This document shows positions 1 through 41,671 of a stretch of 41,671 bases of DNA, piece after piece. Made by a program: the position numbers and the translations under genes. The stretch lies in the IMG/VR virus record IMGVR_UViG_3300037391_000121. One strand, 5' to 3'. The notes under the pieces were generated by a model. The model ran no database searches and had not been told where the DNA came from. It saw only the letters and a program-made list of their open reading frames with translations. The DNA comes from a virus (Duplodnaviria > Heunggongvirae > Uroviricota > Caudoviricetes). The first letter of the stretch is position 1; each line of letters starts with the position of its first letter.

Positions 1-55
1 TGTCTGCCGTCAGGACTATTCTAAGAACCACAGCTTTTGGGACGCCTTCCAATTC

Positions 56-367
56 ATGGTTAACTGGAAGTTCTGGAAGGGGTTATTCCTGCAAAAGAAC
101 CCCACGTGGGATCGATTTGCTGGCTGTCAGGTAGCAGTTCCGTTCGCCTACAAGCTAGATTATCGGTATCATGGAATGGGGCAACACCACTACACATTTG
201 AGTTTTGGCTGCTGAATGTGGTATATTTGAAATGGTTCCGCAGCTATAGGGTTGACACCAAAACCGCTGTGCGGTTCAAACAGCGATACGGAAGGGAAGT
301 ATTCAGATATGCCGACATCCAAGTCAAAGACGAAACAGAGAAAAGAAGACAAGCCGCGACCGTATAG
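56..367 (+). CDS. hypothetical protein
   Basis: ORF track, 103 aa; no recognisable motif. Confidence 0.5.
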   Translation: MVNWKFWKGLFLQKNPTWDRFAGCQVAVPFAYKLDYRYHGMGQHHYTFEFWLLNVVYLKWFRSYRVDTKTAVRFKQRYGREVFRYADIQVKDETEKRRQAATV

Positions 368-1478
368 GGTTGACTACTTCCTGCACAACGAGATGCTGAA
401 GGACAAAGCTCTCGTTCGTTCGAAGGTGATCCGTGCGGTCACCGCTGGACAAGCGACTGACGACCTCGCTTCGATTCTCCCCCTCTCGGCGGGTGAACTC
501 ACAGTCATTCGAGCGTACCGCTTCTACAAGAAACTTTCCGCCGAGCCCGTCCGCAAAACTTACATCGCCATCGACAAGCTGCTTTCCGCAAAGGAAGCCA
601 TCGCCGTCATGACGGCGATTGAAAACCGCCATGTGCCGATTGTCATCCGCCCCGAAGATTTGGGCATCAAGCCGCAGGCAGCCGCCGAGCCCACGGTCGA
701 TCCGACTACGCTGCCGCAGGATCATCCAGATCATGTCTGCACCGACAAGTGCTATGACATCGTTCCGCTCAATGATGCCAAGGCGATTGAGGCCGTCCGC
801 AATCTCTTGGCCGATCCCAATCCAGACCGCAATTACAAGTACGGCGATCCGCAGCCCGCGACGGTGTTTGTCCCTGAATGGGGCCCAGACGCCGATACGT
901 CGAACGTCGCCGCTGGTCAGCCCTCCCCCTACACATTCCCCAACAAGGCGCTCGTCCCGACCAAGGACGCCGTGTTTGACAATGGAAGTGAAGTCGTTAC
1001 CAAGGCGGGTTTTGAAGTTTGCCGCTGGCATGGCTGGAAGTACATCGACCTGCGAGATGGACGTTGCACGGCAACCGATGCGGGTTCTGGGTTTTATTAC
1101 GACACTAAGTACAAGACTGAGTTGTCGATCAAGCGTGCCACAGGTGCAATTGAGCAGTTCGGCAATGCTGTCGCCGATGCCAATGAAGCCGCGCAGAAGT
1201 TTGCTGAGGTTGCCCCGCGTAACGTCGATCTGGATGAAGCGGCACCCGTTATCCATCCGCCGTACACGGCTGACAACGGGCACATCGAAATTCCTGACAC
1301 CCCGTCGATCTGGCGTCCAATCAAGCCGCCTCAGGATGCGGTCTACGACGACAGCGGTTTCCGTCGCGATCCAGCGCAAGCCGTCGAGCGTTCCAACAAG
1401 GCTCCGCTCATCACGCTGGCAACCATCGCAGCCATCGTCGGTCTGGTGCTTGCGTACTTCCACTGGTTCAAGCACTAA
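309..1478 (+). CDS. hypothetical protein with C-terminal transmembrane anchor
   Basis: ORF 252..1478; ATG at 309 follows GGAAG; C-terminus LITLATIAAIVGLVLAYFHWF is hydrophobic. Confidence 0.75.
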   Translation: MPTSKSKTKQRKEDKPRPYRVDYFLHNEMLKDKALVRSKVIRAVTAGQATDDLASILPLSAGELTVIRAYRFYKKLSAEPVRKTYIAIDKLLSAKEAIAVMTAIENRHVPIVIRPEDLGIKPQAAAEPTVDPTTLPQDHPDHVCTDKCYDIVPLNDAKAIEAVRNLLADPNPDRNYKYGDPQPATVFVPEWGPDADTSNVAAGQPSPYTFPNKALVPTKDAVFDNGSEVVTKAGFEVCRWHGWKYIDLRDGRCTATDAGSGFYYDTKYKTELSIKRATGAIEQFGNAVADANEAAQKFAEVAPRNVDLDEAAPVIHPPYTADNGHIEIPDTPSIWRPIKPPQDAVYDDSGFRRDPAQAVERSNKAPLITLATIAAIVGLVLAYFHWFKH

Positions 1479-1489
1479 GAGGAGCAGTC

Positions 1490-1768
1490 ATGATCCGAGG
1501 AATGGAAAAGATGGGTCAGGTTCCAGTATCGACGCCCGCGTCGGCGGACCCTACATCCGTAAAGCTGACCACGGAAATCTATATCTGTCACACTGGCTGC
1601 CCAAATCAAGAGCAGTACAGACGTTCGACAGGCGAATCCGGCTGGCCGCGTTTCATCGCCATCCTGCACGAGCGGTATGCCCCGTGGTCAATCACCCTCA
1701 AATGTGAGAGTTGCGACACGACGATCAGGCACGTAACTGTGAGTACCACCCCTGTCGAAGACTACTAA
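1490..1768 (+). CDS. hypothetical Cys-containing protein
   Basis: AGGAG SD before ATG 1490; CxxxC and CxxC. Confidence 0.7.
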   Translation: MIRGMEKMGQVPVSTPASADPTSVKLTTEIYICHTGCPNQEQYRRSTGESGWPRFIAILHERYAPWSITLKCESCDTTIRHVTVSTTPVEDY

Positions 1769-1806
1769 AACAAACGACTTCCCCTCCCCTTTGTGAGGGG
1801 ACGCAC

Positions 1807-2346
1807 GTGGTCTATTACATCGTTGAAGCCTCCCACCTGTTCCGGGCGGGCGACAAATTCCAAACCCAGTTCTTCGTGCTCGACGTAGTGAACTTCCTAC
1901 AGCACGAATACTTCGCGCCTGACGCTGAGAGCCACACCGTTGTCCTCCACGGCTCGATGAAAGACGAGCAGGCTGAACGCTACTCATCTGCCCTCGAACG
2001 CCATAACGTCAAAGTGATCCGCATGAAGCCCATCGACTCCATGGTCGGGGGCAAGTTTTACTACAAACCCACGTGGTACATGCACCGCATGATGGGATCG
2101 GAGATTCCAGAGGGGAGCCAGATCGTGTTGATCGGCTTCCACAATCCACGTTATCTCTCCTTCCTCGAAAAGTACGCCCACCAGTACGCAATTTCGATGG
2201 CAGCGTTCACCACACCGTCGAAGAAACAGGGCTGGATGACCATTCCCGAAAGCTTCACCACCTACCTCGTCAAAGCCATCGATCTCGACAAATTTGTTTC
2301 CCCAATCAAAGCTGAGTTCAAGCGGAAATCCAGTAGTAAGTCTTAA
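1807..2346 (+). CDS. NYN/PIN-like fold protein, catalytic residues degenerate
   Basis: GTG 1807 after GAGGGG; YIVEASHLF ... KPTWY ... IVLIGFHNPRYLSFLEK aligns by eye with NYN motifs (IDGSN / KGVD / LVSGDSDF) but the Asp residues are missing. Confidence 0.45.
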   Translation: MVYYIVEASHLFRAGDKFQTQFFVLDVVNFLQHEYFAPDAESHTVVLHGSMKDEQAERYSSALERHNVKVIRMKPIDSMVGGKFYYKPTWYMHRMMGSEIPEGSQIVLIGFHNPRYLSFLEKYAHQYAISMAAFTTPSKKQGWMTIPESFTTYLVKAIDLDKFVSPIKAEFKRKSSSKS

Positions 2347-2452
2347 GGGCGGCATCGTGGCCTAAAGTCCCGATAAGAGCTAGTTACTCTCCCGAGGGGA
2401 TTCACCGCCCTTTTCGGGGGGAATGCAACCCGAGCCGCCCTGAAAGGTTCTC

Positions 2453-2932
2453 ATGCTCAAAGTGAAGAAGCTCAACCCTGACGCCAAGTGTCCCACGGTC
2501 GGTCATCCGGGGGAAGACCTCGCCTACGACCTGTATTCCGCTGAAGACACCCGCATCCTGCCTTGGACTACACGCAGGATTGGAACGGGTATCGCCGCCG
2601 TTTTCGACGGGCCTCCGTTGAGCACTGGACAGGGCTCATTCGGCTGGGTCGTCTATAGCCCCATCACAAAGTGGGGTCTCCTCATTCAGGATCGTTCGTC
2701 TATGGCGAACCTCAGCCTGTTTACCATCGGCAGCGTCCTCGACTCAGGCTACCGTGGAGAGATTTTCGTGATGATTGCCAACTTTACGGACGAGCCCGTT
2801 TTCCTCCCAGCGGGCAGCAAGATCGCCCAAATGGTTCCCACCCCCGTCCTGACTCACTGTGGTATGATCGAGGTTGCCGAACTTCCCGCATCCTCGCGGG
2901 GTGATCGCGGCTTTGGGAGTACAGGTTCATGA
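2453..2932 (+). CDS. dut: dUTPase (trimeric)
   Basis: motifs AYDLYS, QDRSS, GSVLDSGYRGE, KIAQMV, RGDRGFGSTG. Confidence 0.95.
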   Translation: MLKVKKLNPDAKCPTVGHPGEDLAYDLYSAEDTRILPWTTRRIGTGIAAVFDGPPLSTGQGSFGWVVYSPITKWGLLIQDRSSMANLSLFTIGSVLDSGYRGEIFVMIANFTDEPVFLPAGSKIAQMVPTPVLTHCGMIEVAELPASSRGDRGFGSTGS

Positions 2933-3132
2933 AGAAGAAAGTAGCAAAAGCGCGAATCACCCCTGAAATGATGGAACGCCTGAACAACGGCGAAACCGTC
3001 ACCGTCAACATCCCACCCGACGTTTGCCAACTACGACTTTCCACTCGTGACGGCGAAAAAGACATGTTTGATGAGATATTCGATGGCTTGCTCCGCAACC
3101 TCCTTCGAAAACTTCGTATCCAGAACCATTAG
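2929..3132 (+). CDS. hypothetical protein
   Basis: ATGA overlap with dut stop, 67 aa. Confidence 0.7.
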   Translation: MKKKVAKARITPEMMERLNNGETVTVNIPPDVCQLRLSTRDGEKDMFDEIFDGLLRNLLRKLRIQNH

Positions 3133-3143
3133 GTAGAGGGTTC

Positions 3144-3803
3144 ATGGAACGCTATCTCGACATCTCTGAAGATCAGGCACTTAAGCTCCGCGAAGGACTG
3201 GAGCTTTTGGAGACCCTCGACCGCGATGCTGTCCGTGGGCTCGATCTCTGTCTCTACGGATTATCCAGTGATCCGCAGATTCTTGACGCCGCCCGCGAAG
3301 CCATCGCTTCGGATTCTGAAGATGAAGTCGCCGAGCAGGATGTGCAAATCGGTGAGGTCGCCGTCGCCATTCCCATTTCTTCCGACACAATTTACGCTCT
3401 GACAGGATCGGGGATTAGGCTGAAGGATGAATATTTCGCTTATGCTGGATCAGGCGGCGAAGGCACCCGTCGTGGTTATTTTTTCAGTGCCAGCTACCGC
3501 CCTACGGTCACTATGCACTCATTCTCGCACGTGGCTCTGGCATCATCGGATTCTTGGGTTGACGACTTTCTGGAGAAGACAGGTGGGAAGAACGTATCTC
3601 CTACAGAGATCAAAAAGAAAGTGCAGCGGTCGGAACAGGCAACTGAGCCGGGAACGCCAACTCCAGCCGAGCCGCAAGTCCCCGTAGAAGCCCCACCCGC
3701 CGCCCCAGCAGCCCAGCCTACCGCTCCCGCAGCCGCTACCCCGAAGCAGACCTCGTTGAATGATTCTACCATCGGTCGGCTGGTGGAGGACTTCCTTGGT
3801 TAG
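3144..3803 (+). CDS. hypothetical protein with Pro/Ala-rich linker
   Basis: ORF track, 219 aa, GAGGG SD. Confidence 0.8.
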   Translation: MERYLDISEDQALKLREGLELLETLDRDAVRGLDLCLYGLSSDPQILDAAREAIASDSEDEVAEQDVQIGEVAVAIPISSDTIYALTGSGIRLKDEYFAYAGSGGEGTRRGYFFSASYRPTVTMHSFSHVALASSDSWVDDFLEKTGGKNVSPTEIKKKVQRSEQATEPGTPTPAEPQVPVEAPPAAPAAQPTAPAAATPKQTSLNDSTIGRLVEDFLG

Positions 3804-4149
3804 CGAATCAACTGCACTGGCGTGCATCCCTTCCCCGCTCTCCGTCAAGTGGCCCGATGTGTTTCCAGCCAAAGAGGGATACACCAAGATTCGCCTGAGT
3901 TTCCTGACGGATGACCCCAAGCATATCCGCTCCCTGATGTTGCAGCAAATCTACAACGTCAAGCCGCCGTTCGTTGAGGATGTCTGCGTCCTCCTGCCTC
4001 GGATGCAGGTTTTCGGCATACTGGCGACGTTTTTCCCAGTCTTCGAACGACTGCAAGAAGCTGGCATAGTTAGCCCCGCCGCTAACCTCCAAGGATTCAA
4101 GGTCTTAGACGAGGATTTCGAAACCCTAGCATATTTGTTTAATTTCTAG
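3796..4149 (+). CDS. hypothetical protein (source of the 164-bp duplication)
   Basis: TTG 3796 five nt after GGAGGA; continuous reading frame to TAG 4149. Confidence 0.65.
   Translation: MVSESTALACIPSPLSVKWPDVFPAKEGYTKIRLSFLTDDPKHIRSLMLQQIYNVKPPFVEDVCVLLPRMQVFGILATFFPVFERLQEAGIVSPAANLQGFKVLDEDFETLAYLFNF
3819..3982 (+). repeat. 164-bp perfect direct repeat, copy 1
   Basis: identical to 10190..10353 by base-by-base comparison. Confidence 0.95.
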
Positions 4150-4176
4150 CCAAAAACACGATCTCGATGGTAGAAT
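4146..4176 (+). promoter_or_regulatory. phage promoter, CTA(G/T)C(C/T)-N19-TAnnAT class
   Basis: CTAGCC 4146-4151, GG then TAGAAT 4171-4176. Confidence 0.65.
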
Positions 4177-4189
4177 AGACACCGAGTCT

Positions 4190-5086
4190 ATGACTATCCA
4201 ACGAAGAGACGCTCTCGGCGACCGCATGAAGCGGTACGAAGACATCACCCGCTACAAACTTCCACCCCGCACCTATACTCTCCTCCGTGTTGACGGACGG
4301 GCATTCCACACGTGGACGCGGGGCCTGCAAAAACCTTACGATACGTTCCTGATGAATCTGATGGACAAGACCGCGATTGCCCTGTGCGAAGAGATCGCCG
4401 GGACGCAGTTCGCCTTCGTCCAGAGTGATGAGATTAGCCTGCTCGCCGTGGACTTCCTTGAGATCGGCACCCAAGCGTGGTTCGATGGACTGGTACAGAA
4501 GTGGTGCAGCGTATCCGCCGCCATCGCGACCATGACGTTCAACATGGAACTCATGAAGCTCAAAGGGTCGAACACGACCGAGAACGAACTCCTTATCACC
4601 AAGAAATTGCCCGTCGCCACGTTCGACGCCCGCGTCTGGACGATTCCAGATCACGTCGAAGTCGAGAACTACTTCGTGTGGCGGCAACAGGACGCGGTAC
4701 GCAACTCCGTCATGATGCTGGCTCGCGCTCACGCCTCGCACAAGCAACTGCACGGCAAGAACCAAGCCGCTCAGCACGATATCATTCACGCTGCGGGTGA
4801 CAATTGGGAGAAGCATCCCGCTCGCTTCAAGCACGGCGGTGTTATTCGCCGTCAGGCGGTTGACTACACGCCCGTCCCCATTGTTCATCCTGCATTTGTG
4901 CCGCCGAATTTTTCGGGGCTGGTCTCTAAAGAGGCTCCGAAGCCCGAGAGAAGCAATTGGTTCATGGATGAAGGCACTCCCGTATTCACACGCGAGCGTC
5001 ATTACCTGCGAACCATGATCCCGATTCATTGGGAAGACGATATGGTTCAGCGGATTCCAGATCATCGAAAGGGGACAACGGCATGA
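4190..5086 (+). CDS. thg1: tRNA(His) guanylyltransferase Thg1 / Thg1-like protein
   Basis: GDRMKRYE, RVDGRAFH, QSDEISL, FDAR, YFVWRQQDAVRNS are hallmark Thg1 motifs. Confidence 0.95.
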   Translation: MTIQRRDALGDRMKRYEDITRYKLPPRTYTLLRVDGRAFHTWTRGLQKPYDTFLMNLMDKTAIALCEEIAGTQFAFVQSDEISLLAVDFLEIGTQAWFDGLVQKWCSVSAAIATMTFNMELMKLKGSNTTENELLITKKLPVATFDARVWTIPDHVEVENYFVWRQQDAVRNSVMMLARAHASHKQLHGKNQAAQHDIIHAAGDNWEKHPARFKHGGVIRRQAVDYTPVPIVHPAFVPPNFSGLVSKEAPKPERSNWFMDEGTPVFTRERHYLRTMIPIHWEDDMVQRIPDHRKGTTA

Positions 5087-5454
5087 AGGGCGCTCTAAAA
5101 CAACTGTCGGCTTTCGGCAAGACCTTCAAGTACCGCATCGGAGAATTGGAGACTGAGTTCCGTCTCCCGGGCGGCGAATCTCTGACGTACCCGAATTGGG
5201 ATGTCAAGGGCGTGCGGGAGCGGTTCTTCCGCGAAGAGTACCTCGACCCCGAAGTTCATTACAACCAGCCCAAGGAGTCGGAGCCGAGCGAGTTCGGTCT
5301 CAAAGCGTCGGATGTCAAACGGTTCGTCGAGGGCAACGAGGACACGTTCGACCCACTGCCGCCCGTCACCACCCCCGCGTTCGAACCTATTCAAGTTGCC
5401 GGAGAAGCGCCGAAGGCAACGACTCCAGAACTTTCGGAGGCTCACAGTGCTTAA
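5083..5454 (+). CDS. hypothetical protein
   Basis: ATG 5083 overlapping thg1 stop, GGGGA SD. Confidence 0.7.
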   Translation: MKGALKQLSAFGKTFKYRIGELETEFRLPGGESLTYPNWDVKGVRERFFREEYLDPEVHYNQPKESEPSEFGLKASDVKRFVEGNEDTFDPLPPVTTPAFEPIQVAGEAPKATTPELSEAHSA

Positions 5455-6601
5455 TTTCCTGCTCCTGATGCTGGTTCCGCTTATCATCGCCCTCGTCACC
5501 CTGTTTGCATTTAAGGGTAAGGTGGTGTTCTGGGAGTTCGCCGCTCAGGTTGGTGTCATCGCACTGTTCATTGCGGTGTCCCTCGGCATCGCATACGAGA
5601 GCCGCACCACGGACACCGAAGTCTGGAACGGGCAGGTCACGGCAAAGAAACGGAATGAAGTAAGCTGCCGTCACTCTTATCAATGCAATTGTCACGAAGA
5701 TTGCTCAGACTCAGGAAGCAACCGTTCCTGCACTGAGCATTGCGATACATGCTACGAACACAGCTATGACGTGGATTGGGACGTGTATGCCTCGACAAAC
5801 GAGAGCACGAGTATCGACACCATTGATCGTCAGGGACTCGATATGCCTCCGCGATGGGGTAAGGCGTATCTCGGGGAGCCGTGGGCGTCTGAACACAACT
5901 ACACCAACTACATCCTCGCTAATCCCGACAGCGTGCTGCTCGGCACCAAGGGCGACATGGTGCGGTTCGGCAAGATGATTCCGAAGTACCCAAGTAGCAT
6001 CTATGACTATTACTACAACAACCCCGTCATCAACATGGGGGTTCCGAATGTCCAACTTGACACGTGGAACTGGTTGATCCGCGACATCAACAAGACCCTC
6101 GGCCCGAAAAAGCAGGTGCACATCATCGTGATTCTGGTGCCGACCAACGACCGCTCTTACATGCTGGCTCTCAAGGATGCGTGGGTGGGCGGCAAGAAGA
6201 ACGACGTGGACGTGGTGATTGGCTCTGCGGACGGCAACAAGATCGATTTCGCCGACGTACTGAGTTGGTCTACCAACAAGGCATTGGCTGTCGATCTGCG
6301 GGACGAGATTCAAGACATCGGCAGTCTGGGGCAGAAAGATGCCATCGTCGGAGCCATCAACGGCACCGTGGAAAAGGATTTCGTGCGGATGCACATGAAG
6401 GACATGAAGTGGCTTATGCGATCCTTCCAGCCTTCGCAGACTTCGATGATCGTCATCTTCATCTTGGCTACGCTAATCTCCCTCGGTCTTTCGATTTGGG
6501 CAGTCATGGCTGACATTGGTGAGGACGATCTGGGGGATGATTCTTACGGTCACCGACGATTCGCGGCCCGAATCAAATACAACCGCTACGGCGGATATTG
6601 A
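5447..6601 (+). CDS. membrane protein with Cys-rich extracytoplasmic segment
   Basis: GTG 5447 after GGAGG; two N-terminal and one C-terminal TM helices; CRHSYQCNC...CTEHCDTCY. Confidence 0.8.
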   Translation: MLNFLLLMLVPLIIALVTLFAFKGKVVFWEFAAQVGVIALFIAVSLGIAYESRTTDTEVWNGQVTAKKRNEVSCRHSYQCNCHEDCSDSGSNRSCTEHCDTCYEHSYDVDWDVYASTNESTSIDTIDRQGLDMPPRWGKAYLGEPWASEHNYTNYILANPDSVLLGTKGDMVRFGKMIPKYPSSIYDYYYNNPVINMGVPNVQLDTWNWLIRDINKTLGPKKQVHIIVILVPTNDRSYMLALKDAWVGGKKNDVDVVIGSADGNKIDFADVLSWSTNKALAVDLRDEIQDIGSLGQKDAIVGAINGTVEKDFVRMHMKDMKWLMRSFQPSQTSMIVIFILATLISLGLSIWAVMADIGEDDLGDDSYGHRRFAARIKYNRYGGY

Positions 6602-6609
6602 GGAGACCT

Positions 6610-7053
6610 ATGAAAAACACATTGCTGCTGTTCGTAGCTACACTACTGTTGTCACTCGGGGCTGTGGCACAAGACCCGATTAAGCCGCTGCCGCCGCCAC
6701 TCCAGTTTCCGCTTTCGGCTCCGCAGCCCATTCCCCCCGCTCCGACGCCCGTTCCATTGCAGGCAGCGCCCGTCCCGCTTCAAGCAGCACAGCCCGGAGT
6801 TCACACATACCTAAAAACGAGCGGGAATAATGCTTATACGTTCCACCTTGACAACAATACGAGCGATGATATTTGTGTCACCGTCTCGCTCAACGAGGAC
6901 AAGAGTTTCAACGTAGTGGGCAGCACGGTGGGGACGATCACGGTAGAAGCGGGCAAGACGAATGTCTACGTCGGCTACTACAAACAGGATGTGAGTGGTC
7001 AGCGGTGGTTCCCCGTCGTCCACACGGAATGGACTAACGGCACCTGCGACTAA
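6610..7053 (+). CDS. secreted Pro-rich protein
   Basis: AGGAG SD; signal peptide MKNTLLLFVATLLLSLGAVAQ followed by a Pro-rich stretch. Confidence 0.8.
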   Translation: MKNTLLLFVATLLLSLGAVAQDPIKPLPPPLQFPLSAPQPIPPAPTPVPLQAAPVPLQAAQPGVHTYLKTSGNNAYTFHLDNNTSDDICVTVSLNEDKSFNVVGSTVGTITVEAGKTNVYVGYYKQDVSGQRWFPVVHTEWTNGTCD

Positions 7054-7061
7054 AGGTGCTA

Positions 7062-7090
7062 TTGCTTAATCGCTCGGTAACGAGTACAGT
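7062..7090 (+). promoter_or_regulatory. sigma70-like promoter
   Basis: TTGCTT-17-TACAGT upstream of 7106. Confidence 0.5.
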
Positions 7091-7105
7091 GGGTCTGGAG
7101 AATAT

Positions 7106-7834
7106 ATGAAAAAGATCGGTTTGGCTCTCAGCATTGTTTTACTGGCGTCTTGCCCCTTTGGGCAGTCAACGCCTGAGGCGGTTGTTGAACAGAACGCCAA
7201 GTTGCAAACGTCGATCACCGCCCTGACGAGCACCAACACCCAGATCGATCAGTTCACCGCCCTCCTTACGGGGGCACAGGAAACCTTGTCTGAGGCGCAT
7301 CACACCGATCTAATCACTCGGGGAAACACTCTCGTAACTCAGTGGAACGGGAAGGATGGAATCGTCGAGACCAAGAAGGCATACAATGCCGAGGTAGCCC
7401 GCCACGACGCCGCTTGTCCCGACTCAACGGAAGATGCAGCATTGCAAGCAAGCTGCAATAAGTGGAAAGCCAATCTCGACATCATCCTCGGCAGAGTTCA
7501 GGCGCGAATCAAAACTTGGTCAGCCAGCAAAGACGCCCTGTACGCCGACATGAAGGACTACGACGCGGCTCCTGCCGCCGCCCAAAATGACCAGTTCACG
7601 ATCCAGAATTTAGAGCGGGCGAAAACTCGCATCCTCGGTGATCTTGGTCAGATCAATGATGACGTTCTAAAGTGTCGTGAAGCCATTAAGAACTCGACCA
7701 AGGAAGACATGGTTGAGAAGTGCGGGCAAATGTGGGACGGTAACGCGATCCACCCGGGCCTCGTCAATCAAGGTACGGGAACAAAAAGTTACGGAACGGG
7801 TGCTAATCCCACCACAAATTCGCAGCAAAACTAG
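7106..7834 (+). CDS. secreted coiled-coil protein (paralog A)
   Basis: signal peptide, heptad-rich body, C-terminal CGQMWDGN. Confidence 0.8.
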   Translation: MKKIGLALSIVLLASCPFGQSTPEAVVEQNAKLQTSITALTSTNTQIDQFTALLTGAQETLSEAHHTDLITRGNTLVTQWNGKDGIVETKKAYNAEVARHDAACPDSTEDAALQASCNKWKANLDIILGRVQARIKTWSASKDALYADMKDYDAAPAAAQNDQFTIQNLERAKTRILGDLGQINDDVLKCREAIKNSTKEDMVEKCGQMWDGNAIHPGLVNQGTGTKSYGTGANPTTNSQQN

Positions 7835-7844
7835 GAGGATTTCA

Positions 7845-8747
7845 ATGAAGTACGCTACATCGTTACTCGCAGCACTGGTGATGTTGGTGGGAGCGACATT
7901 CGCTCAAGATGCTCAGATCGCCGATCTGAAAAATCAACTGGATGGCCTCTTCGTGAATCGGGGTAACCTACACGAGGAATATAACAATCAGGATCGGGAA
8001 AAGATTTCTCTCGCCAGCCAAGGGAAGGACGTTGTGTTGGATCAGGCTCAGTACGATAAGGCTCTTGCCAAGCACAACGATTGGGCTGCTGACCAGAACA
8101 AACGGGCAGCCGACCATGATCTGGCGTCCGCCCATCTGACGCAACTCTTCGCCCCTCTCAGAGCCCGGCAGGCTGATGTCGTGTCCCGATTCAATGCAAA
8201 CCAGCAATGGGCAGCCAATCTCACAGCCAACAGGTGCTTTTATCCGCCCGATAATCCGGGGTACTGCTCGGCTTACGAACAGCAAAGAAGTCAGCAAATT
8301 TCCCAGATGGGTCAACTCAAAGCCGAGGCTGCTCAAATCGATGCCGAGGCCGCTCCGCTCAACGCTCAAGTTGCCGAATTGAATGTCTCGGCTGCTGAGT
8401 TGACCAGCGAAGGGGATAGGGTCAACGCGGATAAAGTGCGAATCGATGCACAGGGGAAAGTCCTCGACGACGCCATCTTAGCCTACAAAACGAGGCTTGC
8501 CACTCTCAACGCGGCAATCGAGCGGCACAACCATGATTGGATGGATAACGAAGCCAAGATCGCCCGCATCCTCGCGACCTTGAGAGACGCTGGCGTGCAG
8601 GTTGACAACTGCCAGAATGCTCTTAAAAACACTGGCGACGGTGCTCTTGAGAACATCCATGCCGTGTGCGGCCAAATGTTCGACGGCAACACCAACATGA
8701 GGCCCACTGTCAACAACGGTACGGGCGGTGCTTCATCAAACAACTAG
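7845..8747 (+). CDS. secreted coiled-coil protein (paralog B)
   Basis: GGAGG SD, ATG 7845, signal peptide, C-terminal CGQMFDGN. Confidence 0.8.
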   Translation: MKYATSLLAALVMLVGATFAQDAQIADLKNQLDGLFVNRGNLHEEYNNQDREKISLASQGKDVVLDQAQYDKALAKHNDWAADQNKRAADHDLASAHLTQLFAPLRARQADVVSRFNANQQWAANLTANRCFYPPDNPGYCSAYEQQRSQQISQMGQLKAEAAQIDAEAAPLNAQVAELNVSAAELTSEGDRVNADKVRIDAQGKVLDDAILAYKTRLATLNAAIERHNHDWMDNEAKIARILATLRDAGVQVDNCQNALKNTGDGALENIHAVCGQMFDGNTNMRPTVNNGTGGASSNN

Positions 8748-8755
8748 GGCTTTAG

Positions 8756-8784
8756 TTGCACAAAGTTTGTGGTTGCGGTAAAAT
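8756..8784 (+). promoter_or_regulatory. sigma70-like promoter
   Basis: TTGCAC-17-TAAAAT upstream of 8804. Confidence 0.65.
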
Positions 8785-8803
8785 CTAGTTCAGGAGAAAA
8801 GGC

Positions 8804-9391
8804 ATGAAATCACTTGGTATAGCATTTGGAGTAGTTGCGCTGGTTCTGGTTTTGCTGGTCGGCGGGTTCTTCCTCGGCTACATCGGCTGGTCGAACGACG
8901 CCAACGGCTTCGAGGCTGACATTCCTGCTCAGTACACGCAGATGAAGAACAGCTACGACAACGGCTGGAAGAAGGTCGTCGAGATCGCTCAGATTCCGAC
9001 GATGCAACAGGACGCCTACAAAAGCGTTTACGACGGCGTGATGAAGGGTCGTTACGGGGCCAATGGCTCAACGGCGATGCTCCAGTTCATCAAGGAACAG
9101 AACCCGACGTTAGACCCAGCCCTGTACACGAAGATTCAACAGACTATCGAAATCTTCCACAATGAGTTCGAGAGTTCGCAGACGAACATCATCGCCCGCA
9201 AGCAAGCGTATCAACGCTTCCTGACGGCGACGACTTCGGGGCGTCTCTACAACTTCATCGGGCACTATCCGCGTATTCGATGCGGCGTGCCAGCAGGCCA
9301 GCCCGACGACTACCAGATCGTAACGTCGGATAAGACAGAGACGGACTTCCAGAACCACAAGGCCGAGCCTCTGAACCTGTTGAAGAAATAA
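8804..9391 (+). CDS. LemA-like membrane-anchored protein
   Basis: N-terminal TM then helical domain (FEADIPAQYTQMKNSYDN ... IARKQAYQ) resembling the LemA family by eye. Confidence 0.6.
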   Translation: MKSLGIAFGVVALVLVLLVGGFFLGYIGWSNDANGFEADIPAQYTQMKNSYDNGWKKVVEIAQIPTMQQDAYKSVYDGVMKGRYGANGSTAMLQFIKEQNPTLDPALYTKIQQTIEIFHNEFESSQTNIIARKQAYQRFLTATTSGRLYNFIGHYPRIRCGVPAGQPDDYQIVTSDKTETDFQNHKAEPLNLLKK

Positions 9392-9419
9392 GCTGACCGC
9401 CGCTCCACTGGCGGAAACG

Positions 9420-9443
9420 GGGGAGAGGTTTCGACCTCTCCCC
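9420..9443 (+). other. perfect 10-bp hairpin with UUCG loop (processing/stability element)
   Basis: GGGGAGAGGT-TTCG-ACCTCTCCCC, intergenic, no U-tract. Confidence 0.7.
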
Positions 9444-9463
9444 TCACGGTATACGGAGGAATT

Positions 9464-9550
9464 ATGAACTTCAACATCAAATTGAATCTGATCCTCGGGT
9501 CGATCTGCTTCATAGTCGTGATCGCTCTGTTGCCGCTATTGAAGCCATGA
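9464..9550 (+). CDS. small membrane peptide (28 aa)
   Basis: GGAGGA SD; MNFNIKLNLILGSICFIVVIALLPLLKP; stop overlaps next ATG. Confidence 0.6.
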   Translation: MNFNIKLNLILGSICFIVVIALLPLLKP

Positions 9551-9747
9551 GCAAACCAATCGCAGGACGAACTTGGCGAAGCAATGCCGACAAAGCAGCG
9601 GACGAACAGCGTCGGATTCTGGACGCCTTCCACTCGCGGCAGGCGACTCGCTATCTGGAGTTGCTCAAGACCTTGCCGCCAGAGCAGCAACCCAAGTCGG
9701 GGCCACAATTGGTCGGCGACTATCTGGAGTTCTTGACAACGCCATGA
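9547..9747 (+). CDS. hypothetical protein
   Basis: ATGA-coupled on both sides, 66 aa. Confidence 0.7.
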   Translation: MSKPIAGRTWRSNADKAADEQRRILDAFHSRQATRYLELLKTLPPEQQPKSGPQLVGDYLEFLTTP

Positions 9748-10404
9748 GAAGGTTCATCGGGAAGTTCATCTACGGCACCCGCTGGATACTGTTCCCGATC
9801 AACGTCGGGCTATTGGCGGTACTGGCGATGTACGTGGTCGCGTTCCTCGTGAACGATTACCGCTTCATCGTGCATGAGTTCACGTGGGACATGGAATCCC
9901 TGATGGTGCTGCTCCTCGGCTTCGTGGATGCGGCAATGGTCGCCAATTTGATTATCATGATCGTACAGGGCGGGCACCAGATTTTCATCCACAAGTTCGA
10001 GCTACCTGAGAAAGATGAACGAGCACAGTGGCTCGACCATATCGACTCTGGGCTGCTCAAGGTCAAAACCGCACAATCGATTGCGGGCATCACCCTGATT
10101 CAGATTTTGAAGGATTTTGTCAACATCGAGAAGGTGCAGTGGATTCTGGTCGAGCATCGCATGATTATCCATGTCATAGCGTTGGTTTCGGCGTGCATCC
10201 CTTCCCCGCTCTCCGTCAAGTGGCCCGATGTGTTTCCAGCCAAAGAGGGATACACCAAGATTCGCCTGAGTTTCCTGACGGATGACCCCAAGCATATCCG
10301 CTCCCTGATGTTGCAGCAAATCTACAACGTCAAGCCGCCGTTCGTTGAGGATGGCCGCGATTTGGCGAGTCACACACCCAACACAGGAGAAAGAACATGC
10401 ATAA
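9744..10404 (+). pseudogene. YqhA / UPF0114-family membrane protein interrupted by an out-of-frame 164-bp duplication
   Basis: RWILFPINVGL, LLGFVDAAMVANLIIMI, WLDHIDSGLLKVK are UPF0114-like; the native tail MAAIWRVTHPTQEKEHA* resumes at 10351 in another frame and its stop overlaps the next start. Confidence 0.75.
10190..10353 (+). repeat. 164-bp perfect direct repeat, copy 2
   Basis: identical to 3819..3982. Confidence 0.95.
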
Positions 10405-10954
10405 ACAACGCGGACAAGCGAATGGAGTCGTGGTTGTCCTTGTAGCGGTCGCCATCGTGCTCATTATCGCCGCCATTTCTCTCAGCCACAGCGATAAAAA
10501 GTCTCACCGAACACACGGTCATCGCACCGTCGTCAAGGGCGAATTCCTCACGCCCACACAGGACGGTCGCGGTCGCTACGCCTACCAAAACGACGGCGGC
10601 GACTGGTACATCTACTACTGGATGATGACCAGCAACAACTCCTATTCGTATTCCGCCCCTCCTCCGTTGACGGGCTATGCACTGCCGAGCGGTGGGCAGT
10701 GGACGAAAGTTACGGATGAGCCAGACGAGGACGAGGTTATTGAACAGGAAAATGAACCTGTCATTGAGAACGACAGTAACGTCCCTGAGACCGAAGCTGA
10801 ATGGCAGACCGAGAACCAGACCGACATCGAGAACCAGTCCGTGGAGCCCGAGAATACCACCGAGCCATCGGCTGAGCCCTCGACACCATCCGATTCCAGC
10901 CCCTCTGATTCGGGTTCGGACTCTGGCGACAGCGGCGGGGATAGCTCTGACTAA
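10397..10954 (+). CDS. membrane-anchored protein with acidic Ser/Asp/Gly low-complexity tail
   Basis: N-terminal TM, YIYYWMM, tail SDSGSDSGDSGGDSSD. Confidence 0.8.
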   Translation: MHKQRGQANGVVVVLVAVAIVLIIAAISLSHSDKKSHRTHGHRTVVKGEFLTPTQDGRGRYAYQNDGGDWYIYYWMMTSNNSYSYSAPPPLTGYALPSGGQWTKVTDEPDEDEVIEQENEPVIENDSNVPETEAEWQTENQTDIENQSVEPENTTEPSAEPSTPSDSSPSDSGSDSGDSGGDSSD

Positions 10955-11356
10955 ATGGCGTCCTTCGAAGAGCATTGCCGAGACTGTGAACGGCTACTTG
11001 GACAACGTTTCGAGAACGTCAACCATTGGCTGGACGAAATGTTCCGTAAGTACGGGCCGTTGCACCGCTTCGCTCGACACCATTGGCGGGGCGTTGACGA
11101 GTGCGGGCACATGTGGGGTAACGCGGCCCGCAAAGCTGCCATCATTCATATCCTGAAAGATTGCGGTTGGGTTCCGAGTGCCCGTGATTGGGCAGAGCAG
11201 AAGGTTGATGCTCTCGGGTTTAAGATCAACAGACCTTACGGCACCGATCCAACTGCCGAACTGGTTAGTGCGTTAGGTTTCAGCGACGTGTTCAACGGCT
11301 ACTGGGACCCGAAAGAATTTGTTGCGAAAGCAAAAGAATTGATCGACGCCGACTAA
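10955..11356 (+). CDS. His-rich conserved phage protein (DUF6915-like)
   Basis: EEH...VNHWLDE...HRFARHH...AAIIHILKD pattern. Confidence 0.5.
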   Translation: MASFEEHCRDCERLLGQRFENVNHWLDEMFRKYGPLHRFARHHWRGVDECGHMWGNAARKAAIIHILKDCGWVPSARDWAEQKVDALGFKINRPYGTDPTAELVSALGFSDVFNGYWDPKEFVAKAKELIDAD

Positions 11357-11376
11357 TTCCTTCGGTATTAAGTTGT

Positions 11377-12024
11377 ATGAGCGCACCGCAAGACGTAAAC
11401 TTCAAGAAAACTGCCGCCAACGAAACCGTATACACCACTGGAGCCCAACGCGATAGTCGTTCGGGCAAGGGAGCCTTCCACTGGATGCCTTGGGATGCCG
11501 TGTTTTGCGTCTCCAACATTTACGAGCTAGGCAACAAAGGACGCAGCAAGACAGGGGATGGCAACGACCGTAATTGGGAAAACGGTATGCCTCTCATCGA
11601 CTTCCTCCACAGTGCGTTGAACCACATCACCGCCCATATCTCGGGCGACCGCAGTGAGCCGCACATCTCTCAGGCGATCTGGAACCTCCTGAACTACCTC
11701 CAGACTTCGATCTGGGTCATCCTCGGCACCCGCCCGAAAGAACTCAACAAGCTGCCGAATCATCGAGGCAACTGGAAGCCGGGAGATGAACCGCCTTCCC
11801 CGCTGTCCCCTCGGGAAATTGAATGGCTGACGTTCAAGGGCGTACTTCCCAAGCCGACCGAGGATAAAGAGACCATAACCGTACCCAAGTCGGTGACCAT
11901 CACGCCACTCATAGATGTCGAGGCTCTCAAGCAGCTTGCCCGCCCTGTTGATCCTGCCCCGAACCCTGCTGGTGGGACTCCGAAAGTAAAACCATTCGTC
12001 GAAGACGAGGATGAACCGCTCTAA
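11377..12024 (+). CDS. dATP/dGTP diphosphohydrolase-domain protein (DUF5664)
   Basis: GAQRD...GKG.FHWMP, RNWENGM, SALNH, EPHISQAIWNL. Confidence 0.8.
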   Translation: MSAPQDVNFKKTAANETVYTTGAQRDSRSGKGAFHWMPWDAVFCVSNIYELGNKGRSKTGDGNDRNWENGMPLIDFLHSALNHITAHISGDRSEPHISQAIWNLLNYLQTSIWVILGTRPKELNKLPNHRGNWKPGDEPPSPLSPREIEWLTFKGVLPKPTEDKETITVPKSVTITPLIDVEALKQLARPVDPAPNPAGGTPKVKPFVEDEDEPL

Positions 12025-12422
12025 TGGGATTCTCATTCAAAACATCATTCGCTCACCTGAACGGCAAGACGCTAACCTACGGCCAACTCATGGACGAGAT
12101 CATCCGCATCCGCGTGGAAAACCTCGGCGATCTGGCTCCAGAAGTCAACACCCATGACATGCTCTACCAGATGATGCAGATGGGCTGGGTGAGCTTTCCA
12201 GATGACGGTACGGGCGGCGATACTTCCACTTGCGTCTTCAAAATCTGTGAGGATGTGCGGGATGTCCGCAAGCGCATTGACCAGTACAAGGCTGATTTTA
12301 TCAAGGAACAGGCCAAAACCTTCCTCAGCCAAGAGGAAGAGGACGGTCAGTTCTACCCAGCCGACGTGGACACGAGCGAATACCGCACCGCTGTCCGTGA
12401 ACTTGCTTTTGGGAATTCCTAA
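12024..12422 (+). CDS. hypothetical protein
   Basis: TAATG coupling, 132 aa. Confidence 0.75.
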   Translation: MGFSFKTSFAHLNGKTLTYGQLMDEIIRIRVENLGDLAPEVNTHDMLYQMMQMGWVSFPDDGTGGDTSTCVFKICEDVRDVRKRIDQYKADFIKEQAKTFLSQEEEDGQFYPADVDTSEYRTAVRELAFGNS

Positions 12423-12449
12423 TTCTGGGTTCTCTTATAGAGACCACCC

Positions 12450-13064
12450 ATGGAACGAGTTTTCACAGCAACCGAAGACGGCTACTACCTCATCCCCAAA
12501 AAGGCCATGACGCCTACCATCAAGTCTGCCCCGGGCAACCACCACAACGAAGTCGATGGCAACCCTTTATTTGAGCACAGAGTGGGAAATGACGATTCGA
12601 CCTGCGAAGGTTGTGGGGCCGAAATGAACACAATCGAGCGTCTTTGCCCCAGTTGCTCAGAAACCTCCAAGGAAGCCGCTGTAGGGGCTCAGCCCGTGGA
12701 GGTACGCCAACCTATGCACGACGACTCGGGGGCTGCTACGGGGCTCCGTAGGCGTCCAGACTACGGGGAAAGCGACTCTATCACGACAAGGCTCAATAAC
12801 GGGAACTCCAAAGGTGCTTCCGCCCAGTACGTAGTCGCCCTAGCCGCTACCAGCCGCAAGGAGGCGTCCAAGACAGCTACCATGTACGTTACTGGGATCG
12901 AATGGGATGGTCTGAGGGTCGCCAGCTTTAAGTTCGGCTCCGATGTCAGCAAGGCCGTCCGTCTGCCGAACCTGACCGCCAAATCCGTCAGCAAGCAGCT
13001 TTTCGCCGCTCCTTTTGAGGTAAAAGCCCGCCCTGTCTCAATCGCCTCATTCCAAGACAAATAA
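12450..13064 (+). CDS. hypothetical protein with zinc ribbon (CxxC...CxxC)
   Basis: CEGCG ... CPSC. Confidence 0.75.
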   Translation: MERVFTATEDGYYLIPKKAMTPTIKSAPGNHHNEVDGNPLFEHRVGNDDSTCEGCGAEMNTIERLCPSCSETSKEAAVGAQPVEVRQPMHDDSGAATGLRRRPDYGESDSITTRLNNGNSKGASAQYVVALAATSRKEASKTATMYVTGIEWDGLRVASFKFGSDVSKAVRLPNLTAKSVSKQLFAAPFEVKARPVSIASFQDK

Positions 13065-13066
13065 AG

Positions 13067-13097
13067 CTATCCGTTTTTCCATCTTTTCTGGTAGAAT
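13067..13097 (+). promoter_or_regulatory. phage promoter, CTA(G/T)C(C/T)-N19-TAnnAT class
   Basis: CTATCC 13067-13072, TAGAAT 13092-13097, ATG 6 nt later. Confidence 0.65.
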
Positions 13098-13103
13098 AGA
13101 GGC

Positions 13104-13823
13104 ATGATCGACGGCAGCCTCATCCCCGCTGATGCATTCCACACGCGGATAGAAGTTAAACGCATGTCCCGCTTGGAATCCGCTATTTACCTCGCCACGG
13201 CTGCTCATACGGGACAGTTTGACGAAGACGGCCAGCCCCACATCGTCCATAGCCTCGAAGTGATGTTCGCGGTGAAACGTGATCTTGAGGACACATTTGC
13301 TTTCGTCTCCGACCGCGTGCCCGTCCCCCTCCCCGAAGGTTACACCCTCGAAGATATGATGATTGCCGCCGTTCTCCATGATGTTCCCGAAGACACGAAG
13401 ATCACCCTCGACTACATCCGTGAGGTATTTGGTGACAAAATTGCCGACGCTGTTGATGGCGTGACCCGCCGCTATATCACTCTTGAGGTTAAGGAAACCT
13501 ACCGCGATTTCATCTACCGAGCGGCGGAACATTCGGCCTCGAAAATCCTCAAGGTAGCTGACCTCGGTGTAAACCGTGGTCGCACGCACAAGATCAAGCA
13601 AGCGAAGTGGCGGAACAAACTGGAATATAAGTACGACATCGCCCTCCGCGTGTTACTCTCAGACAGGCCCATCACGTGGGAGCAGGTGTCGTGGGAGTGG
13701 AAAGCCGATGCGGACTCGAAACTGGCGTACCCGAAGAACGGCAAATACTACGTGGCTGACCCTAACGGCAAACGGGTTGAAATTTCCGAAGAACAGTTCA
13801 CCGCACTGACGAGGCTCCAATGA
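13104..13823 (+). CDS. HD-domain hydrolase, SpoT/Mesh1 (small alarmone hydrolase)-like
   Basis: A.AAH.GQ...G.P.IVH, AAVLHDVPEDT, FG..IADAVDGVTR, KVAD. Confidence 0.85.
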   Translation: MIDGSLIPADAFHTRIEVKRMSRLESAIYLATAAHTGQFDEDGQPHIVHSLEVMFAVKRDLEDTFAFVSDRVPVPLPEGYTLEDMMIAAVLHDVPEDTKITLDYIREVFGDKIADAVDGVTRRYITLEVKETYRDFIYRAAEHSASKILKVADLGVNRGRTHKIKQAKWRNKLEYKYDIALRVLLSDRPITWEQVSWEWKADADSKLAYPKNGKYYVADPNGKRVEISEEQFTALTRLQ

Positions 13824-14005
13824 GAGTCACACAGGTTGGCGGCATGACAGTCGTCGGTATGAGTGAGGAGCAGGAAGTTTTCATGCAGAAGCGTATCGCT
13901 TTCGTGGAACGCTACTGCAAGGAACATGGCCTCACCAAAGAAACCATGAGCATCCAGCAGGTTCTCGAAATGTGGAAAGAAGAAGGTTGGAAGAACCCCC
14001 AATGA
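13820..14005 (+). CDS. hypothetical protein
   Basis: ATGA coupling. Confidence 0.65.
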   Translation: MRVTQVGGMTVVGMSEEQEVFMQKRIAFVERYCKEHGLTKETMSIQQVLEMWKEEGWKNPQ

Positions 14006-14292
14006 AAGTCCTGTATCGCGGGTTCAATATCGACGTGGAGAAAGCGAAGAGTATGGCTGGCTACAAGCTGACCTACTATTCCGTTTTCCGTAAGTCGGAC
14101 GGCTACGAGATGACGAGCGGGTACTGCGACGACAATGACACCGTTCGGACGTGGATCAAGATGATGAAAGAGCGGGTGGACGGATTTATCGACGACCCAA
14201 GCGAAGAGATGCATGAGACGCCAGACGACGAGGAATACTACGACGTGCTGGCGGGACATCGGCTGGAGAATCAGAAAACACAGGCGTTATGA
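14002..14292 (+). CDS. hypothetical protein
   Basis: ATGA coupling at 14002. Confidence 0.7.
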   Translation: MKVLYRGFNIDVEKAKSMAGYKLTYYSVFRKSDGYEMTSGYCDDNDTVRTWIKMMKERVDGFIDDPSEEMHETPDDEEYYDVLAGHRLENQKTQAL

Positions 14293-14723
14293 AAACTGCT
14301 ACCGCGAAACGTTACGTGTGCGAGCGTACAGGACAATCGTTCGAGTACGAGGAAATGGCCCGTGCCTCGGAAAACAAAATCTCCGAAGCCGCGTTTGCCG
14401 ATCTCAAGCGCAAGATTAAGAGCGGCAAGTTTTGGGTGCCGAAGGTTGGCGAGTGGATTTATGTCCGCACCATGATGAGCATCGACCACGGTGAGGATGA
14501 CGTTCAAGGTGGTCTCGCGATGGTCACTCGCGTGTACGACAGCATGAGCGGTGGTGATCCGAAGTGCAAGTTCGTCGAGATCGCTCAGCATGATCGTGGC
14601 GGCAACTGGACGCAGTTTCTCTTCCCAGAGCAGAAGGAACTGATGAAGCGGCACGGCAAAGAGTTTGCATGTCCCGATCCAGATTACGGCTACGCTGGTG
14701 ATCCGAATGGGGGCTTCAACTAA
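14289..14723 (+). CDS. hypothetical protein
   Basis: ATGA coupling, 144 aa. Confidence 0.75.
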   Translation: MKTATAKRYVCERTGQSFEYEEMARASENKISEAAFADLKRKIKSGKFWVPKVGEWIYVRTMMSIDHGEDDVQGGLAMVTRVYDSMSGGDPKCKFVEIAQHDRGGNWTQFLFPEQKELMKRHGKEFACPDPDYGYAGDPNGGFN

Positions 14724-15125
14724 GTGGATGATTACGGGAACTTACAAGAAGAGCGGTATCCCGAAGTTGAAGGGTTCGATCAGTTCTGTTCGAATCTCAA
14801 GATTCGTATCATCGCTCTCCACGAAGGCGACCTGAAAGATGCTCAGCGGCTCTATCGCGGAGCCGTGGTTATGGCTTACGACCGAGCGAAGGTCAAGGTC
14901 TTGGCCCGTAAACCCCCCGACTGCGAGGAGCCGACAAACACGGAACGCGGTGAGTGGCGATCCCCCGAATGGAAGCAGTTCAGGTTCAACCACGGGGAAA
15001 TTAGCCGCCTGATGCGGAAATGGCGAAGCATCAGCTTTAAGGAAATCCGCCAGAACAGCCTGAATTCCAAACTGAAATCGCCTCGCAAAAACCTAGCCGA
15101 AATCCCACAAACTCTGGTAGAATAG
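14724..15125 (+). CDS. hypothetical protein
   Basis: ORF track, 133 aa. Confidence 0.65.
   Translation: MDDYGNLQEERYPEVEGFDQFCSNLKIRIIALHEGDLKDAQRLYRGAVVMAYDRAKVKVLARKPPDCEEPTNTERGEWRSPEWKQFRFNHGEISRLMRKWRSISFKEIRQNSLNSKLKSPRKNLAEIPQTLVE
15093..15123 (+). promoter_or_regulatory. phage promoter, CTA(G/T)C(C/T)-N19-TAnnAT class
   Basis: CTAGCC 15093-15098, TAGAAT 15118-15123, ATG 6 nt later. Confidence 0.65.
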
Positions 15126-15129
15126 CCTC

Positions 15130-17298
15130 ATGATTGACGAAGACGAGATCATCAACCCCCATCAGGTGCCCTTCGAGGATTGCCCGACGACTTTACTCGC
15201 CGTCCAGCAGTACAACCGCAAGCTGGAAGAGGCTCGGGACGCCTACTACAAAAAGGCGGCTCCCATCATGACGGATGCCGAGTACGATGCGCTGGAAAAG
15301 CATCTCAAAAGCATCATCGCTCGTGCCCCCAAGTTGGCTTACGCCGCCCCGGTGTTGTCATCGGTCGGCAGCGATCTGACGGCAAATGCGAGCGGACGTG
15401 TTCGCCATATCCGTCCGATGCTCAGCATCGAGAACAAGTATACCAAGGACGAAATCACCGAGTTTTTCCTCACCCTGCCGACGCCTCTCATGTTGGCTGA
15501 GCCGAAGCGTGACGGCATCTCTTGCGAACTTCGCTATCGTGACGGTCATCTGGTGCAGGCGTTGTCCCGTGGTAACGGTTCCGAAGGCGAGGACATGACG
15601 GCACAAGTCAAGGTGCTCATGAGTGTCCCCAAGACCTTGCTGATGGAGAACACCCCGGGCGTCTATGTGCGGCACTCGGCTTTCCCCGCCGACACCAACG
15701 TTCGTGGCGAACTCGTGATGCGGAAGTCCGAACTGGAGCGCATCAACAAGGCTGCCCGTGCCAAAGGCGAGAAGGAATACGCCAGCACCCGCAACCTGAC
15801 CGCAGGCACCATGAAGCTGAAAGACCTCGCTGAGGTTGCCAAGCGTGAAATCATGTTCATCCCGTGGGAAGTTTACGGCAGCGATGACGCGGCTCTCCCC
15901 GATAGCGGCTATGCGCGAATGCTGATGCTCACAGGCGTGGGCTTCGCCAAGTACGAAGGGTTCATCATTGACAGCGCGGATAACGTCATCAAAGTGCTGG
16001 ATCACATTTTGGCCGCGAACAAGGAATCCGACGTTATCGCAGACGGTGTGGTTGTCAAGGCCGAGAGCCACAAGGATCGGGCTCGGATGGGCAACGGCAG
16101 CAAGGTCGCCAACTATCAGGTGTGCTTCAAGCCACAGTCGGCAAGTGGCACCACCTACCTTCGCAGCATTGAATGGCAAGTCGGTCGGCAGGGTAAGCTT
16201 ACGCCTGTCGCTACATGCGATCCCGTGCCTCTGGCGGGCGCTATGGTGACCCATGCGACCCTGAACAACATCACGTGGATCGACACGATGGGGTTGAAAC
16301 TCGGAGCCAAGGTTGAGATGCTTCGCTCAGGCGATGTCATCCCGCAGATCGTCAAGGTGATCGACGAAGGCGATACAAAGATCATGCCGCCGACCGTGTG
16401 CCCCGAGTGCTTTTCCAAGCTGGAAGTGCTGGACGAGGAACGCAGCGGCATCATCACCCATTGGTGCCAGAATTACGAGTGCGTAGGCCGCGTCCGCGAC
16501 CTGTTCTCGTTCATAAGCAGCCGCGACGTTCTGGAGATCGACAACCTCGGACCTGAGATGGCGACCAAGATTGTGACTGGCGGCTACGCCCGCGACATCG
16601 GCGAGTTGCTTGAGTTCCACACGGAAGCTATGCAAGGGTTGGCAACTTTCGGCGAAGAGGCATTCATCGCCAAGATGCGTAAGAAAGGCTTTGACTCCAC
16701 GCTTCCGAGAATGCTTCGCTCGATGGAGAAAGCCAAGAAAGCCCCGTGGGAACGCTGGATCGCGTGCCTCGGCATTCCGATGATCGGTCGGACGCTTGGC
16801 AAGGTGCTTGCGGCACAGTTGAAACTGGAATCAGACTGCATGGGAGAACTCCCTAATATTCTTGCTCAACTGGCAGATATGCAAGTCGAAGGTATTGGCG
16901 ATGTCAAACGGGACATGATCTTGACGTGGACGAAAGAGGCCCGTAATCAAGAGATTTGTCAGGTACTCTTCGATTCGGGAGTTCGCCCGACCAATACGAC
17001 GGTCGTCACGGTCGCTGGTGAGCCCCTCAAGGGTGTTGCCTTCTGTATCACTGGCGAGTTCACCGAGGATCGTGATAGTATTGCGGAGAAGCTGATTCGT
17101 CTCGGCGGGGTATCGAAGTCGGGCGTCACGTCGAAGTGCAACCTGTTGATCGTCGGGGATTCGGCTGGCAAGACGAAGCTGAGCAAAGCGACACAGCTTG
17201 GCATCAAGCAGGTCGGCAAAGAATGGCTCGTCCAGACCCTCACAGAGAACGGCATGGAATTGAAGGGTAATGGCGGCTTTGAACCAGAGGAAGCATGA
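15130..17298 (+). CDS. ligA: NAD-dependent DNA ligase
   Basis: MTDAEYD, PMLSI, KRDG motif I, RGNG..GEDMT, RGE, RN..AG, DGVVVK, WQVGR.G..TP, ATL.N, RSGDVIP, Zn finger, HhH and C-terminal BRCT. Confidence 0.97.
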   Translation: MIDEDEIINPHQVPFEDCPTTLLAVQQYNRKLEEARDAYYKKAAPIMTDAEYDALEKHLKSIIARAPKLAYAAPVLSSVGSDLTANASGRVRHIRPMLSIENKYTKDEITEFFLTLPTPLMLAEPKRDGISCELRYRDGHLVQALSRGNGSEGEDMTAQVKVLMSVPKTLLMENTPGVYVRHSAFPADTNVRGELVMRKSELERINKAARAKGEKEYASTRNLTAGTMKLKDLAEVAKREIMFIPWEVYGSDDAALPDSGYARMLMLTGVGFAKYEGFIIDSADNVIKVLDHILAANKESDVIADGVVVKAESHKDRARMGNGSKVANYQVCFKPQSASGTTYLRSIEWQVGRQGKLTPVATCDPVPLAGAMVTHATLNNITWIDTMGLKLGAKVEMLRSGDVIPQIVKVIDEGDTKIMPPTVCPECFSKLEVLDEERSGIITHWCQNYECVGRVRDLFSFISSRDVLEIDNLGPEMATKIVTGGYARDIGELLEFHTEAMQGLATFGEEAFIAKMRKKGFDSTLPRMLRSMEKAKKAPWERWIACLGIPMIGRTLGKVLAAQLKLESDCMGELPNILAQLADMQVEGIGDVKRDMILTWTKEARNQEICQVLFDSGVRPTNTTVVTVAGEPLKGVAFCITGEFTEDRDSIAEKLIRLGGVSKSGVTSKCNLLIVGDSAGKTKLSKATQLGIKQVGKEWLVQTLTENGMELKGNGGFEPEEA

Positions 17299-17594
17299 AA
17301 CTGACCAAGGCACAACGCGAGATTCTGACGGCTATCCGAAACGGTGCGCCGTTCTGCGAGTACCTGACGCCCGACCGCGACCGTCTATTCTTTCGCACTC
17401 TGGGCGACACTGTTCATGCGAAGCTGAACTATGTGCTGACCGATGGGACAACGAAGCGGGTGGGGTATAAGACCTTCTGGGTTCTGTTCAAGCACAACCT
17501 CATCACGCCGTCGAAGTACAAAGGCTCGCTTTCGCCTCAGGACGGCATCACGCAGTTTCACATCACCCAACGAGGGTACGAGTTACTCCAATGA
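17295..17594 (+). CDS. hypothetical protein
   Basis: ATGA coupling, 99 aa. Confidence 0.7.
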   Translation: MKLTKAQREILTAIRNGAPFCEYLTPDRDRLFFRTLGDTVHAKLNYVLTDGTTKRVGYKTFWVLFKHNLITPSKYKGSLSPQDGITQFHITQRGYELLQ

Positions 17595-17731
17595 AACGAG
17601 TCAAAAAAGGCGACAAAGTTATGGTCACGATCCCAGCGACCGTTGTACTGGCGGGACGGGCGGGCTACATGGCTCAGGTTGACCATCCTGCGGGCTTCGT
17701 GTATTACAAGAAGCCGAAGAAGAGGACATAA
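17591..17731 (+). CDS. small hypothetical protein (46 aa)
   Basis: MKRVKKGDKVMV...; coupled to neighbours on both sides. Confidence 0.55.
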   Translation: MKRVKKGDKVMVTIPATVVLAGRAGYMAQVDHPAGFVYYKKPKKRT

Positions 17732-18570
17732 TGGCATCACGTTGGCCGTTGAACATTTGGCTATGGAAAGAAGGTGAGTGGAACGGAGGGCTCGGCGGCT
17801 CCACCGCCCCCAGCTTTACCACCACCATGCAGGACTTCGAAGAGGCTCGCAACTTCATCTGTGTCAAACTCAAAAATGAGGGCTATTTTGCGGGCATGAT
17901 GTGGTGCGAAGCCACAGCCAGTCCCGAAGAGGCACGTAAAAGTGGGCACAGGCTGGAGGATTTGCAGCCCCAGCATATCGAGCTTCACTATCGGGCGTTT
18001 GACGACGCCTTCCGTGGCCGTATTGTGTGCGGCGGGCTGGAATCCACAGAAGCAATGAATAAATACGCCGCCGAGTTGCAGGCGCAGTACGCCAAGAAGG
18101 TCTTCACGCCGAACGAACTCTACGCCTTGAAACCCATCAACAACAGGAACTATATCGGTCTTGACCGTCTGGAAAAATGGCTGGGCGAGGAAGAGATTTG
18201 CCTGCACGACTACAAAAGGTGGGAAGAGATCGAGACGGCGGGACTGGTCAAACTCAAGTATCTGGTGGACGAATACATGGGCAGCGATGAGAGTTTCGAG
18301 ATCGCTACCGTGTGGTTTGCCAGCAACCCCATCGCCGTTGTCACCCACAGCGGTGAAGACAACAACGACCGTTTTATCACCGATGTCGAAGGCTTTTACA
18401 AGATGGTCACCTACCTCCGCTCGTTCATGGTGCCTGAGGAAGACGAGAAGCCCCGCATGGTAGACCCGAATAAGCCCCTGCACTGGCTAACGGAATTGGA
18501 TGGCTACCATACGATCCACGATTACTACGACGCGGAGCGACAAGAGAAGATCGAGAAGGTCAAAGTATGA
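17731..18570 (+). CDS. hypothetical protein
   Basis: GAGGA SD, 279 aa. Confidence 0.8.
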   Translation: MASRWPLNIWLWKEGEWNGGLGGSTAPSFTTTMQDFEEARNFICVKLKNEGYFAGMMWCEATASPEEARKSGHRLEDLQPQHIELHYRAFDDAFRGRIVCGGLESTEAMNKYAAELQAQYAKKVFTPNELYALKPINNRNYIGLDRLEKWLGEEEICLHDYKRWEEIETAGLVKLKYLVDEYMGSDESFEIATVWFASNPIAVVTHSGEDNNDRFITDVEGFYKMVTYLRSFMVPEEDEKPRMVDPNKPLHWLTELDGYHTIHDYYDAERQEKIEKVKV

Positions 18571-18911
18571 GGTTCTGGACAGTGTTCGGCATCTACCTAT
18601 CGCTGATCGGACTGCTCTACTCATACGCCTTCGGTTGGCAGACCGTGGGTCGTTTCTTCCTCATCGTGAAGTGGCTGGCATTTGGGCATCTGGATTGGAC
18701 ACCCGAGAAAGACAAACAGTCATTCCTCAAGTCGTTCAGCATCCACGCTCAGGACGGACTTTTCGGGCCGCATTGGGGCATTGGGTTCCAGCACGGCGGG
18801 CGGCGACATTTTTACTTCCACGACTACATGGGTTGGCACAACCTGTCGGAACTGCATCGGCGAGATAATTGCGATGACAGTGCCTACTGCCTGTGGCACG
18901 GGAGTCTGTGA
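18567..18911 (+). CDS. hypothetical membrane protein
   Basis: N-terminal TM. Confidence 0.7.
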   Translation: MRFWTVFGIYLSLIGLLYSYAFGWQTVGRFFLIVKWLAFGHLDWTPEKDKQSFLKSFSIHAQDGLFGPHWGIGFQHGGRRHFYFHDYMGWHNLSELHRRDNCDDSAYCLWHGSL

Positions 18912-18926
18912 TACACTGAGGAGACT

Positions 18927-19538
18927 ATGAGACAACACAAGGTCAACCGCAACTCGCTGCACGCACGCATTTACCTGTGGTGGTACGAACATAAGTACAA
19001 AGACAACTGGGCAAAGAAATCCAAACCCGGCACAAACCTCTGCCCGTACATGCGTGCCATCCTGTTCTGGGCACCGTTCCGTTTCATCTTCTGGAATTGG
19101 GTCAAGCTGTATGAGTACGATTACGACGTGTACCTCTCCCTCAACATGCTCACCATCCCCTTTCTGATGGTCACCCTACCCGTGCTGGCTGGCTTGGGGA
19201 GCTACAAACTCAAGCACGGCCTTTGGATTACGGACCTCGTTATCCTCGGCCTCGCCGCTTTCGTGGGGATTGTTTGCGCCATTGTTTTCGCCATCGTCGC
19301 GGGCATAAACGCTTACAAAGAGTGGAAGAGCACGCAGCCTGAGAAGCCGAAGAAGATCAAGGTCAAAACGACTTCACGGTTCGGCAAGCTGTTGAGAGAT
19401 TTTGGCCGCAGCGCCCACGATGGCGTGTGCCCTGAGATCACATTCACGAACACGGACGAAGAGATCGATGTCACTGTCCATCCCTCTGATCCTGCTTACG
19501 ATGAAGTTGAGGACGGGGATACGTTCTACCATGAGTAA
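18927..19538 (+). CDS. hypothetical membrane protein
   Basis: GAGGAG SD, two to three TM segments. Confidence 0.8.
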   Translation: MRQHKVNRNSLHARIYLWWYEHKYKDNWAKKSKPGTNLCPYMRAILFWAPFRFIFWNWVKLYEYDYDVYLSLNMLTIPFLMVTLPVLAGLGSYKLKHGLWITDLVILGLAAFVGIVCAIVFAIVAGINAYKEWKSTQPEKPKKIKVKTTSRFGKLLRDFGRSAHDGVCPEITFTNTDEEIDVTVHPSDPAYDEVEDGDTFYHE

Positions 19539-19704
19539 AGAACTTGTACTGCACGGCTGGCAGTTGGCGGCGTTCGGGTTGGGCAACCAATTCCTCGCCA
19601 TCGCCGCCGTGTGGTTTGTCACGTGGATTGACAAGCGGCGGCACTGTTGTCTGGGGCCTGAAGTGCCATGCGACAAACATAGGGCGGAAAACAATGGCGG
19701 CTAA
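19531..19704 (+). CDS. small membrane protein
   Basis: ATG 19531, one TM. Confidence 0.55.
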   Translation: MSKELVLHGWQLAAFGLGNQFLAIAAVWFVTWIDKRRHCCLGPEVPCDKHRAENNGG

Positions 19705-19927
19705 GCGTTACGCATTCTTCGCACACTTCAACCGCGTCAATATGCAGCGGAAGTTGCCTCAGGTCTGGACGGTGCACTTTCGAGGCACGTGCTATCAGGT
19801 CGAGGGCATCGACTTCAAGGTTCCCACGCGCACTCAGTTCTTGCCTGAGGGACGGCAGCCGAGAGCGACCATGCGGGGACTGGCGTCGAATGTGATCGTA
19901 TCCAAGGGACAAGCGGTGGTGGTATGA
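19694..19927 (+). CDS. hypothetical protein
   Basis: ATG 19694, coding-like codon bias. Confidence 0.7.
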   Translation: MAAKRYAFFAHFNRVNMQRKLPQVWTVHFRGTCYQVEGIDFKVPTRTQFLPEGRQPRATMRGLASNVIVSKGQAVVV

Positions 19928-20100
19928 ACCTCGTTATAAAGCACGGCGAAGCATTCATGCACCTTGGTGACAAGGCACAGTTCTTTTCCGATCCTATTCC
20001 ATCCGACATCACGGCAAAGGAACTGTATGAACGGTTGTCGGACTTGCAGGAAGCCGTTGAGTACGCAAAGGCTCAGGTCAGGCTGGATATTGCCCACTGA
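19924..20100 (+). CDS. small hypothetical protein (58 aa)
   Basis: read by eye; ATGA and TGATG coupling. Confidence 0.6.
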   Translation: MNLVIKHGEAFMHLGDKAQFFSDPIPSDITAKELYERLSDLQEAVEYAKAQVRLDIAH

Positions 20101-20327
20101 TGGATTACATGATTTCATATCGGAACGAGCAGGGCGTCCTGAGCCGGATTCTTGCTGCTCTGACTGCGAGGAGCATCGACGTGAATAGCATCTTCGGAAC
20201 TTCACGTCTTGATGCCCGAGTGGGGCACATGTGCCACGTGCAGTTTGCGGCAACCGAGAAGCAAGAGCAGCAACTCAAACGGGCGTGGAACGCCATTATA
20301 GGCGTCACGGAAGTGAAGAAGGTATGA
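20100..20327 (+). CDS. stand-alone ACT-domain protein (IlvM/IlvN-like)
   Basis: RNEQGVLSRILAALTARSIDV matches the ACT signature N..GVL.RI...F..RG.NI; 75 aa. Confidence 0.7.
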   Translation: MDYMISYRNEQGVLSRILAALTARSIDVNSIFGTSRLDARVGHMCHVQFAATEKQEQQLKRAWNAIIGVTEVKKV

Positions 20328-20566
20328 AGACTGTCGCGTACTTCGTGCTGAGTTACGAGAAGCCGTGGGTCAAGAAGAAGATTGATGCGGCGGTAGCGGC
20401 TGTCATGCCCACGATCAAAAGAGCGTTCGGCGATGAGTGTTCGTTCAAGATTTACGATGACGGGCATGGCCGCACCCGTCTGGATTTTGACGTAGTTGAT
20501 GACGAGAACCATGATCGTGCGTTACACTTGATCGACGGGTTCTTTACGCTTCACCCCATGCTATGA
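20324..20566 (+). CDS. hypothetical protein
   Basis: ATGA coupling at 20324. Confidence 0.65.
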   Translation: MKTVAYFVLSYEKPWVKKKIDAAVAAVMPTIKRAFGDECSFKIYDDGHGRTRLDFDVVDDENHDRALHLIDGFFTLHPML

Positions 20567-20955
20567 GAGTTTTTCAATTAGATCGCGTCAAGGATGTCGC
20601 TGGAATCAGCGGCACAGGACTGGTCGCCGAGGGCATCGAGTTCGAGGACGGGCAGGTCGTTCTCCGCTGGTATAATACAGGAGCGATTACAATCTTCAAG
20701 AACTTGCACGATCTTCGGCTGATCCATTGCGCGGGCGGTAACAGCAGGGTCATCCACGACGGTAATGGCAAACGGCTGGATCAGTTGCAACAGGAGAACA
20801 TGGGGCACTCTCCCATCACCCGCATCAAGAGTGGGCAGACACAGTGTCAACAGTGTCATCTGAGTAAGGATTATTGGGAGCACTTCAACATTGCTTGCAA
20901 GTTTTCAGATATTGCGAATCACGGAGCGAACAGTGGAGATAAGTACAAAGCTTAA
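20563..20955 (+). CDS. conserved phage hypothetical protein
   Basis: F.L.R..DV.GISGTG.VAEG.EF.DG.VVLRW motif. Confidence 0.75.
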   Translation: MRVFQLDRVKDVAGISGTGLVAEGIEFEDGQVVLRWYNTGAITIFKNLHDLRLIHCAGGNSRVIHDGNGKRLDQLQQENMGHSPITRIKSGQTQCQQCHLSKDYWEHFNIACKFSDIANHGANSGDKYKA

Positions 20956-21118
20956 GTGGCAATTCTGGATCGGTACGGGCGGGCTCTACTGGGGCGACCG
21001 CGAGACTGGCGTTCATCATACTCAGATCGGTTTCTTCTGGGTGATGTTGGTGGGGTTTGGTCTGTACGAATTGATTCGAGCCGCGATCAATCTAAGTAGG
21101 TTGGCGGGTGGACTATGA
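20933..21118 (+). CDS. small membrane protein
   Basis: GTG 20933 after GGAG; one TM. Confidence 0.5.
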   Translation: MEISTKLKWQFWIGTGGLYWGDRETGVHHTQIGFFWVMLVGFGLYELIRAAINLSRLAGGL

Positions 21119-21360
21119 AAATTCACTTCATCGACGTAACCAAGCTACCCTCTGGAGAATGGCCTCCCTTCAACACTGGCATGGCCTACGCAGTGGAGGA
21201 AATGGATATCGTCCCCCGTAAGGATGACTGCGTTGTTCTTTACTCCCCACGGCAGCCGATATCGTTCCCGAAAGAGAACCACACCGTCTGGAACGTGTAC
21301 ATCCACGTAGACCACGGGGTGAGGGAAATTTACTCGGTCGGGTATAGGCACATCCTATGA
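21115..21360 (+). CDS. hypothetical protein
   Basis: ATGA coupling. Confidence 0.65.
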   Translation: MKIHFIDVTKLPSGEWPPFNTGMAYAVEEMDIVPRKDDCVVLYSPRQPISFPKENHTVWNVYIHVDHGVREIYSVGYRHIL

Positions 21361-21908
21361 GCACTGATCTGCGAATGGTGGACTTCACAATCCAAGAGGA
21401 GCCCGGAGCAGTCATCACTACTCCCTCATCGTGGCGGATATTTACGCCTCAGGATGATGCGTTTGTTTGCGAGACATGCCGGAAGCCGATTGCGGAGCGA
21501 GAACGTATGTTCCTTCTCGTGAAAGAGAATGTTCAGAAAGGCTGGCGGCACGCCTACCTCGACGACTGTGGTAAGATTGCTTATACGGTGGGGCTGGCGT
21601 CATCCTACGAACCCGCCATCGACGAACTGGCGGCGAAAGGTGAGAAGGTTCAGAAGATGGGTCGCATGACCGCCGATCAGGGGCCTGACGGTGAGGCATA
21701 CGAGGGCGGCTGGATTTGGCGGACGCGGAAAGAAGCACAGGCGAAGCTCGACGAACCCGAAGCTCAGAGATTCCTGCAAGGTCGCGAGTTTAGAGTTTAC
21801 GGCGTAGTTCTCACGGGCACGTGGGAGACGGATGTATCGCCTGAGCTTTACGACGACGGAGTGCACCGTCTGTGGATCAGCAGCAAAGAGGTTTTCAGGT
21901 TGCCATGA
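21357..21908 (+). CDS. hypothetical protein
   Basis: ATGA coupling, 183 aa. Confidence 0.75.
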   Translation: MSTDLRMVDFTIQEEPGAVITTPSSWRIFTPQDDAFVCETCRKPIAERERMFLLVKENVQKGWRHAYLDDCGKIAYTVGLASSYEPAIDELAAKGEKVQKMGRMTADQGPDGEAYEGGWIWRTRKEAQAKLDEPEAQRFLQGREFRVYGVVLTGTWETDVSPELYDDGVHRLWISSKEVFRLP

Positions 21909-22175
21909 ACGAGCCGCATCCAAATACCGTAAAGCGTGAGAAGCAAGAGAAGCTCGGCGGCTGGCTTAGTGTCTACATCGAGGCTGAGCCCTGTGTTGTG
22001 TCGGGCGCTGTTCCGCTGCTTCTACTGCGGCTTCGGTAGCAAGGAAGGTCATGACTTTGCGTGCCGTTACTTGTGGCACGTCCTCGACCTGCCGACTCGC
22101 GGCAAAGAAGGGACGAAGGATCACATCATCTTGGTTCCAAGGGGCGGCGTACCGCCATCGAAATCGATGTTCTAG
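21905..22175 (+). CDS. hypothetical Cys-rich protein, apparent frameshift near 21990
   Basis: N-part MNEPHP... in one frame, coding-like C-part LFRCFYCGFG... in another. Confidence 0.4.
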
Positions 22176-22183
22176 GGGGTTTG

Positions 22184-22396
22184 ATGTTTACCGAAAGAGA
22201 TTTGATGAACCGATGCGATCACGTCTGTCACGAACGTGGATTGAATCCGTGGGTTGAGGAATGCCCGATCTGTCGCTGTGCCAACGCCAAGTACGACCCG
22301 AGCATTCCCGCTCCCGAGACGTGGGAGGAACTGATAAACTGGAATCACCCCGATCCAGAGCAACGGCCTGAGAAGTACAGAGGGCTGAAAGTATGA
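22184..22396 (+). CDS. hypothetical protein
   Basis: GGGGG SD, CxxC. Confidence 0.6.
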   Translation: MFTERDLMNRCDHVCHERGLNPWVEECPICRCANAKYDPSIPAPETWEELINWNHPDPEQRPEKYRGLKV

Positions 22397-22533
22397 TGAG
22401 CGACAGCCAGAAGCTCGACTGGCTAAACGCCAACACCCAGCGGCTCAAGGATGTGTACTGGCGCATAGAGAACGAAGGCGGCACTGTCCGCGATGCCATT
22501 GATTTCTTGAGTGACGACGGAGATGAAGAATGA
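22393..22533 (+). CDS. small hypothetical protein
   Basis: ATGA coupling both sides; MMSDSQKLDWL... Confidence 0.55.
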   Translation: MMSDSQKLDWLNANTQRLKDVYWRIENEGGTVRDAIDFLSDDGDEE

Positions 22534-22880
22534 GACAAAGTTGTCTTTGTGAACTTATCAACACGGGAATGTGCGACGGAGCGGAAAAGCAAGTCATCTG
22601 CCCCTCGCATCCCCGCAACCGCAGCACCCCGAAGATAACGCCGCTTCGTCACGCCATTTGGTGGGTGGGGTATTACGGATTCGAGCGCCCCATCGAACTT
22701 CTTCGCAGGAAGATGCATGAATGGCATTGGGTGCACACGTGGGGACCGTGGGTGGATGGGCAGAGATTTGCCGTCGCCTACCCGTGGACGAAAGCTGGCT
22801 GCTTCGCCCATTACGTGACCTATCAGGTTCGTCACTGTGAACAGTGCGGACTCAAGGAAAAGAACGAACGCTGGTCATGA
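22530..22880 (+). CDS. hypothetical protein
   Basis: ATGA coupling. Confidence 0.65.
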   Translation: MRQSCLCELINTGMCDGAEKQVICPSHPRNRSTPKITPLRHAIWWVGYYGFERPIELLRRKMHEWHWVHTWGPWVDGQRFAVAYPWTKAGCFAHYVTYQVRHCEQCGLKEKNERWS

Positions 22881-23155
22881 ACATCCCCGCATTGACCGAG
22901 CACGTTAAGCTGCTCAATCAGCACGTTGATCGGGTGAGCAAGTACCTGTTCACCTACTATTTCATTCGAGCATTCTTGAACGACCCCGCAGGAACAATCA
23001 TCAACCTCATTCGCCGCGTGGCGACGACCGCGTGCTGGTGGTTCATTTTGGGCTCGGTCGCGATTCTGGTGACCACATGGGGCATCTTGGGATGGCTGGG
23101 AATCGAGTATCTGTTGGGGCACCATGCCGCCATCCAAAAATTTCTTCACAAATAA
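22877..23155 (+). CDS. hypothetical membrane protein
   Basis: ATG 22877, TM segment. Confidence 0.65.
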   Translation: MNIPALTEHVKLLNQHVDRVSKYLFTYYFIRAFLNDPAGTIINLIRRVATTACWWFILGSVAILVTTWGILGWLGIEYLLGHHAAIQKFLHK

Positions 23156-23186
23156 CTAGCTGTTTTCTGACTTCCCATGGTATTAT
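23156..23186 (+). promoter_or_regulatory. promoter of tRNA-Ser cluster leader
   Basis: CTAGCT-N19-TATTAT with extended TGG; shares CATGGTAnTATATAGAAG with 38719-38736. Confidence 0.8.
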
Positions 23187-23228
23187 ATAGAAGTTGGCTC
23201 ACCGCAAGAAGGTGACCCGGACACACAA

Positions 23229-23303
23229 ATGATCGTTATCAGCATATCATCGTTATCGTCTAGTAGCTCCTCACGGGGCGACGGCATCGGTGTGTGCTTG
23301 TAA
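23229..23303 (+). CDS. Ser-rich attenuator leader peptide (24 aa, MIVISISSLSSSSSSRGDGIGVCL)
   Basis: 9 Ser codons using all six Ser triplets plus ATA and TTA, between a promoter and a terminator. Confidence 0.8.
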   Translation: MIVISISSLSSSSSSRGDGIGVCL

Positions 23304-23342
23304 GTATCTGAAAACAAGCAGATTAGATTCACCGAGCAGCCG
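23282..23342 (+). promoter_or_regulatory. antiterminator hairpin of leader 1
   Basis: TGCTTGT/ACAAGCA, TCGGTG/CACCGA and CGGC/GCCG; the last pairing takes the left arm of the terminator. Confidence 0.7.
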
Positions 23343-23370
23343 CCAAAACTAGGGCGGCTTTTGTGTTTTT
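23338..23370 (+). terminator. intrinsic terminator (attenuator) before tRNA-Ser genes
   Basis: AGCCGCC-aaaactag-GGCGGCT followed by TTTGTGTTTTT. Confidence 0.85.
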
Positions 23371-23386
23371 GTACGCAAGTTAACAG

Positions 23387-23478
23387 GGTGAGTTGGGCGA
23401 GTGGCTGATGCCGCAGGTTTGCTAAACCTGAGTGCCTCGAAAGGGGCACCGTGGGTTCGAATCCCACACTCACCGCCA
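23387..23478 (+). tRNA. tRNA-Ser(GCT)
   Basis: GGTGAGT/ACTCACC acceptor, CAGGT-TTGCTAA-ACCTG, long V arm, G73, CCA. Confidence 0.95.
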
Positions 23479-23516
23479 TTTTGAGAAGTACGCGGATGGA
23501 TTAGCAACGTCCGTTT

Positions 23517-23606
23517 GGTGAGTTGGGAGAGCGGCTGAATCCGCCACGTTGGAAGCGTGGAGCACCCGCAAGGGTGCCGTGAGTTCGAATCTCACACTCA
23601 CCGCCA
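23517..23606 (+). tRNA. tRNA-Ser(GGA)
   Basis: CCACG-TTGGAAG-CGTGG, long V arm, G73, CCA. Confidence 0.95.
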
Positions 23607-23611
23607 GTTCT

Positions 23612-23705
23612 GGTGGGCTTGGTACATGGGCAAGTCCGCTCGTCTTGAAAACGAGTACGGGGCAGAGATGCTCCGTTGGGAGTTCGACTCTCCCGTCCAC
23701 CGCCA
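23612..23705 (+). tRNA. tRNA-Ser(TGA)
   Basis: CTCGT-CTTGAAA-ACGAG, long V arm, G73, CCA. Confidence 0.93.
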
Positions 23706-23709
23706 GTTT

Positions 23710-23804
23710 GGTGAGGTTGGTACATTGGCAAGTCCGCTCGCCTCGAAAGCGAGTCGCGGGGCTAACCGCCTCGCGTGCAGGTTCAACTCCTGTCCTCACC
23801 GCCA
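23710..23804 (+). tRNA. tRNA-Ser(CGA)
   Basis: CTCGC-CTCGAAA-GCGAG, long V arm, G73, CCA. Confidence 0.93.
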
Positions 23805-23900
23805 GTTTGACTCACGTGCCTAATGTGTGCCGATGTTTGGCCTCGTGACCCGCGAGGGATATGAGAAGCAGAAGTCAAAGTTTTCGTGGTATTATTGGGT

Positions 23901-24209
23901 ATGAAGTCTTACGAACCATGCGTCGAAGACGCCACGGCCCATATCCACGTTGATTGGAAGACACACGAGAGCACGGGGAAATTTGCCCCGTACCCGAAAA
24001 TATTTTGTAGTGTGTGCCCGCCGTCAACGACAGCGGAAAGTGAAGAGGAGTACCGCAAGTACGTGGCATACGAGAAGCGAGAAGCTTTGAAGTACGCTAC
24101 GCGGAGACCGAGCCAATCGCTTCGTCTTCGGCTGTACCGTCACCGCATTTTGATTATGTGCGGATTTCTGGTCGCAGCGTATTGCGTACTCCATTGGATT
24201 TTGCGGTAG
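23901..24209 (+). CDS. hypothetical protein with C-terminal TM
   Basis: ATG 5 nt after TGGTATTAT (leaderless-type). Confidence 0.7.
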   Translation: MKSYEPCVEDATAHIHVDWKTHESTGKFAPYPKIFCSVCPPSTTAESEEEYRKYVAYEKREALKYATRRPSQSLRLRLYRHRILIMCGFLVAAYCVLHWILR

Positions 24210-24211
24210 AC

Positions 24212-24289
24212 GCCCGAGTGATGCAACTGGCAGACATTTCCCACTTAAAACGGGAATTTTTGGGAGTTCGAATCTCCTCTCGGGCACCA
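24212..24289 (+). tRNA. tRNA-Leu(TAA), short variable loop
   Basis: GCCCGAG/CTCGGGC, loop CTTAAAA, T arm GGGAG-TTCGAAT-CTCCT, A73, CCA. Confidence 0.85.
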
Positions 24290-24294
24290 AGTTT

Positions 24295-24388
24295 AGAGGG
24301 TAGCATTGGTGTGCGGGTGGGCCTTATAAACCTGCAATCGCGGCTGATTACCGTACTCGGACGGGTTCGATTCCCGTACCCTCTACCA
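24295..24388 (+). tRNA. atypical tRNA with TAT anticodon (nominal Ile), long V arm, minimal D arm
   Basis: AGAGGGT/ACCCTCT, loop CTTATAA, 25-nt variable region, T arm, A73, CCA. Confidence 0.7.
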
Positions 24389-24418
24389 TATTTCCCCGCC
24401 CCGTGGTATTATCCTAGT

Positions 24419-24763
24419 ATGGATGAATTAAAACTTCCCGAGGGTGAACTGACGTTTGCCGAGCCGCAAGTCTTCCTGATTCAAATCAGCAACAACTCCG
24501 AGCCGCTGGTTAGCCTCAAGATGGACGGTACAATCGAGTATGGGCCGAACTACACGCCCGACGAAGCTGCTCGCGTCTTTTGGGAAGCCCTCGGCATTTT
24601 GCCAAGAAATACTAGGGAGATTCGAGAGAAGGTCGAACTGCTGGACCTAGATTTCAAACGCCTAGATTTCAAACGCCTAGAATCGAAATACGGTAAAGAG
24701 GGGTATACGGAGTGGATGGACGTTCGCGAAACCATTGATGAACTCAAGGCGCTGGTGAAATGA
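24419..24763 (+). CDS. hypothetical protein
   Basis: ATG 6 nt after TGGTATTAT. Confidence 0.7.
   Translation: MDELKLPEGELTFAEPQVFLIQISNNSEPLVSLKMDGTIEYGPNYTPDEAARVFWEALGILPRNTREIREKVELLDLDFKRLDFKRLESKYGKEGYTEWMDVRETIDELKALVK
24646..24681 (+). repeat. 15-bp tandem repeat (2.4 copies)
   Basis: CCTAGATTTCAAACG x2 + CCTAGA, encoding LDFKR LDFKR LE. Confidence 0.85.
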
Positions 24764-25116
24764 TTGGTGAAATAAAAGTGCCGAAGTGGTTCATGGCGTT
24801 GTGGAAGCACTACGTGGGGCTCGACCCCTACCGCTGCTACATGACCGACGAACACCCTCCGATTGTTGGGCCTAGCAAGGTAATTCGCGTCCACATGACG
24901 GTGGACATCGAAGTGCCTCACCGATTTCACACTCAGAAAGCCAATCTTGGCATTGCCCGCTCCTGCATCATGGAAGAGTTCAAGACCGAGGAGACCGCCC
25001 GCATCCAGACATGGCACATCGTGAAAGCTGAGGACTTGACCACAGGGCAGCCCTCACGCAACGGATGTAAGGTCTGTGGGAAGCCGTGGAGCGATAAGGA
25101 TTGTCAGCAAGTATGA
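24760..25116 (+). CDS. hypothetical protein
   Basis: ATGA coupling. Confidence 0.7.
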   Translation: MIGEIKVPKWFMALWKHYVGLDPYRCYMTDEHPPIVGPSKVIRVHMTVDIEVPHRFHTQKANLGIARSCIMEEFKTEETARIQTWHIVKAEDLTTGQPSRNGCKVCGKPWSDKDCQQV

Positions 25117-25349
25117 GTAAACAAAAGCCAGCCAAAGCGTTATGCCCAACCTGTCTTGGGACAACTGTTGAGCAGAGCCCGAACCCGCATGATCCCGGTG
25201 CTGGCGATTGCTTCACTTGCAAATGGAATCCGAACTTTTTCCAATTCAAGGACATCAGCGATTGGGCTGAGTACCTTCGTTGTCTGCCGCAGGATGCGAA
25301 AGACGAGATGCGTAAACCCGGGCGGCTGGTGCTTGAACGAGGATTATGA
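25113..25349 (+). CDS. hypothetical protein with CxxC pairs
   Basis: ATGA coupling at 25113. Confidence 0.65.
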   Translation: MSKQKPAKALCPTCLGTTVEQSPNPHDPGAGDCFTCKWNPNFFQFKDISDWAEYLRCLPQDAKDEMRKPGRLVLERGL

Positions 25350-25378
25350 TTCTGCCGTTGATTCTCTGGACGTGGTGC

Positions 25379-25407
25379 TTGGCTGGGTTGGCAAGCGGTG
25401 GTATACT
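25379..25407 (+). promoter_or_regulatory. sigma70-like promoter
   Basis: TTGGCT-17-TATACT with extended TG. Confidence 0.6.
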
Positions 25408-25442
25408 AACAGTGGATGCTTTGTTGGGTCTTTGGAGATGTT

Positions 25443-26020
25443 ATGAATCCGAGTGAAGAGTGGCTTGAAAAATACGGAAGGTTCTGGGGAAACGTCACGG
25501 ACGAGCCGAAGAAACCGTACCAGTTGACCACTCGTGAGATGTACGACGCGCACATGGATCAGTACACGGATGACACCGCCTGTCTGAGCATGACGAAGAC
25601 CGACCATCCCAGCTACCAGTTCATCAAGAACCAACTCGGAATGCGGGCAGTCCCCTACCTGCTGGAAGACATCCAAGCGCAACACCCAGACGGTTCGTTC
25701 GACCACACCAGCTACCACAGCTTTTGGGGAGCGTGTAGTCTGTTCCGCAACATCCTCTACGAGAATGGAATTCCGGGCCCAGAGATTCCCGAGCCGTATC
25801 GCGGGAGGTTGAGCACATCCGCGAGATATACGTGGACTGGGGCGTTCAAGAAGAGTTTTTAGCAGACAACCACGTGCCGTCGATCCCGATAAAGCTGGAT
25901 CAGGTGCATCGGTTGGTTCCAAATCGATTTTTCGGTCTCCGTAATTACGTGTGGAGATTGACCACTCTCCCAAATCGCCATCGCATGAAACACGCATGGG
26001 ACTTTTGGAGAGCAATATGA
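25443..26020 (+). CDS. hypothetical protein, apparent frameshift near 25805
   Basis: ...IPEPYRG continues naturally as VEHIREIYVDWGVQEEF... in the adjacent frame. Confidence 0.55.
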
Positions 26021-26029
26021 GGAGTTTCA

Positions 26030-26254
26030 ATGGCAAAGGCACAAACAGCACGCAAACCGCAGGACAGGGTGATGCGATTGCTCGACGAACTTCGGGAGCG
26101 CCCGAATGAGGAAAGCATCCGCAGGATTTTGAACGCATCGGAAGATGCCCGCCATGCTCGAATGGAATACTTCGGGCTGAGCAAAGCAGTGAAAAAGATT
26201 CTAAACCGAGAGTTGACTGAACGCGAGAACACTCTCATCAAGAGGTTATCATGA
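26030..26254 (+). CDS. hypothetical protein
   Basis: GAGGAG SD. Confidence 0.75.
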   Translation: MAKAQTARKPQDRVMRLLDELRERPNEESIRRILNASEDARHARMEYFGLSKAVKKILNRELTERENTLIKRLS

Positions 26255-26298
26255 GCAACGAAAGCGGCATTGGCAATGATGGGTAGGAGGAATTGGCA

Positions 26299-26608
26299 AT
26301 GATCGACTTCATGTTCTTTCTCGTTTTTCTGTTCGTAGCAGGATTCATCACTGGTGTTGGGGCTTTGATCCATCGAGAATCCGAATCGTACCGAAAAGAG
26401 CATTCGCAGAATCATAACGACAGGCGTGTTTATCGTCGTCGGCGTCCTGTTGTACTACGGCATTCGCGCTTTGGCCCACTGGCTCGGCGGGATTCAACTC
26501 AACCTGCCCAATCTCAGCAACCACGATTTCGAATGGTTGGTCATCGCCCTTCTTGCGGTCATTTGCTTGAACGGCGGCGGAAGCTGCAACTGCAAGTGCG
26601 GCAAGTGA
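26299..26608 (+). CDS. multi-pass membrane protein, apparent frameshift near 26370
   Basis: removing one C joins MIDFMFF...GALI to IENPNRTEKSIRRIITTGVFIVVG... Confidence 0.5.
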
Positions 26609-26766
26609 AACGCCTTTGCAACTTCATGCACAACCACCCAGTCCTCGGCTGGACGGCATCGTTCTTCGTGGGCGGGCTGGTGTGGCTGTTTGCGACGTTC
26701 ACCATAATTTATGCAGTGCTGATGGTGTTGGCCGTTTTGTTCCACGCCAACATCCCGATTCAATAA
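26605..26766 (+). CDS. small membrane protein
   Basis: GTGA coupling at 26605, hydrophobic. Confidence 0.55.
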   Translation: MKRLCNFMHNHPVLGWTASFFVGGLVWLFATFTIIYAVLMVLAVLFHANIPIQ

Positions 26767-26774
26767 GGAGCCTC

Positions 26775-26984
26775 ATGGCTAAGAAGGAAGACAACACTCG
26801 GAATCACACGGGCTTTGCCGCGTGGGAGAAGCGGAAAGCCGAAATCAACTCGGGCATCGAATACAAGAATGCCCAAAGCATGTACCGCCGTGCGGCCCTC
26901 ACCGCCCGGGCAGAAGAGGGTCGGCTGACCGACAAGAATTACGTCGAGATGGCGACGGTCGGGCTCCAGCTAAAGCGTTCATGA
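26775..26984 (+). CDS. hypothetical protein
   Basis: AAGGAG SD, ATG 26775. Confidence 0.7.
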   Translation: MAKKEDNTRNHTGFAAWEKRKAEINSGIEYKNAQSMYRRAALTARAEEGRLTDKNYVEMATVGLQLKRS

Positions 26985-27181
26985 GCGACGAACAGAAGCC
27001 CCAGATGGATACCAGCATCATCCGCGAGATGATGGCTCACTGGATTCCGTTCCCTGATGCCGCATACTGGAAGAAGTTTGGCATCGAGCCGAACCCAGAC
27101 GGCACCATCGACACTCCGGGGGGATTCCGCATCCCCACTCGTGAGATGTGCGAAAAAATCGGCTACCGAACCCTCAGGTAG
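26981..27181 (+). CDS. hypothetical protein
   Basis: ATGA coupling at 26981. Confidence 0.65.
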   Translation: MSDEQKPQMDTSIIREMMAHWIPFPDAAYWKKFGIEPNPDGTIDTPGGFRIPTREMCEKIGYRTLR

Positions 27182-27388
27182 ATGGAGGGTTCGATGCCGA
27201 TCATTCGAATTGACGATCCCAAAGTCTACATTGGGATGGACGTAGAAGCCGCTCGTCGAGATATCATCAGTCACGAGTACGAAGTCCGCGTGATCCAGAA
27301 AAACCTGCCCTACAAGCCTGATTACGATCCCCTCCGCATCTGCTTATTTGTTGAGAAAGATAAGGTCATCGACGCCAAGATCGGATAA
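27182..27388 (+). CDS. peptidase-inhibitor I13/I78 (potato inhibitor I fold)-like protein
   Basis: G.....A......VRVI.......DY.P.RI.L.V....VI....G pattern. Confidence 0.55.
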   Translation: MEGSMPIIRIDDPKVYIGMDVEAARRDIISHEYEVRVIQKNLPYKPDYDPLRICLFVEKDKVIDAKIG

Positions 27389-27413
27389 CCTGTTGATTCC
27401 ACTGCGTTAAAAC

Positions 27414-27444
27414 CTAGCCAAAACCCGAGCTTTTACGGTAGAAT
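27414..27444 (+). promoter_or_regulatory. phage promoter, CTA(G/T)C(C/T)-N19-TAnnAT class
   Basis: CTAGCC 27414-27419, TAGAAT 27439-27444, ATG 5 nt later. Confidence 0.65.
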
Positions 27445-27449
27445 GGGGT

Positions 27450-28157
27450 ATGGCGAAGAAAACCCCATCCACCGTCCACGAATTTGATATGGAGCTTACT
27501 CCATTTTCGAGTATGCAACTTTACGGCGACAAAAAGTACAGCCTCCAAAACATGGTTCTCAAGATGGCGGACTATCCCGCCAAGATGGACTCGGCGGTCG
27601 ATCAGCATTTCAGCATCTACGTGGATCGCGCATACACGCAGTGGCACGCGGCCTCACGCGGCATCCCGAGCACACAGACGGGCGATGCGTGGTGGGCGGG
27701 CGTCTCTGACAGGGAGTTTCTGCGATTCGCTGGCAAGCTGTTCGCCATCCTCAACACGCCCCGCAAGGTCACGGGCGACGAGTACGTGCAGAACGCCAAC
27801 CACTATTCCAACCAGTACCTCAGTCGCCTCGCAGAGCTTCAAGGCTCGATGGCTCTGGCTGGTCTGGACGCAGACGGCTACGACAATCTCGACCTCCGCA
27901 TCAAAACTCGTGAGTGGGCCGAAGTCGCTGCCGCCGAGGAGATCGAGCCCCTGCCACTTACTGGTGCGCTGATGGTTCGCATGACGAACGTGAGCAGCGG
28001 TTATCCGTGCCCCGTTCTCATGGGCATCATCCAGAAATCGAAGTTCGCTCGTTACAGCGGGAACTCCGCTCCGTTCATCAAACAGTTCCGTTCGCACATG
28101 GACATATTCGGCAATCCCCGCCTCTACGCCAACGAGTACGAGGAGGATCGGTACTGA
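27450..28157 (+). CDS. hypothetical protein
   Basis: 235 aa, strong coding bias. Confidence 0.8.
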   Translation: MAKKTPSTVHEFDMELTPFSSMQLYGDKKYSLQNMVLKMADYPAKMDSAVDQHFSIYVDRAYTQWHAASRGIPSTQTGDAWWAGVSDREFLRFAGKLFAILNTPRKVTGDEYVQNANHYSNQYLSRLAELQGSMALAGLDADGYDNLDLRIKTREWAEVAAAEEIEPLPLTGALMVRMTNVSSGYPCPVLMGIIQKSKFARYSGNSAPFIKQFRSHMDIFGNPRLYANEYEEDRY

Positions 28158-28456
28158 TGGGACCGAAGCCAACAGCGAAGCAATTAGAGACACTCACCAA
28201 GCTGGCTCTCCCCGGCGTCACCGTCCACGAATGGTCGGAGACTCGCGGTGGACTGCACGCCTACATTTCCTACCCCTCTGGCAATCCGAAGAAAAGCAAC
28301 GCGACTGAGGTCATGAATCACGGCACTCTTGGCAAGTTCGTTTCATGGGACTGGTTGAAGCCCGTGGGCGATCCCGAAATGGCGTGGCGAAACATGGAGT
28401 ACGTAATCACCGAAGACGGACTCGAAGTCATCAAGAAGGGTGAGGTCAGAAAATGA
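28157..28456 (+). CDS. hypothetical protein
   Basis: GGAGG SD, TGATG coupling. Confidence 0.7.
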   Translation: MGPKPTAKQLETLTKLALPGVTVHEWSETRGGLHAYISYPSGNPKKSNATEVMNHGTLGKFVSWDWLKPVGDPEMAWRNMEYVITEDGLEVIKKGEVRK

Positions 28457-28800
28457 GCGGTAACGTGTTTCGTTTTGACAGGCAGACAGCCAAGTGGGGC
28501 ACCTACGGCAAAGGCGGCTTTGAGCATTGTGCGGGCCGCTGCCCTGAGCACCAGCTACGATACAAGTTGCTGGTCGATTGCGACACCGACCACCTGCAAA
28601 TGATCTTGAAAAACCAGCGGCAGGTTGATCGGCACCCGCAGTATAAGTCGCTCATCCACTCCATCCTGATCGAGCGTGGTGAAGTTCCCGAGCCGTTCAG
28701 CCAAGCCGCCGAGGACGAATTGTTTCGGCATTACATGGCCGCTCTCAAGAATTTTCCTGTGGTACAATCGGGGTTTGGGGGAACCAATGCGACTTGTTAA
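28453..28800 (+). CDS. hypothetical protein
   Basis: ATGA coupling. Confidence 0.7.
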   Translation: MSGNVFRFDRQTAKWGTYGKGGFEHCAGRCPEHQLRYKLLVDCDTDHLQMILKNQRQVDRHPQYKSLIHSILIERGEVPEPFSQAAEDELFRHYMAALKNFPVVQSGFGGTNATC

Positions 28801-28978
28801 GAAGGGTAAAGACCCGCAAACCGAAATCTGGAAGGCGACCTGCACAAATTGCAAGTCGCAGTACGAAGCACAGCGGAGTGAACTCAAAGTTGAGGACACC
28901 CAACGCGACGGCGCATTTGCTCATGCACGTTGCCAAGTGTGCAAGCAGGATATGATTTTCTACCCATCGAGGGGATAA
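28787..28978 (+). CDS. small zinc-ribbon protein
   Basis: GGGGGA SD; CTNC ... CQVC. Confidence 0.7.
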   Translation: MRLVKKGKDPQTEIWKATCTNCKSQYEAQRSELKVEDTQRDGAFAHARCQVCKQDMIFYPSRG

Positions 28979-28981
28979 CGT

Positions 28982-29392
28982 ATGTCAAAAAATCACGGCG
29001 TCACAAAACGCAACCGCCGCTCAATATCGAAGGCGCGGCCCAAGCAGGCTTCCGCACGGATCGCCCGAACGATGGCGACCCTCAAGCAGCTTGAAAAGCG
29101 GGACAAGGCTCTCGCACAGATACACGAGGCTTACCCAGAGGACACCGTTCGGGCAGCCTTCCTGCGAAGGGAAGACATCATCGCTCTGCCGCCAGAGGAA
29201 CAGGAACGTCGATTCGTAGAGCACATGATCCGCGTTGAGGGATTCTTCAAAACGATTGCGGGGATGGACCCGATCTTTGTGCAAGACAACCGTATGCCCC
29301 AGATCATGGTCGAAGAGGGCATCGACACCACGGACATTCCCGAGGTAAGGGACTGGACTGGTGCTGTGCGAGGCAAGTTCCACAGGGAATAA
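28982..29392 (+). CDS. hypothetical protein
   Basis: 136 aa. Confidence 0.7.
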   Translation: MSKNHGVTKRNRRSISKARPKQASARIARTMATLKQLEKRDKALAQIHEAYPEDTVRAAFLRREDIIALPPEEQERRFVEHMIRVEGFFKTIAGMDPIFVQDNRMPQIMVEEGIDTTDIPEVRDWTGAVRGKFHRE

Positions 29393-29992
29393 ATGAAGCA
29401 GTACCCACATATCGAAGGCCCTGCTAAGGCTCCTCTGGGAGTCCCGTGCATCGCTTTCTACAAGTACGATGGAAGCAACTTGCGGTGGGAGTGGTCGCCG
29501 AAGCAGGGCTGGCACAAGTTCGGCACCCGGCACGAGATGTTCAATGCGACTCACCCGCTGTTCGGGCAGGCGATTCCAATCTTCATGGACACGATGGCGG
29601 ACGAGATTGTGAAGCGATGCAAGAAGGTTGAACGTGGCGTCCAACGCATCAACGTGTTCACCGAGTTCCTCGGGCCGAGCAGCTTCGCGGGCTTGCATGA
29701 CGAGAAGGAACCGAAAGAGCTTCGGCTGTTCGATGTCAACCTATTCAAGCGAGGCATCATGTCACCCAAGCTGTTCGTTGATACGTTCGGCGACTTGCCA
29801 TACGCGGCTCAGGTAGTTTACAGAGGCAATCTGAACCGCCAGTTCATCGAGGATGTTCGCATGGGACTCTACCCTGTGAACGAGGGCGTAATCGCCAAGG
29901 GCAATGATTTCATGGTGAAGATCAAGACGTATGCGTACTTGAAGCGGTTGAACGAAAAGTTCGGTGCAGATTATCGCAACTATTGGGAATAA
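29393..29992 (+). CDS. ATP-dependent RNA ligase-like nucleotidyltransferase (Rnl2-type core)
   Basis: motif I KYDGSN, FTEF (III), LFDV (IIIa), EGVIAK (IV), VKIK (V). Confidence 0.8.
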   Translation: MKQYPHIEGPAKAPLGVPCIAFYKYDGSNLRWEWSPKQGWHKFGTRHEMFNATHPLFGQAIPIFMDTMADEIVKRCKKVERGVQRINVFTEFLGPSSFAGLHDEKEPKELRLFDVNLFKRGIMSPKLFVDTFGDLPYAAQVVYRGNLNRQFIEDVRMGLYPVNEGVIAKGNDFMVKIKTYAYLKRLNEKFGADYRNYWE

Positions 29993-30001
29993 GGAGGCAG
30001 T

Positions 30002-30343
30002 ATGAAATCACGTATCATCACAGGGGTGTTTTGCATTCTGACGATCATTTTCCTGTTCGCCAGTTTGGGTCATGCTCAATCGGTTGGCACCAGTGTACAG
30101 CCCGCTTACGGGCCGTCGTATTCGGTTCCAGATCACCCGCAGCACGCCGAGCAGCACGACCTGCGACCCGAGGTCAGCTTGATCGGCGGCTCCAGCTACA
30201 CCTACGCGCAAGGCGAGCGCCCGATGTCCGACTTCCCCGAGTACAGGTACGTGAAGCCACTCGGTGACGTGGCACGCGCATATCGTGCGGAACACGCGGC
30301 GGCTGAGAAGGCTACCATCGTCTGGAATCAGCAAGGTCAGTAA
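30002..30343 (+). CDS. secreted hypothetical protein
   Basis: GGAGG SD, signal peptide ending AHA/GHA-Q. Confidence 0.75.
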   Translation: MKSRIITGVFCILTIIFLFASLGHAQSVGTSVQPAYGPSYSVPDHPQHAEQHDLRPEVSLIGGSSYTYAQGERPMSDFPEYRYVKPLGDVARAYRAEHAAAEKATIVWNQQGQ

Positions 30344-30528
30344 TGGCACACTGGAGCGGAGATCGAGCGGTCATGACTTGCCTGCGGGTGTTTCGACACA
30401 TCCGCAAGGAAGTCAGGTATGATGCTCAGGCGATGGAACTCATTGTTTGTAGCAACATCATCCGTGAACAGTTTGCGACCGCCGAAGATGAACGAAGGAT
30501 TTGGCTGTCGTACATGGACAGGGAGTAA
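30343..30528 (+). CDS. hypothetical protein
   Basis: TAATG coupling. Confidence 0.6.
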   Translation: MAHWSGDRAVMTCLRVFRHIRKEVRYDAQAMELIVCSNIIREQFATAEDERRIWLSYMDRE

Positions 30529-30530
30529 AT

Positions 30531-30692
30531 ATGAACCCGATTGAACAGCACAACCTAACCACTTGGAAAGTGACATCAGCCCTGCTGATGTTTGCTCTCG
30601 TACTGGCAATGGCTCTTGTTGCCGTCGTCTCCCATGATAGAGACGCCTGCAAGCAGGGTCAAGCAAGCAGCGAGCAAGCGGGGAGAAAATAA
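30531..30692 (+). CDS. small membrane protein
   Basis: GGGAG SD, one TM. Confidence 0.6.
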   Translation: MNPIEQHNLTTWKVTSALLMFALVLAMALVAVVSHDRDACKQGQASSEQAGRK

Positions 30693-30962
30693 ATGGCACC
30701 GAGAGTAGTAGAACCGACGAAAATGACGGTGATGCGGAAGGCGTGGGTCGGCGATGATGACCACGTTCTCGCCATGTTCGGTACGGATGAAGCGACCTTG
30801 TATCTTTTCAACCTGCTGACTGACGATCAAGTTGCCGAGTTTCTTCGAGCGTCAAAGGGCAACGCCTTTAATCGAGACCAATTCTGCATGGAATGTGATA
30901 CACTATTGCCAGCGGGGAACCATTTTTGCCCCGAGTGCGGATTGGACAACGAGGACAAATGA
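30693..30962 (+). CDS. hypothetical protein with C-terminal zinc ribbon
   Basis: CMEC ... CPEC. Confidence 0.7.
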   Translation: MAPRVVEPTKMTVMRKAWVGDDDHVLAMFGTDEATLYLFNLLTDDQVAEFLRASKGNAFNRDQFCMECDTLLPAGNHFCPECGLDNEDK

Positions 30963-31195
30963 TTACACGGATCAAGAAAGAAAAAATTACGGGTTACCTT
31001 CCGATGGTCGAGAACATGACCCTCAATTACGTGGCGGCGTGTATCTCCGTCATGCATCACAACCGAGGCATCGTGCAGTCCATTGTGGTTGACCCCACTC
31101 AATTCATGCCCGTCACCATCCGTTACTGGCTCCCCATGTGGGAAGAAGTCGCCATACTGGATGTGACGGAGGAAGCTTCGGCGGCGGCAGCATGA
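30959..31195 (+). CDS. hypothetical protein
   Basis: GAGGA SD, ATGA coupling. Confidence 0.65.
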   Translation: MITRIKKEKITGYLPMVENMTLNYVAACISVMHHNRGIVQSIVVDPTQFMPVTIRYWLPMWEEVAILDVTEEASAAAA

Positions 31196-31446
31196 GGTCA
31201 TTCTTCGCATGGATCGATCATTTCCTCGCTTGCAAGTGGGAGATCAGGAATGTGCAGCCGATGCTGGCGCAGGTCTCGCCCGTTGTAGGAGCTATGTGGG
31301 GATTTGACAGCCGACAGACCAAGCCCGAACCTGTCACGCAAGTTTTGCAGGTCTGCAAGGTCTGCGGCAAGCTGCGGACTGAAACCCTGCACGGAAGCTG
31401 GACGATGAACGATCTCGTAGGAGGACTCCCCGATGCCACGGCGTAA
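31192..31446 (+). CDS. hypothetical protein
   Basis: ATGA coupling. Confidence 0.65.
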   Translation: MRSFFAWIDHFLACKWEIRNVQPMLAQVSPVVGAMWGFDSRQTKPEPVTQVLQVCKVCGKLRTETLHGSWTMNDLVGGLPDATA

Positions 31447-31720
31447 AAAGACCTTCGCGGAGAACCACCCCGATTTGGACAAGCTGCGGGTGGACTTCCT
31501 CAACATGCAGGCGCTCGGCTCCAAGGAAGCGCCGATGGTGTTCTTGACTCAGTATGACGCTAAGGGTAAGGAAAAGACGCTGTGTTTCCACGTAGATGTT
31601 GCGATCAAGACGTTCCGAGGACTCACACAAAAGCTTCGTCTGTACAAGAAGACCAAGATGCTCATGGCCTTCAACGACGTTCCAGAAATCGACCGTTTCA
31701 CAGGAGAGGTCTACCGATGA
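31433..31720 (+). CDS. hypothetical protein
   Basis: GGAGGA SD. Confidence 0.7.
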   Translation: MPRRKKTFAENHPDLDKLRVDFLNMQALGSKEAPMVFLTQYDAKGKEKTLCFHVDVAIKTFRGLTQKLRLYKKTKMLMAFNDVPEIDRFTGEVYR

Positions 31721-32640
31721 CAGCCAAAGCAAAGATGGCGGGCAACACGCTGGTTTACGGGAACCGCAAACAGCCCGATATGAAGTGGGACATCAGCACG
31801 CCCGAACTGCGGGCGAAGGCGTTCCTCGAACTGTTCAAGTACCTCAAGAAAGAGTGGGTGGTCTACACTTGCGACTATTGGGGTGCGACCAAGGCCGAGA
31901 TCGCCCAGCAGAAGGAACTCTATCGCCTTGCCTCGGATGGCGATGCAGAAGCCGCCGAGCGGCTGCTCAGGATGCGTATCGACTACGAATACGAGAATTG
32001 GCGGATTGTCGCGGTTCCAAGGTCAGGCGACGGCGAACCCAAGATGGTTCTCAGCAAGAAACCCGGCAGCGTTTTCGTGAAAGACATTCGTCGCCAGTCC
32101 GACACGGGGCGGTACTCGTTTCAACTCAGCAATGGGGAGGAGATCGAATTCGCCTATCTCCCGATCAGCACGACTCGCAACGATTGGTCAAACGGACATA
32201 TCGTCCCCCATTTTCTGGTTGACTCGTTCTACGAGAAGCTGGGCCGCGACCGCGACTTTGAGAAGACGACCACCGAACTCCTGTCGCATATCAATTACAT
32301 GCGGATGACGCTCCACTACACCATGCATCCCGAGCAGATGCCCCTTGGCAAGTCGCTCCCGATCTGGCAGCGACGGTCAATTGACGGAGCCGAGAGCTAC
32401 ATCGAGGATTTGGGTGAGAACCCAGTCGAGAAGCTCAAGGACAAGGTTGTCCGTCCTACAAATCTGCAAAAGGCCCAGAACACGATTAGCGAACTCGTGT
32501 TACACTACGAGGGTCTGCTGAACCACGTCAAGCGTGTCACCGAAGGCAAGAGTACGGTCGAAGAGTTGAAGCAATACACCGTGCCTTCGTATGCCAAGAA
32601 ACTTGGCGAGATCAAGAAGGGGATCATCAACGAGCTATGA
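31717..32640 (+). CDS. hypothetical protein
   Basis: GGAGAGG SD, ATGA coupling at 31717. Confidence 0.8.
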   Translation: MTAKAKMAGNTLVYGNRKQPDMKWDISTPELRAKAFLELFKYLKKEWVVYTCDYWGATKAEIAQQKELYRLASDGDAEAAERLLRMRIDYEYENWRIVAVPRSGDGEPKMVLSKKPGSVFVKDIRRQSDTGRYSFQLSNGEEIEFAYLPISTTRNDWSNGHIVPHFLVDSFYEKLGRDRDFEKTTTELLSHINYMRMTLHYTMHPEQMPLGKSLPIWQRRSIDGAESYIEDLGENPVEKLKDKVVRPTNLQKAQNTISELVLHYEGLLNHVKRVTEGKSTVEELKQYTVPSYAKKLGEIKKGIINEL

Positions 32641-32909
32641 TGACCGATTTCGAAATTAAATTCACGCGGAGCATGGGGGATATGCGTCCGCCCGGAGCAC
32701 GGGAGCTAATCAACGCTCTCGGGGATTACGCGGAGGGCACGAAAACGCTGTCCAAGCAGGACGCCGCTGACGCCCACAATTACATCTGTGCGTTGGAATC
32801 CAAGGTTTGCGGACTTCACCACGAACTGGAAGCGATCAAGCAGCAGAAGTCCGACCGCCTCACCCACCTGATGGAAGACCGCAAGAATTCGCTGGGAATA
32901 CCGATATGA
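32637..32909 (+). CDS. hypothetical protein
   Basis: ATGA coupling. Confidence 0.7.
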   Translation: MMTDFEIKFTRSMGDMRPPGARELINALGDYAEGTKTLSKQDAADAHNYICALESKVCGLHHELEAIKQQKSDRLTHLMEDRKNSLGIPI

Positions 32910-33088
32910 AATTCGTGAAGGTCACCTTCATAACGGACGACGGTGAGGAGATCGAAACGACGCCGCAGGAATTCAAGTTGCGGCTGGTGTACCCGGGCCA
33001 AACAACGCTTACCATTCCAGCGAAGGAAGAGGGAAAAGAGGGAATGTGCAGGCCGCTGGTTAACTTCCCATGTGGGTTTAGACTGTGA
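32906..33088 (+). CDS. small hypothetical protein (tandem paralog 1)
   Basis: MKFVKVTFITDDGEEIETTPQEFKL. Confidence 0.65.
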   Translation: MKFVKVTFITDDGEEIETTPQEFKLRLVYPGQTTLTIPAKEEGKEGMCRPLVNFPCGFRL

Positions 33089-33255
33089 AAGTCATCTTTG
33101 AGACGGACGAGGGCAGGAAGTACGAAGTTACGCCCGAACAAATACGTCTGACGCAAATCGGCACAAGATCGGCTGCACTTCAAATACCCGCCGACGATGA
33201 CTTAGTGGACGTACTGGTGTTCGACTGCGTACTGACACTGGAGGGACGGAAATGA
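33085..33255 (+). CDS. small hypothetical protein (tandem paralog 2)
   Basis: GTGA coupling; MKVIFETDEGRKYEVTPEQIRL. Confidence 0.65.
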   Translation: MKVIFETDEGRKYEVTPEQIRLTQIGTRSAALQIPADDDLVDVLVFDCVLTLEGRK

Positions 33256-33428
33256 ACTTCGGACACGGAGAAGGATGCATCTGCCGCGAGTGCCATCGCG
33301 TTCGCCATCTGCTGGCTCAGTGTGAGGACGCTATCCGTGGCGCGAACCGAGCAATCAACACACTCGGCAGGTATCAGACCGACCGCCTCGTTGAGCAGTT
33401 GGAACGGTCTCTGGGAAGGAAACTCTGA
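33252..33428 (+). CDS. small hypothetical protein
   Basis: MNFGHGEGCICRECH...; coupled both sides. Confidence 0.55.
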   Translation: MNFGHGEGCICRECHRVRHLLAQCEDAIRGANRAINTLGRYQTDRLVEQLERSLGRKL

Positions 33429-33703
33429 TGGAACTTGTAGAAGCGTATTCCAACGTTCGGGAAATGACCCCCGAAGTGTTGCTCGAACTCACGCAGTCCC
33501 ACAAATACCAAGAGGTTAAACGCTCGTTCCAGCAAGACATCGGCTTGCACAGTAAGCTGGTTGTCACGCAGGAAGACATCGAGAACATGGGCGAGACCCT
33601 CAAGATGATTGTGTTCTTCGTTTCGCCCGCCATTATCCGTGGCGCAGTTGAACTGGCGAAAGAGAAGAGCGTCCTCGGGGTCAACTCGAACTGGCTGAGG
33701 TAG
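33428..33703 (+). CDS. hypothetical protein
   Basis: TGATG coupling. Confidence 0.7.
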   Translation: MELVEAYSNVREMTPEVLLELTQSHKYQEVKRSFQQDIGLHSKLVVTQEDIENMGETLKMIVFFVSPAIIRGAVELAKEKSVLGVNSNWLR

Positions 33704-33705
33704 TC

Positions 33706-34752
33706 ATGGAAAACGAAAAACGTAATGTAGATTGGCCCGCAAAAGCAACCGACGAGTGCTTTCCCGATGTCCCTGTGGAAGGCGAAACCAGAAAGAAACG
33801 CGAGGGTTTTGAGTTTGTCTACGCTGACATCGTAGGTAGCTGGTACATGTCGCCCGAGACGTTCGTGCGGATGGACGGGAGCGAGCAGAAGGACATCATG
33901 CCGGGGCATTTTGGCTTCCTGATTCGCTGGGGTGTCAAGAACTATGGCTTCGGCGAATACTCGGTGCGGTTTGGCACCGATGGCAAGATCGAAGTGCAGG
34001 ACGAGTTCAGCGGCCCCGAGTTCTCGAAGGCATTGTTCGCCTATCTGGGGCAGAAGGTCGCGGAGATCGGCGAGCACGATCACCAACGGAAGAGAAAAAG
34101 AAGCAGGAAGAAGCCGCGAGGGTCAGCGAAGCGGGGGAACCTGATGTTTCCTAATATCTCCGTCCCCCAAGCCCTCGACGTTTACGATGATCTGGTCAAG
34201 GCGTACTACGGCGAGCATGGCTATGGCGGCAACGTGGCCGAAATCTACTGCTACCGCCTGTGCCCCAGCAACCCCTCGGCGGCTGCGGCGATTCGTGCGG
34301 GCGTACAGTACGACAAGCACCCCAACAAAGACGGTTTTCTCTACCCCGCGATGATGGAGGAAGCACACACGGCGGCGGATAACCTGTTCGCTGTCATTGA
34401 GCATTTCCAGCAGAAGTACCCCGATGCCAAGGTACATTTTGAAGACAGCATCCAAGACCCCGAAGCCGACGAGGGTGTGGGCAAGATCGTGTGGAGAATT
34501 CCTCGGGCGTACCTTCGCGGCGGTGTCCTGCATCGGGTGCGTGTGCCGTGTGAAGCATCCAAATCAGAAGATTCACGGGGAGGACTAATGCCAGTTACCG
34601 TAGACCACATGTCTCCCGGTGCCTTAGCCGTACTCAAGAGCGCCCTGCAAGAGATCATCGAGTTGCCGCAGCCAGACCTACATGACTGCGACGACGATCA
34701 GGTGATCGAACTCCTTTCGGACATGATCGAAAAAGAAGAGGAAAAGGAATAG
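33706..34752 (+). CDS. long ORF probably comprising up to three genes (33706, 34144, 34588) joined by apparent frameshifts
   Basis: internal SD+ATG at 34144 and 34588 with natural-looking C-terminal tails ending at stops 34154 and 34588 in other frames. Confidence 0.45.
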   Translation: MENEKRNVDWPAKATDECFPDVPVEGETRKKREGFEFVYADIVGSWYMSPETFVRMDGSEQKDIMPGHFGFLIRWGVKNYGFGEYSVRFGTDGKIEVQDEFSGPEFSKALFAYLGQKVAEIGEHDHQRKRKRSRKKPRGSAKRGNLMFPNISVPQALDVYDDLVKAYYGEHGYGGNVAEIYCYRLCPSNPSAAAAIRAGVQYDKHPNKDGFLYPAMMEEAHTAADNLFAVIEHFQQKYPDAKVHFEDSIQDPEADEGVGKIVWRIPRAYLRGGVLHRVRVPCEASKSEDSRGGLMPVTVDHMSPGALAVLKSALQEIIELPQPDLHDCDDDQVIELLSDMIEKEEEKE

Positions 34753-34753
34753 C

Positions 34754-34924
34754 ATGGCGTGGAAGACTTTCACCCTCTTTGAACCGCACTCGGACGGAGC
34801 CGCCTACAGTGGGAGGCCCATCGAAGAACAACTCGATCAAATCGAGGCGAATGACTACGAAATTCGCTTTGTGTTCAAGGAGTCGGCGAGGTATACTGTA
34901 CTGGCAAGACGTAAGGCACACTAA
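34754..34924 (+). CDS. small hypothetical protein (56 aa)
   Basis: AAGGA SD; TAATG coupling to next gene. Confidence 0.6.
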   Translation: MAWKTFTLFEPHSDGAAYSGRPIEEQLDQIEANDYEIRFVFKESARYTVLARRKAH

Positions 34925-35865
34925 TGACCATTTTCGAACAATTGAAGGCCAACAAGTTCCCCTACGCGAACAATCTGATCCACCTATTCAGGGGTGGGTC
35001 TGATCTCCATGGGGCGCAGCTTGTGAACAAGCACGATGACGACTGGTACGGCGTTTACGTTGAGCCGCCAGAGATGGTCATCGGCCTCAAGGATTACCCC
35101 CACTACGTGTGGTCGTCTGCGGGCGACACAAAGCGGAATGTTCCCGGCGATATGGACATCTGCTTTTACTCGCTGCGGAAGTGGGCGAAGCTCGCCTCGG
35201 GCGGGAACCCCACTTGCCTGTCGTACCTTTTCGCCGAGAACACCCTGCCTGTCACCGATCTATGGCAAGAGGTACGGAACATGCGGAAACTCTTCCTGTC
35301 AAAGGCGTGTGCGGAGCAGTTCCGTGGGTTTGCTATGGCCCAGCGTCAGCGGTACATGGGCGAACGCGGGCAGGGCAAGCACGGTCAACGTCCCGAGCTT
35401 GAGGAGAAGTTTGGCTTCGATACCAAGGCTGCCATGCACGTTATGCGGCTCCTCGGCGAGGGGATTGAACTTATGCAGGCTGGTGAGATCACCTACCCCC
35501 GTCCGAACAAGAGTCTGCTGATTGCCGTCCGCGAGGGCAAGTACGATCAGGCATTCCTCAAGGACATGACGGACACCCTGTTTGCCGATCTGGACAGGGC
35601 ACAGCGCGAGTCCGACCTACCCGATGAGGTTGACAGGGAAGCTGTGTCCAAATTCCTGACCAAGTTCTACCTCAAGGTTTGGGGAAGAGACGACTGTGTG
35701 ACCAACCGCATTCTGGCACGAGGGTTGGGACTTGCCTGCCGCTGGATCGCGGGACACCTACGGGCAGATGAGCGGGCGGATGGGCATCCCGCGTGGGAAG
35801 AATGGCGTGACGAGTCTGTCGTCAAGATCGCCATGATCGACATGGCAATGCGAGCGGAGGACTAA
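34924..35865 (+). CDS. DNA polymerase beta superfamily nucleotidyltransferase (RlaP/Nuc-transf-like)
   Basis: GGSDLHG, DDDWYGVY, SLRK...GNP, K.A.H..RLL. Confidence 0.8.
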   Translation: MTIFEQLKANKFPYANNLIHLFRGGSDLHGAQLVNKHDDDWYGVYVEPPEMVIGLKDYPHYVWSSAGDTKRNVPGDMDICFYSLRKWAKLASGGNPTCLSYLFAENTLPVTDLWQEVRNMRKLFLSKACAEQFRGFAMAQRQRYMGERGQGKHGQRPELEEKFGFDTKAAMHVMRLLGEGIELMQAGEITYPRPNKSLLIAVREGKYDQAFLKDMTDTLFADLDRAQRESDLPDEVDREAVSKFLTKFYLKVWGRDDCVTNRILARGLGLACRWIAGHLRADERADGHPAWEEWRDESVVKIAMIDMAMRAED

Positions 35866-35956
35866 TGCCACAAGTACCTTGCACTGGCGAAGGATGTTGG
35901 ATGTGCCTGATGCAAGCCGAAATTGAAGGCTTGACGGCACCATATTGGGGGGCGTA

Positions 35957-36148
35957 ATGGCGTCGATTTGCGGAAATATCGTCATGAACAACGCGGGCTC
36001 GGAGCGGCACTTCGACAGCCGTGAGGATGCGAGCCGAGCGTATGCCCTTCTCTGTGACTATGAGGCGTTCCTAAGCGATCTTGTCAATGACGGCAAGATA
36101 ACCGTTAAAGACCACCAAGCGCATCCGTGGGTGACGACAAAGGAATGA
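35957..36148 (+). CDS. hypothetical protein
   Basis: GGGGG SD, ATG 35957. Confidence 0.55.
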   Translation: MASICGNIVMNNAGSERHFDSREDASRAYALLCDYEAFLSDLVNDGKITVKDHQAHPWVTTKE

Positions 36149-36420
36149 CAGGCGTTTGCGAACTCTGTGACCGTGAGCGAAACGATATCACGGATCACCA
36201 CCTGATCCCCCGCACACTTCACAGCAACAAGCGGGTCAAGGCGGCGTTCCCTAAGGAACTCCTGAAAAAGACCGCCCCGCTGTGCAAGCCGTGCCACAGG
36301 CAGATACACGAGTTCTTTACGGAGAAAGTGCTGGGCTGGCACTACAACACGATTGAGAAATTGAAAGCTCACCCCGAGGTTCAGAAGTGGATCGCGTGGG
36401 TCGGAAAGAAGACGTTCTGA
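36145..36420 (+). CDS. small HNH-family nuclease-like protein
   Basis: CELC..., DHHLIPR, LCKPCH.QIH. Confidence 0.8.
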   Translation: MTGVCELCDRERNDITDHHLIPRTLHSNKRVKAAFPKELLKKTAPLCKPCHRQIHEFFTEKVLGWHYNTIEKLKAHPEVQKWIAWVGKKTF

Positions 36421-36683
36421 TGCCGAGACTTAAAATAGGTACTGGATCATGGCCGTACAAACGGAGATGGCGGGACGGCCCTACTTGGGCTTGGCTTTGC
36501 CGAATACTCGGGCATCAAAAGGAATGGTATCACTGGTATGCCAGTGCTGGAGACCAGCTAGGTACGGCTATTGCGGAGGCGTTGGGTTGGGGGAATGGCC
36601 GAATAAAAGCATACTGGCATCTTCATGGAACTAACTCCGCGAACGGCTTCATCTGTGGCAGGTGCGGAAAGGCTGGCATTTAA
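36420..36683 (+). CDS. hypothetical protein
   Basis: TGATG coupling. Confidence 0.65.
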   Translation: MPRLKIGTGSWPYKRRWRDGPTWAWLCRILGHQKEWYHWYASAGDQLGTAIAEALGWGNGRIKAYWHLHGTNSANGFICGRCGKAGI

Positions 36684-36919
36684 TGGGAACCCTCAATATC
36701 AATTACCGCGATCTCGAAATCCAATTGCTGGTCAACGAAAGACTCAATCAGGCTGTCGAGAACGGCTATGACGAGAGCAAGGATGACCCGAAGCTGGTTG
36801 CTCAGAGCCTAGCGGATGAGGACTCGGACATTGAAAGATTGGTCTGGGATCACTTTGACGGCGACGAGACCATCCTCATCCCCTTCATTGAGGTTTGGCA
36901 GCGAAAGCGGTTGGCATGA
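36683..36919 (+). CDS. hypothetical protein
   Basis: TAATG coupling. Confidence 0.7.
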   Translation: MGTLNINYRDLEIQLLVNERLNQAVENGYDESKDDPKLVAQSLADEDSDIERLVWDHFDGDETILIPFIEVWQRKRLA

Positions 36920-37089
36920 AAAAAGAGGATTTGGTCAGGATCATCAACACCCTACACGCTCTCGTGGAGAAGGTACAAGACGAACGAGACACCTGCCTTA
37001 GCTGCGATCAGGACGAGTCAATGCACGCCGAAGACTGCGAAATGGAATGGCTAGAGGCTGACATCCAAGAAGCGCAGAGTGATGCCTAA
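36916..37089 (+). CDS. hypothetical protein
   Basis: ATGA coupling. Confidence 0.65.
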   Translation: MKKEDLVRIINTLHALVEKVQDERDTCLSCDQDESMHAEDCEMEWLEADIQEAQSDA

Positions 37090-37359
37090 ATGTACAGCGA
37101 TATGATCGGTCGCATTCGGGCTGACGTGCATTACATGCGGCAAGCCATGGATGAGATTCGTGGGGATGGCTTCGGTCGAGCGGGCTACCTCAAGAGTGAG
37201 TTCAAGAAAGCCATCCGCCGCCTAGAGTCCCTCCAAGCCATGCTGGAAGAAGGCCCGCTACCTGAAGCTGCCGAAGATGCCAACCCAAATTGCTGCGGAC
37301 ACGGTATTGAGAATGTGGCGGGTTGCGAGTGTCGTCTCATCGCGAAGGGGTTAAGATAA
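37090..37359 (+). CDS. hypothetical protein
   Basis: 89 aa. Confidence 0.65.
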   Translation: MYSDMIGRIRADVHYMRQAMDEIRGDGFGRAGYLKSEFKKAIRRLESLQAMLEEGPLPEAAEDANPNCCGHGIENVAGCECRLIAKGLR

Positions 37360-37592
37360 TGCAGACTGAAGCAACGTTCACCAGCGACCAACAGTACATC
37401 CATATCACGCAAACGAGGTTCCGCTACTGGCATTTCCCCGAGGGCTGGCGGGTATTGCCGAAGGACGCCGAAGATCGGACGCCAGATCAAGACGTGGTTC
37501 TCAACGATGAGAGATGCTTTAAGATTTTGGTCGATTACTTCAGTCAATGGAGATGGAAATCTGCGGGTGCTGGATACGACGGGAAAGCCTAA
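37359..37592 (+). CDS. hypothetical protein
   Basis: TAATG coupling. Confidence 0.65.
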   Translation: MQTEATFTSDQQYIHITQTRFRYWHFPEGWRVLPKDAEDRTPDQDVVLNDERCFKILVDYFSQWRWKSAGAGYDGKA

Positions 37593-37677
37593 GATCGCTA
37601 ACTAAGAAATCTTCTGGTATTTGATTTCTTTTTCATGTATGCTCCTTTGCAAGTGATCGGCAAAATAGGAAGTGTCT

Positions 37678-38226
37678 ATGACTCCCGGGCGTCGTTTGAA
37701 GTGGCTCAACTGTTCGATCTCTGCTTCTTTTCTTATCCCCGCATACATCCTTGCATCGTTTTTCCATCCGAGTGCTTCAACTTGGATCATTGGGCTGTTC
37801 GGCGGGTTGCTCTGGGCTAACTGGTTCGAATACGCCTATCATCGCTGGTTGGATCACACCCCCGGTCTCCGCTGGGAGAAACTCCACCGCGAGCACCACA
37901 AAGCTCCCCTCGATGAGACCCACGTCAATCTCGGCAGCACGCCCTTCGACACGTTCATGATGTTCGTCGTCAACTGCACGCCAGTCGTTTGCGCGGACAT
38001 CTGGTATCAGACGGGCTTCTCCGCTCCCGTGATAGTCGCTTTTGTCATCTATGTCCTCGTCATGGAAGAGGTTCACTGGCGGGTGCACATGGGCGGTTAC
38101 GTGCCTCAATGGATCAAGACCTACCACCTATCCCACCACGCCATGGGCGATACCCCCACTGGCGGGAAGACCAAATTCAACATTTTTGTTCCCCTCTTTG
38201 ATTGGGTTTTTGGTACAATGGGGTAA
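37678..38226 (+). CDS. fatty acid hydroxylase / sterol desaturase family membrane di-iron enzyme
   Basis: His boxes YHRWLDH, HREHH, HWRVH, HLSHH with four TM segments. Confidence 0.85.
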   Translation: MTPGRRLKWLNCSISASFLIPAYILASFFHPSASTWIIGLFGGLLWANWFEYAYHRWLDHTPGLRWEKLHREHHKAPLDETHVNLGSTPFDTFMMFVVNCTPVVCADIWYQTGFSAPVIVAFVIYVLVMEEVHWRVHMGGYVPQWIKTYHLSHHAMGDTPTGGKTKFNIFVPLFDWVFGTMG

Positions 38227-38696
38227 TGCGGCCTCTACCACCGTTCCACAATAAGGTTGTCATGGAATGCCACGCCAGTCACCCGCTCGGCTCGCGGATT
38301 GCTCGAATCGTGGAGGACATCGACTACCGCCAGCGACCCATCCAATGGATGATCGCCCTCTTCAAGTTCGGCTTCGATGAACCCAAGGACGATGGTCACC
38401 TGTCCACGTATGGTCTGCCGCGATTGCCTGAGGAATACGACTCCTGCCTTGTCCGCCTCCTCGTCAAGGTAGTAGACATCACGAACCCCAACCCCGAGGC
38501 CGACCCCATTACGCTGTTCCTACCAGTGATGACTATCCATCCGAACTTCACCGATGAACAGATCATCCACTTCATTTACACCATGATTCGGAACATGGAG
38601 CAGCACGAACTGGACGAGCATTTCTTCTTCCGAGGCGTCAAGGTTCGGGACCCGCACAAGAACGACTCCCCCGCCGCAGAAAATAAATTTCGCTAA
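38226..38696 (+). CDS. conserved phage hypothetical protein
   Basis: ATG 6 nt after TGGTACAAT; ends EQHELDEHFFFRGVKVRDPH. Confidence 0.75.
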   Translation: MRPLPPFHNKVVMECHASHPLGSRIARIVEDIDYRQRPIQWMIALFKFGFDEPKDDGHLSTYGLPRLPEEYDSCLVRLLVKVVDITNPNPEADPITLFLPVMTIHPNFTDEQIIHFIYTMIRNMEQHELDEHFFFRGVKVRDPHKNDSPAAENKFR

Positions 38697-38698
38697 TC

Positions 38699-38729
38699 CT
38701 ATCCTTTTTTCCGATTTCCATGGTAGTAT
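38699..38729 (+). promoter_or_regulatory. promoter of second tRNA-array leader
   Basis: CTATCC-N19-TAGTAT with extended TGG; near-identical to 23156-23186 region. Confidence 0.8.
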
Positions 38730-38748
38730 ATAGAAGCTGAGGAAAACA

Positions 38749-38871
38749 ATGACTCTGAAAAACGCCAATTCGACCGTAGCGACAGCCCATAAGGGCGTCG
38801 GCGGCAAGCGCCAGCGGAATAATCGCTGGTTCGGCGAGGGTCTGTCCTCGGTAGGAGTGGTCGGAATCTAA
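38749..38871 (+). CDS. attenuator leader peptide (40 aa, MTLKNANSTVATAHKGVGGKRQRNNRWFGEGLSSVGVVGI)
   Basis: TGAGGA SD; run AAG CGC CAG CGG AAT AAT CGC TGG at 38806-38829 matches downstream anticodons. Confidence 0.8.
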   Translation: MTLKNANSTVATAHKGVGGKRQRNNRWFGEGLSSVGVVGI

Positions 38872-38906
38872 GACAAAACTCCAAAACGAGATCATGACCC
38901 AACCGG
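38826..38906 (+). promoter_or_regulatory. antiterminator hairpin of leader 2
   Basis: GGAGT/ACTCC, CTCG/CGAG, GGGTC/GACCC, GGTT/AACC; sequesters the left arm of the terminator. Confidence 0.7.
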
Positions 38907-38926
38907 ACTTAGACGGTTGGGTTTTT
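38896..38926 (+). terminator. intrinsic terminator (attenuator) before tRNA array 2
   Basis: ACCCAACCG-gacttaga-CGGTTGGGT followed by TTTTGCATTTTT. Confidence 0.85.
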
Positions 38927-38947
38927 GCATTTTTAGTGGGTTTTTAC

Positions 38948-39023
38948 AGGGGCATGGTCTAGCGGCGATGATGCCGGTCTCCAAAACCGTGCGGCGGGGG
39001 TTCGAGTCCCTCTGCCCCTGCCA
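38948..39023 (+). tRNA. tRNA-Trp(CCA)
   Basis: AGGGGCA/TGCCCCT, loop CTCCAAA, T arm, CCA. Confidence 0.9.
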
Positions 39024-39061
39024 AATTTAAGTCGCATCGTGGGTGAACCGATGTGCAGAAT

Positions 39062-39140
39062 GTGGCGATGGCAACTCTTGGTACGTTGCACTGGTCTGTG
39101 AAACCAGTTATGGAGGGTTCAAATCCCTCTCGTCACCCCA
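39062..39140 (+). tRNA. tRNA-His(GTG) copy 1, no encoded G-1
   Basis: GTGGCGA/TCGTCAC, C73, loop CTGTGAA; base at -1 (39061) is T. Confidence 0.88.
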
Positions 39141-39153
39141 ATTAGGTAGATGT

Positions 39154-39230
39154 GGTGGTCGTCGTTTAGGGGCTAAGACCTCTGACTGTGAATCAGATGA
39201 TCGTGGGTTCGAATCCCACCGACCACCCCA
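39154..39230 (+). tRNA. tRNA-His(GTG) copy 2, with encoded G-1
   Basis: G-GTGGTCG/CGACCAC-C, loop CTGTGAA, CCA. Confidence 0.92.
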
Positions 39231-39291
39231 AGTTTTAAGGCGAGAGAGCAACGACAGAATGATTGAAGGAGGGGACAAGATATTGAACAGC

Positions 39292-39386
39292 GGGGATGGA
39301 AGCTCGCCCAGCGTGCAGCGGAGAACAGGGTTAGTCGCCCCCTCGGGGCAAGATTGGCCCGAAGTGCACATCGAGCTTCCATCTTC
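39292..39386 (+). ncRNA. candidate rod-shaped ncRNA
   Basis: 15-bp terminal stem, GTGCA/TGCAC, 9-bp stem and GCCCC/GGGGC apical hairpin separated by internal loops. Confidence 0.6.
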
Positions 39387-39399
39387 AAAGGGAGAATTT

Positions 39400-39478
39400 G
39401 CTCGTATAGCTCAGTTGGATTTAGAGCGCATCCCTCCGAAGGATGAGGCCGCAGGTTCGAGTCCTGCTACGAGCACCA
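39400..39478 (+). tRNA. tRNA-Arg(CCG)
   Basis: GCTCGTA/TACGAGC, CATCC-CTCCGAA-GGATG, CCA. Confidence 0.93.
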
Positions 39479-39600
39479 TATCAGCAGTAAGCGGCAGCCC
39501 GCTGGATCATGATTGCCCAGCTTGTGGTTCGCCGAAGGGTGTAAAGTGCAAGTCGGCCACAACGCATTATGACCGCGTGAAGCTGACGAGAATTGATTTT

Positions 39601-39678
39601 GCCTGTGTAGCTCAGTTGGACTAGAGCGTTCCGCTACGAACGGAAAGGTCGGGAGTTCGAATCTCTCCATGGGCACCA
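39601..39678 (+). tRNA. tRNA-Arg(ACG) canonical
   Basis: GCCTGTG/CATGGGC, TTCCG-CTACGAA-CGGAA, CCA. Confidence 0.93.
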
Positions 39679-39685
39679 TTTTAGA

Positions 39686-39751
39686 TTGAGCGAGTAACGT
39701 GGAAGGCAACACCAACCACAGGAGGTTTGGAGACCAAAGCGTCTCGCTCAA
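39686..39751 (+). ncRNA. candidate small multibranch RNA
   Basis: TTGAGCGAG/CTCGCTCAA closing stem with two internal hairpins. Confidence 0.45.
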
Positions 39752-39756
39752 AAAGT

Positions 39757-39857
39757 TTAGGAACGTTGAGGTCGGACTGTAGCTCAATGGTAGAGCACCC
39801 CGGACAGGGGTGATGCGGGTTCGACTCCCGCCAGCCCATACGCCGAAACGTTCTTAG
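39757..39857 (+). ncRNA. tRNA-like RNA with extended acceptor helix and no anticodon loop
   Basis: canonical D arm GCTC-AATGGTA-GAGC and T arm GCGGG-TTCGACT-CCCGC; CCCC-GGACA-GGGG in place of anticodon arm; 11-bp basal stem; no CCA. Confidence 0.6.
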
Positions 39858-39919
39858 GGCAGAGGATAGACAGCGACGGCTGGAACGACGTGAAATCCCT
39901 CAAGCCCTCCGGATATTTT

Positions 39920-39996
39920 GGTCCTATCGGCAACTGGATAGTCACCTGCGCTTCGAACGCGGATCAGTGTAGGTTCGAATCCTACTGGGATCACCA
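39920..39996 (+). tRNA. tRNA-Arg(TCG)
   Basis: GGTCCTA/TGGGATC, loop CTTCGAA, CCA. Confidence 0.88.
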
Positions 39997-40026
39997 GTTT
40001 TGTCAGGTTTTGTTGCAGAAAAACAT

Positions 40027-40113
40027 GCAGGTGTGTCGGCAAATGGACGCCACGGGCGCTACGAACGCCCAGCCCTTCGGGGAATGCAGGTTCGAGTCCT
40101 GTCACCTGTTCCA
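40027..40113 (+). tRNA. atypical tRNA with ACG anticodon (nominal Arg), long V arm
   Basis: GCAGGTG/CACCTGT, GGGCG-CTACGAA-CGCCC, V arm CCC-TTCG-GGG, U73, CCA. Confidence 0.8.
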
Positions 40114-40127
40114 ATTTGAGGGAACTT

Positions 40128-40394
40128 ATGAGTTTGATGGATTGGGCGCAGATTAAGCAGGACGCGCAGTTCGAGTCAGAGCACCCGCATACGCACGAAT
40201 GCGAGAACTGCCATAAACAGTATGAGCACGCGGTGGTTATCACCAGCAAGTATGGGACGCCATGCACTGAGATAAGGAACGGGCATGGGTTCTGTTCCCA
40301 ACTGTGCGAGGATGCGTACCCGAAGCGTGGTTCGACGGTTCACGCAGTGGGTTGTCCCTGCGGGTTCTGTAAGGCAGGTTTTACGAAAGCATAA
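40128..40394 (+). CDS. Cys/His-rich zinc-binding hypothetical protein inside tRNA array
   Basis: GAGGGA SD; CENCH, FCSQLC, CPCGFC. Confidence 0.7.
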   Translation: MSLMDWAQIKQDAQFESEHPHTHECENCHKQYEHAVVITSKYGTPCTEIRNGHGFCSQLCEDAYPKRGSTVHAVGCPCGFCKAGFTKA

Positions 40395-40398
40395 GTTT

Positions 40399-40484
40399 TG
40401 GGATGTAGAGCGTAATGGTAGCGTGCACGACTGTTAATCGTGTGGCGAAAGCCCTTGTAGGTTCGAGTCCTACCGTCCCAGCCA
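40399..40484 (+). tRNA. atypical tRNA with GTT anticodon (nominal Asn), long V arm
   Basis: TGGGATG/CGTCCCA, CACGA-CTGTTAA-TCGTG, V arm GGC-GAAA-GCC, G73, CCA. Confidence 0.8.
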
Positions 40485-40485
40485 G

Positions 40486-40560
40486 TTAGGAGTAGTTTAG
40501 GACAGGGAAAACCACTGCCCGCGTTAGGCGGTGACCTCGGTTCAAATCCGAGCCCCTAAG
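40486..40560 (+). ncRNA. tRNA-like RNA / pseudo-tRNA
   Basis: D and T arms present; 7-bp stem with non-canonical loop CGCGTTA; no CCA. Confidence 0.5.
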
Positions 40561-40575
40561 TTTAGAACAGAGTTT

Positions 40576-40651
40576 TGGGAGTTGGCGCAATTGGTAGCGC
40601 AGGGGATTCTGAATCCCAAGGTTGGAGGTTCGAGCCCTTCACTCCCAGCCA
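40576..40651 (+). tRNA. tRNA-Gln(CTG)
   Basis: TGGGAGT/ACTCCCA, loop TTCTGAA, G73, CCA. Confidence 0.92.
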
Positions 40652-40655
40652 AGAT

Positions 40656-40730
40656 TCACTCGTAGCTCAATGGCAGAGCGTTCGGCTGTTAACCGAAGGG
40701 TTGGGGGTTCGAGTCCCTCCGAGTGAGCCA
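40656..40730 (+). tRNA. tRNA-Asn(GTT) canonical
   Basis: TCACTCG/CGAGTGA, TTCGG-CTGTTAA-CCGAA, G73, CCA. Confidence 0.93.
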
Positions 40731-40731
40731 T

Positions 40732-40923
40732 TTAAGTCTCGACGTGAGGTTTGTCGGGCGGTGGAGGGTCACCATAGAAGCGGTGCTCCTCGTGAAGTGG
40801 GCAGGGGATGTCGGCGTCGAACAGGGATTCGACAGCGACTCGGTAAGTGCAGCCGCATTCGAGGACGGTAAAGAAGCATTCCTCGTCGCCCTCGCGGGCC
40901 GTGTAGGCTCCAGCTTGTTTCAT
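40732..40923 (-). CDS. small Cys/His protein antisense within tRNA array (63 aa)
   Basis: MKQAGAYTAREGDEECFFTVLECGC...CPLH; fills the inter-tRNA gap exactly, C/G-rich third positions. Confidence 0.6.
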   Translation of the reverse strand: MKQAGAYTAREGDEECFFTVLECGCTYRVAVESLFDADIPCPLHEEHRFYGDPPPPDKPHVET

Positions 40924-40954
40924 TACTAATGAATACTGAATTCGATTGAACATT

Positions 40955-41030
40955 GGGTGGTTGGCAGAACCGGATATGCACTCGGCCCTTACCCGAGACG
41001 ACGGGGGTTCGATTCCCTCACCACTCACCA
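40955..41030 (+). tRNA. tRNA-Lys(CTT) variant with C33 and C38
   Basis: GGGTGGT/ACCACTC, CTCGG-CCCTTAC-CCGAG, A73, CCA. Confidence 0.75.
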
Positions 41031-41051
41031 ATTTTTGTGGTATTGTAAGGT

Positions 41052-41480
41052 ATGGGTCAGAAAGAGTGTCAGCGGCGTTGGTACTTGAAGCACAGAAGGA
41101 AACACGTAGCCAACGTCGGTATTCGCAAGGAAGCTCTGAGGCAAGAAAACACTGCCAAAGTGCTAGAGTACAAGAAGTTGCATCCTTGCATTGACTGCGG
41201 TGAAACAGACCCAGACATGTTGACGTTCGATCACGTTCGAGGCAAGAAACGTAAGAGTGTCTCGGAAATGCTTTCGGGCGGCTGTACTTGGGAGTTGATC
41301 GAAGCGGAGATCGCGAAGTGCGAGGTTCGTTGCTGGAACCACCACATGAAACGCACAGCGGTTGAGCGGCGAAAAAAGTTTGGATCGGTAGCTCAATTGG
41401 CAGAGCAGGTGACTCTTAATCATCAGGTTGTCGGTTCGATTCCGACCCGGTTCACCAAGTTCGGGTTAGCTCAAGCTTAG
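41052..41480 (+). CDS. HNH endonuclease
   Basis: CIDCG, LTFDH, IAKCEVRCWNHH; 3' end overlaps tRNA-Lys. Confidence 0.85.
   Translation: MGQKECQRRWYLKHRRKHVANVGIRKEALRQENTAKVLEYKKLHPCIDCGETDPDMLTFDHVRGKKRKSVSEMLSGGCTWELIEAEIAKCEVRCWNHHMKRTAVERRKKFGSVAQLAEQVTLNHQVVGSIPTRFTKFGLAQA
41382..41457 (+). tRNA. tRNA-Lys(CTT) canonical
   Basis: GGATCGG/CCGGTTC, GGTGA-CTCTTAA-TCATC, A73, CCA. Confidence 0.92.
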
Positions 41481-41536
41481 GCAGAGCAGCCGCGCAAGCG
41501 GAAGACTGGCGGGTTCGACTCCCGCCCCCTAAACCA
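41460..41536 (+). ncRNA. tRNA-like RNA with GNRA tetraloop replacing the anticodon loop
   Basis: TAGCTC...GGCAGAGC D arm, CCGC-GCAA-GCGG, T arm GCGGG-TTCGACT-CCCGC, imperfect acceptor, CCA. Confidence 0.6.
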
Positions 41537-41572
41537 ACTTTTAGACCGATAAGAAGGGAGACAACGTGATTT

Positions 41573-41671
41573 ATGGGAATGGCAGACACATTAGTTCTTG
41601 ACCTCTCGAACAGGCCCATCGGGTTTGTGAGTTGGCAGCGTGCCGTCAAGATGTACTGGGAAGACCGTGCT
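41573..41671 (+). CDS. HNH endonuclease N-terminus (truncated by window end)
   Basis: TLVLDLSNRPIGFVSWQRAVKM resembles the VLVLN..Y.P...SW..A N-terminus of HNH proteins. Confidence 0.6.
   Translation, partial: MGMADTLVLDLSNRPIGFVSWQRAVKMYWEDRA

Follow-up and report, generated by a model that had tools for sequence, protein, structure and literature searches.

A candidate leader-peptide attenuator in front of the tRNA-Ser genes of a huge uncultured phage

Introduction

Large phages carry dozens of tRNA genes each, and to our knowledge the regulation of those genes is essentially unknown. In a huge uncultured phage, represented here by a 41,671-nucleotide stretch of DNA (IMGVR_UViG_3300037391_000121; hereafter "the window"), a 24-codon ORF and a terminator are placed 5′ of the four tRNA-Ser genes, which raises the question of what a short coding sequence and a transcription stop are doing there. 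Judging from the sequence, we consider it likely that this element is a leader-peptide transcription attenuator gating a phage tRNA operon, and that the phage probably makes tRNA-Ser only when ribosomes decode serine codons slowly. We know of leader-peptide attenuation so far only in amino-acid biosynthesis and synthetase operons, and our full-text searches of the literature turned up no account of tRNA genes under such control.

A serine-rich ORF and a terminator precede four tRNA-Ser genes

Sequence, ORF, tRNA and terminator searches located each of the parts described in the original prediction, all on the plus strand: a promoter, a 24-codon serine-rich ORF, a terminator and four tRNA-Ser genes. 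The phage-type promoter (23156-23186) is made up of a CTAGCT box (23156-23161), a 19-nt spacer and an extended -10 element, TGGTATTAT (23178-23186), and at least six further genes of the window have this layout of box, 19 nt and extended -10 ahead of them. A generic sigma-70 scan did not call the leader promoter because its -35 is weak; the orthologous leaders described below carry a canonical TTGACA at the position of the box (TTGACA-17/18-TATTAT). The transcript is predicted to start near 23193, and minimum-free-energy folds place a hairpin in the 5′ UTR (23195-23219). The called ORF begins with ATG and occupies 23229-23303 (24 codons plus TAA). Its SD-like GGTG lies 14 nt from the ATG, within a hairpin. 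An SD is present for only ~27-43% of the long ORFs in these phages and many genes are laid out as leaderless, as are two of the orthologous leaders, in which the ATG is at or near the predicted transcript start.

The window also contains a phage promoter class with a CTAGCC box, a 19-nt spacer and TGGTAGAAT (at 4168, 13089, 15115, 27436 and other sites). In this class the gene's ATG is only 6-9 nt past the -10, so that the mRNAs of Thg1, the ligase and others would be leaderless.

The control region of the leader comprises codons 5-15 (23241-23273), which read AGC ATA TCA TCG TTA TCG TCT AGT AGC TCC TCA: nine Ser codons that include all six triplets, plus one ATA and one TTA. Serine accounts for 9 of 23 codons against a background of 0.06 in the phage's long ORFs (binomial p = 3e-6), so the enrichment is not due to chance. 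The peptides of the leader ORFs match nothing in Pfam or PHROG. Searching 22800-24400 against Rfam with E up to 1 recovered the tRNAs and nothing in the leader; the other matches were weak reverse-strand ones to Plastid-psbl-rps4, overlapping two of the tRNA-Ser genes.

The last Ser codons are predicted to pair with GGGGCGAC to form hairpin A (23257-23283, -10.6 kcal/mol), the equivalent of a 1:2 pairing; it appears in minimum-free-energy folds and bears out the competing upstream hairpin that had been proposed. Region 2, a G-rich set of Gly/Asp codons (GGCGACGGC, 23276-23285), is able to pair with the 5′ arm of the terminator, and the adjacent hairpin B (23284-23337, -16.3 kcal/mol), which spans the stop codon, makes up the predicted antiterminator together with the region 2 extension. 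The intrinsic terminator (23338-23370, -13.3 kcal/mol) has an AGCCGCC / GGCGGCT stem and a U-tract; the stem, at 23338-23359, is 7 bp long with six G-C pairs and is followed by TTTTGTGTTTT.

The first tRNA-Ser gene starts 16 nt 3′ of the terminator, and a scan of this 16-nt gap revealed no promoter-like site. The four genes, with anticodons GCU (23387-23478), GGA (23517-23606), UGA (23612-23705) and CGA (23710-23804), were each identified by both a tRNA search and Rfam. Further downstream is a tRNA-Leu with anticodon UAA (24212-24289), the species that decodes the TTA conserved in the leader. In relatives it adjoins the Ser tRNAs; in the window an ORF (23901-24209) with a promoter-like site of its own at 23887 has been inserted in between. 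The next gene (24294-24388) is tRNA-like, with a long variable arm and UAU at the center of an apparent 9-nt anticodon loop. It scores 31.6 bits with the Rfam tRNA-Sec model, below the Rfam cut-off, and was overlooked by ARAGORN; it is conserved in both of the large relatives introduced below (G002 and G004), directly after tRNA-Leu-UAA. It could read the leader's conserved ATA codon, and the ATA and TTA of the leader thus match the two genes that come next after the Ser tRNAs.

The leader is conserved as an ORF

The window has no close relative among deposited phages. Within the INPHARED phage collection we found tRNA-Ser similarity only and no relative of the leader. Pectobacterium phage CBB, to which the tRNA-Ser similarity led, was set aside: its tRNAs are single genes scattered among others, and the cassette is absent. 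The two proteins that flank the leader have no relatives in IMG/VR, a loose Ser-run pattern run over IMG/VR gave chance matches only, and an IMG/VR search anchored on tRNA-Ser(CGA) returned no contig beyond three already known. Relatives were reached via the Thg1 protein: two large IMG/VR contigs, G004 (455.7 kb) and G002 (463.0 kb), and the more distant fragments G001, G005 and G006. Proteins of the window are 40-60% identical to those in the corresponding neighborhood of G004, and the leader region is 78% identical to it at the DNA level, close to the value for the tRNAs. G004 and G002 contain 61 and 68 tRNA genes, respectively, arranged in clusters.

The ORF, the Ser run and the in-frame ATA and TTA are retained in six distinct orthologous versions of the Ser leader, which come from huge phages of 455-463 kb and from metagenome contigs. 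Those in G002 and G004 were found independently of the leader, through the Thg1 protein and then tRNA similarity; the others (L280/L200, L266, L281, L289 and L306) came from a metagenome scan whose pattern required part of the Ser run, and are a biased sample for that reason. Even so, the only differences among the true homologues where the pattern allowed variation are of 1, 4 or 7 nt, and all variants spell Ser codons. In G004 and G002 a promoter is followed by an ORF (25 or 26 codons, of which seven or six in a row encode Ser), a terminator, the four tRNA-Ser genes known from the window and then tRNA-Leu-UAA; in G004 the stretch from the terminator to the Ser tRNAs also contains an HNH-like ORF. 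The set of four tRNA-Ser plus tRNA-Leu-UAA is found downstream in every orthologue with enough contig. The original prediction had singled out relatives that keep the tRNAs and lose the Ser run as the case to look for, and all orthologues retain the run in front of the same tRNA-Ser set.

The ATG is kept in all orthologues, the frame and stop codon in all complete ones, and differences in length are multiples of 3. Changes inside the Ser run are synonymous or 3n, and an ATA-N6-TTA motif before the run is conserved throughout, while the peptide tails diverge into two types. As for the RNA, the terminator is present in all complete orthologues, hairpin B is conserved in the G004-type orthologue, and the inner stem of hairpin A (GCUCC:GGRGY) is kept in all, with changes from U.G to U-A in three; conservation of these pairs was read by eye, as the MAFFT alignment misaligned the G002-type sequences there.

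Similar leaders match the tRNA clusters that they precede

A promoter, a short ORF and a terminator also precede almost every other tRNA cluster in six phage records (G002, G004, G001, G005, G006 and the window), for a total of 23 leader–cluster pairs. In each case the middle part of the leader ORF is enriched in codons read by its own downstream tRNAs. In G004 and G002, the clusters with a leader are Tyr/Leu, Trp/His/Arg/Asn/Gln/Lys, Ile/Thr/Gln and Pro/Met/Phe; the Ala/Val/Gly/Asp/Cys/Glu cluster has one in G002 only, as we found none for the Ala/Val/Gly cluster of G004. The Pro/Met/Phe leaders (G004 132695-132870, G002 345941-346043) contain matching codons (CCA, CCG, CCT, TTT and ATG) and lack a clear GC hairpin plus U-tract before the first tRNA-Pro, and may use a different read-out.

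The window itself contains a second cassette (38706-38935), with the same promoter block as the Ser leader, an SD, a 40-codon ORF (38749-38871) and a terminator of 9-10 bp. Eight consecutive codons of this ORF (K-R-Q-R-N-N-R-W) are each read by a tRNA encoded downstream, where the cargo consists of tRNAs for Trp, His (two), Arg (four), Asn (two), Thr, Gln and Lys (two). Orthologous leaders are found in G002 and G004.

For the three more distant fragments we applied an unbiased rule, in which a terminator had to lie at most 1.5 kb upstream of a tRNA and an ATG-initiated ORF of 15-60 codons had to end 5-75 nt before its stem. This rule yielded ten further matching leaders, several of which precede regrouped clusters: Trp/Glu/Val/Ala/Asp/Leu/Met, Pro/Gln/His, Thr/Arg/Ile, Phe/Glu/Asp/Ala and Tyr/Lys. 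Thus even in G005 and G006, where the grouping of tRNAs differs, the leaders match their clusters nonetheless. Under strict wobble rules, the mean fraction of cognate codons is 0.36-0.55 for a leader's own cluster vs. 0.06-0.15 for other clusters, and in each genome the true pairing of leaders with clusters is the single best among all permutations (1/120, 1/720, 1/120, 1/6 and 1/2). The Ser leader of G002 and the Tyr/Leu leader of G004 have a C-terminal module in common and differ in their control runs, which points to the leaders being paralogues with exchangeable middles.

The match extends to individual codons. Leu TTA occurs only in the Ser/Leu-UAA leaders, whereas CTN and TTG occur only in the Tyr/Leu leaders, whose clusters encode tRNA-Leu with anticodons GAG, CAG, UAG and CAA. 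The Ile/Thr/Gln cluster of G002 has tRNA-Gln with both CUG and UUG, and its leader has both CAG and CAA; that of G004 has tRNA-Gln UUG only, and its leader CAA only. Leaders in front of CGN-reading Arg tRNAs use CGN as their sole Arg codons. Partition by isoacceptor points to sensing of tRNA species rather than amino acids, and suggests that what is read is how much of each charged tRNA is available, not serine as such. Serine sensing was the wording of the original prediction, which this partition qualifies.

These observations bear on the alternative that the element senses starvation for the amino acid serine, as biosynthetic attenuators do. Leader-peptide attenuators respond to levels of charged tRNA, which drop on starvation, and this is what gives the idea its appeal. 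It does not account for the partition of Leu codons (TTA vs. CTN/TTG) and Gln codons (CAA vs. CAG), for Arg CGN codons being found only where CGN-reading tRNAs follow, or for the persistence of all six Ser triplets through synonymous turnover. Moreover, extra tRNA would not relieve a shortage of the amino acid, and we regard this explanation as improbable.

Predicted terminator and antiterminator

Most of the leaders have, directly after the control codons, a segment that is complementary to the 5′ arm of the terminator and co-varies with that arm; often it consists of Gly codons, for example GGCGGC. The stretch of the ORF identical to its own 3′ arm averages 6.25 nt, compared with 4.44 nt for unrelated arms (p = 7.5e-8), and in 12 of 21 leaders the segment binds its own terminator arm better than every unrelated arm. 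Pairing of region 2 with the 5′ arm is perfect in G004, L266, L289 and L306. Between L289 and L306, one position has changed together in the segment, the 5′ arm and the 3′ arm, a three-way co-variation, and in L266 the 5′ arm that pairs perfectly with the segment is itself a changed one. Both marks that had been proposed for homologues, conserved Ser codons and covarying stems, are thus found, the latter as antiterminator–terminator co-variation within the family.

The window's own switch is among the weakest antiterminators of the set. Here region 2 pairs with GCCGCC as an extension of hairpin B, with one A.C mismatch, and its fit to its own terminator arm does not exceed that to unrelated arms. 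At about -8 kcal/mol the extension stands against -13.3 kcal/mol for the terminator, and it forms only with the ribosomal A-site at or before 23265. When the window was folded to equilibrium under ribosome masks, the terminator always won, as it does for the textbook trp attenuator, so the window's switch must work kinetically. Because such masks are uninformative for the window, we instead folded the RNA as it would be before the 3′ arm exists, with the ribosome's footprint masked. In these folds a ribosome with its A-site at the control codons leaves the segment uncovered, and the 5′ arm pairs with it; a ribosome that has moved on covers the segment, and the arm is released. The 3′ end of the leader does pair with 23314-23337, as had been proposed, in a helix that reaches into the 5′ arm of the terminator as long as the 3′ arm is missing; at equilibrium this extension is outcompeted. 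When no ribosome is present, folds of RNA without the 3′ arm likewise have the 5′ arm paired with upstream sequence (mean P 0.49-0.99 across leaders), implying that an untranslated transcript may read through.

As modeled, the geometry of the leader family is the classical 1:2 / 2:3 / 3:4 one. The locus has a conserved ORF, a regulatory codon run, a terminator without an intervening promoter, and a 1:2 hairpin that overlaps both the control codons and region 2; it departs from the classical attenuator in its cargo, which is four tRNA-Ser genes rather than genes for biosynthesis or a synthetase.

The behavior of the window's RNA would also suit a more trivial explanation: an ordinary small or meaningless ORF next to a partly leaky terminator, with the tRNAs expressed constitutively by read-through and the Ser run sensing nothing. 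A terminator that always forms at equilibrium and an antiterminator with no better complementarity than to unrelated arms fit this explanation. It cannot, however, explain why 23 leaders in six records match their own clusters, reshuffled ones included, why Leu and Gln codons are partitioned, or why the tails diverge while the control run is kept, and the absence of any protein family match for the peptides speaks against an ordinary small gene. We therefore find it unlikely.

A further possibility is a T-box-like RNA switch that operates without translation, in which the codon run would pair with the anticodons of uncharged tRNAs and so stabilize the antiterminator. The control region is indeed conserved at the nucleotide level and the regulated genes are tRNA-related. 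On the other hand, the leader matches neither the T-box nor any other Rfam family with E up to 1, and it lacks both a Stem I with its specifier loop and a T-box motif. The conserved ATG, stop and frame, the 3n indels and the synonymous Ser changes all speak for translation, as do the many relatives whose ATG coincides with the predicted transcript start or lies close to it, in the manner of leaderless mRNAs, and we find such a switch very hard to credit. Least probable of all is the reversed logic, in which a stalled ribosome would uncouple from the polymerase and cause termination (Rho-dependent or intrinsic), so that tRNAs would be made only when decoding is efficient: the upstream pairing of the 5′ arm in several ribosome-free folds does leave the default state ambiguous, but the complementary segment comes right after the control codons, where only a ribosome already past them covers it, which is the geometry of stall-induced read-through, and the result would be positive feedback on tRNA supply without obvious benefit.

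A model for the Ser leader

Attenuation by a translated leader, the reading put forward in the original prediction, is thus supported by the orthologues, by the codon–cluster matching in 23 pairs and by co-variation within the family. From these we infer that the leader is translated, that transcription can terminate near 23365 and that read-through depends on stalling. In this model, transcription would begin from the promoter at 23156-23186, and a ribosome would be translating the 24-codon leader as RNA polymerase approaches the terminator at 23338-23370. With ample charged tRNA for the control codons (the six Ser triplets, TTA and ATA), the ribosome would reach the stop codon and cover region 2 plus the 5′ half of hairpin B; the terminator would then form and transcription would end 16 nt before the first tRNA-Ser gene. 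If any one of those tRNAs were scarce, the ribosome would instead stall within codons 7-13, covering region 1 and leaving region 2 (23276-23285) and hairpin B free to pair with the 5′ arm of the terminator while the 3′ arm is still to be transcribed. With the 5′ arm captured, the polymerase would read through into the four tRNA-Ser genes and, in the ancestral layout, also into the genes for tRNA-Leu-UAA and the UAU tRNA-like molecule. The newly made tRNAs would relieve the stall, closing a negative feedback loop.

Taken together, the leaders may act as codon checklists on tRNA isoacceptors, each an OR gate over the codons of its cluster, that would turn replacement tRNAs on exactly when host tRNAs are depleted or cleaved, and off again once supply is restored; we see the case for this broader reading as evenly balanced. 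The loss of host tRNAs would come, for example, from anticodon nucleases or infection-induced tRNA decay.

The phage leaders share with trpL, hisL, leuL, pheL, thrL and ilvL of Enterobacteria a short, putatively translated ORF with a regulatory codon run followed by a terminator, a predicted antiterminator segment directly after the control codons, and a 1:2 hairpin over these codons that competes with it. Like thrL and ilvL, some are multivalent, carrying codons for several amino acids. Unlike the attenuators of amino-acid operons, their cargo is tRNA genes rather than biosynthetic enzymes, their control codons cover every synonymous triplet or isoacceptor instead of one preferred codon, and they form a phage-encoded paralogous family with exchangeable control runs that matches no Rfam leader family. 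The pheST attenuator of E. coli is similar in that a leader peptide controls a component of the translation apparatus rather than biosynthesis, but it is chromosomal, responds to a single amino acid and controls a synthetase; the phage leader controls tRNAs. T-box riboswitches (RF00230) likewise sense tRNA status and choose between terminator and antiterminator upstream of translation-related genes, but they do so by binding uncharged tRNA directly, without translation, through a Stem I specifier codon and the T-box motif, whereas the phage leader has none of these features and a conserved ORF instead.

If the model is correct, ribosome-mediated attenuation has been adopted as a codon-by-codon sensor of tRNA supply that doses phage tRNAs through feedback, by means of a regulatory part that is modular (promoter, exchangeable codon run, antiterminator and terminator) and co-evolves with its cargo. 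Phage tRNA arrays would thereby be tied, in a directly testable way, to the depletion of host tRNAs in infection or defence, and there would be a compact natural sensor of specific tRNA availability that might be reused in synthetic biology. Should the checklist reading also hold, the leaders would constitute a modular, self-correcting circuit for tRNA homeostasis and counter-defence, in which the control run co-evolves with the tRNA content of the cluster.

Other features of the tRNA-rich regions

Besides its 18 tRNA genes, the window encodes an NAD-dependent ligase, a Thg1-like protein and a member of the RlaP family. The Thg1-family gene, for a tRNA-His guanylyltransferase, is at 4190-5086, and that for the nucleotidyltransferase of the RlaP family (RNA repair pathway) at 34924-35865. 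Together with the 18 tRNAs, these two genes suggest a heavy investment in tRNA supply and repair.

Small ORFs are found inside several tRNA operons: in G004 (L017, 1668-1990), in the window (41052-41381) and in G002 (341013-341310). They sit either between the attenuator and the tRNAs or between tRNAs, and some have an HNH-type CxxC...H motif; the ORF at 41052-41381 of the window has no Pfam match.

Outside the window, G004 (25852-26302) and G002 (238747-239667) each have a cluster of amber-suppressor tRNAs (anticodon CUA), and both also have tRNAs to which ARAGORN assigned anticodons of 2 or 4 bases. The CUA tRNAs and the calls of 2- and 4-base anticodons could be a sign that these phages recode TAG or decode with frameshifts.

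Follow-up and report, generated by a model that had tools for sequence, protein, structure and literature searches.

Candidate leader-peptide attenuators ahead of two tRNA arrays in an uncultured phage

We have identified two cassettes in the genome of an uncultured soil-type phage (Caudoviricetes; IMG/VR record IMGVR_UViG_3300037391_000121, analysed as a window of 41,671 nt), here called S and W, each of which consists of a promoter, a short open reading frame (ORF), an intrinsic terminator and, 16–24 nt further on, an array of tRNA genes (Table 1). In both, this last gap is too short for an additional promoter. Each cassette is probably a ribosome-mediated (leader-peptide) transcription attenuator gating a phage tRNA operon, that is, trp/ilv-style control applied to tRNA genes, and each tRNA set would probably be made solely when the codons read by its tRNAs are decoded slowly. 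A literature search returned no published account of such control of tRNA genes. The cassette features listed in the original prediction were all recovered in place, and its core proposal, codon-matched switches of leader ORF, terminator and antiterminator before tRNA arrays, is backed by the statistical, comparative and permutation evidence below.

Table 1 Features of the S and W cassettes (positions in the window; folds and energies are predicted)
Feature	Position	Strand	Details
S promoter	23156..23186	+	CTAGC box 23156-23160, 22 nt before extended -10 TGGTATTAT (23178-23186)
S cassette start region ATAGAAGTTG	23187..23196	+	Common only to W cassette; conserved in all relatives
S 5' stem-loop UCACC / GGUGA	23199..23215	+	Stem kept in L046 by compensatory C:G to U:A change
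Ser leader ORF	23229..23303	+	24 codons + TAA
Ser control run	23241..23273	+	9 Ser codons, all six triplets, broken only by ATA and TTA
S hairpin 1:2 (anti-antiterminator)	23257..23283	+	Ser codons CGUC..GCUCC pair with GGGGCGACG; -10.7 kcal/mol
S antiterminator 2:3	23277..23344	+	Long hairpin; -25.8 kcal/mol
S intrinsic terminator 3:4 + U-tract	23338..23371	+	7 bp, 6 G-C; core -13.3 kcal/mol
tRNA-Ser GCU, GGA, UGA, CGA	23387..23804	+	Jointly decode all six Ser codons
tRNA-Leu(UAA) and UAU-anticodon tRNA-like gene	24212..24388	+	24212-24289 and 24294-24388
W promoter	38699..38729	+	CTATC box 22 nt before extended -10 TGGTAGTAT (38721-38729)
W cassette start region ATAGAAGCTG + Shine-Dalgarno	38730..38743	+	GAGGA at 38739-38743
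W closed (off) fold	38736..38852	+	Shine-Dalgarno region GCUGAGGA pairs with UCCUCGGU (38845-38852)
W closed fold, second pairing	38751-38766 with 38833-38842	+	ORF start with region 2 GGCGAGGGUC
W leader ORF	38749..38871	+	40 codons + TAA
W control codons	38788..38829	+	CAT AAG, then run AAG CGC CAG CGG AAT AAT CGC TGG (38806-38829)
W antiterminator	38830..38907	+	Long hairpin, from 1 nt past TGG to terminator 5' arm; -30.0 kcal/mol
W intrinsic terminator + U-tract	38896..38935	+	10 bp; -17.5 kcal/mol
W array	38948..41457	+	Trp, His x2, Arg CCG/ACG/UCG/ACG, Asn x2, Thr CGU, Gln CUG, Lys CUU x2

Promoters, leader ORFs and codon match

The promoter block CCATGGTA(T/G)TATATAGAAG (23175-23193 and 38718-38736) is common to both cassettes, as had been proposed: two exact matches were found vs 0.01 expected, with no further copy within two mismatches. 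The CTA(G/T)C boxes (the second at 38699-38703) do stand at equal spacing, both 22 nt upstream of the extended −10 TG, but are not cassette-specific. A box at −22 together with a TGGTAnnAT extended −10 defines a phage-wide promoter class, present also ahead of Thg1, DNA ligase and other genes, and the S box and its spacing are those of the promoters at 4168, 13089 and 15115. Of the supposed shared module, only the start region TATATAGAAGYTG is cassette-specific. Judged from the −10 spacing, S transcription is predicted to start at about 23191-23193. Internal promoters are predicted at 23887 and 24404; the Leu(UAA) and UAU genes, downstream of the former and of ORF 23901-24209, therefore need not depend on the S switch. 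The UAU gene has a long variable arm and encoded CCA, scores 31.6 bits (under the Rfam cut-off) and is identical in two relatives (L026 and L028). Another tRNA-like gene is located inside the W array (39773-39839). The list of W tRNAs is incomplete, as the window stops within the array, which in relatives continues to Arg CCU, Gln and Lys UUU.

No Shine-Dalgarno sequence was found close to the ATG of the Ser leader; that of the W leader lies 5 nt upstream of its ATG. Eleven of the 23 codons of the S leader belong to the decoding set of its own array, with a run of nine (binomial p 6e-7); counting ATA, the values become 12/23 and a run of 11, and p falls to 7e-8. ATA and TTA, the rarest among the codons tabulated from the long ORFs of the window (2.3 and 3.4 per thousand), are matched by the UAU tRNA-like gene and tRNA-Leu(UAA). 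For the W leader the signal is the run of eight cognate codons (p about 1.6e-4), the total count (12/39) not being significant alone (p 0.12). Among 528 short ORFs in the six frames of the window, no other shows either run, and neither leader matches the array of the other cassette (1/23 and 3/39 codons), which bears out the proposal that the two carry different control codons, each fitted to its own array. The match is frame-specific: cognate codons make up 108/302 (36%) of W leaders in frame vs 40/294 (14%) and 63/294 (21%) off frame, and 45% of their poorly conserved middle vs a background of 21.8%.

Both cassettes are kept in about 15 metagenomic relatives, which differ from one another by indels of 3–33 nt, in-frame only. 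The Ser leader ORF is retained in six relatives, one of which (L026) has lost 3 nt in frame, and a 1-nt indel falls just 5' of its ATG, i.e., outside the ORF; its peptide is almost invariant. The W leader is 30–43 codons long in nine distinct relatives, and the distance from its ATG to the control hairpin (36, 54, 57, 63 or 69 nt) is a multiple of three every time. Frame-specific enrichment and in-frame-only indels together argue for translation of the leaders. W peptides differ among relatives in both length and sequence, yet keep cognate codons, with CAG CGG AAT AAY CGC TGG invariant. These last six control codons sit in hairpin P1 (38810-38830), which is invariant at the nucleotide level, so that codon and structure constraints are inseparable there.

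Alternative folds and the proposed switch

The terminators (23338-23359 and 38896-38923), both with a U-tract behind them, rank above all other terminator-like sites in 22.5–41.7 kb. Across all 13 distinct variants, everything between the last control codon and the terminator loop is predicted to form one hairpin, in which the terminator 5' arm pairs with the post-control segment and the stop codon lies inside; these antiterminators are predicted at −26 to −34 kcal/mol vs −13 to −17.5 kcal/mol for the terminators. The 5' strand of the S antiterminator lies in codons 17–24, the stop codon is enclosed and the 3' strand takes the terminator 5' arm bases CGCC/GCCG, an architecture that recurs in L010, L046 and L026 (in the last with GGGGCG:CGUCCC pairing). 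In the W cassette UUCGG..GGGUC pairs with GACCC..CCGGA around a stop-codon hairpin (38854-38883), and strand complementarity (−17.0 vs −12.0 ± 1.0 in shuffles) was reached by none of 500 shuffles. Antiterminator strands swapped between relatives with different terminators gave equally good duplexes; the 2:3 pairing thus amounts to conservation of complementarity and does not prove covariation.

The control runs finish at 23273 and 38829, and the antiterminator cores CGGC and GGGUC begin at 23282 and 38838, so the common 8-nt spacing that had been predicted is confirmed for this genome. Relatives do not keep the x-G-[DE]-G tail that had been read after the control runs, having G-V-G, D-V-G, S-V-G-G or G-S-D-G instead; what the stretch provides is RNA, the G-rich 5' strand of the antiterminator, rather than a motif of the peptide. 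As to the off folds, hairpin 1:2 is retained in L026 and L024 although both arms change, and the W closed fold is predicted in 9/9 variants, with compensatory changes of the Shine-Dalgarno and anti-Shine-Dalgarno strands in L006 and L007; both folds are maintained through such changes.

We propose that transcription begins at the phage promoter and that the leader would be translated during its own transcription. If cognate codons are decoded fast, the ribosome would run through the G-rich post-control segment to the stop codon inside the antiterminator hairpin; occupying the antiterminator 5' strand there, it would let the terminator form, and transcription would end 16–24 nt before the first tRNA. 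A stall in the control run, at Ser x9, ATA and TTA (S) or at His-Lys ... Lys-Arg-Gln-Arg-Asn-Asn-Arg-Trp (W), would leave the G-rich segment free to pair with the emerging terminator 5' arm, and RNA polymerase would enter the tRNA genes. Without translation, a closed fold (hairpin 1:2 in S; Shine-Dalgarno:anti-Shine-Dalgarno plus ORF start:region 2 pairing in W) would sequester the G-rich segment, making the default state off. Since the outputs are the very tRNAs whose decoding is tested, the circuit would amount to negative feedback on decoding capacity for these codons.

Equilibrium folding favoured the terminator under every ribosome-mask state (P 0.6–0.97), so any switch must be kinetic; the terminator of the trp attenuator is likewise favoured at equilibrium. 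With the ribosome placed on the control codons and the 3' arm not yet made, the terminator 5' arm is predicted to be paired upstream with P ~0.75–0.80, which drops to ~0.31 when the ribosome has moved to the codons after the run; in the S cassette, stalled and non-stalled states differ little in co-transcriptional folding. The antiterminator 5' strand begins 1–4 nt past the last control codon, and hence a ribosome halted at the very end of the run would partly cover this strand, and earlier stalls alone would free it all.

Recurrence in unrelated phages and other explanations

Matched leaders were also found in two unrelated phages, the cultured Caulobacter phage CcrBL9 (NC_048047.1) and the uncultured phage LR745208.1, and the literature searched contained no description of either set. 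In CcrBL9 the leaders are gp552, ahead of the Pro..Trp array, and an unannotated ORF at 88798, ahead of the Val..Phe array; 33 of the 38 residues of gp552 belong to the eight amino acids that its array serves. The leader of CcrBL9 array D reads RQFVRQIQSVRVNR; its antiterminator is a textbook one and its terminator canonical, in the same 1:2 / 2:3 / 3:4 arrangement, but ~150 nt and another small ORF separate the terminator from the first tRNA. In LR745208.1, matched leaders stand ahead of the Glu/Asp, Arg/Gly and Thr arrays; unlike the present ones, they come without clear U-tract terminators. Like our cassettes, these have short ORFs rich in amino acids for which the array that follows has tRNAs; their sequences are unrelated and their promoters of sigma-70 type, and not all arrays of the two phages have a matched leader. 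The test of leader against array in shuffled pairs, suggested originally, was run as a within-genome permutation of 13 arrays from the three unrelated phages: the own-array score was 40.6 vs 21.8 ± 6.6, and 0/5000 permutations reached it.

The physiological trigger may be sought in host defence, and the original prediction saw in the switches an inducible counter-defence, in which replacement tRNAs stay silent until the host pool has been cut by anticodon nucleases (PrrC, PARIS, VapC or colicin-like). We consider this doubtful; it would be one particular form of attenuator control and not a different mechanism. Both the cutting of host tRNAs and rescue by tRNAs of the phage have been described (PMC10264068). 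Lys, Arg, His and Asn, known nuclease targets (PMC10264068), are all represented in the W array and leader. The phage also has RNA-repair-type genes, Thg1 (4190-5086) and RlaP (34924-35865), and odd tRNA-like genes in both arrays. Against this, Ser, Trp, Gln and Thr do not count among the classic targets of such nucleases, other phages have the same design before arrays for many other amino acids, and the sequence fits equally a host tRNA shortage for phage-preferred codons or host shut-off. An attenuator responds to slow decoding whatever its origin, and demand-driven feedback on tRNA supply fits the data as well as a nuclease trigger.

It is improbable that the ORFs are stand-alone small genes (micropeptide or small RNA) with leaky terminators, tRNA synthesis depending on constitutive read-through or on transcripts from upstream and the codon match having no regulatory meaning. 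The constant preference for the terminator at equilibrium, the near-invariance of the Ser peptide and the lack of a terminator between upstream genes and the cassettes are in line with such genes, which leave unexplained, however, the frame- and array-specific codon runs, the W peptides that vary around retained cognate codons, the conserved antiterminator around the stop codon and the reappearance of the design in CcrBL9 and LR745208.1, where the sequences are unrelated. A translation-independent RNA switch (T-box-like and sensing uncharged tRNA, or a protein-controlled antiterminator) with an incidental ORF is very improbable: strong structure in the leaders (z −2.8 and −4.5) and the invariant hairpin in part of a control run speak for it, but Rfam leader and riboswitch families, T-box included, gave no match (E up to 1 in the S region, up to 10 in the W region), a T-box reads one specifier codon rather than 8–11, and the in-frame-only indels and frame-specific enrichment point to translation.

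Comparison with known systems

T-box riboswitches resemble the attenuators proposed here in sensing tRNA status and in choosing between terminator and antiterminator upstream of translation-related genes, but need no translation, since they bind uncharged tRNA themselves by means of a single specifier codon and a conserved T-box motif; the control element of the phage cassettes is a multi-codon ORF, with no T-box match found. E. coli pheST, with its pheM leader, is a case of leader-peptide attenuation of a translation-apparatus component cognate to the control codons; it differs in controlling an aminoacyl-tRNA synthetase, for one amino acid, in a bacterium and with no tRNA genes.

Close in design, too, are the enterobacterial leader attenuators, both those for single amino acids (trpL, hisL, leuL and pheL type) and the multivalent ones (the ilvGMEDA leader with Ile/Leu/Val codons, the thr leader with Thr/Ile). 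Shared with the ilv/thr/trpL type are a promoter-proximal short ORF in which codons for several related amino acids cluster, an intrinsic terminator with an antiterminator overlapping it, and an anti-antiterminator of the 1:2 type; ribosome position sets the fold there and would do so here. The present cassettes differ in residing in a phage, in having no sequence similarity to Rfam leader families, and in the W off fold, which uses the Shine-Dalgarno sequence and the ORF start region, not the control codons. Their leaders match isoacceptor anticodons codon by codon (six Ser triplets; CGG, CGC, AAG, CAG). Finally, those attenuators control biosynthetic enzymes, whereas the genes controlled here would be tRNAs, so that the output would feed back directly on the quantity that is sensed.

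Leader ORFs and the tRNA arrays behind them

Each tRNA array of the window is preceded by a short leader ORF and an intrinsic terminator (see the table), the S cassette standing ahead of the Ser array and the W cassette ahead of the array for Trp, His, Arg, Asn, Gln and Lys. Ribosome-mediated attenuation of the phage tRNA operons is, in our judgement, probably the best explanation for this organisation. A ribosome stalled in the control run would leave region 2 of the antiterminator (2:3) free; the terminator (3:4) would form if the ribosome ran on as far as the stop codon or if the leader carried no ribosome. So modelled, the cassette logic is that of classical attenuation. All coordinates of the original prediction held on re-checking in the window; of its interpretation, we retain the codon-matched attenuator switches, but not the shared promoter module nor the x-G-[DE]-G tail.

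Features of the window and of two unrelated phages (window coordinates unless a locus or record is named)
Feature	Position	Strand	Remarks
Promoter class sites	4168 (Thg1), 13089, 15115 (ligase), 23887, 24404, 38211 and others		
Thg1-type tRNA-His guanylyltransferase	4190-5086		
NAD-dependent DNA ligase	15130-17298		
S leader ORF	23229-23303		reads M-I-V-I-S-I-S-S-L-S-S-S-S-S-S-R-G-D-G-I-G-V-C-L
Terminator S	23338-23359		U-tract; 16 nt to first tRNA
tRNA array 1	23387-24289	+	ARAGORN and Rfam
tRNA-like gene	24294-24388		acceptor stem, T arm, long variable arm, encoded CCA; UAU by covariance-model alignment
RlaP-family nucleotidyltransferase	34924-35865		RNA-repair-pathway
W leader ORF	38749-38871		GAGGA 5 nt upstream of ATG
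Terminator W	38896-38923		U-tract; 24 nt to first tRNA
tRNA array 2	38948-41457	+	ARAGORN and Rfam; window end cuts array
tRNA-like gene	39773-39839		also at 5386-5453 of L005, a comparison locus; Rfam tRNA 47.3 bits; ARAGORN '???'
LR745208.1 short ORFs (L066 locus)	about 1940-2030, 10980-11096, 32705-32790		
CcrBL9 putative leaders (L067 locus)	18376-18495, 25867-26023		gp552 and 88798 ORF

The S leader contains nine Ser codons in which all six Ser triplets are represented, and the tRNAs of its array (GCU, GGA, UGA and CGA) jointly read all six. The run is interrupted only by ATA and TTA, the rarest among the codons tabulated from the long ORFs of the window (2.3 and 3.4 per thousand); the RNA genes that come first after the Ser tRNAs are tRNA-Leu(UAA) and the tRNA-like gene with the aligned anticodon UAU. 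Against window codon usage, 11/23 codons of this leader fall in the decoding set of its own array and the run is 9 codons long (p 6e-7); with ATA counted, these figures become 12/23 and 11. The W leader reads CAT AAG and, later, AAG CGC CAG CGG AAT AAT CGC TGG, and every one of these codons has a reader in the array (His GUG, Lys CUU, Arg ACG, Gln CUG, Arg CCG, Asn GUU and Trp CCA). Its run of 8 has p about 1.6e-4 against the same usage, its total count being unremarkable (12/39, p 0.12). Each leader is the sole carrier of its run among 528 short ORFs in six frames, and matches to the array of the other cassette amount to 1/23 and 3/39 codons. The predicted match of control codons to their own array is thereby confirmed, with unique, frame-specific runs and without cross-match. 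The S leader ORF has no nearby Shine-Dalgarno (SD) sequence, as is the case for most genes of this phage.

The 19-nt block CCATGGTA(T/G)TATATAGAAG has exactly two copies (23175 and 38718), where 0.01 would be expected, and CTAGC and CTATC boxes are each located 22 nt upstream of the extended -10 in the two cassettes. The original prediction regarded this promoter block as a feature shared by the cassettes; the 19-nt block is indeed found only there, but the box and extended -10 are used throughout the phage. They define a promoter class found across the phage, in which a CTAGCC/CTATCC box precedes an extended -10 TGGTAnnAT by 22 nt and the ATG of the gene usually lies 5-8 nt past the -10, at the predicted start (leaderless). 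Two of these promoters are located within the Ser array or directly downstream of it, that at 23887 preceding ORF 23901-24209 and that at 24404 preceding ORF 24419-24763. The sole part of the start region peculiar to the two tRNA cassettes is TATATAGAAGYTG, which comes next after the box and extended -10.

The window is phage-like, and its long ORFs lie almost exclusively on the + strand. A Pfam search of about 30 neighbouring ORFs returned almost nothing informative, and no close relative of the window was found among named phages or in IMG/VR, where matches were at the tRNA level only and protein-neighbour scans were empty. The presence of Thg1 and RlaP genes in a phage with two tRNA-His genes suggests an investment in tRNA maturation or repair.

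Related loci and unrelated phages

Relatives were found by a neighbour-protein search and one metagenome scan with a cassette-specific pattern. About 15 loci carry one or the other cassette ahead of the same kind of array, two of them on one 133-kb contig. Relatives occur in peat and bog samples, the Ga0302325 contig being one example. The S leaders are nearly identical, the sole length change being the in-frame loss of one Ser codon (in the relative L026), and a 1-nt indel sits just 5' of the ATG. The W leaders are far more varied (30-43 codons), with CAG CGG AAT AAY CGC TGG kept in frame in all of them at 36, 54, 57, 63 or 69 nt from the ATG, all multiples of three. In the variable part upstream of this element, 41/91 codons are cognate (45%, against a background of 21.8%), for which p 7e-7 is overstated because the sequences share ancestry. 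Over whole W leaders, the cognate match is 36% in frame versus 14% and 21% in the other frames. The in-frame spacing, the cognate codons of the variable part and the frame control together argue, at the level of sequence comparison, that the leader ORFs are translated by ribosomes and are under selection for their codon content. The proposed x-G-[DE]-G peptide motif does not survive this comparison: the relatives have G-V-G, D-V-G, S-V-G-G or G-S-D-G at this place, and the region is an RNA strand rather than a peptide motif.

Most of the 55 matches of the metagenome pattern scan were unrelated. The loci L001-L004 and L065 were rejected as relatives, being chance matches without tRNAs. Six metagenome contigs (L017, L025, L045, L049, L051 and L056), three of which are labelled human gut, have the 19-nt pattern 5 nt ahead of tRNA-Leu(UAA), which appears to be an unrelated promoter/tRNA arrangement. 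An apparent counter-example in L026, an ARAGORN call of tRNA-Arg(ACG), turned out to be a miscalled class II tRNA-Leu(UAA). Its counterpart in the window, at 24212-24289, is only 78 nt long.

Similar leaders were found in two unrelated phages. In LR745208.1 (485 kb, uncultured), Glu/Asp, Arg/Gly and Thr arrays are preceded by short ORFs enriched in the corresponding residues (E/D, R/G and T), with promoters of the sigma-70 type (TTGACA / TATACT) and with downstream hairpins without clear U-tracts. The cultured phage CcrBL9 (NC_048047.1; host Caulobacter vibrioides CB15) encodes gp552, a 39-residue protein annotated as hypothetical; the array that follows it is Pro-Thr-Lys-Leu-His-Ala-Ser-Trp, and 33/38 gp552 residues are among these eight amino acids. 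The same phage has an unannotated ORF, at 88798 of the record, which reads R-Q-F-V-R-Q-I-Q-S-V-R-V-N-R ahead of a Val-Ile-Gln-Asn-Arg-Phe array. Downstream of this ORF come a duplicate of the terminator 3' arm, a potential antiterminator, and a canonical terminator (88929-88954), which together make a strong predicted pair. Judged by their sequences, both ORFs appear to encode leader peptides codon-matched to the two large tRNA arrays of CcrBL9.

The comparison with shuffled leader/array pairs, proposed in the original prediction as a check, was positive in a small version. For each array, upstream ATG ORFs were scanned for the 10-codon window scoring best against the decoding set of the array and genome codon usage; over 13 arrays of three phages, some of which have no matched leader, own-array scores sum to 40.6 versus 21.8 +/- 6.6 for pairs permuted within genomes, with 0/5000 permutations reaching the native value.

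Terminators, antiterminators and ribosome position

Terminators S and W are the two top-ranked terminator-like sites in the 22.5-41.7 kb part of the window, and in all relatives, too, an intrinsic terminator separates the leader ORF from the tRNAs. RNAalifold on a MAFFT alignment was uninformative because the 3' halves were misaligned, and per-sequence folds were used instead. In 13/13 distinct variants, the segment from the last control codon through the terminator loop is predicted to fold into a single long hairpin, in which the 5' arm of the terminator is paired with the G-rich segment following the control codons and the leader stop codon is enclosed. The predicted antiterminator has -26 to -34 kcal/mol, compared with -13 to -17.5 for the terminators, and is retained across three different terminator sequences. 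Complementarity of its strands has a mean of -17.0 versus -12.0 +/- 1.0 for shuffled strands, with 0/500 shuffles reaching the native value. Strands swapped between relatives pair as well as native ones, so that 2:3 is to be regarded as conserved complementarity and we make no claim of covariation. The antiterminator strand starts 1-4 nt past the last control codon, and its outermost pairs would be hidden under a ribosome stalled on the final codon or two of the run.

When ribosome masks were imposed on equilibrium folds, the terminator was favoured under every footprint and no switching was predicted; any switching must therefore be kinetic. In the trp attenuator, the 3:4 helix is likewise more stable than 2:3. 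For a co-transcriptional test, transcripts were ended before the 3' arm of the terminator and a ribosome footprint was imposed. In the W cassette, a footprint on the control codons gives a predicted probability of about 0.75-0.80 that the 5' arm is paired upstream, and one on the next dozen codons a probability of about 0.31; the contrast is weak in the S cassette.

The predicted off states of the two cassettes are built differently. In the S cassette, the Ser codons and the first part of the antiterminator strand form a 1:2 (anti-antiterminator) hairpin (-10.7 kcal/mol), which is kept in L026 and a second relative, L024, despite changes in both arms. In 9/9 variants of the W cassette, the leader is predicted to be closed by two pairings, one between the SD region and an internal anti-SD, the other between the ORF start and the antiterminator strand; two relatives, L006 and L007, have compensatory SD:anti-SD changes in this closed fold. 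The antiterminator is much more stable than these off folds, and the competition between them would be a kinetic one.

Trigger, unusual tRNA genes and known attenuators

The attenuator model leaves room for several physiological triggers. The tRNAs for Lys, Arg, His and Asn are known targets of nucleases. Cleavage of host tRNAs and rescue via phage tRNAs are documented (PMC10264068), in keeping with an inducible counter-defence in which the arrays would be released upon host tRNA cleavage. The sequence, however, fits a nuclease trigger no better than host shut-off or an ordinary lack of host tRNAs for the codons that the phage prefers, and the same design stands ahead of arrays for many other amino acids; counter-defence is therefore best treated as a sub-case of the attenuator model, with a modest probability. 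We regard as unlikely a more elaborate version, in which the cassettes would be a multi-codon integrity sensor that reserves nuclease-resistant replacement tRNAs and releases each set once a defence cuts the matching host tRNAs, the tRNA-like genes at 39773-39839 and 24294-24388 being decoys or specialised replacements.

The latter gene scores 31.6 bits to the tRNA-Sec model, under the Rfam cut-off, was missed by ARAGORN, and is 100% identical in L026 and another relative, L028, with diverged flanks. The anticodon arm of the former, CCCC-GGACA-GGGG, leaves too few loop nucleotides for a normal anticodon, and the gene might conceivably be a decoy or have a role outside decoding. Copies of tRNA-Arg(ACG) and tRNA-Asn(GUU) at 40027-40113 and 40399-40484 have the class II length of 86-87 nt (long variable arms) and adjoin copies of the same isoacceptors of normal length.

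For decades it has been debated whether tRNA genes serve phages in codon compensation or in replacing host tRNAs that have been degraded or cleaved; to our knowledge, the regulation of these genes has hardly been addressed. If ribosome-mediated attenuation is correct, the phage would gauge the decoding speed of exactly those codons that its tRNAs read and tune the supply to match, and leader-peptide attenuation would be extended to non-coding RNA genes. The presence of the same design in CcrBL9 places it in a cultured phage whose host is a laboratory model. Codon-matched leaders may also indicate which tRNAs share one operon and which codons the phage treats as limiting.

Rfam leader families (Trp, His, Leu, Thr and similar) gave no match at gathering score, nor with E up to 1 in the S region or 10 in the W region, and the cassettes are therefore not sequence relatives of known leaders. 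The covariance model of the T-box riboswitch (RF00230) and those of other riboswitch families had no match in the cassettes either. A full-text literature search found no description of leader-peptide control for tRNA genes, and the eLife paper on phage tRNAs and anticodon nucleases (PMC10264068) does not discuss promoters or leaders. In mechanism, the well-established multivalent leaders of ilv and thr are closest to the cassettes of the window, and pheST is an established example of leader-peptide attenuation in the translation apparatus. Unlike in all of these, the regulated genes in the window are tRNAs, the match reaches down to individual codons and isoacceptors, and the output feeds back on the very quantity that is sensed.

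Follow-up and report, generated by a model that had tools for sequence, protein, structure and literature searches.

Control codons of a candidate phage attenuator match individual tRNA genes of the module downstream

Does a leader peptide with a run of serine codons, located ahead of four tRNA-Ser genes, also monitor two rare-codon tRNAs that are encoded farther downstream? The question was raised by a stretch of 41,671 nucleotides (referred to here as the window) that is part of a large uncultured soil phage with many short ORFs on one strand. Its genes include an NAD-dependent ligase, RlaP, and Thg1, along with two tRNA arrays; for this phage, the modules read were those inside the window. 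An earlier note had proposed that the only two codons breaking the serine run, ATA and TTA, correspond to the next two tRNAs and that the operon extends to include them.

A serine leader with two rare codons

The leader peptide ORF (23229 to 23303, plus strand, as for all module features below) has 24 codons, including all six serine codons plus ATA and TTA. The serine run extends from codon 5 (AGC) to codon 15 (TCA) and contains nine serine codons of all six types; ATA (23244 to 23246) and TTA (23253 to 23255) are indeed its sole non-serine codons. Both were also rightly described as rare: among the 10,828 codons of the window's genes, TTA (27) and ATA (36) are used less often than any other sense codon (TTA accounts for 27 of 849 Leu codons, or 3%), and the chance of finding both within 11 to 15 codons at these rates is 0.001 to 0.002. 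Downstream, the four tRNA-Ser genes (GCT, GGA, TGA, and CGA; 23387 to 23804) are followed, in the order given by the earlier note, by a tRNA-Leu(UAA) gene (24212 to 24289; short variable loop, A73) and a gene with a TAT anticodon (24295 to 24388). The control codons, which lie upstream of the antiterminator, are cognate to the products of the array: the six types of Ser codon to the four Ser tRNAs, ATA to a probable Ile(UAU), and TTA to Leu(UAA). For the three codons that precede the serine run (ATC, GTT, and ATC), the array has no tRNA, and other start-proximal leader codons (ATC, GTT, CGC, and AAC) have no match in it either.

Homologous loci were drawn from metagenomes and viral contigs, using the 102-amino-acid (aa) ORF described below and DNA patterns that were anchored on the end of the serine run and the terminator and that did not demand ATA or TTA. 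We obtained 15 distinct Ser leaders from about seven lineages (between-lineage identity, 51 to 70%), one of them from a complete 463-kb phage (G002). Four loci (L115, L142, L144, and L150) stop short of the array end. Promoter-pattern and ORF searches of viral contigs gave no match, and a Leu-leader pattern search returned the known contig only. Cultured phages had nothing in common with the window module except tRNA bodies. The single match in a bacterial genome had no tRNA behind it, and thus no host-chromosome copy was found. The leader ORF appears to be under selection for translation; all 15 homologous leaders have an in-frame ATG, and close homologs differ in length by whole codons.

A putative leader promoter (23156 to 23186) combines an extended -10 element, TGGTATTAT (23178 to 23186), with a CTAGC box that precedes it by 22 nt. 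The identical box, spacing, and -10 also occur at 4168, 13089, 15115, and 38721 in the window, and the leader -10 was found in the homologous leaders. An intrinsic terminator with a 7-bp stem (23338 to 23359) and a U-rich tail (ending at 23369) stands between the leader and the first tRNA gene and is present in every homolog. Constrained folding predicted an antiterminator helix (23282 to 23342) that takes the first bases of the terminator 5' arm. With a ribosome placed at ATA or TTA of the window leader, the first four bases of this arm were paired upstream with a probability of 0.90 to 1.0; with a ribosome at the stop codon, the first three bases were sequestered with a probability of only 0.06 to 0.22. 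For L115 and L143, the arm was predicted to be partly free in ribosome-free RNA and to be sequestered by a stall at ATA. The leader ORF would also fold on itself into a protector hairpin (predicted, -25.7 kcal/mol in leader-only RNA), so that the predicted equilibrium folds comprise mutually exclusive protector, antiterminator, and terminator structures. In the full-length RNA, the terminator dominates at equilibrium in most folds; switching would therefore rest on kinetics, as expected of a kinetic switch.

The two rare codons differ in their place within these folds. ATA belongs to the core of the protector strand and is predicted to pair with TGT at 23293 to 23295 (probability, 0.93 to 1.0 in leader-only RNA; near 1 in 11 of 15 leaders). 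In most leaders, replacing it with ATC or ATT would cost 1.5 to 4.3 kcal/mol, and ACA would stabilize the stem by 1.9 kcal/mol, yet ACA was never found. On these models, RNA pairing may be part of the reason why ATA is retained. The window's TTA is unpaired, and changing it to TCA alters the folding energy by 0.0; TTA is nevertheless kept in all seven close leaders, though unpaired or neutral in most.

Codons and tRNA genes across relatives

Conservation of the two codons in homologous leaders, on which the earlier note had partly staked its proposal, was borne out: ATA was present in all 15 Ser leaders and TTA in 14. TTA is found at several positions, preceding ATA in L115 and L165, following it by two to four codons in most leaders, standing at the end of the serine run in L143, and occurring twice in L150, which amounts to at least three separate placements. 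All 15 Leu codons of the Ser-leader control regions are TTA, and the rare codons CTA, AGA, and AGG are absent from these regions in the 15 leaders.

The presence of TTA co-varies with that of the Leu(UAA) gene. The sole Ser leader without TTA is that of L012, where the array runs Ser(GCU), UAU tRNA, and three Ser tRNAs; no Leu(UAA) was found in the 13 kb that follow or in the remaining tRNAs read on this 69-kb contig, which is only 30% complete. Its sister leader in L143 is 76% identical and has TTA at the place of the TCA in L012, and only L143 carries Leu(UAA), 6 nt behind the fourth Ser tRNA. Four extra Tyr/Leu modules were fetched as a test of the match, bringing the Leu/Tyr modules to five. 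TTA and Leu(UAA) were both absent from four of these and both present in the fifth (L359). Between the sister leaders L356 and L359, CTG in the former is replaced by TTA at the same position in the latter, and Leu(UAA) occurs only in the L359 array.

The complete phage G002 has six arrays, each headed by its own leader (i.e., Ser; Trp/His/Arg/Asn/Gln/Lys; Val/Gly/Ala/Asp/Glu; Tyr/Leu; Ile/Thr/Gln; and Pro/Met/Phe); for the Pro/Met/Phe module, the leader ORF alone was identified, and no terminator. Its Tyr/Leu leader contains CTA, CTG, CTC, TTG, and CTT, with no TTA, ahead of Leu tRNAs with UAG, CAG, GAG, and CAA anticodons and none with UAA. The Ile/Thr/Gln leader contains ATT, with no ATA, and the array carries Ile(GAU). 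Among the G002 arrays read, the only ATA and TTA sit in the Ser leader, and the only Leu(UAA) and UAU tRNA sit in the Ser array.

Over 17 modules, each of the two codon/tRNA pairs was scored as both present in six, both absent in 11, and discordant in none. The corresponding Fisher values (8e-5 for the 17 modules; 0.005 when confined to Ser and Leu modules) exaggerate the significance because the modules are related; the independent TTA swaps number two, both as predicted. We therefore regard the match of TTA to Leu(UAA) as well supported by sequence comparison. ATA is invariant and so offers no gain/loss contrast inside the Ser family. Every complete locus has the UAU tRNA in its Ser array, and this tRNA is absent from all other arrays read; at the place of the ATA of Ser leaders, GTT or CTG is found in the paralogous Leu leaders. 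The match of ATA to Ile(UAU) is likely, confounded as it is by the RNA structure. The suggestion that the leader monitors both tRNAs gains support from these comparisons, in which TTA is lost with Leu(UAA) in L012 and present with it in L359.

Other leaders were noted in the course of these comparisons. In G002, the Tyr/Leu leader (L311) and the Ser leader (L010) have a common M-N-R start and a Gly-Gly-Val tail; they look paralogous, which suggests that new modules form when an existing one is duplicated and its control codons are rewritten. A second leader in the window (38749 to 38871), with His, Lys, Arg, Gln, Asn, and Trp codons, is followed by a terminator and the second tRNA array. It contains neither ATA nor TTA, and homologous leaders exist in G001, G002, and G003.

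The UAU tRNA and the reach of the transcript

The gene at 24295 to 24388 (anticodon, 24325 to 24327) was missed by ARAGORN and by Rfam at the gathering score, and its match to the tRNA-Sec model was weak (31.6 bits). It is a real tRNA, however, as judged from an alignment of nine homologs with 98% of the cells paired and 40 two-sided changes. The D stem has 4 bp and a tetraloop, which is replaced by a 5-nt loop in three homologs; the structure also has a long extra arm and A73. A branch of the 7/5 type is indicated by covariation (pair 70-87 kept in nine of nine homologs, with six two-sided changes), whereas the pair expected for an 8/4 branch (8-87) is kept in two of nine; on this basis, an 8/4 allo-tRNA reading was ruled out. 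A73 and the UAU anticodon in a 7-nt loop are invariant in the alignment, as for tRNA-Ile(UAU) and in place of the G73 or U73 discriminator of allo-tRNAs, most of which have Ser identity. The extra arm (24340 to 24354) bears the loop CUGAUUA, followed by a variable linker of normal length (5 to 6 nt). This loop resembles the anticodon loop of an ordinary tRNA-Ile(GAU), and its GAU-A is invariant in the nine homologs. A pattern that required the loop retrieved at least 76 further viral UAU tRNAs that have the same extra arm and whose D arms differ widely. A literature search, with most subscription papers outside its coverage, returned nothing relevant on a UAU tRNA with a GAU arm.

Allo-tRNA(UAU) species are known from Acidobacteria and soil metagenomes (Mukai et al., PMC5389517). 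The UAU tRNA shares with them its anticodon, the D tetraloop, the long extra arm, and the weak tRNA-Sec match (PMC5389517), and differs in its 7/5 branch by covariation where allo-tRNAs have 8/4 or 9/3, in A73, and in the conserved GAU loop on the extra arm. It also lies in a codon-matched phage array, whereas allo-tRNA(UAU) genes lie beside toxin-antitoxin genes (PMC5389517). In orthologous phage proteins, ATA aligned with Ile at 28, Leu at 12, Val at 10, and Ser at 1 of 67 sites, and TTA aligned with Leu at 35 and Ser at 1 of 47; a reassignment of ATA and TTA to serine was ruled out by these mostly Ile and Leu alignments. The UAU tRNA is probably an Ile tRNA for AUA. Its body is of the D-tetraloop type in the window lineage, L010, L143, and L165 and has an ordinary D arm in L012, L159, and L184. 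That the gene stays behind an ATA-bearing leader though its body has been exchanged between phages supports a working AUA decoder.

Unusual tRNAs were also seen elsewhere. The window carries Arg(ACG) (40027 to 40113) and Asn(GTT) (40399 to 40484) tRNAs with long variable arms beside ordinary copies. Genes resembling tRNAs with a CUA (amber) anticodon occur in G002 (three, at about 238.7 to 239.1 kb; L174) and G001 (one, at 33317 to 33394), clustered with other odd tRNAs and with no obvious leader. Between the second and third Ser tRNAs of L143, L159, and L165 lies a conserved noncoding element of about 130 nt with a T-loop-like hairpin. Upstream of the module, the window encodes a stand-alone 75-aa ACT-domain protein with an amino-acid-binding fold (20100 to 20327; weak matches to ACT_AHAS_ss and ACT), which is conserved in L036.

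Whether a transcript started at the leader would reach the last two tRNAs depends on the 407-nt gap between the fourth Ser tRNA and Leu(UAA), which contains no intrinsic terminator in the window or in seven close loci. The gap opens with a conserved structured element of about 75 nt (23809 to 23880) that is not terminator-like (seven homologs, six predicted pairs with two-sided changes), exists in two sequence variants with compensatory changes, and has no Rfam match. The earlier note had also reported a -10 element at 23890 to 23895 that could drive the two tRNAs independently. TATTAT is present there and, with TG at 23887 to 23888, belongs to an extended -10 (23887 to 23895), a probable leaderless promoter that has no CTAGC box and lies 6 nt before the ATG of the next ORF in seven of eight close loci. 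It resembles other -10 elements after tRNA genes of the window's phage. The ORF that it precedes (23901 to 24209; 102 aa, hydrophobic C terminus) has eight homologs and no Pfam family. A further extended -10 (24404 to 24412), before the following ORF, probably marks the end of the module.

The relatives show how variable this interval is. In L143, L159, and L184, Leu(UAA) and the UAU tRNA adjoin the Ser quartet by 3 to 6 nt, with no ORF or promoter between; this short distance argues that both are part of the attenuated transcript there. In L010 and L165, Ser4 and Leu(UAA) are separated by 0.9 to 1.3 kb of ORFs, one of them for a PTH2-family peptidyl-tRNA hydrolase, and weak terminator-like hairpins are present between the two tRNAs in L010. 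The last 26 aa of the 102-aa ORF match (46%) a 31-aa ORF that directly precedes Leu(UAA) in L010. In distant relatives, such a peptidyl-tRNA hydrolase gene (6616 to 6870 in L010, with similar ORFs in L012, L143, L150, and L165) lies inside or just after the Ser module; the family was assigned by a scan of the L010 ORF. The Leu(UAA) body itself varies among relatives, with short and long variable-arm forms, while its anticodon and place are constant; the replacement of bodies in place in the window lineage points to continued selection on position. We consider cotranscription from the leader to 24388 probable in the window's phage. Read-through has to be inferred here, since the conserved internal -10 can drive the ORF and both tRNAs separately, and its conservation makes dual control likely (i.e., attenuator read-through plus the ORF's own promoter).

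A probable switch for individual tRNA species

Codons and anticodons match, this match co-varies from phage to phage, and three alternative RNA structures are predicted. From these observations we conclude that the leader is, with good probability, a multivalent ribosome-mediated transcription attenuator that serves a module of six tRNAs (four for Ser plus Leu[UAA] and Ile[UAU]) and whose control codons are chosen by isoacceptor. Without a ribosome, the leader ORF would fold on itself as the protector and the terminator would form. A ribosome that reaches the stop codon would cover the 5' strand of the antiterminator, and transcription would end near 23360. If decoding of ATA, TTA, or a Ser codon is slow, the ribosome would instead mask the protector strand and allow the antiterminator to form, whereupon the polymerase would pass the Ser tRNAs and, meeting no further terminator, continue to 24388. 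The phage tRNAs would then speed up translation of the control codons and close a negative feedback loop. In the window lineage, Leu(UAA) and Ile(UAU) probably have a second source that bypasses the attenuator, namely, the inserted ORF with its own leaderless promoter.

This arrangement may be compared with the multivalent leader-peptide attenuators of enterobacterial amino-acid operons (ilvGMEDA, thr, ilvBN, and leu), for which isoacceptor-specific sensing was argued from biased synonymous-codon choice (PMC1183508). The phage leader resembles the ilv and thr systems in its short translated leader, in control codons for more than one amino acid with a biased synonymous choice, and in its protector, antiterminator, and terminator alternatives, which here are predicted folds (PMC1183508). 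It differs from them in that it gates tRNA genes and a hypothetical ORF rather than biosynthetic enzymes or synthetases and in that single codons track single isoacceptor genes across phages. The product of the phage module itself decodes the control codons, so that feedback would be direct, unlike in the ilv and thr attenuators. At Escherichia coli pheST, too, a translation component is controlled by leader-peptide attenuation that responds to one aminoacyl-tRNA, as proposed for the phage leader; there, the target is a host synthetase, one amino acid is sensed, and no tRNA genes are involved. T-box riboswitches likewise report a specific tRNA via a codon through a terminator/antiterminator choice, and they bind uncharged tRNA directly and need no translation (PMC4052509). 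An Rfam scan of the window matched tRNAs only, with no T box; the phage leader thus differs in giving no match to the stem I/specifier loop and antiterminator bulge. Our literature search, with most subscription papers outside its coverage, found no paper on leader-peptide attenuation of tRNA genes.

Three other explanations were weighed against the attenuator. The codon/tRNA match could be real but ancestral, if the promoter of the inserted ORF took over Leu(UAA) and Ile(UAU), the attenuated transcript ended or was processed after the Ser tRNAs, and ATA and TTA now affected the Ser genes only. Such a takeover fits the extended -10 with an ATG at +6 in most close loci, the structured element after the fourth Ser tRNA, which could be a processing or pause site, and the ORFs that part the two tRNA groups in L010 and L165. 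We judge it unlikely in view of the terminator-free gap, the retention of TTA in seven of seven close leaders where pairing mostly does not require it, and the exchange of Leu(UAA) bodies in place, which implies that the position is still selected. Alternatively, the two codons might not be sensors at all: ATA could be structural in the protector stem, both could be fixed slow-codon brakes on basal read-through, and the two tRNAs could stand with the Ser tRNAs on other grounds, for instance because long-armed tRNAs are processed together. The near-certain ATA-UGU pairing in most leaders, the rarity of both codons, and the fact that TTA arises from TCA by one transition would agree with this. 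It seems quite unlikely, because it leaves unexplained why a Leu/Tyr leader has TTA just where the array has Leu(UAA) and lacks it where the gene is absent, why the better-pairing ACA is never used, why GTT or CTG stands at the place of ATA in paralogous Leu leaders, and why CTA, AGA, and AGG never occur in Ser control regions.

The idea that the UAU and UAA tRNAs carry serine, as allo-tRNA-like missense readers, so that the leader is effectively a pure serine run, draws on allo-tRNAs with UAA and GAG anticodons that put Ser into proteins in E. coli and on UAU being the commonest allo-tRNA anticodon (PMC5389517), together with the D tetraloop, long extra arm, and weak tRNA-Sec match of the UAU gene. 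We regard it as highly improbable, since both tRNAs have A73 rather than G73 or U73, the UAU gene is 7/5 rather than 8/4, the window's Leu(UAA) has no long arm, and ATA and TTA align with Ser once each in orthologous proteins. Six Ser-type allo-tRNA(UAU) species were inactive in E. coli (PMC5389517), a point that was counted against the attenuator explanation.

Under the attenuator reading, a single codon would be a weak sensor of amino-acid shortage and a good sensor of the loss or scarcity of one tRNA species. Since ATA and TTA follow the two rare-codon tRNAs across phages, the switch probably monitors tRNAs species by species in addition to amino acids. In the abstracts of two papers (PMC10264068, PMC11555353), phage tRNAs are described as a counter to tRNA-depleting host defences, which offers a reason to sense the loss of a single species. 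Those abstracts deal with what phage tRNAs do, whereas the phage leader would be a switch that makes tRNAs on demand (PMC10264068, PMC11555353). More tentatively, and with a little less than even confidence, we suggest that these phages may audit the host tRNA pool isoacceptor by isoacceptor. The test genes of the arrays would hold at least one codon for nearly every tRNA, one rare codon would suffice, the codon would be rewritten when a tRNA gene moves, and the signal would be tRNA loss (e.g., by a host tRNA-cutting defence) more than starvation.

Codon compensation and the countering of tRNA-depleting defences are the contending answers to the question of why phages carry tRNAs. The two natural swaps described here move the codon/tRNA match from the level of the amino acid to that of the single isoacceptor. 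A switch whose codons name its tRNAs would show which shortages the phage expects and would make the question testable with a short reporter.

Follow-up and report, generated by a model that had tools for sequence, protein, structure and literature searches.

A putative multivalent leader-peptide attenuator upstream of a tRNA gene array in a Caudoviricetes virus

General organisation of the element

The window analysed, a 41,671-nt stretch of DNA from a virus of the Caudoviricetes (IMG/VR record IMGVR_UViG_3300037391_000121), contains an array of genes for Trp, His, Arg, Asn, Gln and Lys tRNAs preceded by a phage promoter, a short reading frame and a predicted terminator (Table 1). This element is likely to be a multivalent leader-peptide (ribosome-mediated) transcription attenuator gating the phage promoter into the tRNA array, the tRNAs of which would probably be made only upon slow reading of the leader codons. 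The assignment is based on features seen in the sequence and in comparison with relatives, namely the component parts, their conservation, the match between leader codons and the array, and the position of the control-codon run relative to the antiterminator. No published case of leader-peptide attenuation controlling tRNA genes was found in the literature. The initial annotation had proposed a codon-matched attenuator of the same design as that of a Ser cassette in the same window, and this proposal passed every comparative and structural test run.

Table 1. Features of the predicted attenuator and the downstream tRNA array
Feature	Position	Strand	Basis or remarks
Upstream promoter box CTATCC	38699-38704	+	16 nt before TGG of extended -10; conserved in relatives
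Extended -10 promoter core TGGTAGTAT plus ATAGAAG	38721-38736	+	Invariant across 6 homologues
Candidate anti-antiterminator arm, transcript 5' end GCTGAGGA including SD	38736-38743	+	Full-length minimum-free-energy fold
Shine-Dalgarno (SD) GAGGA	38739-38743	+	5 nt before ATG; read from sequence
Leader ORF	38749-38871	+	40 sense codons; ATG 38749, TAA 38869-38871
Outlying control codons CAT AAG	38788-38793	+	Codons 14-15
Control-codon run AAG CGC CAG CGG AAT AAT CGC TGG	38806-38829	+	8 codons, codons 20-27
Control-codon hairpin CCAGCGG/loop/TCGCTGG	38811-38829	+	-9 to -12.6 kcal/mol
Antiterminator	38832-38905	+	Minimum-free-energy fold of 38830-38905, -27.3 kcal/mol, z -2.9
Partner of transcript 5' end, TCCTCGGT	38845-38852	+	Overlaps antiterminator 5' arm
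Intrinsic terminator hairpin (38896-38923) plus T-tracts	38896-38934	+	Predicted
tRNA-Trp (CCA)	38948-39023	+	ARAGORN, Rfam
Two tRNA-His (GTG)	39062-39230	+	ARAGORN, Rfam
tRNA-Arg (CCG)	39400-39478	+	ARAGORN, Rfam
tRNA-Arg (ACG)	39601-39678	+	ARAGORN, Rfam
tRNA-like gene	39773-39839		Rfam only
tRNA-Arg (TCG)	39920-39993	+	ARAGORN, confirmed by Rfam
Second tRNA-Arg (ACG), long variable arm	within 39920-40113	+	ARAGORN only
tRNA-Asn (GTT), long-arm copy	40399-40484	+	ARAGORN, Rfam
tRNA-Thr (CGT), doubtful	40486-40560		ARAGORN only
tRNA-Gln (CTG) and tRNA-Asn (GTT)	40576-40730	+	ARAGORN, Rfam
Conserved antisense ORF inside array	40735-40929	-	
tRNA-Lys (CTT), copy 1	40955-41030	+	ARAGORN, Rfam; beyond antisense ORF
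Extended -10 promoter inside array	41038		
tRNA-Lys (CTT), copy 2	41382-41457	+	ARAGORN, Rfam; beyond internal promoter

Leader reading frame and control codons

The coordinates of the 40-codon ORF and its SD were verified, as was the run of eight consecutive codons, all of which can be read by tRNAs encoded downstream. Cognate codons make up 0.198 of the codons in 25 ORFs of the window; in simulations with phage codon usage a run of at least eight in 39 codons had a probability of 4.8e-5, and no cognate run in real genes exceeded four (5810 windows of 40 codons). The run codons are not independent, because CAG CGG ... CGC TGG constitutes a perfect inverted repeat that spans six of the eight and forms a perfect hairpin; the run thus represents about six independent codons, and the probability rises to about 2e-3 with the palindrome halves counted once. 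The stem of this hairpin is invariant across six homologous leaders and unique within the window, and may act as a pause site.

The CAT AAG pair said to precede the run is present, but four Gly/Val codons separate it from the run, to which it is not adjacent. The match was also proposed to hold at the codon level: all of the run codons are indeed cognate, but AAG (0.69) and CAG (0.66) are simply the codons preferred by the phage, and their use over AAA and CAA therefore carries little weight. In the leaders, His is encoded by CAT in seven of seven instances and Asn mostly by AAT, against phage preferences for CAC (0.66) and AAC (0.72), respectively; CAT and AAT are wobble-read codons. Leader codon 4, AAA, has no Lys-TTT partner in the visible tRNA array.

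Conservation in related loci and other leader types

Six homologous leaders, from the window and five metagenomic relatives (L096, L001, L005, L002 and L003), were compared; two pairs among them are close, and the flanking protein is 65-91% identical among the six loci. Promoter, reading frame, codon classes, antiterminator, terminator and array are retained in all five relatives, each of which also has a purine-rich SD equivalent. The ORF is open in the same frame in all six homologues, with indels that are exclusively multiples of three, while the other two frames contain one to four stops. All six amino-acid classes (Trp, His, Arg, Asn, Gln and Lys) are present in every leader, with at least one CAT and at least one AAG within the variable part. 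Of the 68 codons in this variable, unalignable segment, 31 are cognate, the expected fraction being 0.198 (P = 1.4e-6, computed over sequences that are not independent); 3' of the run only 0-2 of 12-15 codons are. The CGA codon for Arg-TCG is missing from the window leader, as originally reported, yet it is present in the leaders of L002 and L003.

Two other leader types were available for comparison, a Ser-rich leader ahead of a Ser/Leu array in the same window and a leader rich in Gly, Asp, Glu, Ala, Val and Cys codons ahead of the matching array in G001, an unrelated 128-kb phage contig. Scored against their own codon sets, the six homologous leaders reach cognate runs of 5-9 codons, the Ser leader one of 9 and the G001 leader one of 11. 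With foreign sets the longest runs are 1-2 codons for the six homologues (Ser set), 1 for the Ser leader (set of the six homologues) and 1 for the G001 leader (either of the other two sets). The leader-by-array matrix is thus diagonal, each leader type matching only its own array. A lack of correspondence between the leader codons and the anticodons of the array across related genomes had been set beforehand as the refuting test; the comparison gave the opposite result.

Promoter and transcript 5' end

The promoter was correctly recognised as being of the same type as that of the Ser cassette, since its 18-nt block matches positions 23176-23193 at 17 of 18 nucleotides (no matches in 100 shuffles). 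The layout CTAKCC-N16-TGGTAKWAT recurs at 4168, 13089, 15115 and 23178, and in leaderless genes with this promoter class the ATG lies 6-7 nt after the -10 element. The 16-mer is also the core of tRNA promoters in Firmicutes genomes, where it is located behind TTGACN-N17. Transcription would start near 38736. In the full-length minimum-free-energy fold the transcript 5' end (38736-38743) pairs with 38845-38852; this duplex is predicted in all six leaders (-9.7 to -15.4 kcal/mol) and is partly strongest for the cognate pairs, making the pairing of the 5' end and SD with the antiterminator 5' arm a candidate anti-antiterminator.

Terminator and antiterminator

The 9-bp terminator with U-tract described in the initial annotation corresponds to a hairpin of 9-10 bp in which 38896-38905 pairs with 38914-38923 (dG -17.6, z -5.2), followed by TTTTT GCA TTTTT. 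It is the top terminator-like site in 20 kb, the second (23338-23359) being located ahead of the Ser array. As read from the sequence, the T-tract and the tRNA-Trp gene are 17-25 nt apart, too close to accommodate a promoter. Every homologue has a terminator hairpin at this place; its stem comes in three sequence versions, and one-sided changes preserve the pairing.

The antiterminator pairings reported earlier (GGAGT/ACTCC, CTCG/CGAG and GGGTC/GACCC) coincide with the minimum-free-energy fold of 38830-38905, which contains an additional CGG/CCG pair. Its 5' arm (38832-38858) is inside the ORF and the leader stop codon is in the apical loop; through its 3' arm (38878-38905) the pairings cover 7 of the 9 nt that make up the terminator 5' arm. 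Equivalent folds were obtained for all six homologues (-26.6 to -29.3 kcal/mol, z -2.0 to -3.0). Formal covariation is weak: the duplex matrix across species shows no diagonal, and RNAalifold fails on the MAFFT alignment.

Steric exclusion by the ribosome was imposed at each A-site position. In this model the terminator 5' arm is sequestered at 0.22-0.97 with the A-site up to CGC or TGG, dropping to 0.01-0.2 at the last codons and the stop codon, a pattern common to the six homologous leaders and both other leader types. According to the model, then, the antiterminator can form only as long as the ribosome has not moved past the last control codon. At equilibrium the terminator is preferred under every ribosome mask applied (P about 0.95), and the switch must therefore be kinetic.

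Proposed mechanism

The following scheme presumes that the ORF is translated, that the terminator is efficient and that the switch works in this direction in vivo. A ribosome would load on the 13-nt 5' leader and translate the ORF. With ample charged tRNAs for Lys-AAG, Arg-CGN, Gln-CAG, Asn-AAY, His-CAT and Trp-TGG it would reach the stop codon at 38869 and keep the antiterminator arms apart, since this codon lies in the apical loop; the terminator would then form and transcription would end 25 nt before tRNA-Trp. If any control codon were read slowly, the ribosome would stall at or before TGG (38827-38829), the antiterminator would fold and sequester the terminator 5' arm, and the polymerase would read into the tRNA genes. 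The initial annotation suggested induction of the whole array, a claim that could not be retained: control over the entire array is uncertain because of the internal promoter and the conserved antisense ORF.

Alternative explanations

Translation-dependent control might operate with no terminator/antiterminator switch, if stalling altered Rho access, RNase E or RNase P processing or precursor stability and the hairpin plus T-tract were a constitutive partial terminator. The codon match and frame conservation demand translation and no particular read-out, and the equilibrium folding and weak covariation agree with such control. It is nevertheless unlikely, given the stable antiterminator overlapping the terminator 5' arm in six homologues and two other leader types, and a control run that ends exactly where a stalled ribosome still permits the antiterminator, a geometry that would be purposeless under a processing or Rho model.

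The palindrome and hairpins could instead represent a DNA operator or the site of an RNA-binding antiterminator protein of phage or host origin, with the ORF codons as by-products. In favour of such a site is the perfect, invariant and unique inverted repeat; constraints on RNA or DNA structure, and not on codon identity, could explain why the run codons are invariant. However, codon enrichment reaches the variable non-palindromic segment, the frame is preserved through in-frame indels, and the Ser and G001 leaders match their own arrays with no palindrome; moreover, the terminator stem changed three times and the run stem never, as would be expected if codon identity were also constrained. 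A regulator site is accordingly quite improbable. More improbable still is an independent small gene that encodes a basic peptide of 40 residues and is equipped with a promoter and terminator of its own; leaky read-through or other promoters would then give rise to the tRNAs, and the codon match would be coincidental. Both termini of the peptide (M-T-L/F-x-x-A-N-S and V-G-V-V-G-I) are conserved among close relatives, and extended -10 promoters do occur inside arrays, but the conserved C-terminus coincides with the antiterminator 5' arm and the middle is unalignable with its codon classes retained. The chance of the run (5e-5 to 2e-3), three unrelated leader peptides each matching only its own array, and the lack of a promoter between terminator and tRNA-Trp also argue against such a gene.

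Comparison with known systems

Multivalent attenuators are known from amino-acid operons of enterobacteria, e.g. the ilvGMEDA (Ile/Leu/Val) and thr (Thr/Ile) leaders. The phage element shares with them a promoter, a short SD-led ORF, clustered control codons that specify several amino acids, an antiterminator 5' arm after these codons, a terminator 5' arm common to both folds, and a stop codon at which a terminating ribosome would block the antiterminator. Unlike them, it would regulate tRNAs rather than enzymes, would monitor six amino acids, and is phage-encoded and modular, with at least two cassettes in the window; its control codons form a self-contained hairpin with no competition with the antiterminator, and the SD-containing 5' end is the candidate for its 'region 1'. 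Sequence similarity is lacking, as no Rfam leader family matched.

As in trpL, hisL and leuL, ribosome position would be kinetically coupled to alternative RNA folds. Less favoured CUA codons are used in leuL for sensitivity, to which the use of CAT and AAT against the phage's own preference is similar. In the classical layout the control codons lie within the 1:2 pause hairpin, which competes with 2:3; this arrangement is missing here, but is seen in the G001 leader. The pheM leader of pheST likewise places a component of the translation apparatus, not a biosynthetic pathway, under a leader-peptide attenuator, but it is chromosomal, senses charging and has as its target a protein enzyme specific for a single amino acid, whereas the phage output would be the tRNA supply itself. 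T-box riboswitches also sense tRNA status and choose between terminator and antiterminator upstream of translation-related genes. They bind uncharged tRNA directly via a specifier codon and the T-box sequence, with no translation, whereas the phage element is proposed to act through translation of its leader; no T-box or other cis-regulatory Rfam family matched 38600-41671 at E up to 0.1.

Biological implications

Read-through would supply more of exactly the sensed tRNAs and so relieve the stall; decoding capacity would therefore be under negative feedback by the circuit. Lys, Arg, His, Asn and other tRNAs are known nuclease targets.

Phage tRNAs are regarded as a means of escaping tRNA-targeting host defences, and the abstracts of the corresponding articles contain no mention of a sensor that switches tRNA genes on upon decoding failure (PMC10264068, PMC11464382, PMC11555353). 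The counter-defence role of phage tRNAs outlined there would provide a rationale for replacing the particular tRNAs that have been lost.

Organisation and promoter of the leader

The leader in front of the Trp/His/Arg/Asn/Gln/Lys tRNA array comprises, in order, a promoter, a putative transcription start, a Shine-Dalgarno sequence, a 40-codon ORF, a terminator and tRNA-Trp (Table). As in leader-peptide attenuators, a promoter precedes a short ORF that has a ribosome-binding site and a start codon, and this arrangement is conserved in the six homologues. Transcription would start near 38736, because leaderless genes of the same promoter class have their ATG 6-7 nt past the -10 element. An 18-nt promoter block has 17 of 18 positions in common between this cassette and the Ser cassette, the second leader and tRNA array of the window; 100 shuffles gave 0 matches.

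Table. Coordinates of the leaders, tRNA arrays and associated features
Feature	Coordinates	Strand	Remarks
Ser cassette leader ORF	23230-23304		nine-codon run for Ser and Leu-TTA, all six Ser codons used
tRNA array 1: Ser x4, Leu-TAA	23387-24289	+	ARAGORN and Rfam
RlaP-type nucleotidyltransferase	34924-35865		
Promoter	38699-38736	+	phage's own promoter class
Upstream box CTATCC	38699-38704	+	16 nt 5' of extended -10
Extended -10 TGGTAGTAT	38721-38729	+	
Shine-Dalgarno GAGGA	38739-38743	+	
Leader ORF, 40 codons	38749-38871	+	
tRNA array 2: Trp, His x2, Arg-CCG, Arg-ACG x2, Arg-TCG, Asn x2, Gln-CTG, Lys-CTT x2	38948-41457	+	ARAGORN and Rfam

The 16-mer TGGTAKTATATAGAAG likewise forms the core of tRNA promoters from Firmicutes (Oscillospiraceae, Clostridia and Megasphaera; loci L224, L258, L235, L242, L285, L225, L023 and L065), where it is preceded by TTGACN-N17 and the tRNA begins 8-23 nt downstream. 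The phage core is therefore a canonical strong extended -10 element, and the phage's own upstream box replaces the -35. Scans with the promoter 16-mer were uninformative on the host, the metagenome, viral and genome matches being mostly chance or Firmicutes tRNA promoters.

Control codons of the leader

Codons 20-27 of the leader are AAG CGC CAG CGG AAT AAT CGC TGG, and codons 14-15 are CAT AAG. The cluster of control codons thus corresponds to what the operon supplies. Cognate codons, those read by some tRNA of the downstream array, account for a fraction of 0.198 of all codons across 25 window ORFs. The probability of at least eight in succession in a 39-codon ORF, the measure proposed in the initial annotation, is 4.8e-5, and the longest cognate run in real genes does not exceed 4 (5810 40-codon windows). 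However, CAG CGG is the reverse complement of CGC TGG, and a perfect hairpin of 19 nt spans 38811-38829; the palindrome therefore leaves about six independent codons (P ~2e-3). The eight-codon run is present and beyond chance, but it does not represent eight independent codons.

The initial annotation also stressed a match at the codon level through AAG and CAG. This is weak evidence, because both are the synonyms preferred by the phage (0.69 and 0.66, respectively). In contrast, the phage prefers CAC (0.66) and AAC (0.72), while the leaders use CAT in 7 of 7 cases and mostly AAT; these G:U wobble-read codons are, unlike AAG and CAG, the informative part of the match. The only array codon absent from the window leader, CGA, is present in the leaders of the homologous loci L002 and L003.

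Homologous leaders

A search with the 164-residue protein encoded upstream yielded four metagenomic loci (L001, L002, L003 and L005; 65-91% identity), and L096 was added through a promoter-motif scan, so that six leaders (the B leaders), including that of the window, were compared. The promoter core is the same in all relatives; a leader ORF 30-43 codons long and a hairpin with a T-tract come next, and then tRNA-Trp, His, Arg and others. The leader frame is open in all six, its middle part being rebuilt by several indels that are all multiples of three, and the other two frames contain 1-4 stops. Codons for Trp, His, Arg, Asn, Gln and Lys occur in every B leader, and in L003 all of them are packed into nine successive cognate codons. 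The stretch from the conserved N-terminus to the hairpin cannot be aligned; cognate codons make up 31 of 68 there (binomial P 1.4e-6, for sequences that are not independent) and only 0-2 of 12-15 on the 3' side of the control run. Neither a protein-based IMG/VR search nor the long promoter pattern found further homologues, and a core-codon pattern search returned chance matches only.

Two other leader types were available for comparison. The Ser cassette has a near-identical relative in locus L006. The promoter scan also found G001, an unrelated IMG/VR contig of 127,843 bases (loci L131 and L161), in which a 36-codon ORF contains a run of eleven Gly/Asp/Glu/Ala/Val/Cys codons and is followed by a terminator and an array of tRNAs for Val (x3), Gly (x4), Ala (x3), Asp, Glu (x2) and Cys. 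The leader codons and array anticodons are correlated in related genomes, as the initial annotation expected, and the leader-by-array matrix of the three types is diagonal: the runs in the leader's own set reach 9 (Ser), 5-9 (B) and 11 (G001), and the cross-matches against the Ser and B sets are 1-2 codons long. The B and Ser leaders give runs of 3-6 in the G001 set, which is much broader (background frequency 0.358).

G001 carries a second array (locus L168, 10109-11450, minus strand) of three Thr tRNAs, an unassigned tRNA and Gln-TTG, preceded by an HNH endonuclease ORF and another tRNA-like sequence; no leader lies directly upstream of this Thr array. Ruegeria phage RpAliso, the best DNA match (via tRNAs), was considered as a cultured example since it has a small CDS 5' of an Ile/Leu/Phe block, and was rejected for want of a convincing codon match and of a terminator.

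RNA structures

The terminator (38896-38923 plus T-tracts) lies 25 nt 5' of tRNA-Trp and is the strongest terminator-like hairpin in the 20 kb scanned (dG -17.6, z -5.2); the second strongest (23338-23359) occupies the same position relative to the Ser array. All homologues have an intrinsic terminator between the leader ORF and the tRNA genes, and its stem occurs in three different sequences within the family, together with single changes that preserve pairing (C-G to U-G, G-U to G-C). By contrast, the control-codon hairpin at 38811-38829 is invariant across the family, which suggests a double constraint on pairing and codon identity.

The antiterminator (38832-38905, in the fold of 38830-38905) is predicted as one extended hairpin of -27.3 kcal/mol (z -2.9), built from the helices CGG/CCG, GGGTCTG/CA-GACCC, CTCG/CGAG and GGAGT/ACTCC. 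Of the 9 nt in the terminator 5' arm it takes up 7, and it holds the stop codon in its apical loop. Equivalent folds are found in 6/6 homologues (-26.6 to -29.3 kcal/mol, z -2.0 to -3.0). According to these predictions the antiterminator, whose 5' arm begins directly past the control codons, would exclude the terminator; covariation is weak. When the antiterminator segments were aligned with MAFFT and folded with RNAalifold, only GGAGT/ACTCC was recovered and the outer and middle helices were missed because of indels, and the cross-species duplex matrices of antiterminator against terminator arm were not diagonal. Formal covariation of the antiterminator is therefore not claimed.

The control-codon hairpin ends 2 nt 5' of the antiterminator and does not compete with it. 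The 5' end of the transcript, including the Shine-Dalgarno sequence (38736-38743; its first 8-10 nt), can pair with the antiterminator 5' arm at 38845-38852. The duplex energies lie between -9.7 and -15.4 kcal/mol, with cognate pairs tending to give the strongest duplexes, and this pairing is a candidate anti-antiterminator. In the G001 leader, the last control codons form a classical 1:2 hairpin, of a kind that the window leader lacks.

Ribosome position and modelled choice of fold

In an equilibrium partition-function model with ribosome masks, the terminator probability was ~0.95 at most ribosome positions. Since the terminator is favoured at equilibrium under every mask, a switch of any sort has to be kinetic; kinetic switching is a feature of classical attenuators. 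A variant in which helices could close around the ribosome brought the antiterminator back at the stop codon, an artefact, and was replaced by a steric model in which the RNA is made up to the terminator 5' arm, the ribosome occupies positions -15 to +12 relative to the A-site codon, and helices closing around it are forbidden.

Under the steric model, the terminator arm of the six B leaders is sequestered (0.22-0.97) for all A-site positions up to CGC or TGG. Once the ribosome has reached the last codons or the stop, the arm is released (0.01-0.2); at some positions in between, sequestration partly returns. The Ser and G001 leaders show the same pattern. The control run therefore ends exactly at the last position that still permits the antiterminator. 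In this model the ribosome position would select the fold, a stall leading to the antiterminator and arrival at the stop to the terminator. The element is likely to be a functional ribosome-mediated attenuator.

Extent of the proposed control over the tRNA array

The proposal in the initial annotation that loss of any one of these tRNAs induces the whole array is not supported in that form. An extended -10 promoter is located inside the array at 41038, 5 nt 5' of a leaderless HNH ORF, and a minus-strand ORF of 63 residues with Cys/His motifs (40735-40929; 64% identical to L002:13452-13646, minus) lies between tRNA-Asn and tRNA-Lys. The Lys tRNAs are located past the antisense ORF and/or the internal promoter, and control of the whole array is therefore not established; AAG is nonetheless kept in every leader.

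Transcripts driven from the leader would cross the 63-residue ORF in antisense. The extended -10 motifs TGGTATTGT or TGGTATTAT occur directly 3' of tRNA ends at 41038-41054, 23887-23903 and 24404-24420, with the ATG of a small ORF 5-6 nt past the -10 (e.g. the HNH endonuclease at 41052), and are internal promoters, probably of leaderless genes.

The spacer between tRNA-His and tRNA-Arg(CCG) (39231-39399) has 87% column identity with L001 and L002, a higher conservation than that of the leader. Its predicted fold is a long hairpin with a closing stem of 12-13 bp (dG -53 kcal/mol, z -2.0), with compensatory changes between the window (GGATGG../..CCATC) and L001 (GGACGG../..CCGTC) and more paired changes in L002. 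The spacer has no Rfam match, and on these folding results it appears to be a structured RNA of no known family within the tRNA array.

Genome setting

The window is part of a large uncultured phage that encodes an NAD-dependent DNA ligase, an RlaP-type nucleotidyltransferase and HNH endonucleases; no close relative was found in GenBank. The gene order 5' of the leader is conserved (window 34924-38696, L001 340-3981 and L002 5884-9821) and runs from the RlaP-type nucleotidyltransferase through small ORFs to a fatty-acid-hydroxylase-family protein and the 164-residue protein. A BCS1-like AAA ATPase is inserted 5' of the leader in L002 and L003. Relatives of the L002 AAA protein were without tRNAs, and the L002 array contained no second leader. 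Array 2 extends past the end of the window at 41671; in L002, Lys-TTT, Arg-CCT and further tRNAs come next.

Several tRNA-like sequences accompany the arrays. The gene at 39773-39839 (also L001 5386-5453) scores 47 bits with the Rfam tRNA model, and ARAGORN misses it or cannot assign it; its anticodon-stem loop has only ~5 nt. The element at 41460-41536, 3' of the last tRNA-Lys, has a perfect T arm, a CCA-like end and a short GCAA-capped hairpin in place of the anticodon arm. Neither ARAGORN nor Rfam calls it in the window, and at its equivalent in L002 (14267-14339) ARAGORN reports a tRNA without assignment. In the 'tRNA-Thr(CGT)' at 40486-40560, called by ARAGORN only, position 33 is G and the acceptor stem is imperfect; Rfam gives no match even at E 0.1, ARAGORN makes no call at the equivalent site in L001, and the sequence is unlikely to be a normal tRNA. 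A class-II-like tRNA-shaped sequence 3' of tRNA-Leu(TAA) (24295-24390) is not called by the tRNA tools.

Relation to known attenuators and possible role

The window element would work like the trpL, hisL and leuL attenuators and like the multivalent leader-peptide attenuators known from the ilv and thr operons. However, unlike in classical attenuators, its control-codon hairpin does not compete with the antiterminator, and the candidate for that role is the pairing of the 5' end and Shine-Dalgarno sequence. The T-box covariance model gave no match, either in 38600-41671 with E allowed up to 0.1 or across the whole window at the gathering score; the Rfam amino-acid operon leaders (Trp, His, Leu and Thr) did not match either, tRNA models being the only ones that did. 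The element would thus work like the amino-acid operon leaders, yet belongs to no curated Rfam family. Classical attenuation is known from amino-acid operons and one synthetase operon, and the literature searched, of incomplete coverage, contained no published attenuator 5' of tRNA genes or phage tRNA arrays.

The purpose of tRNA genes in phages has been a matter of debate for decades, the main proposals being codon compensation and escape from tRNA-cleaving defences. A tentative reading, which we hold to be possible rather than probable, is that large phages maintain a modular surveillance of the tRNA pool, each sub-array standing behind its own multivalent leader that reports the decoding speed of its codons, with wobble codons providing sensitivity. 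Together with nearby RNA-repair genes such as that of the RlaP-type enzyme, it would allow on-demand replacement of tRNAs that are scarce or have been cut by host anticodon nucleases.

A leader written in the codons that its own downstream tRNAs read would show that the phage gauges how fast codons are decoded and responds by making tRNAs, which would extend classical attenuation to tRNA genes themselves and supply a compact, six-input natural sensor of tRNA availability. For annotation, the rule would be that the leader predicts which tRNAs belong to one transcription unit. If the surveillance reading is true, the leader codons are a direct read-out of the host tRNA deficits or attacks that the phage expects.
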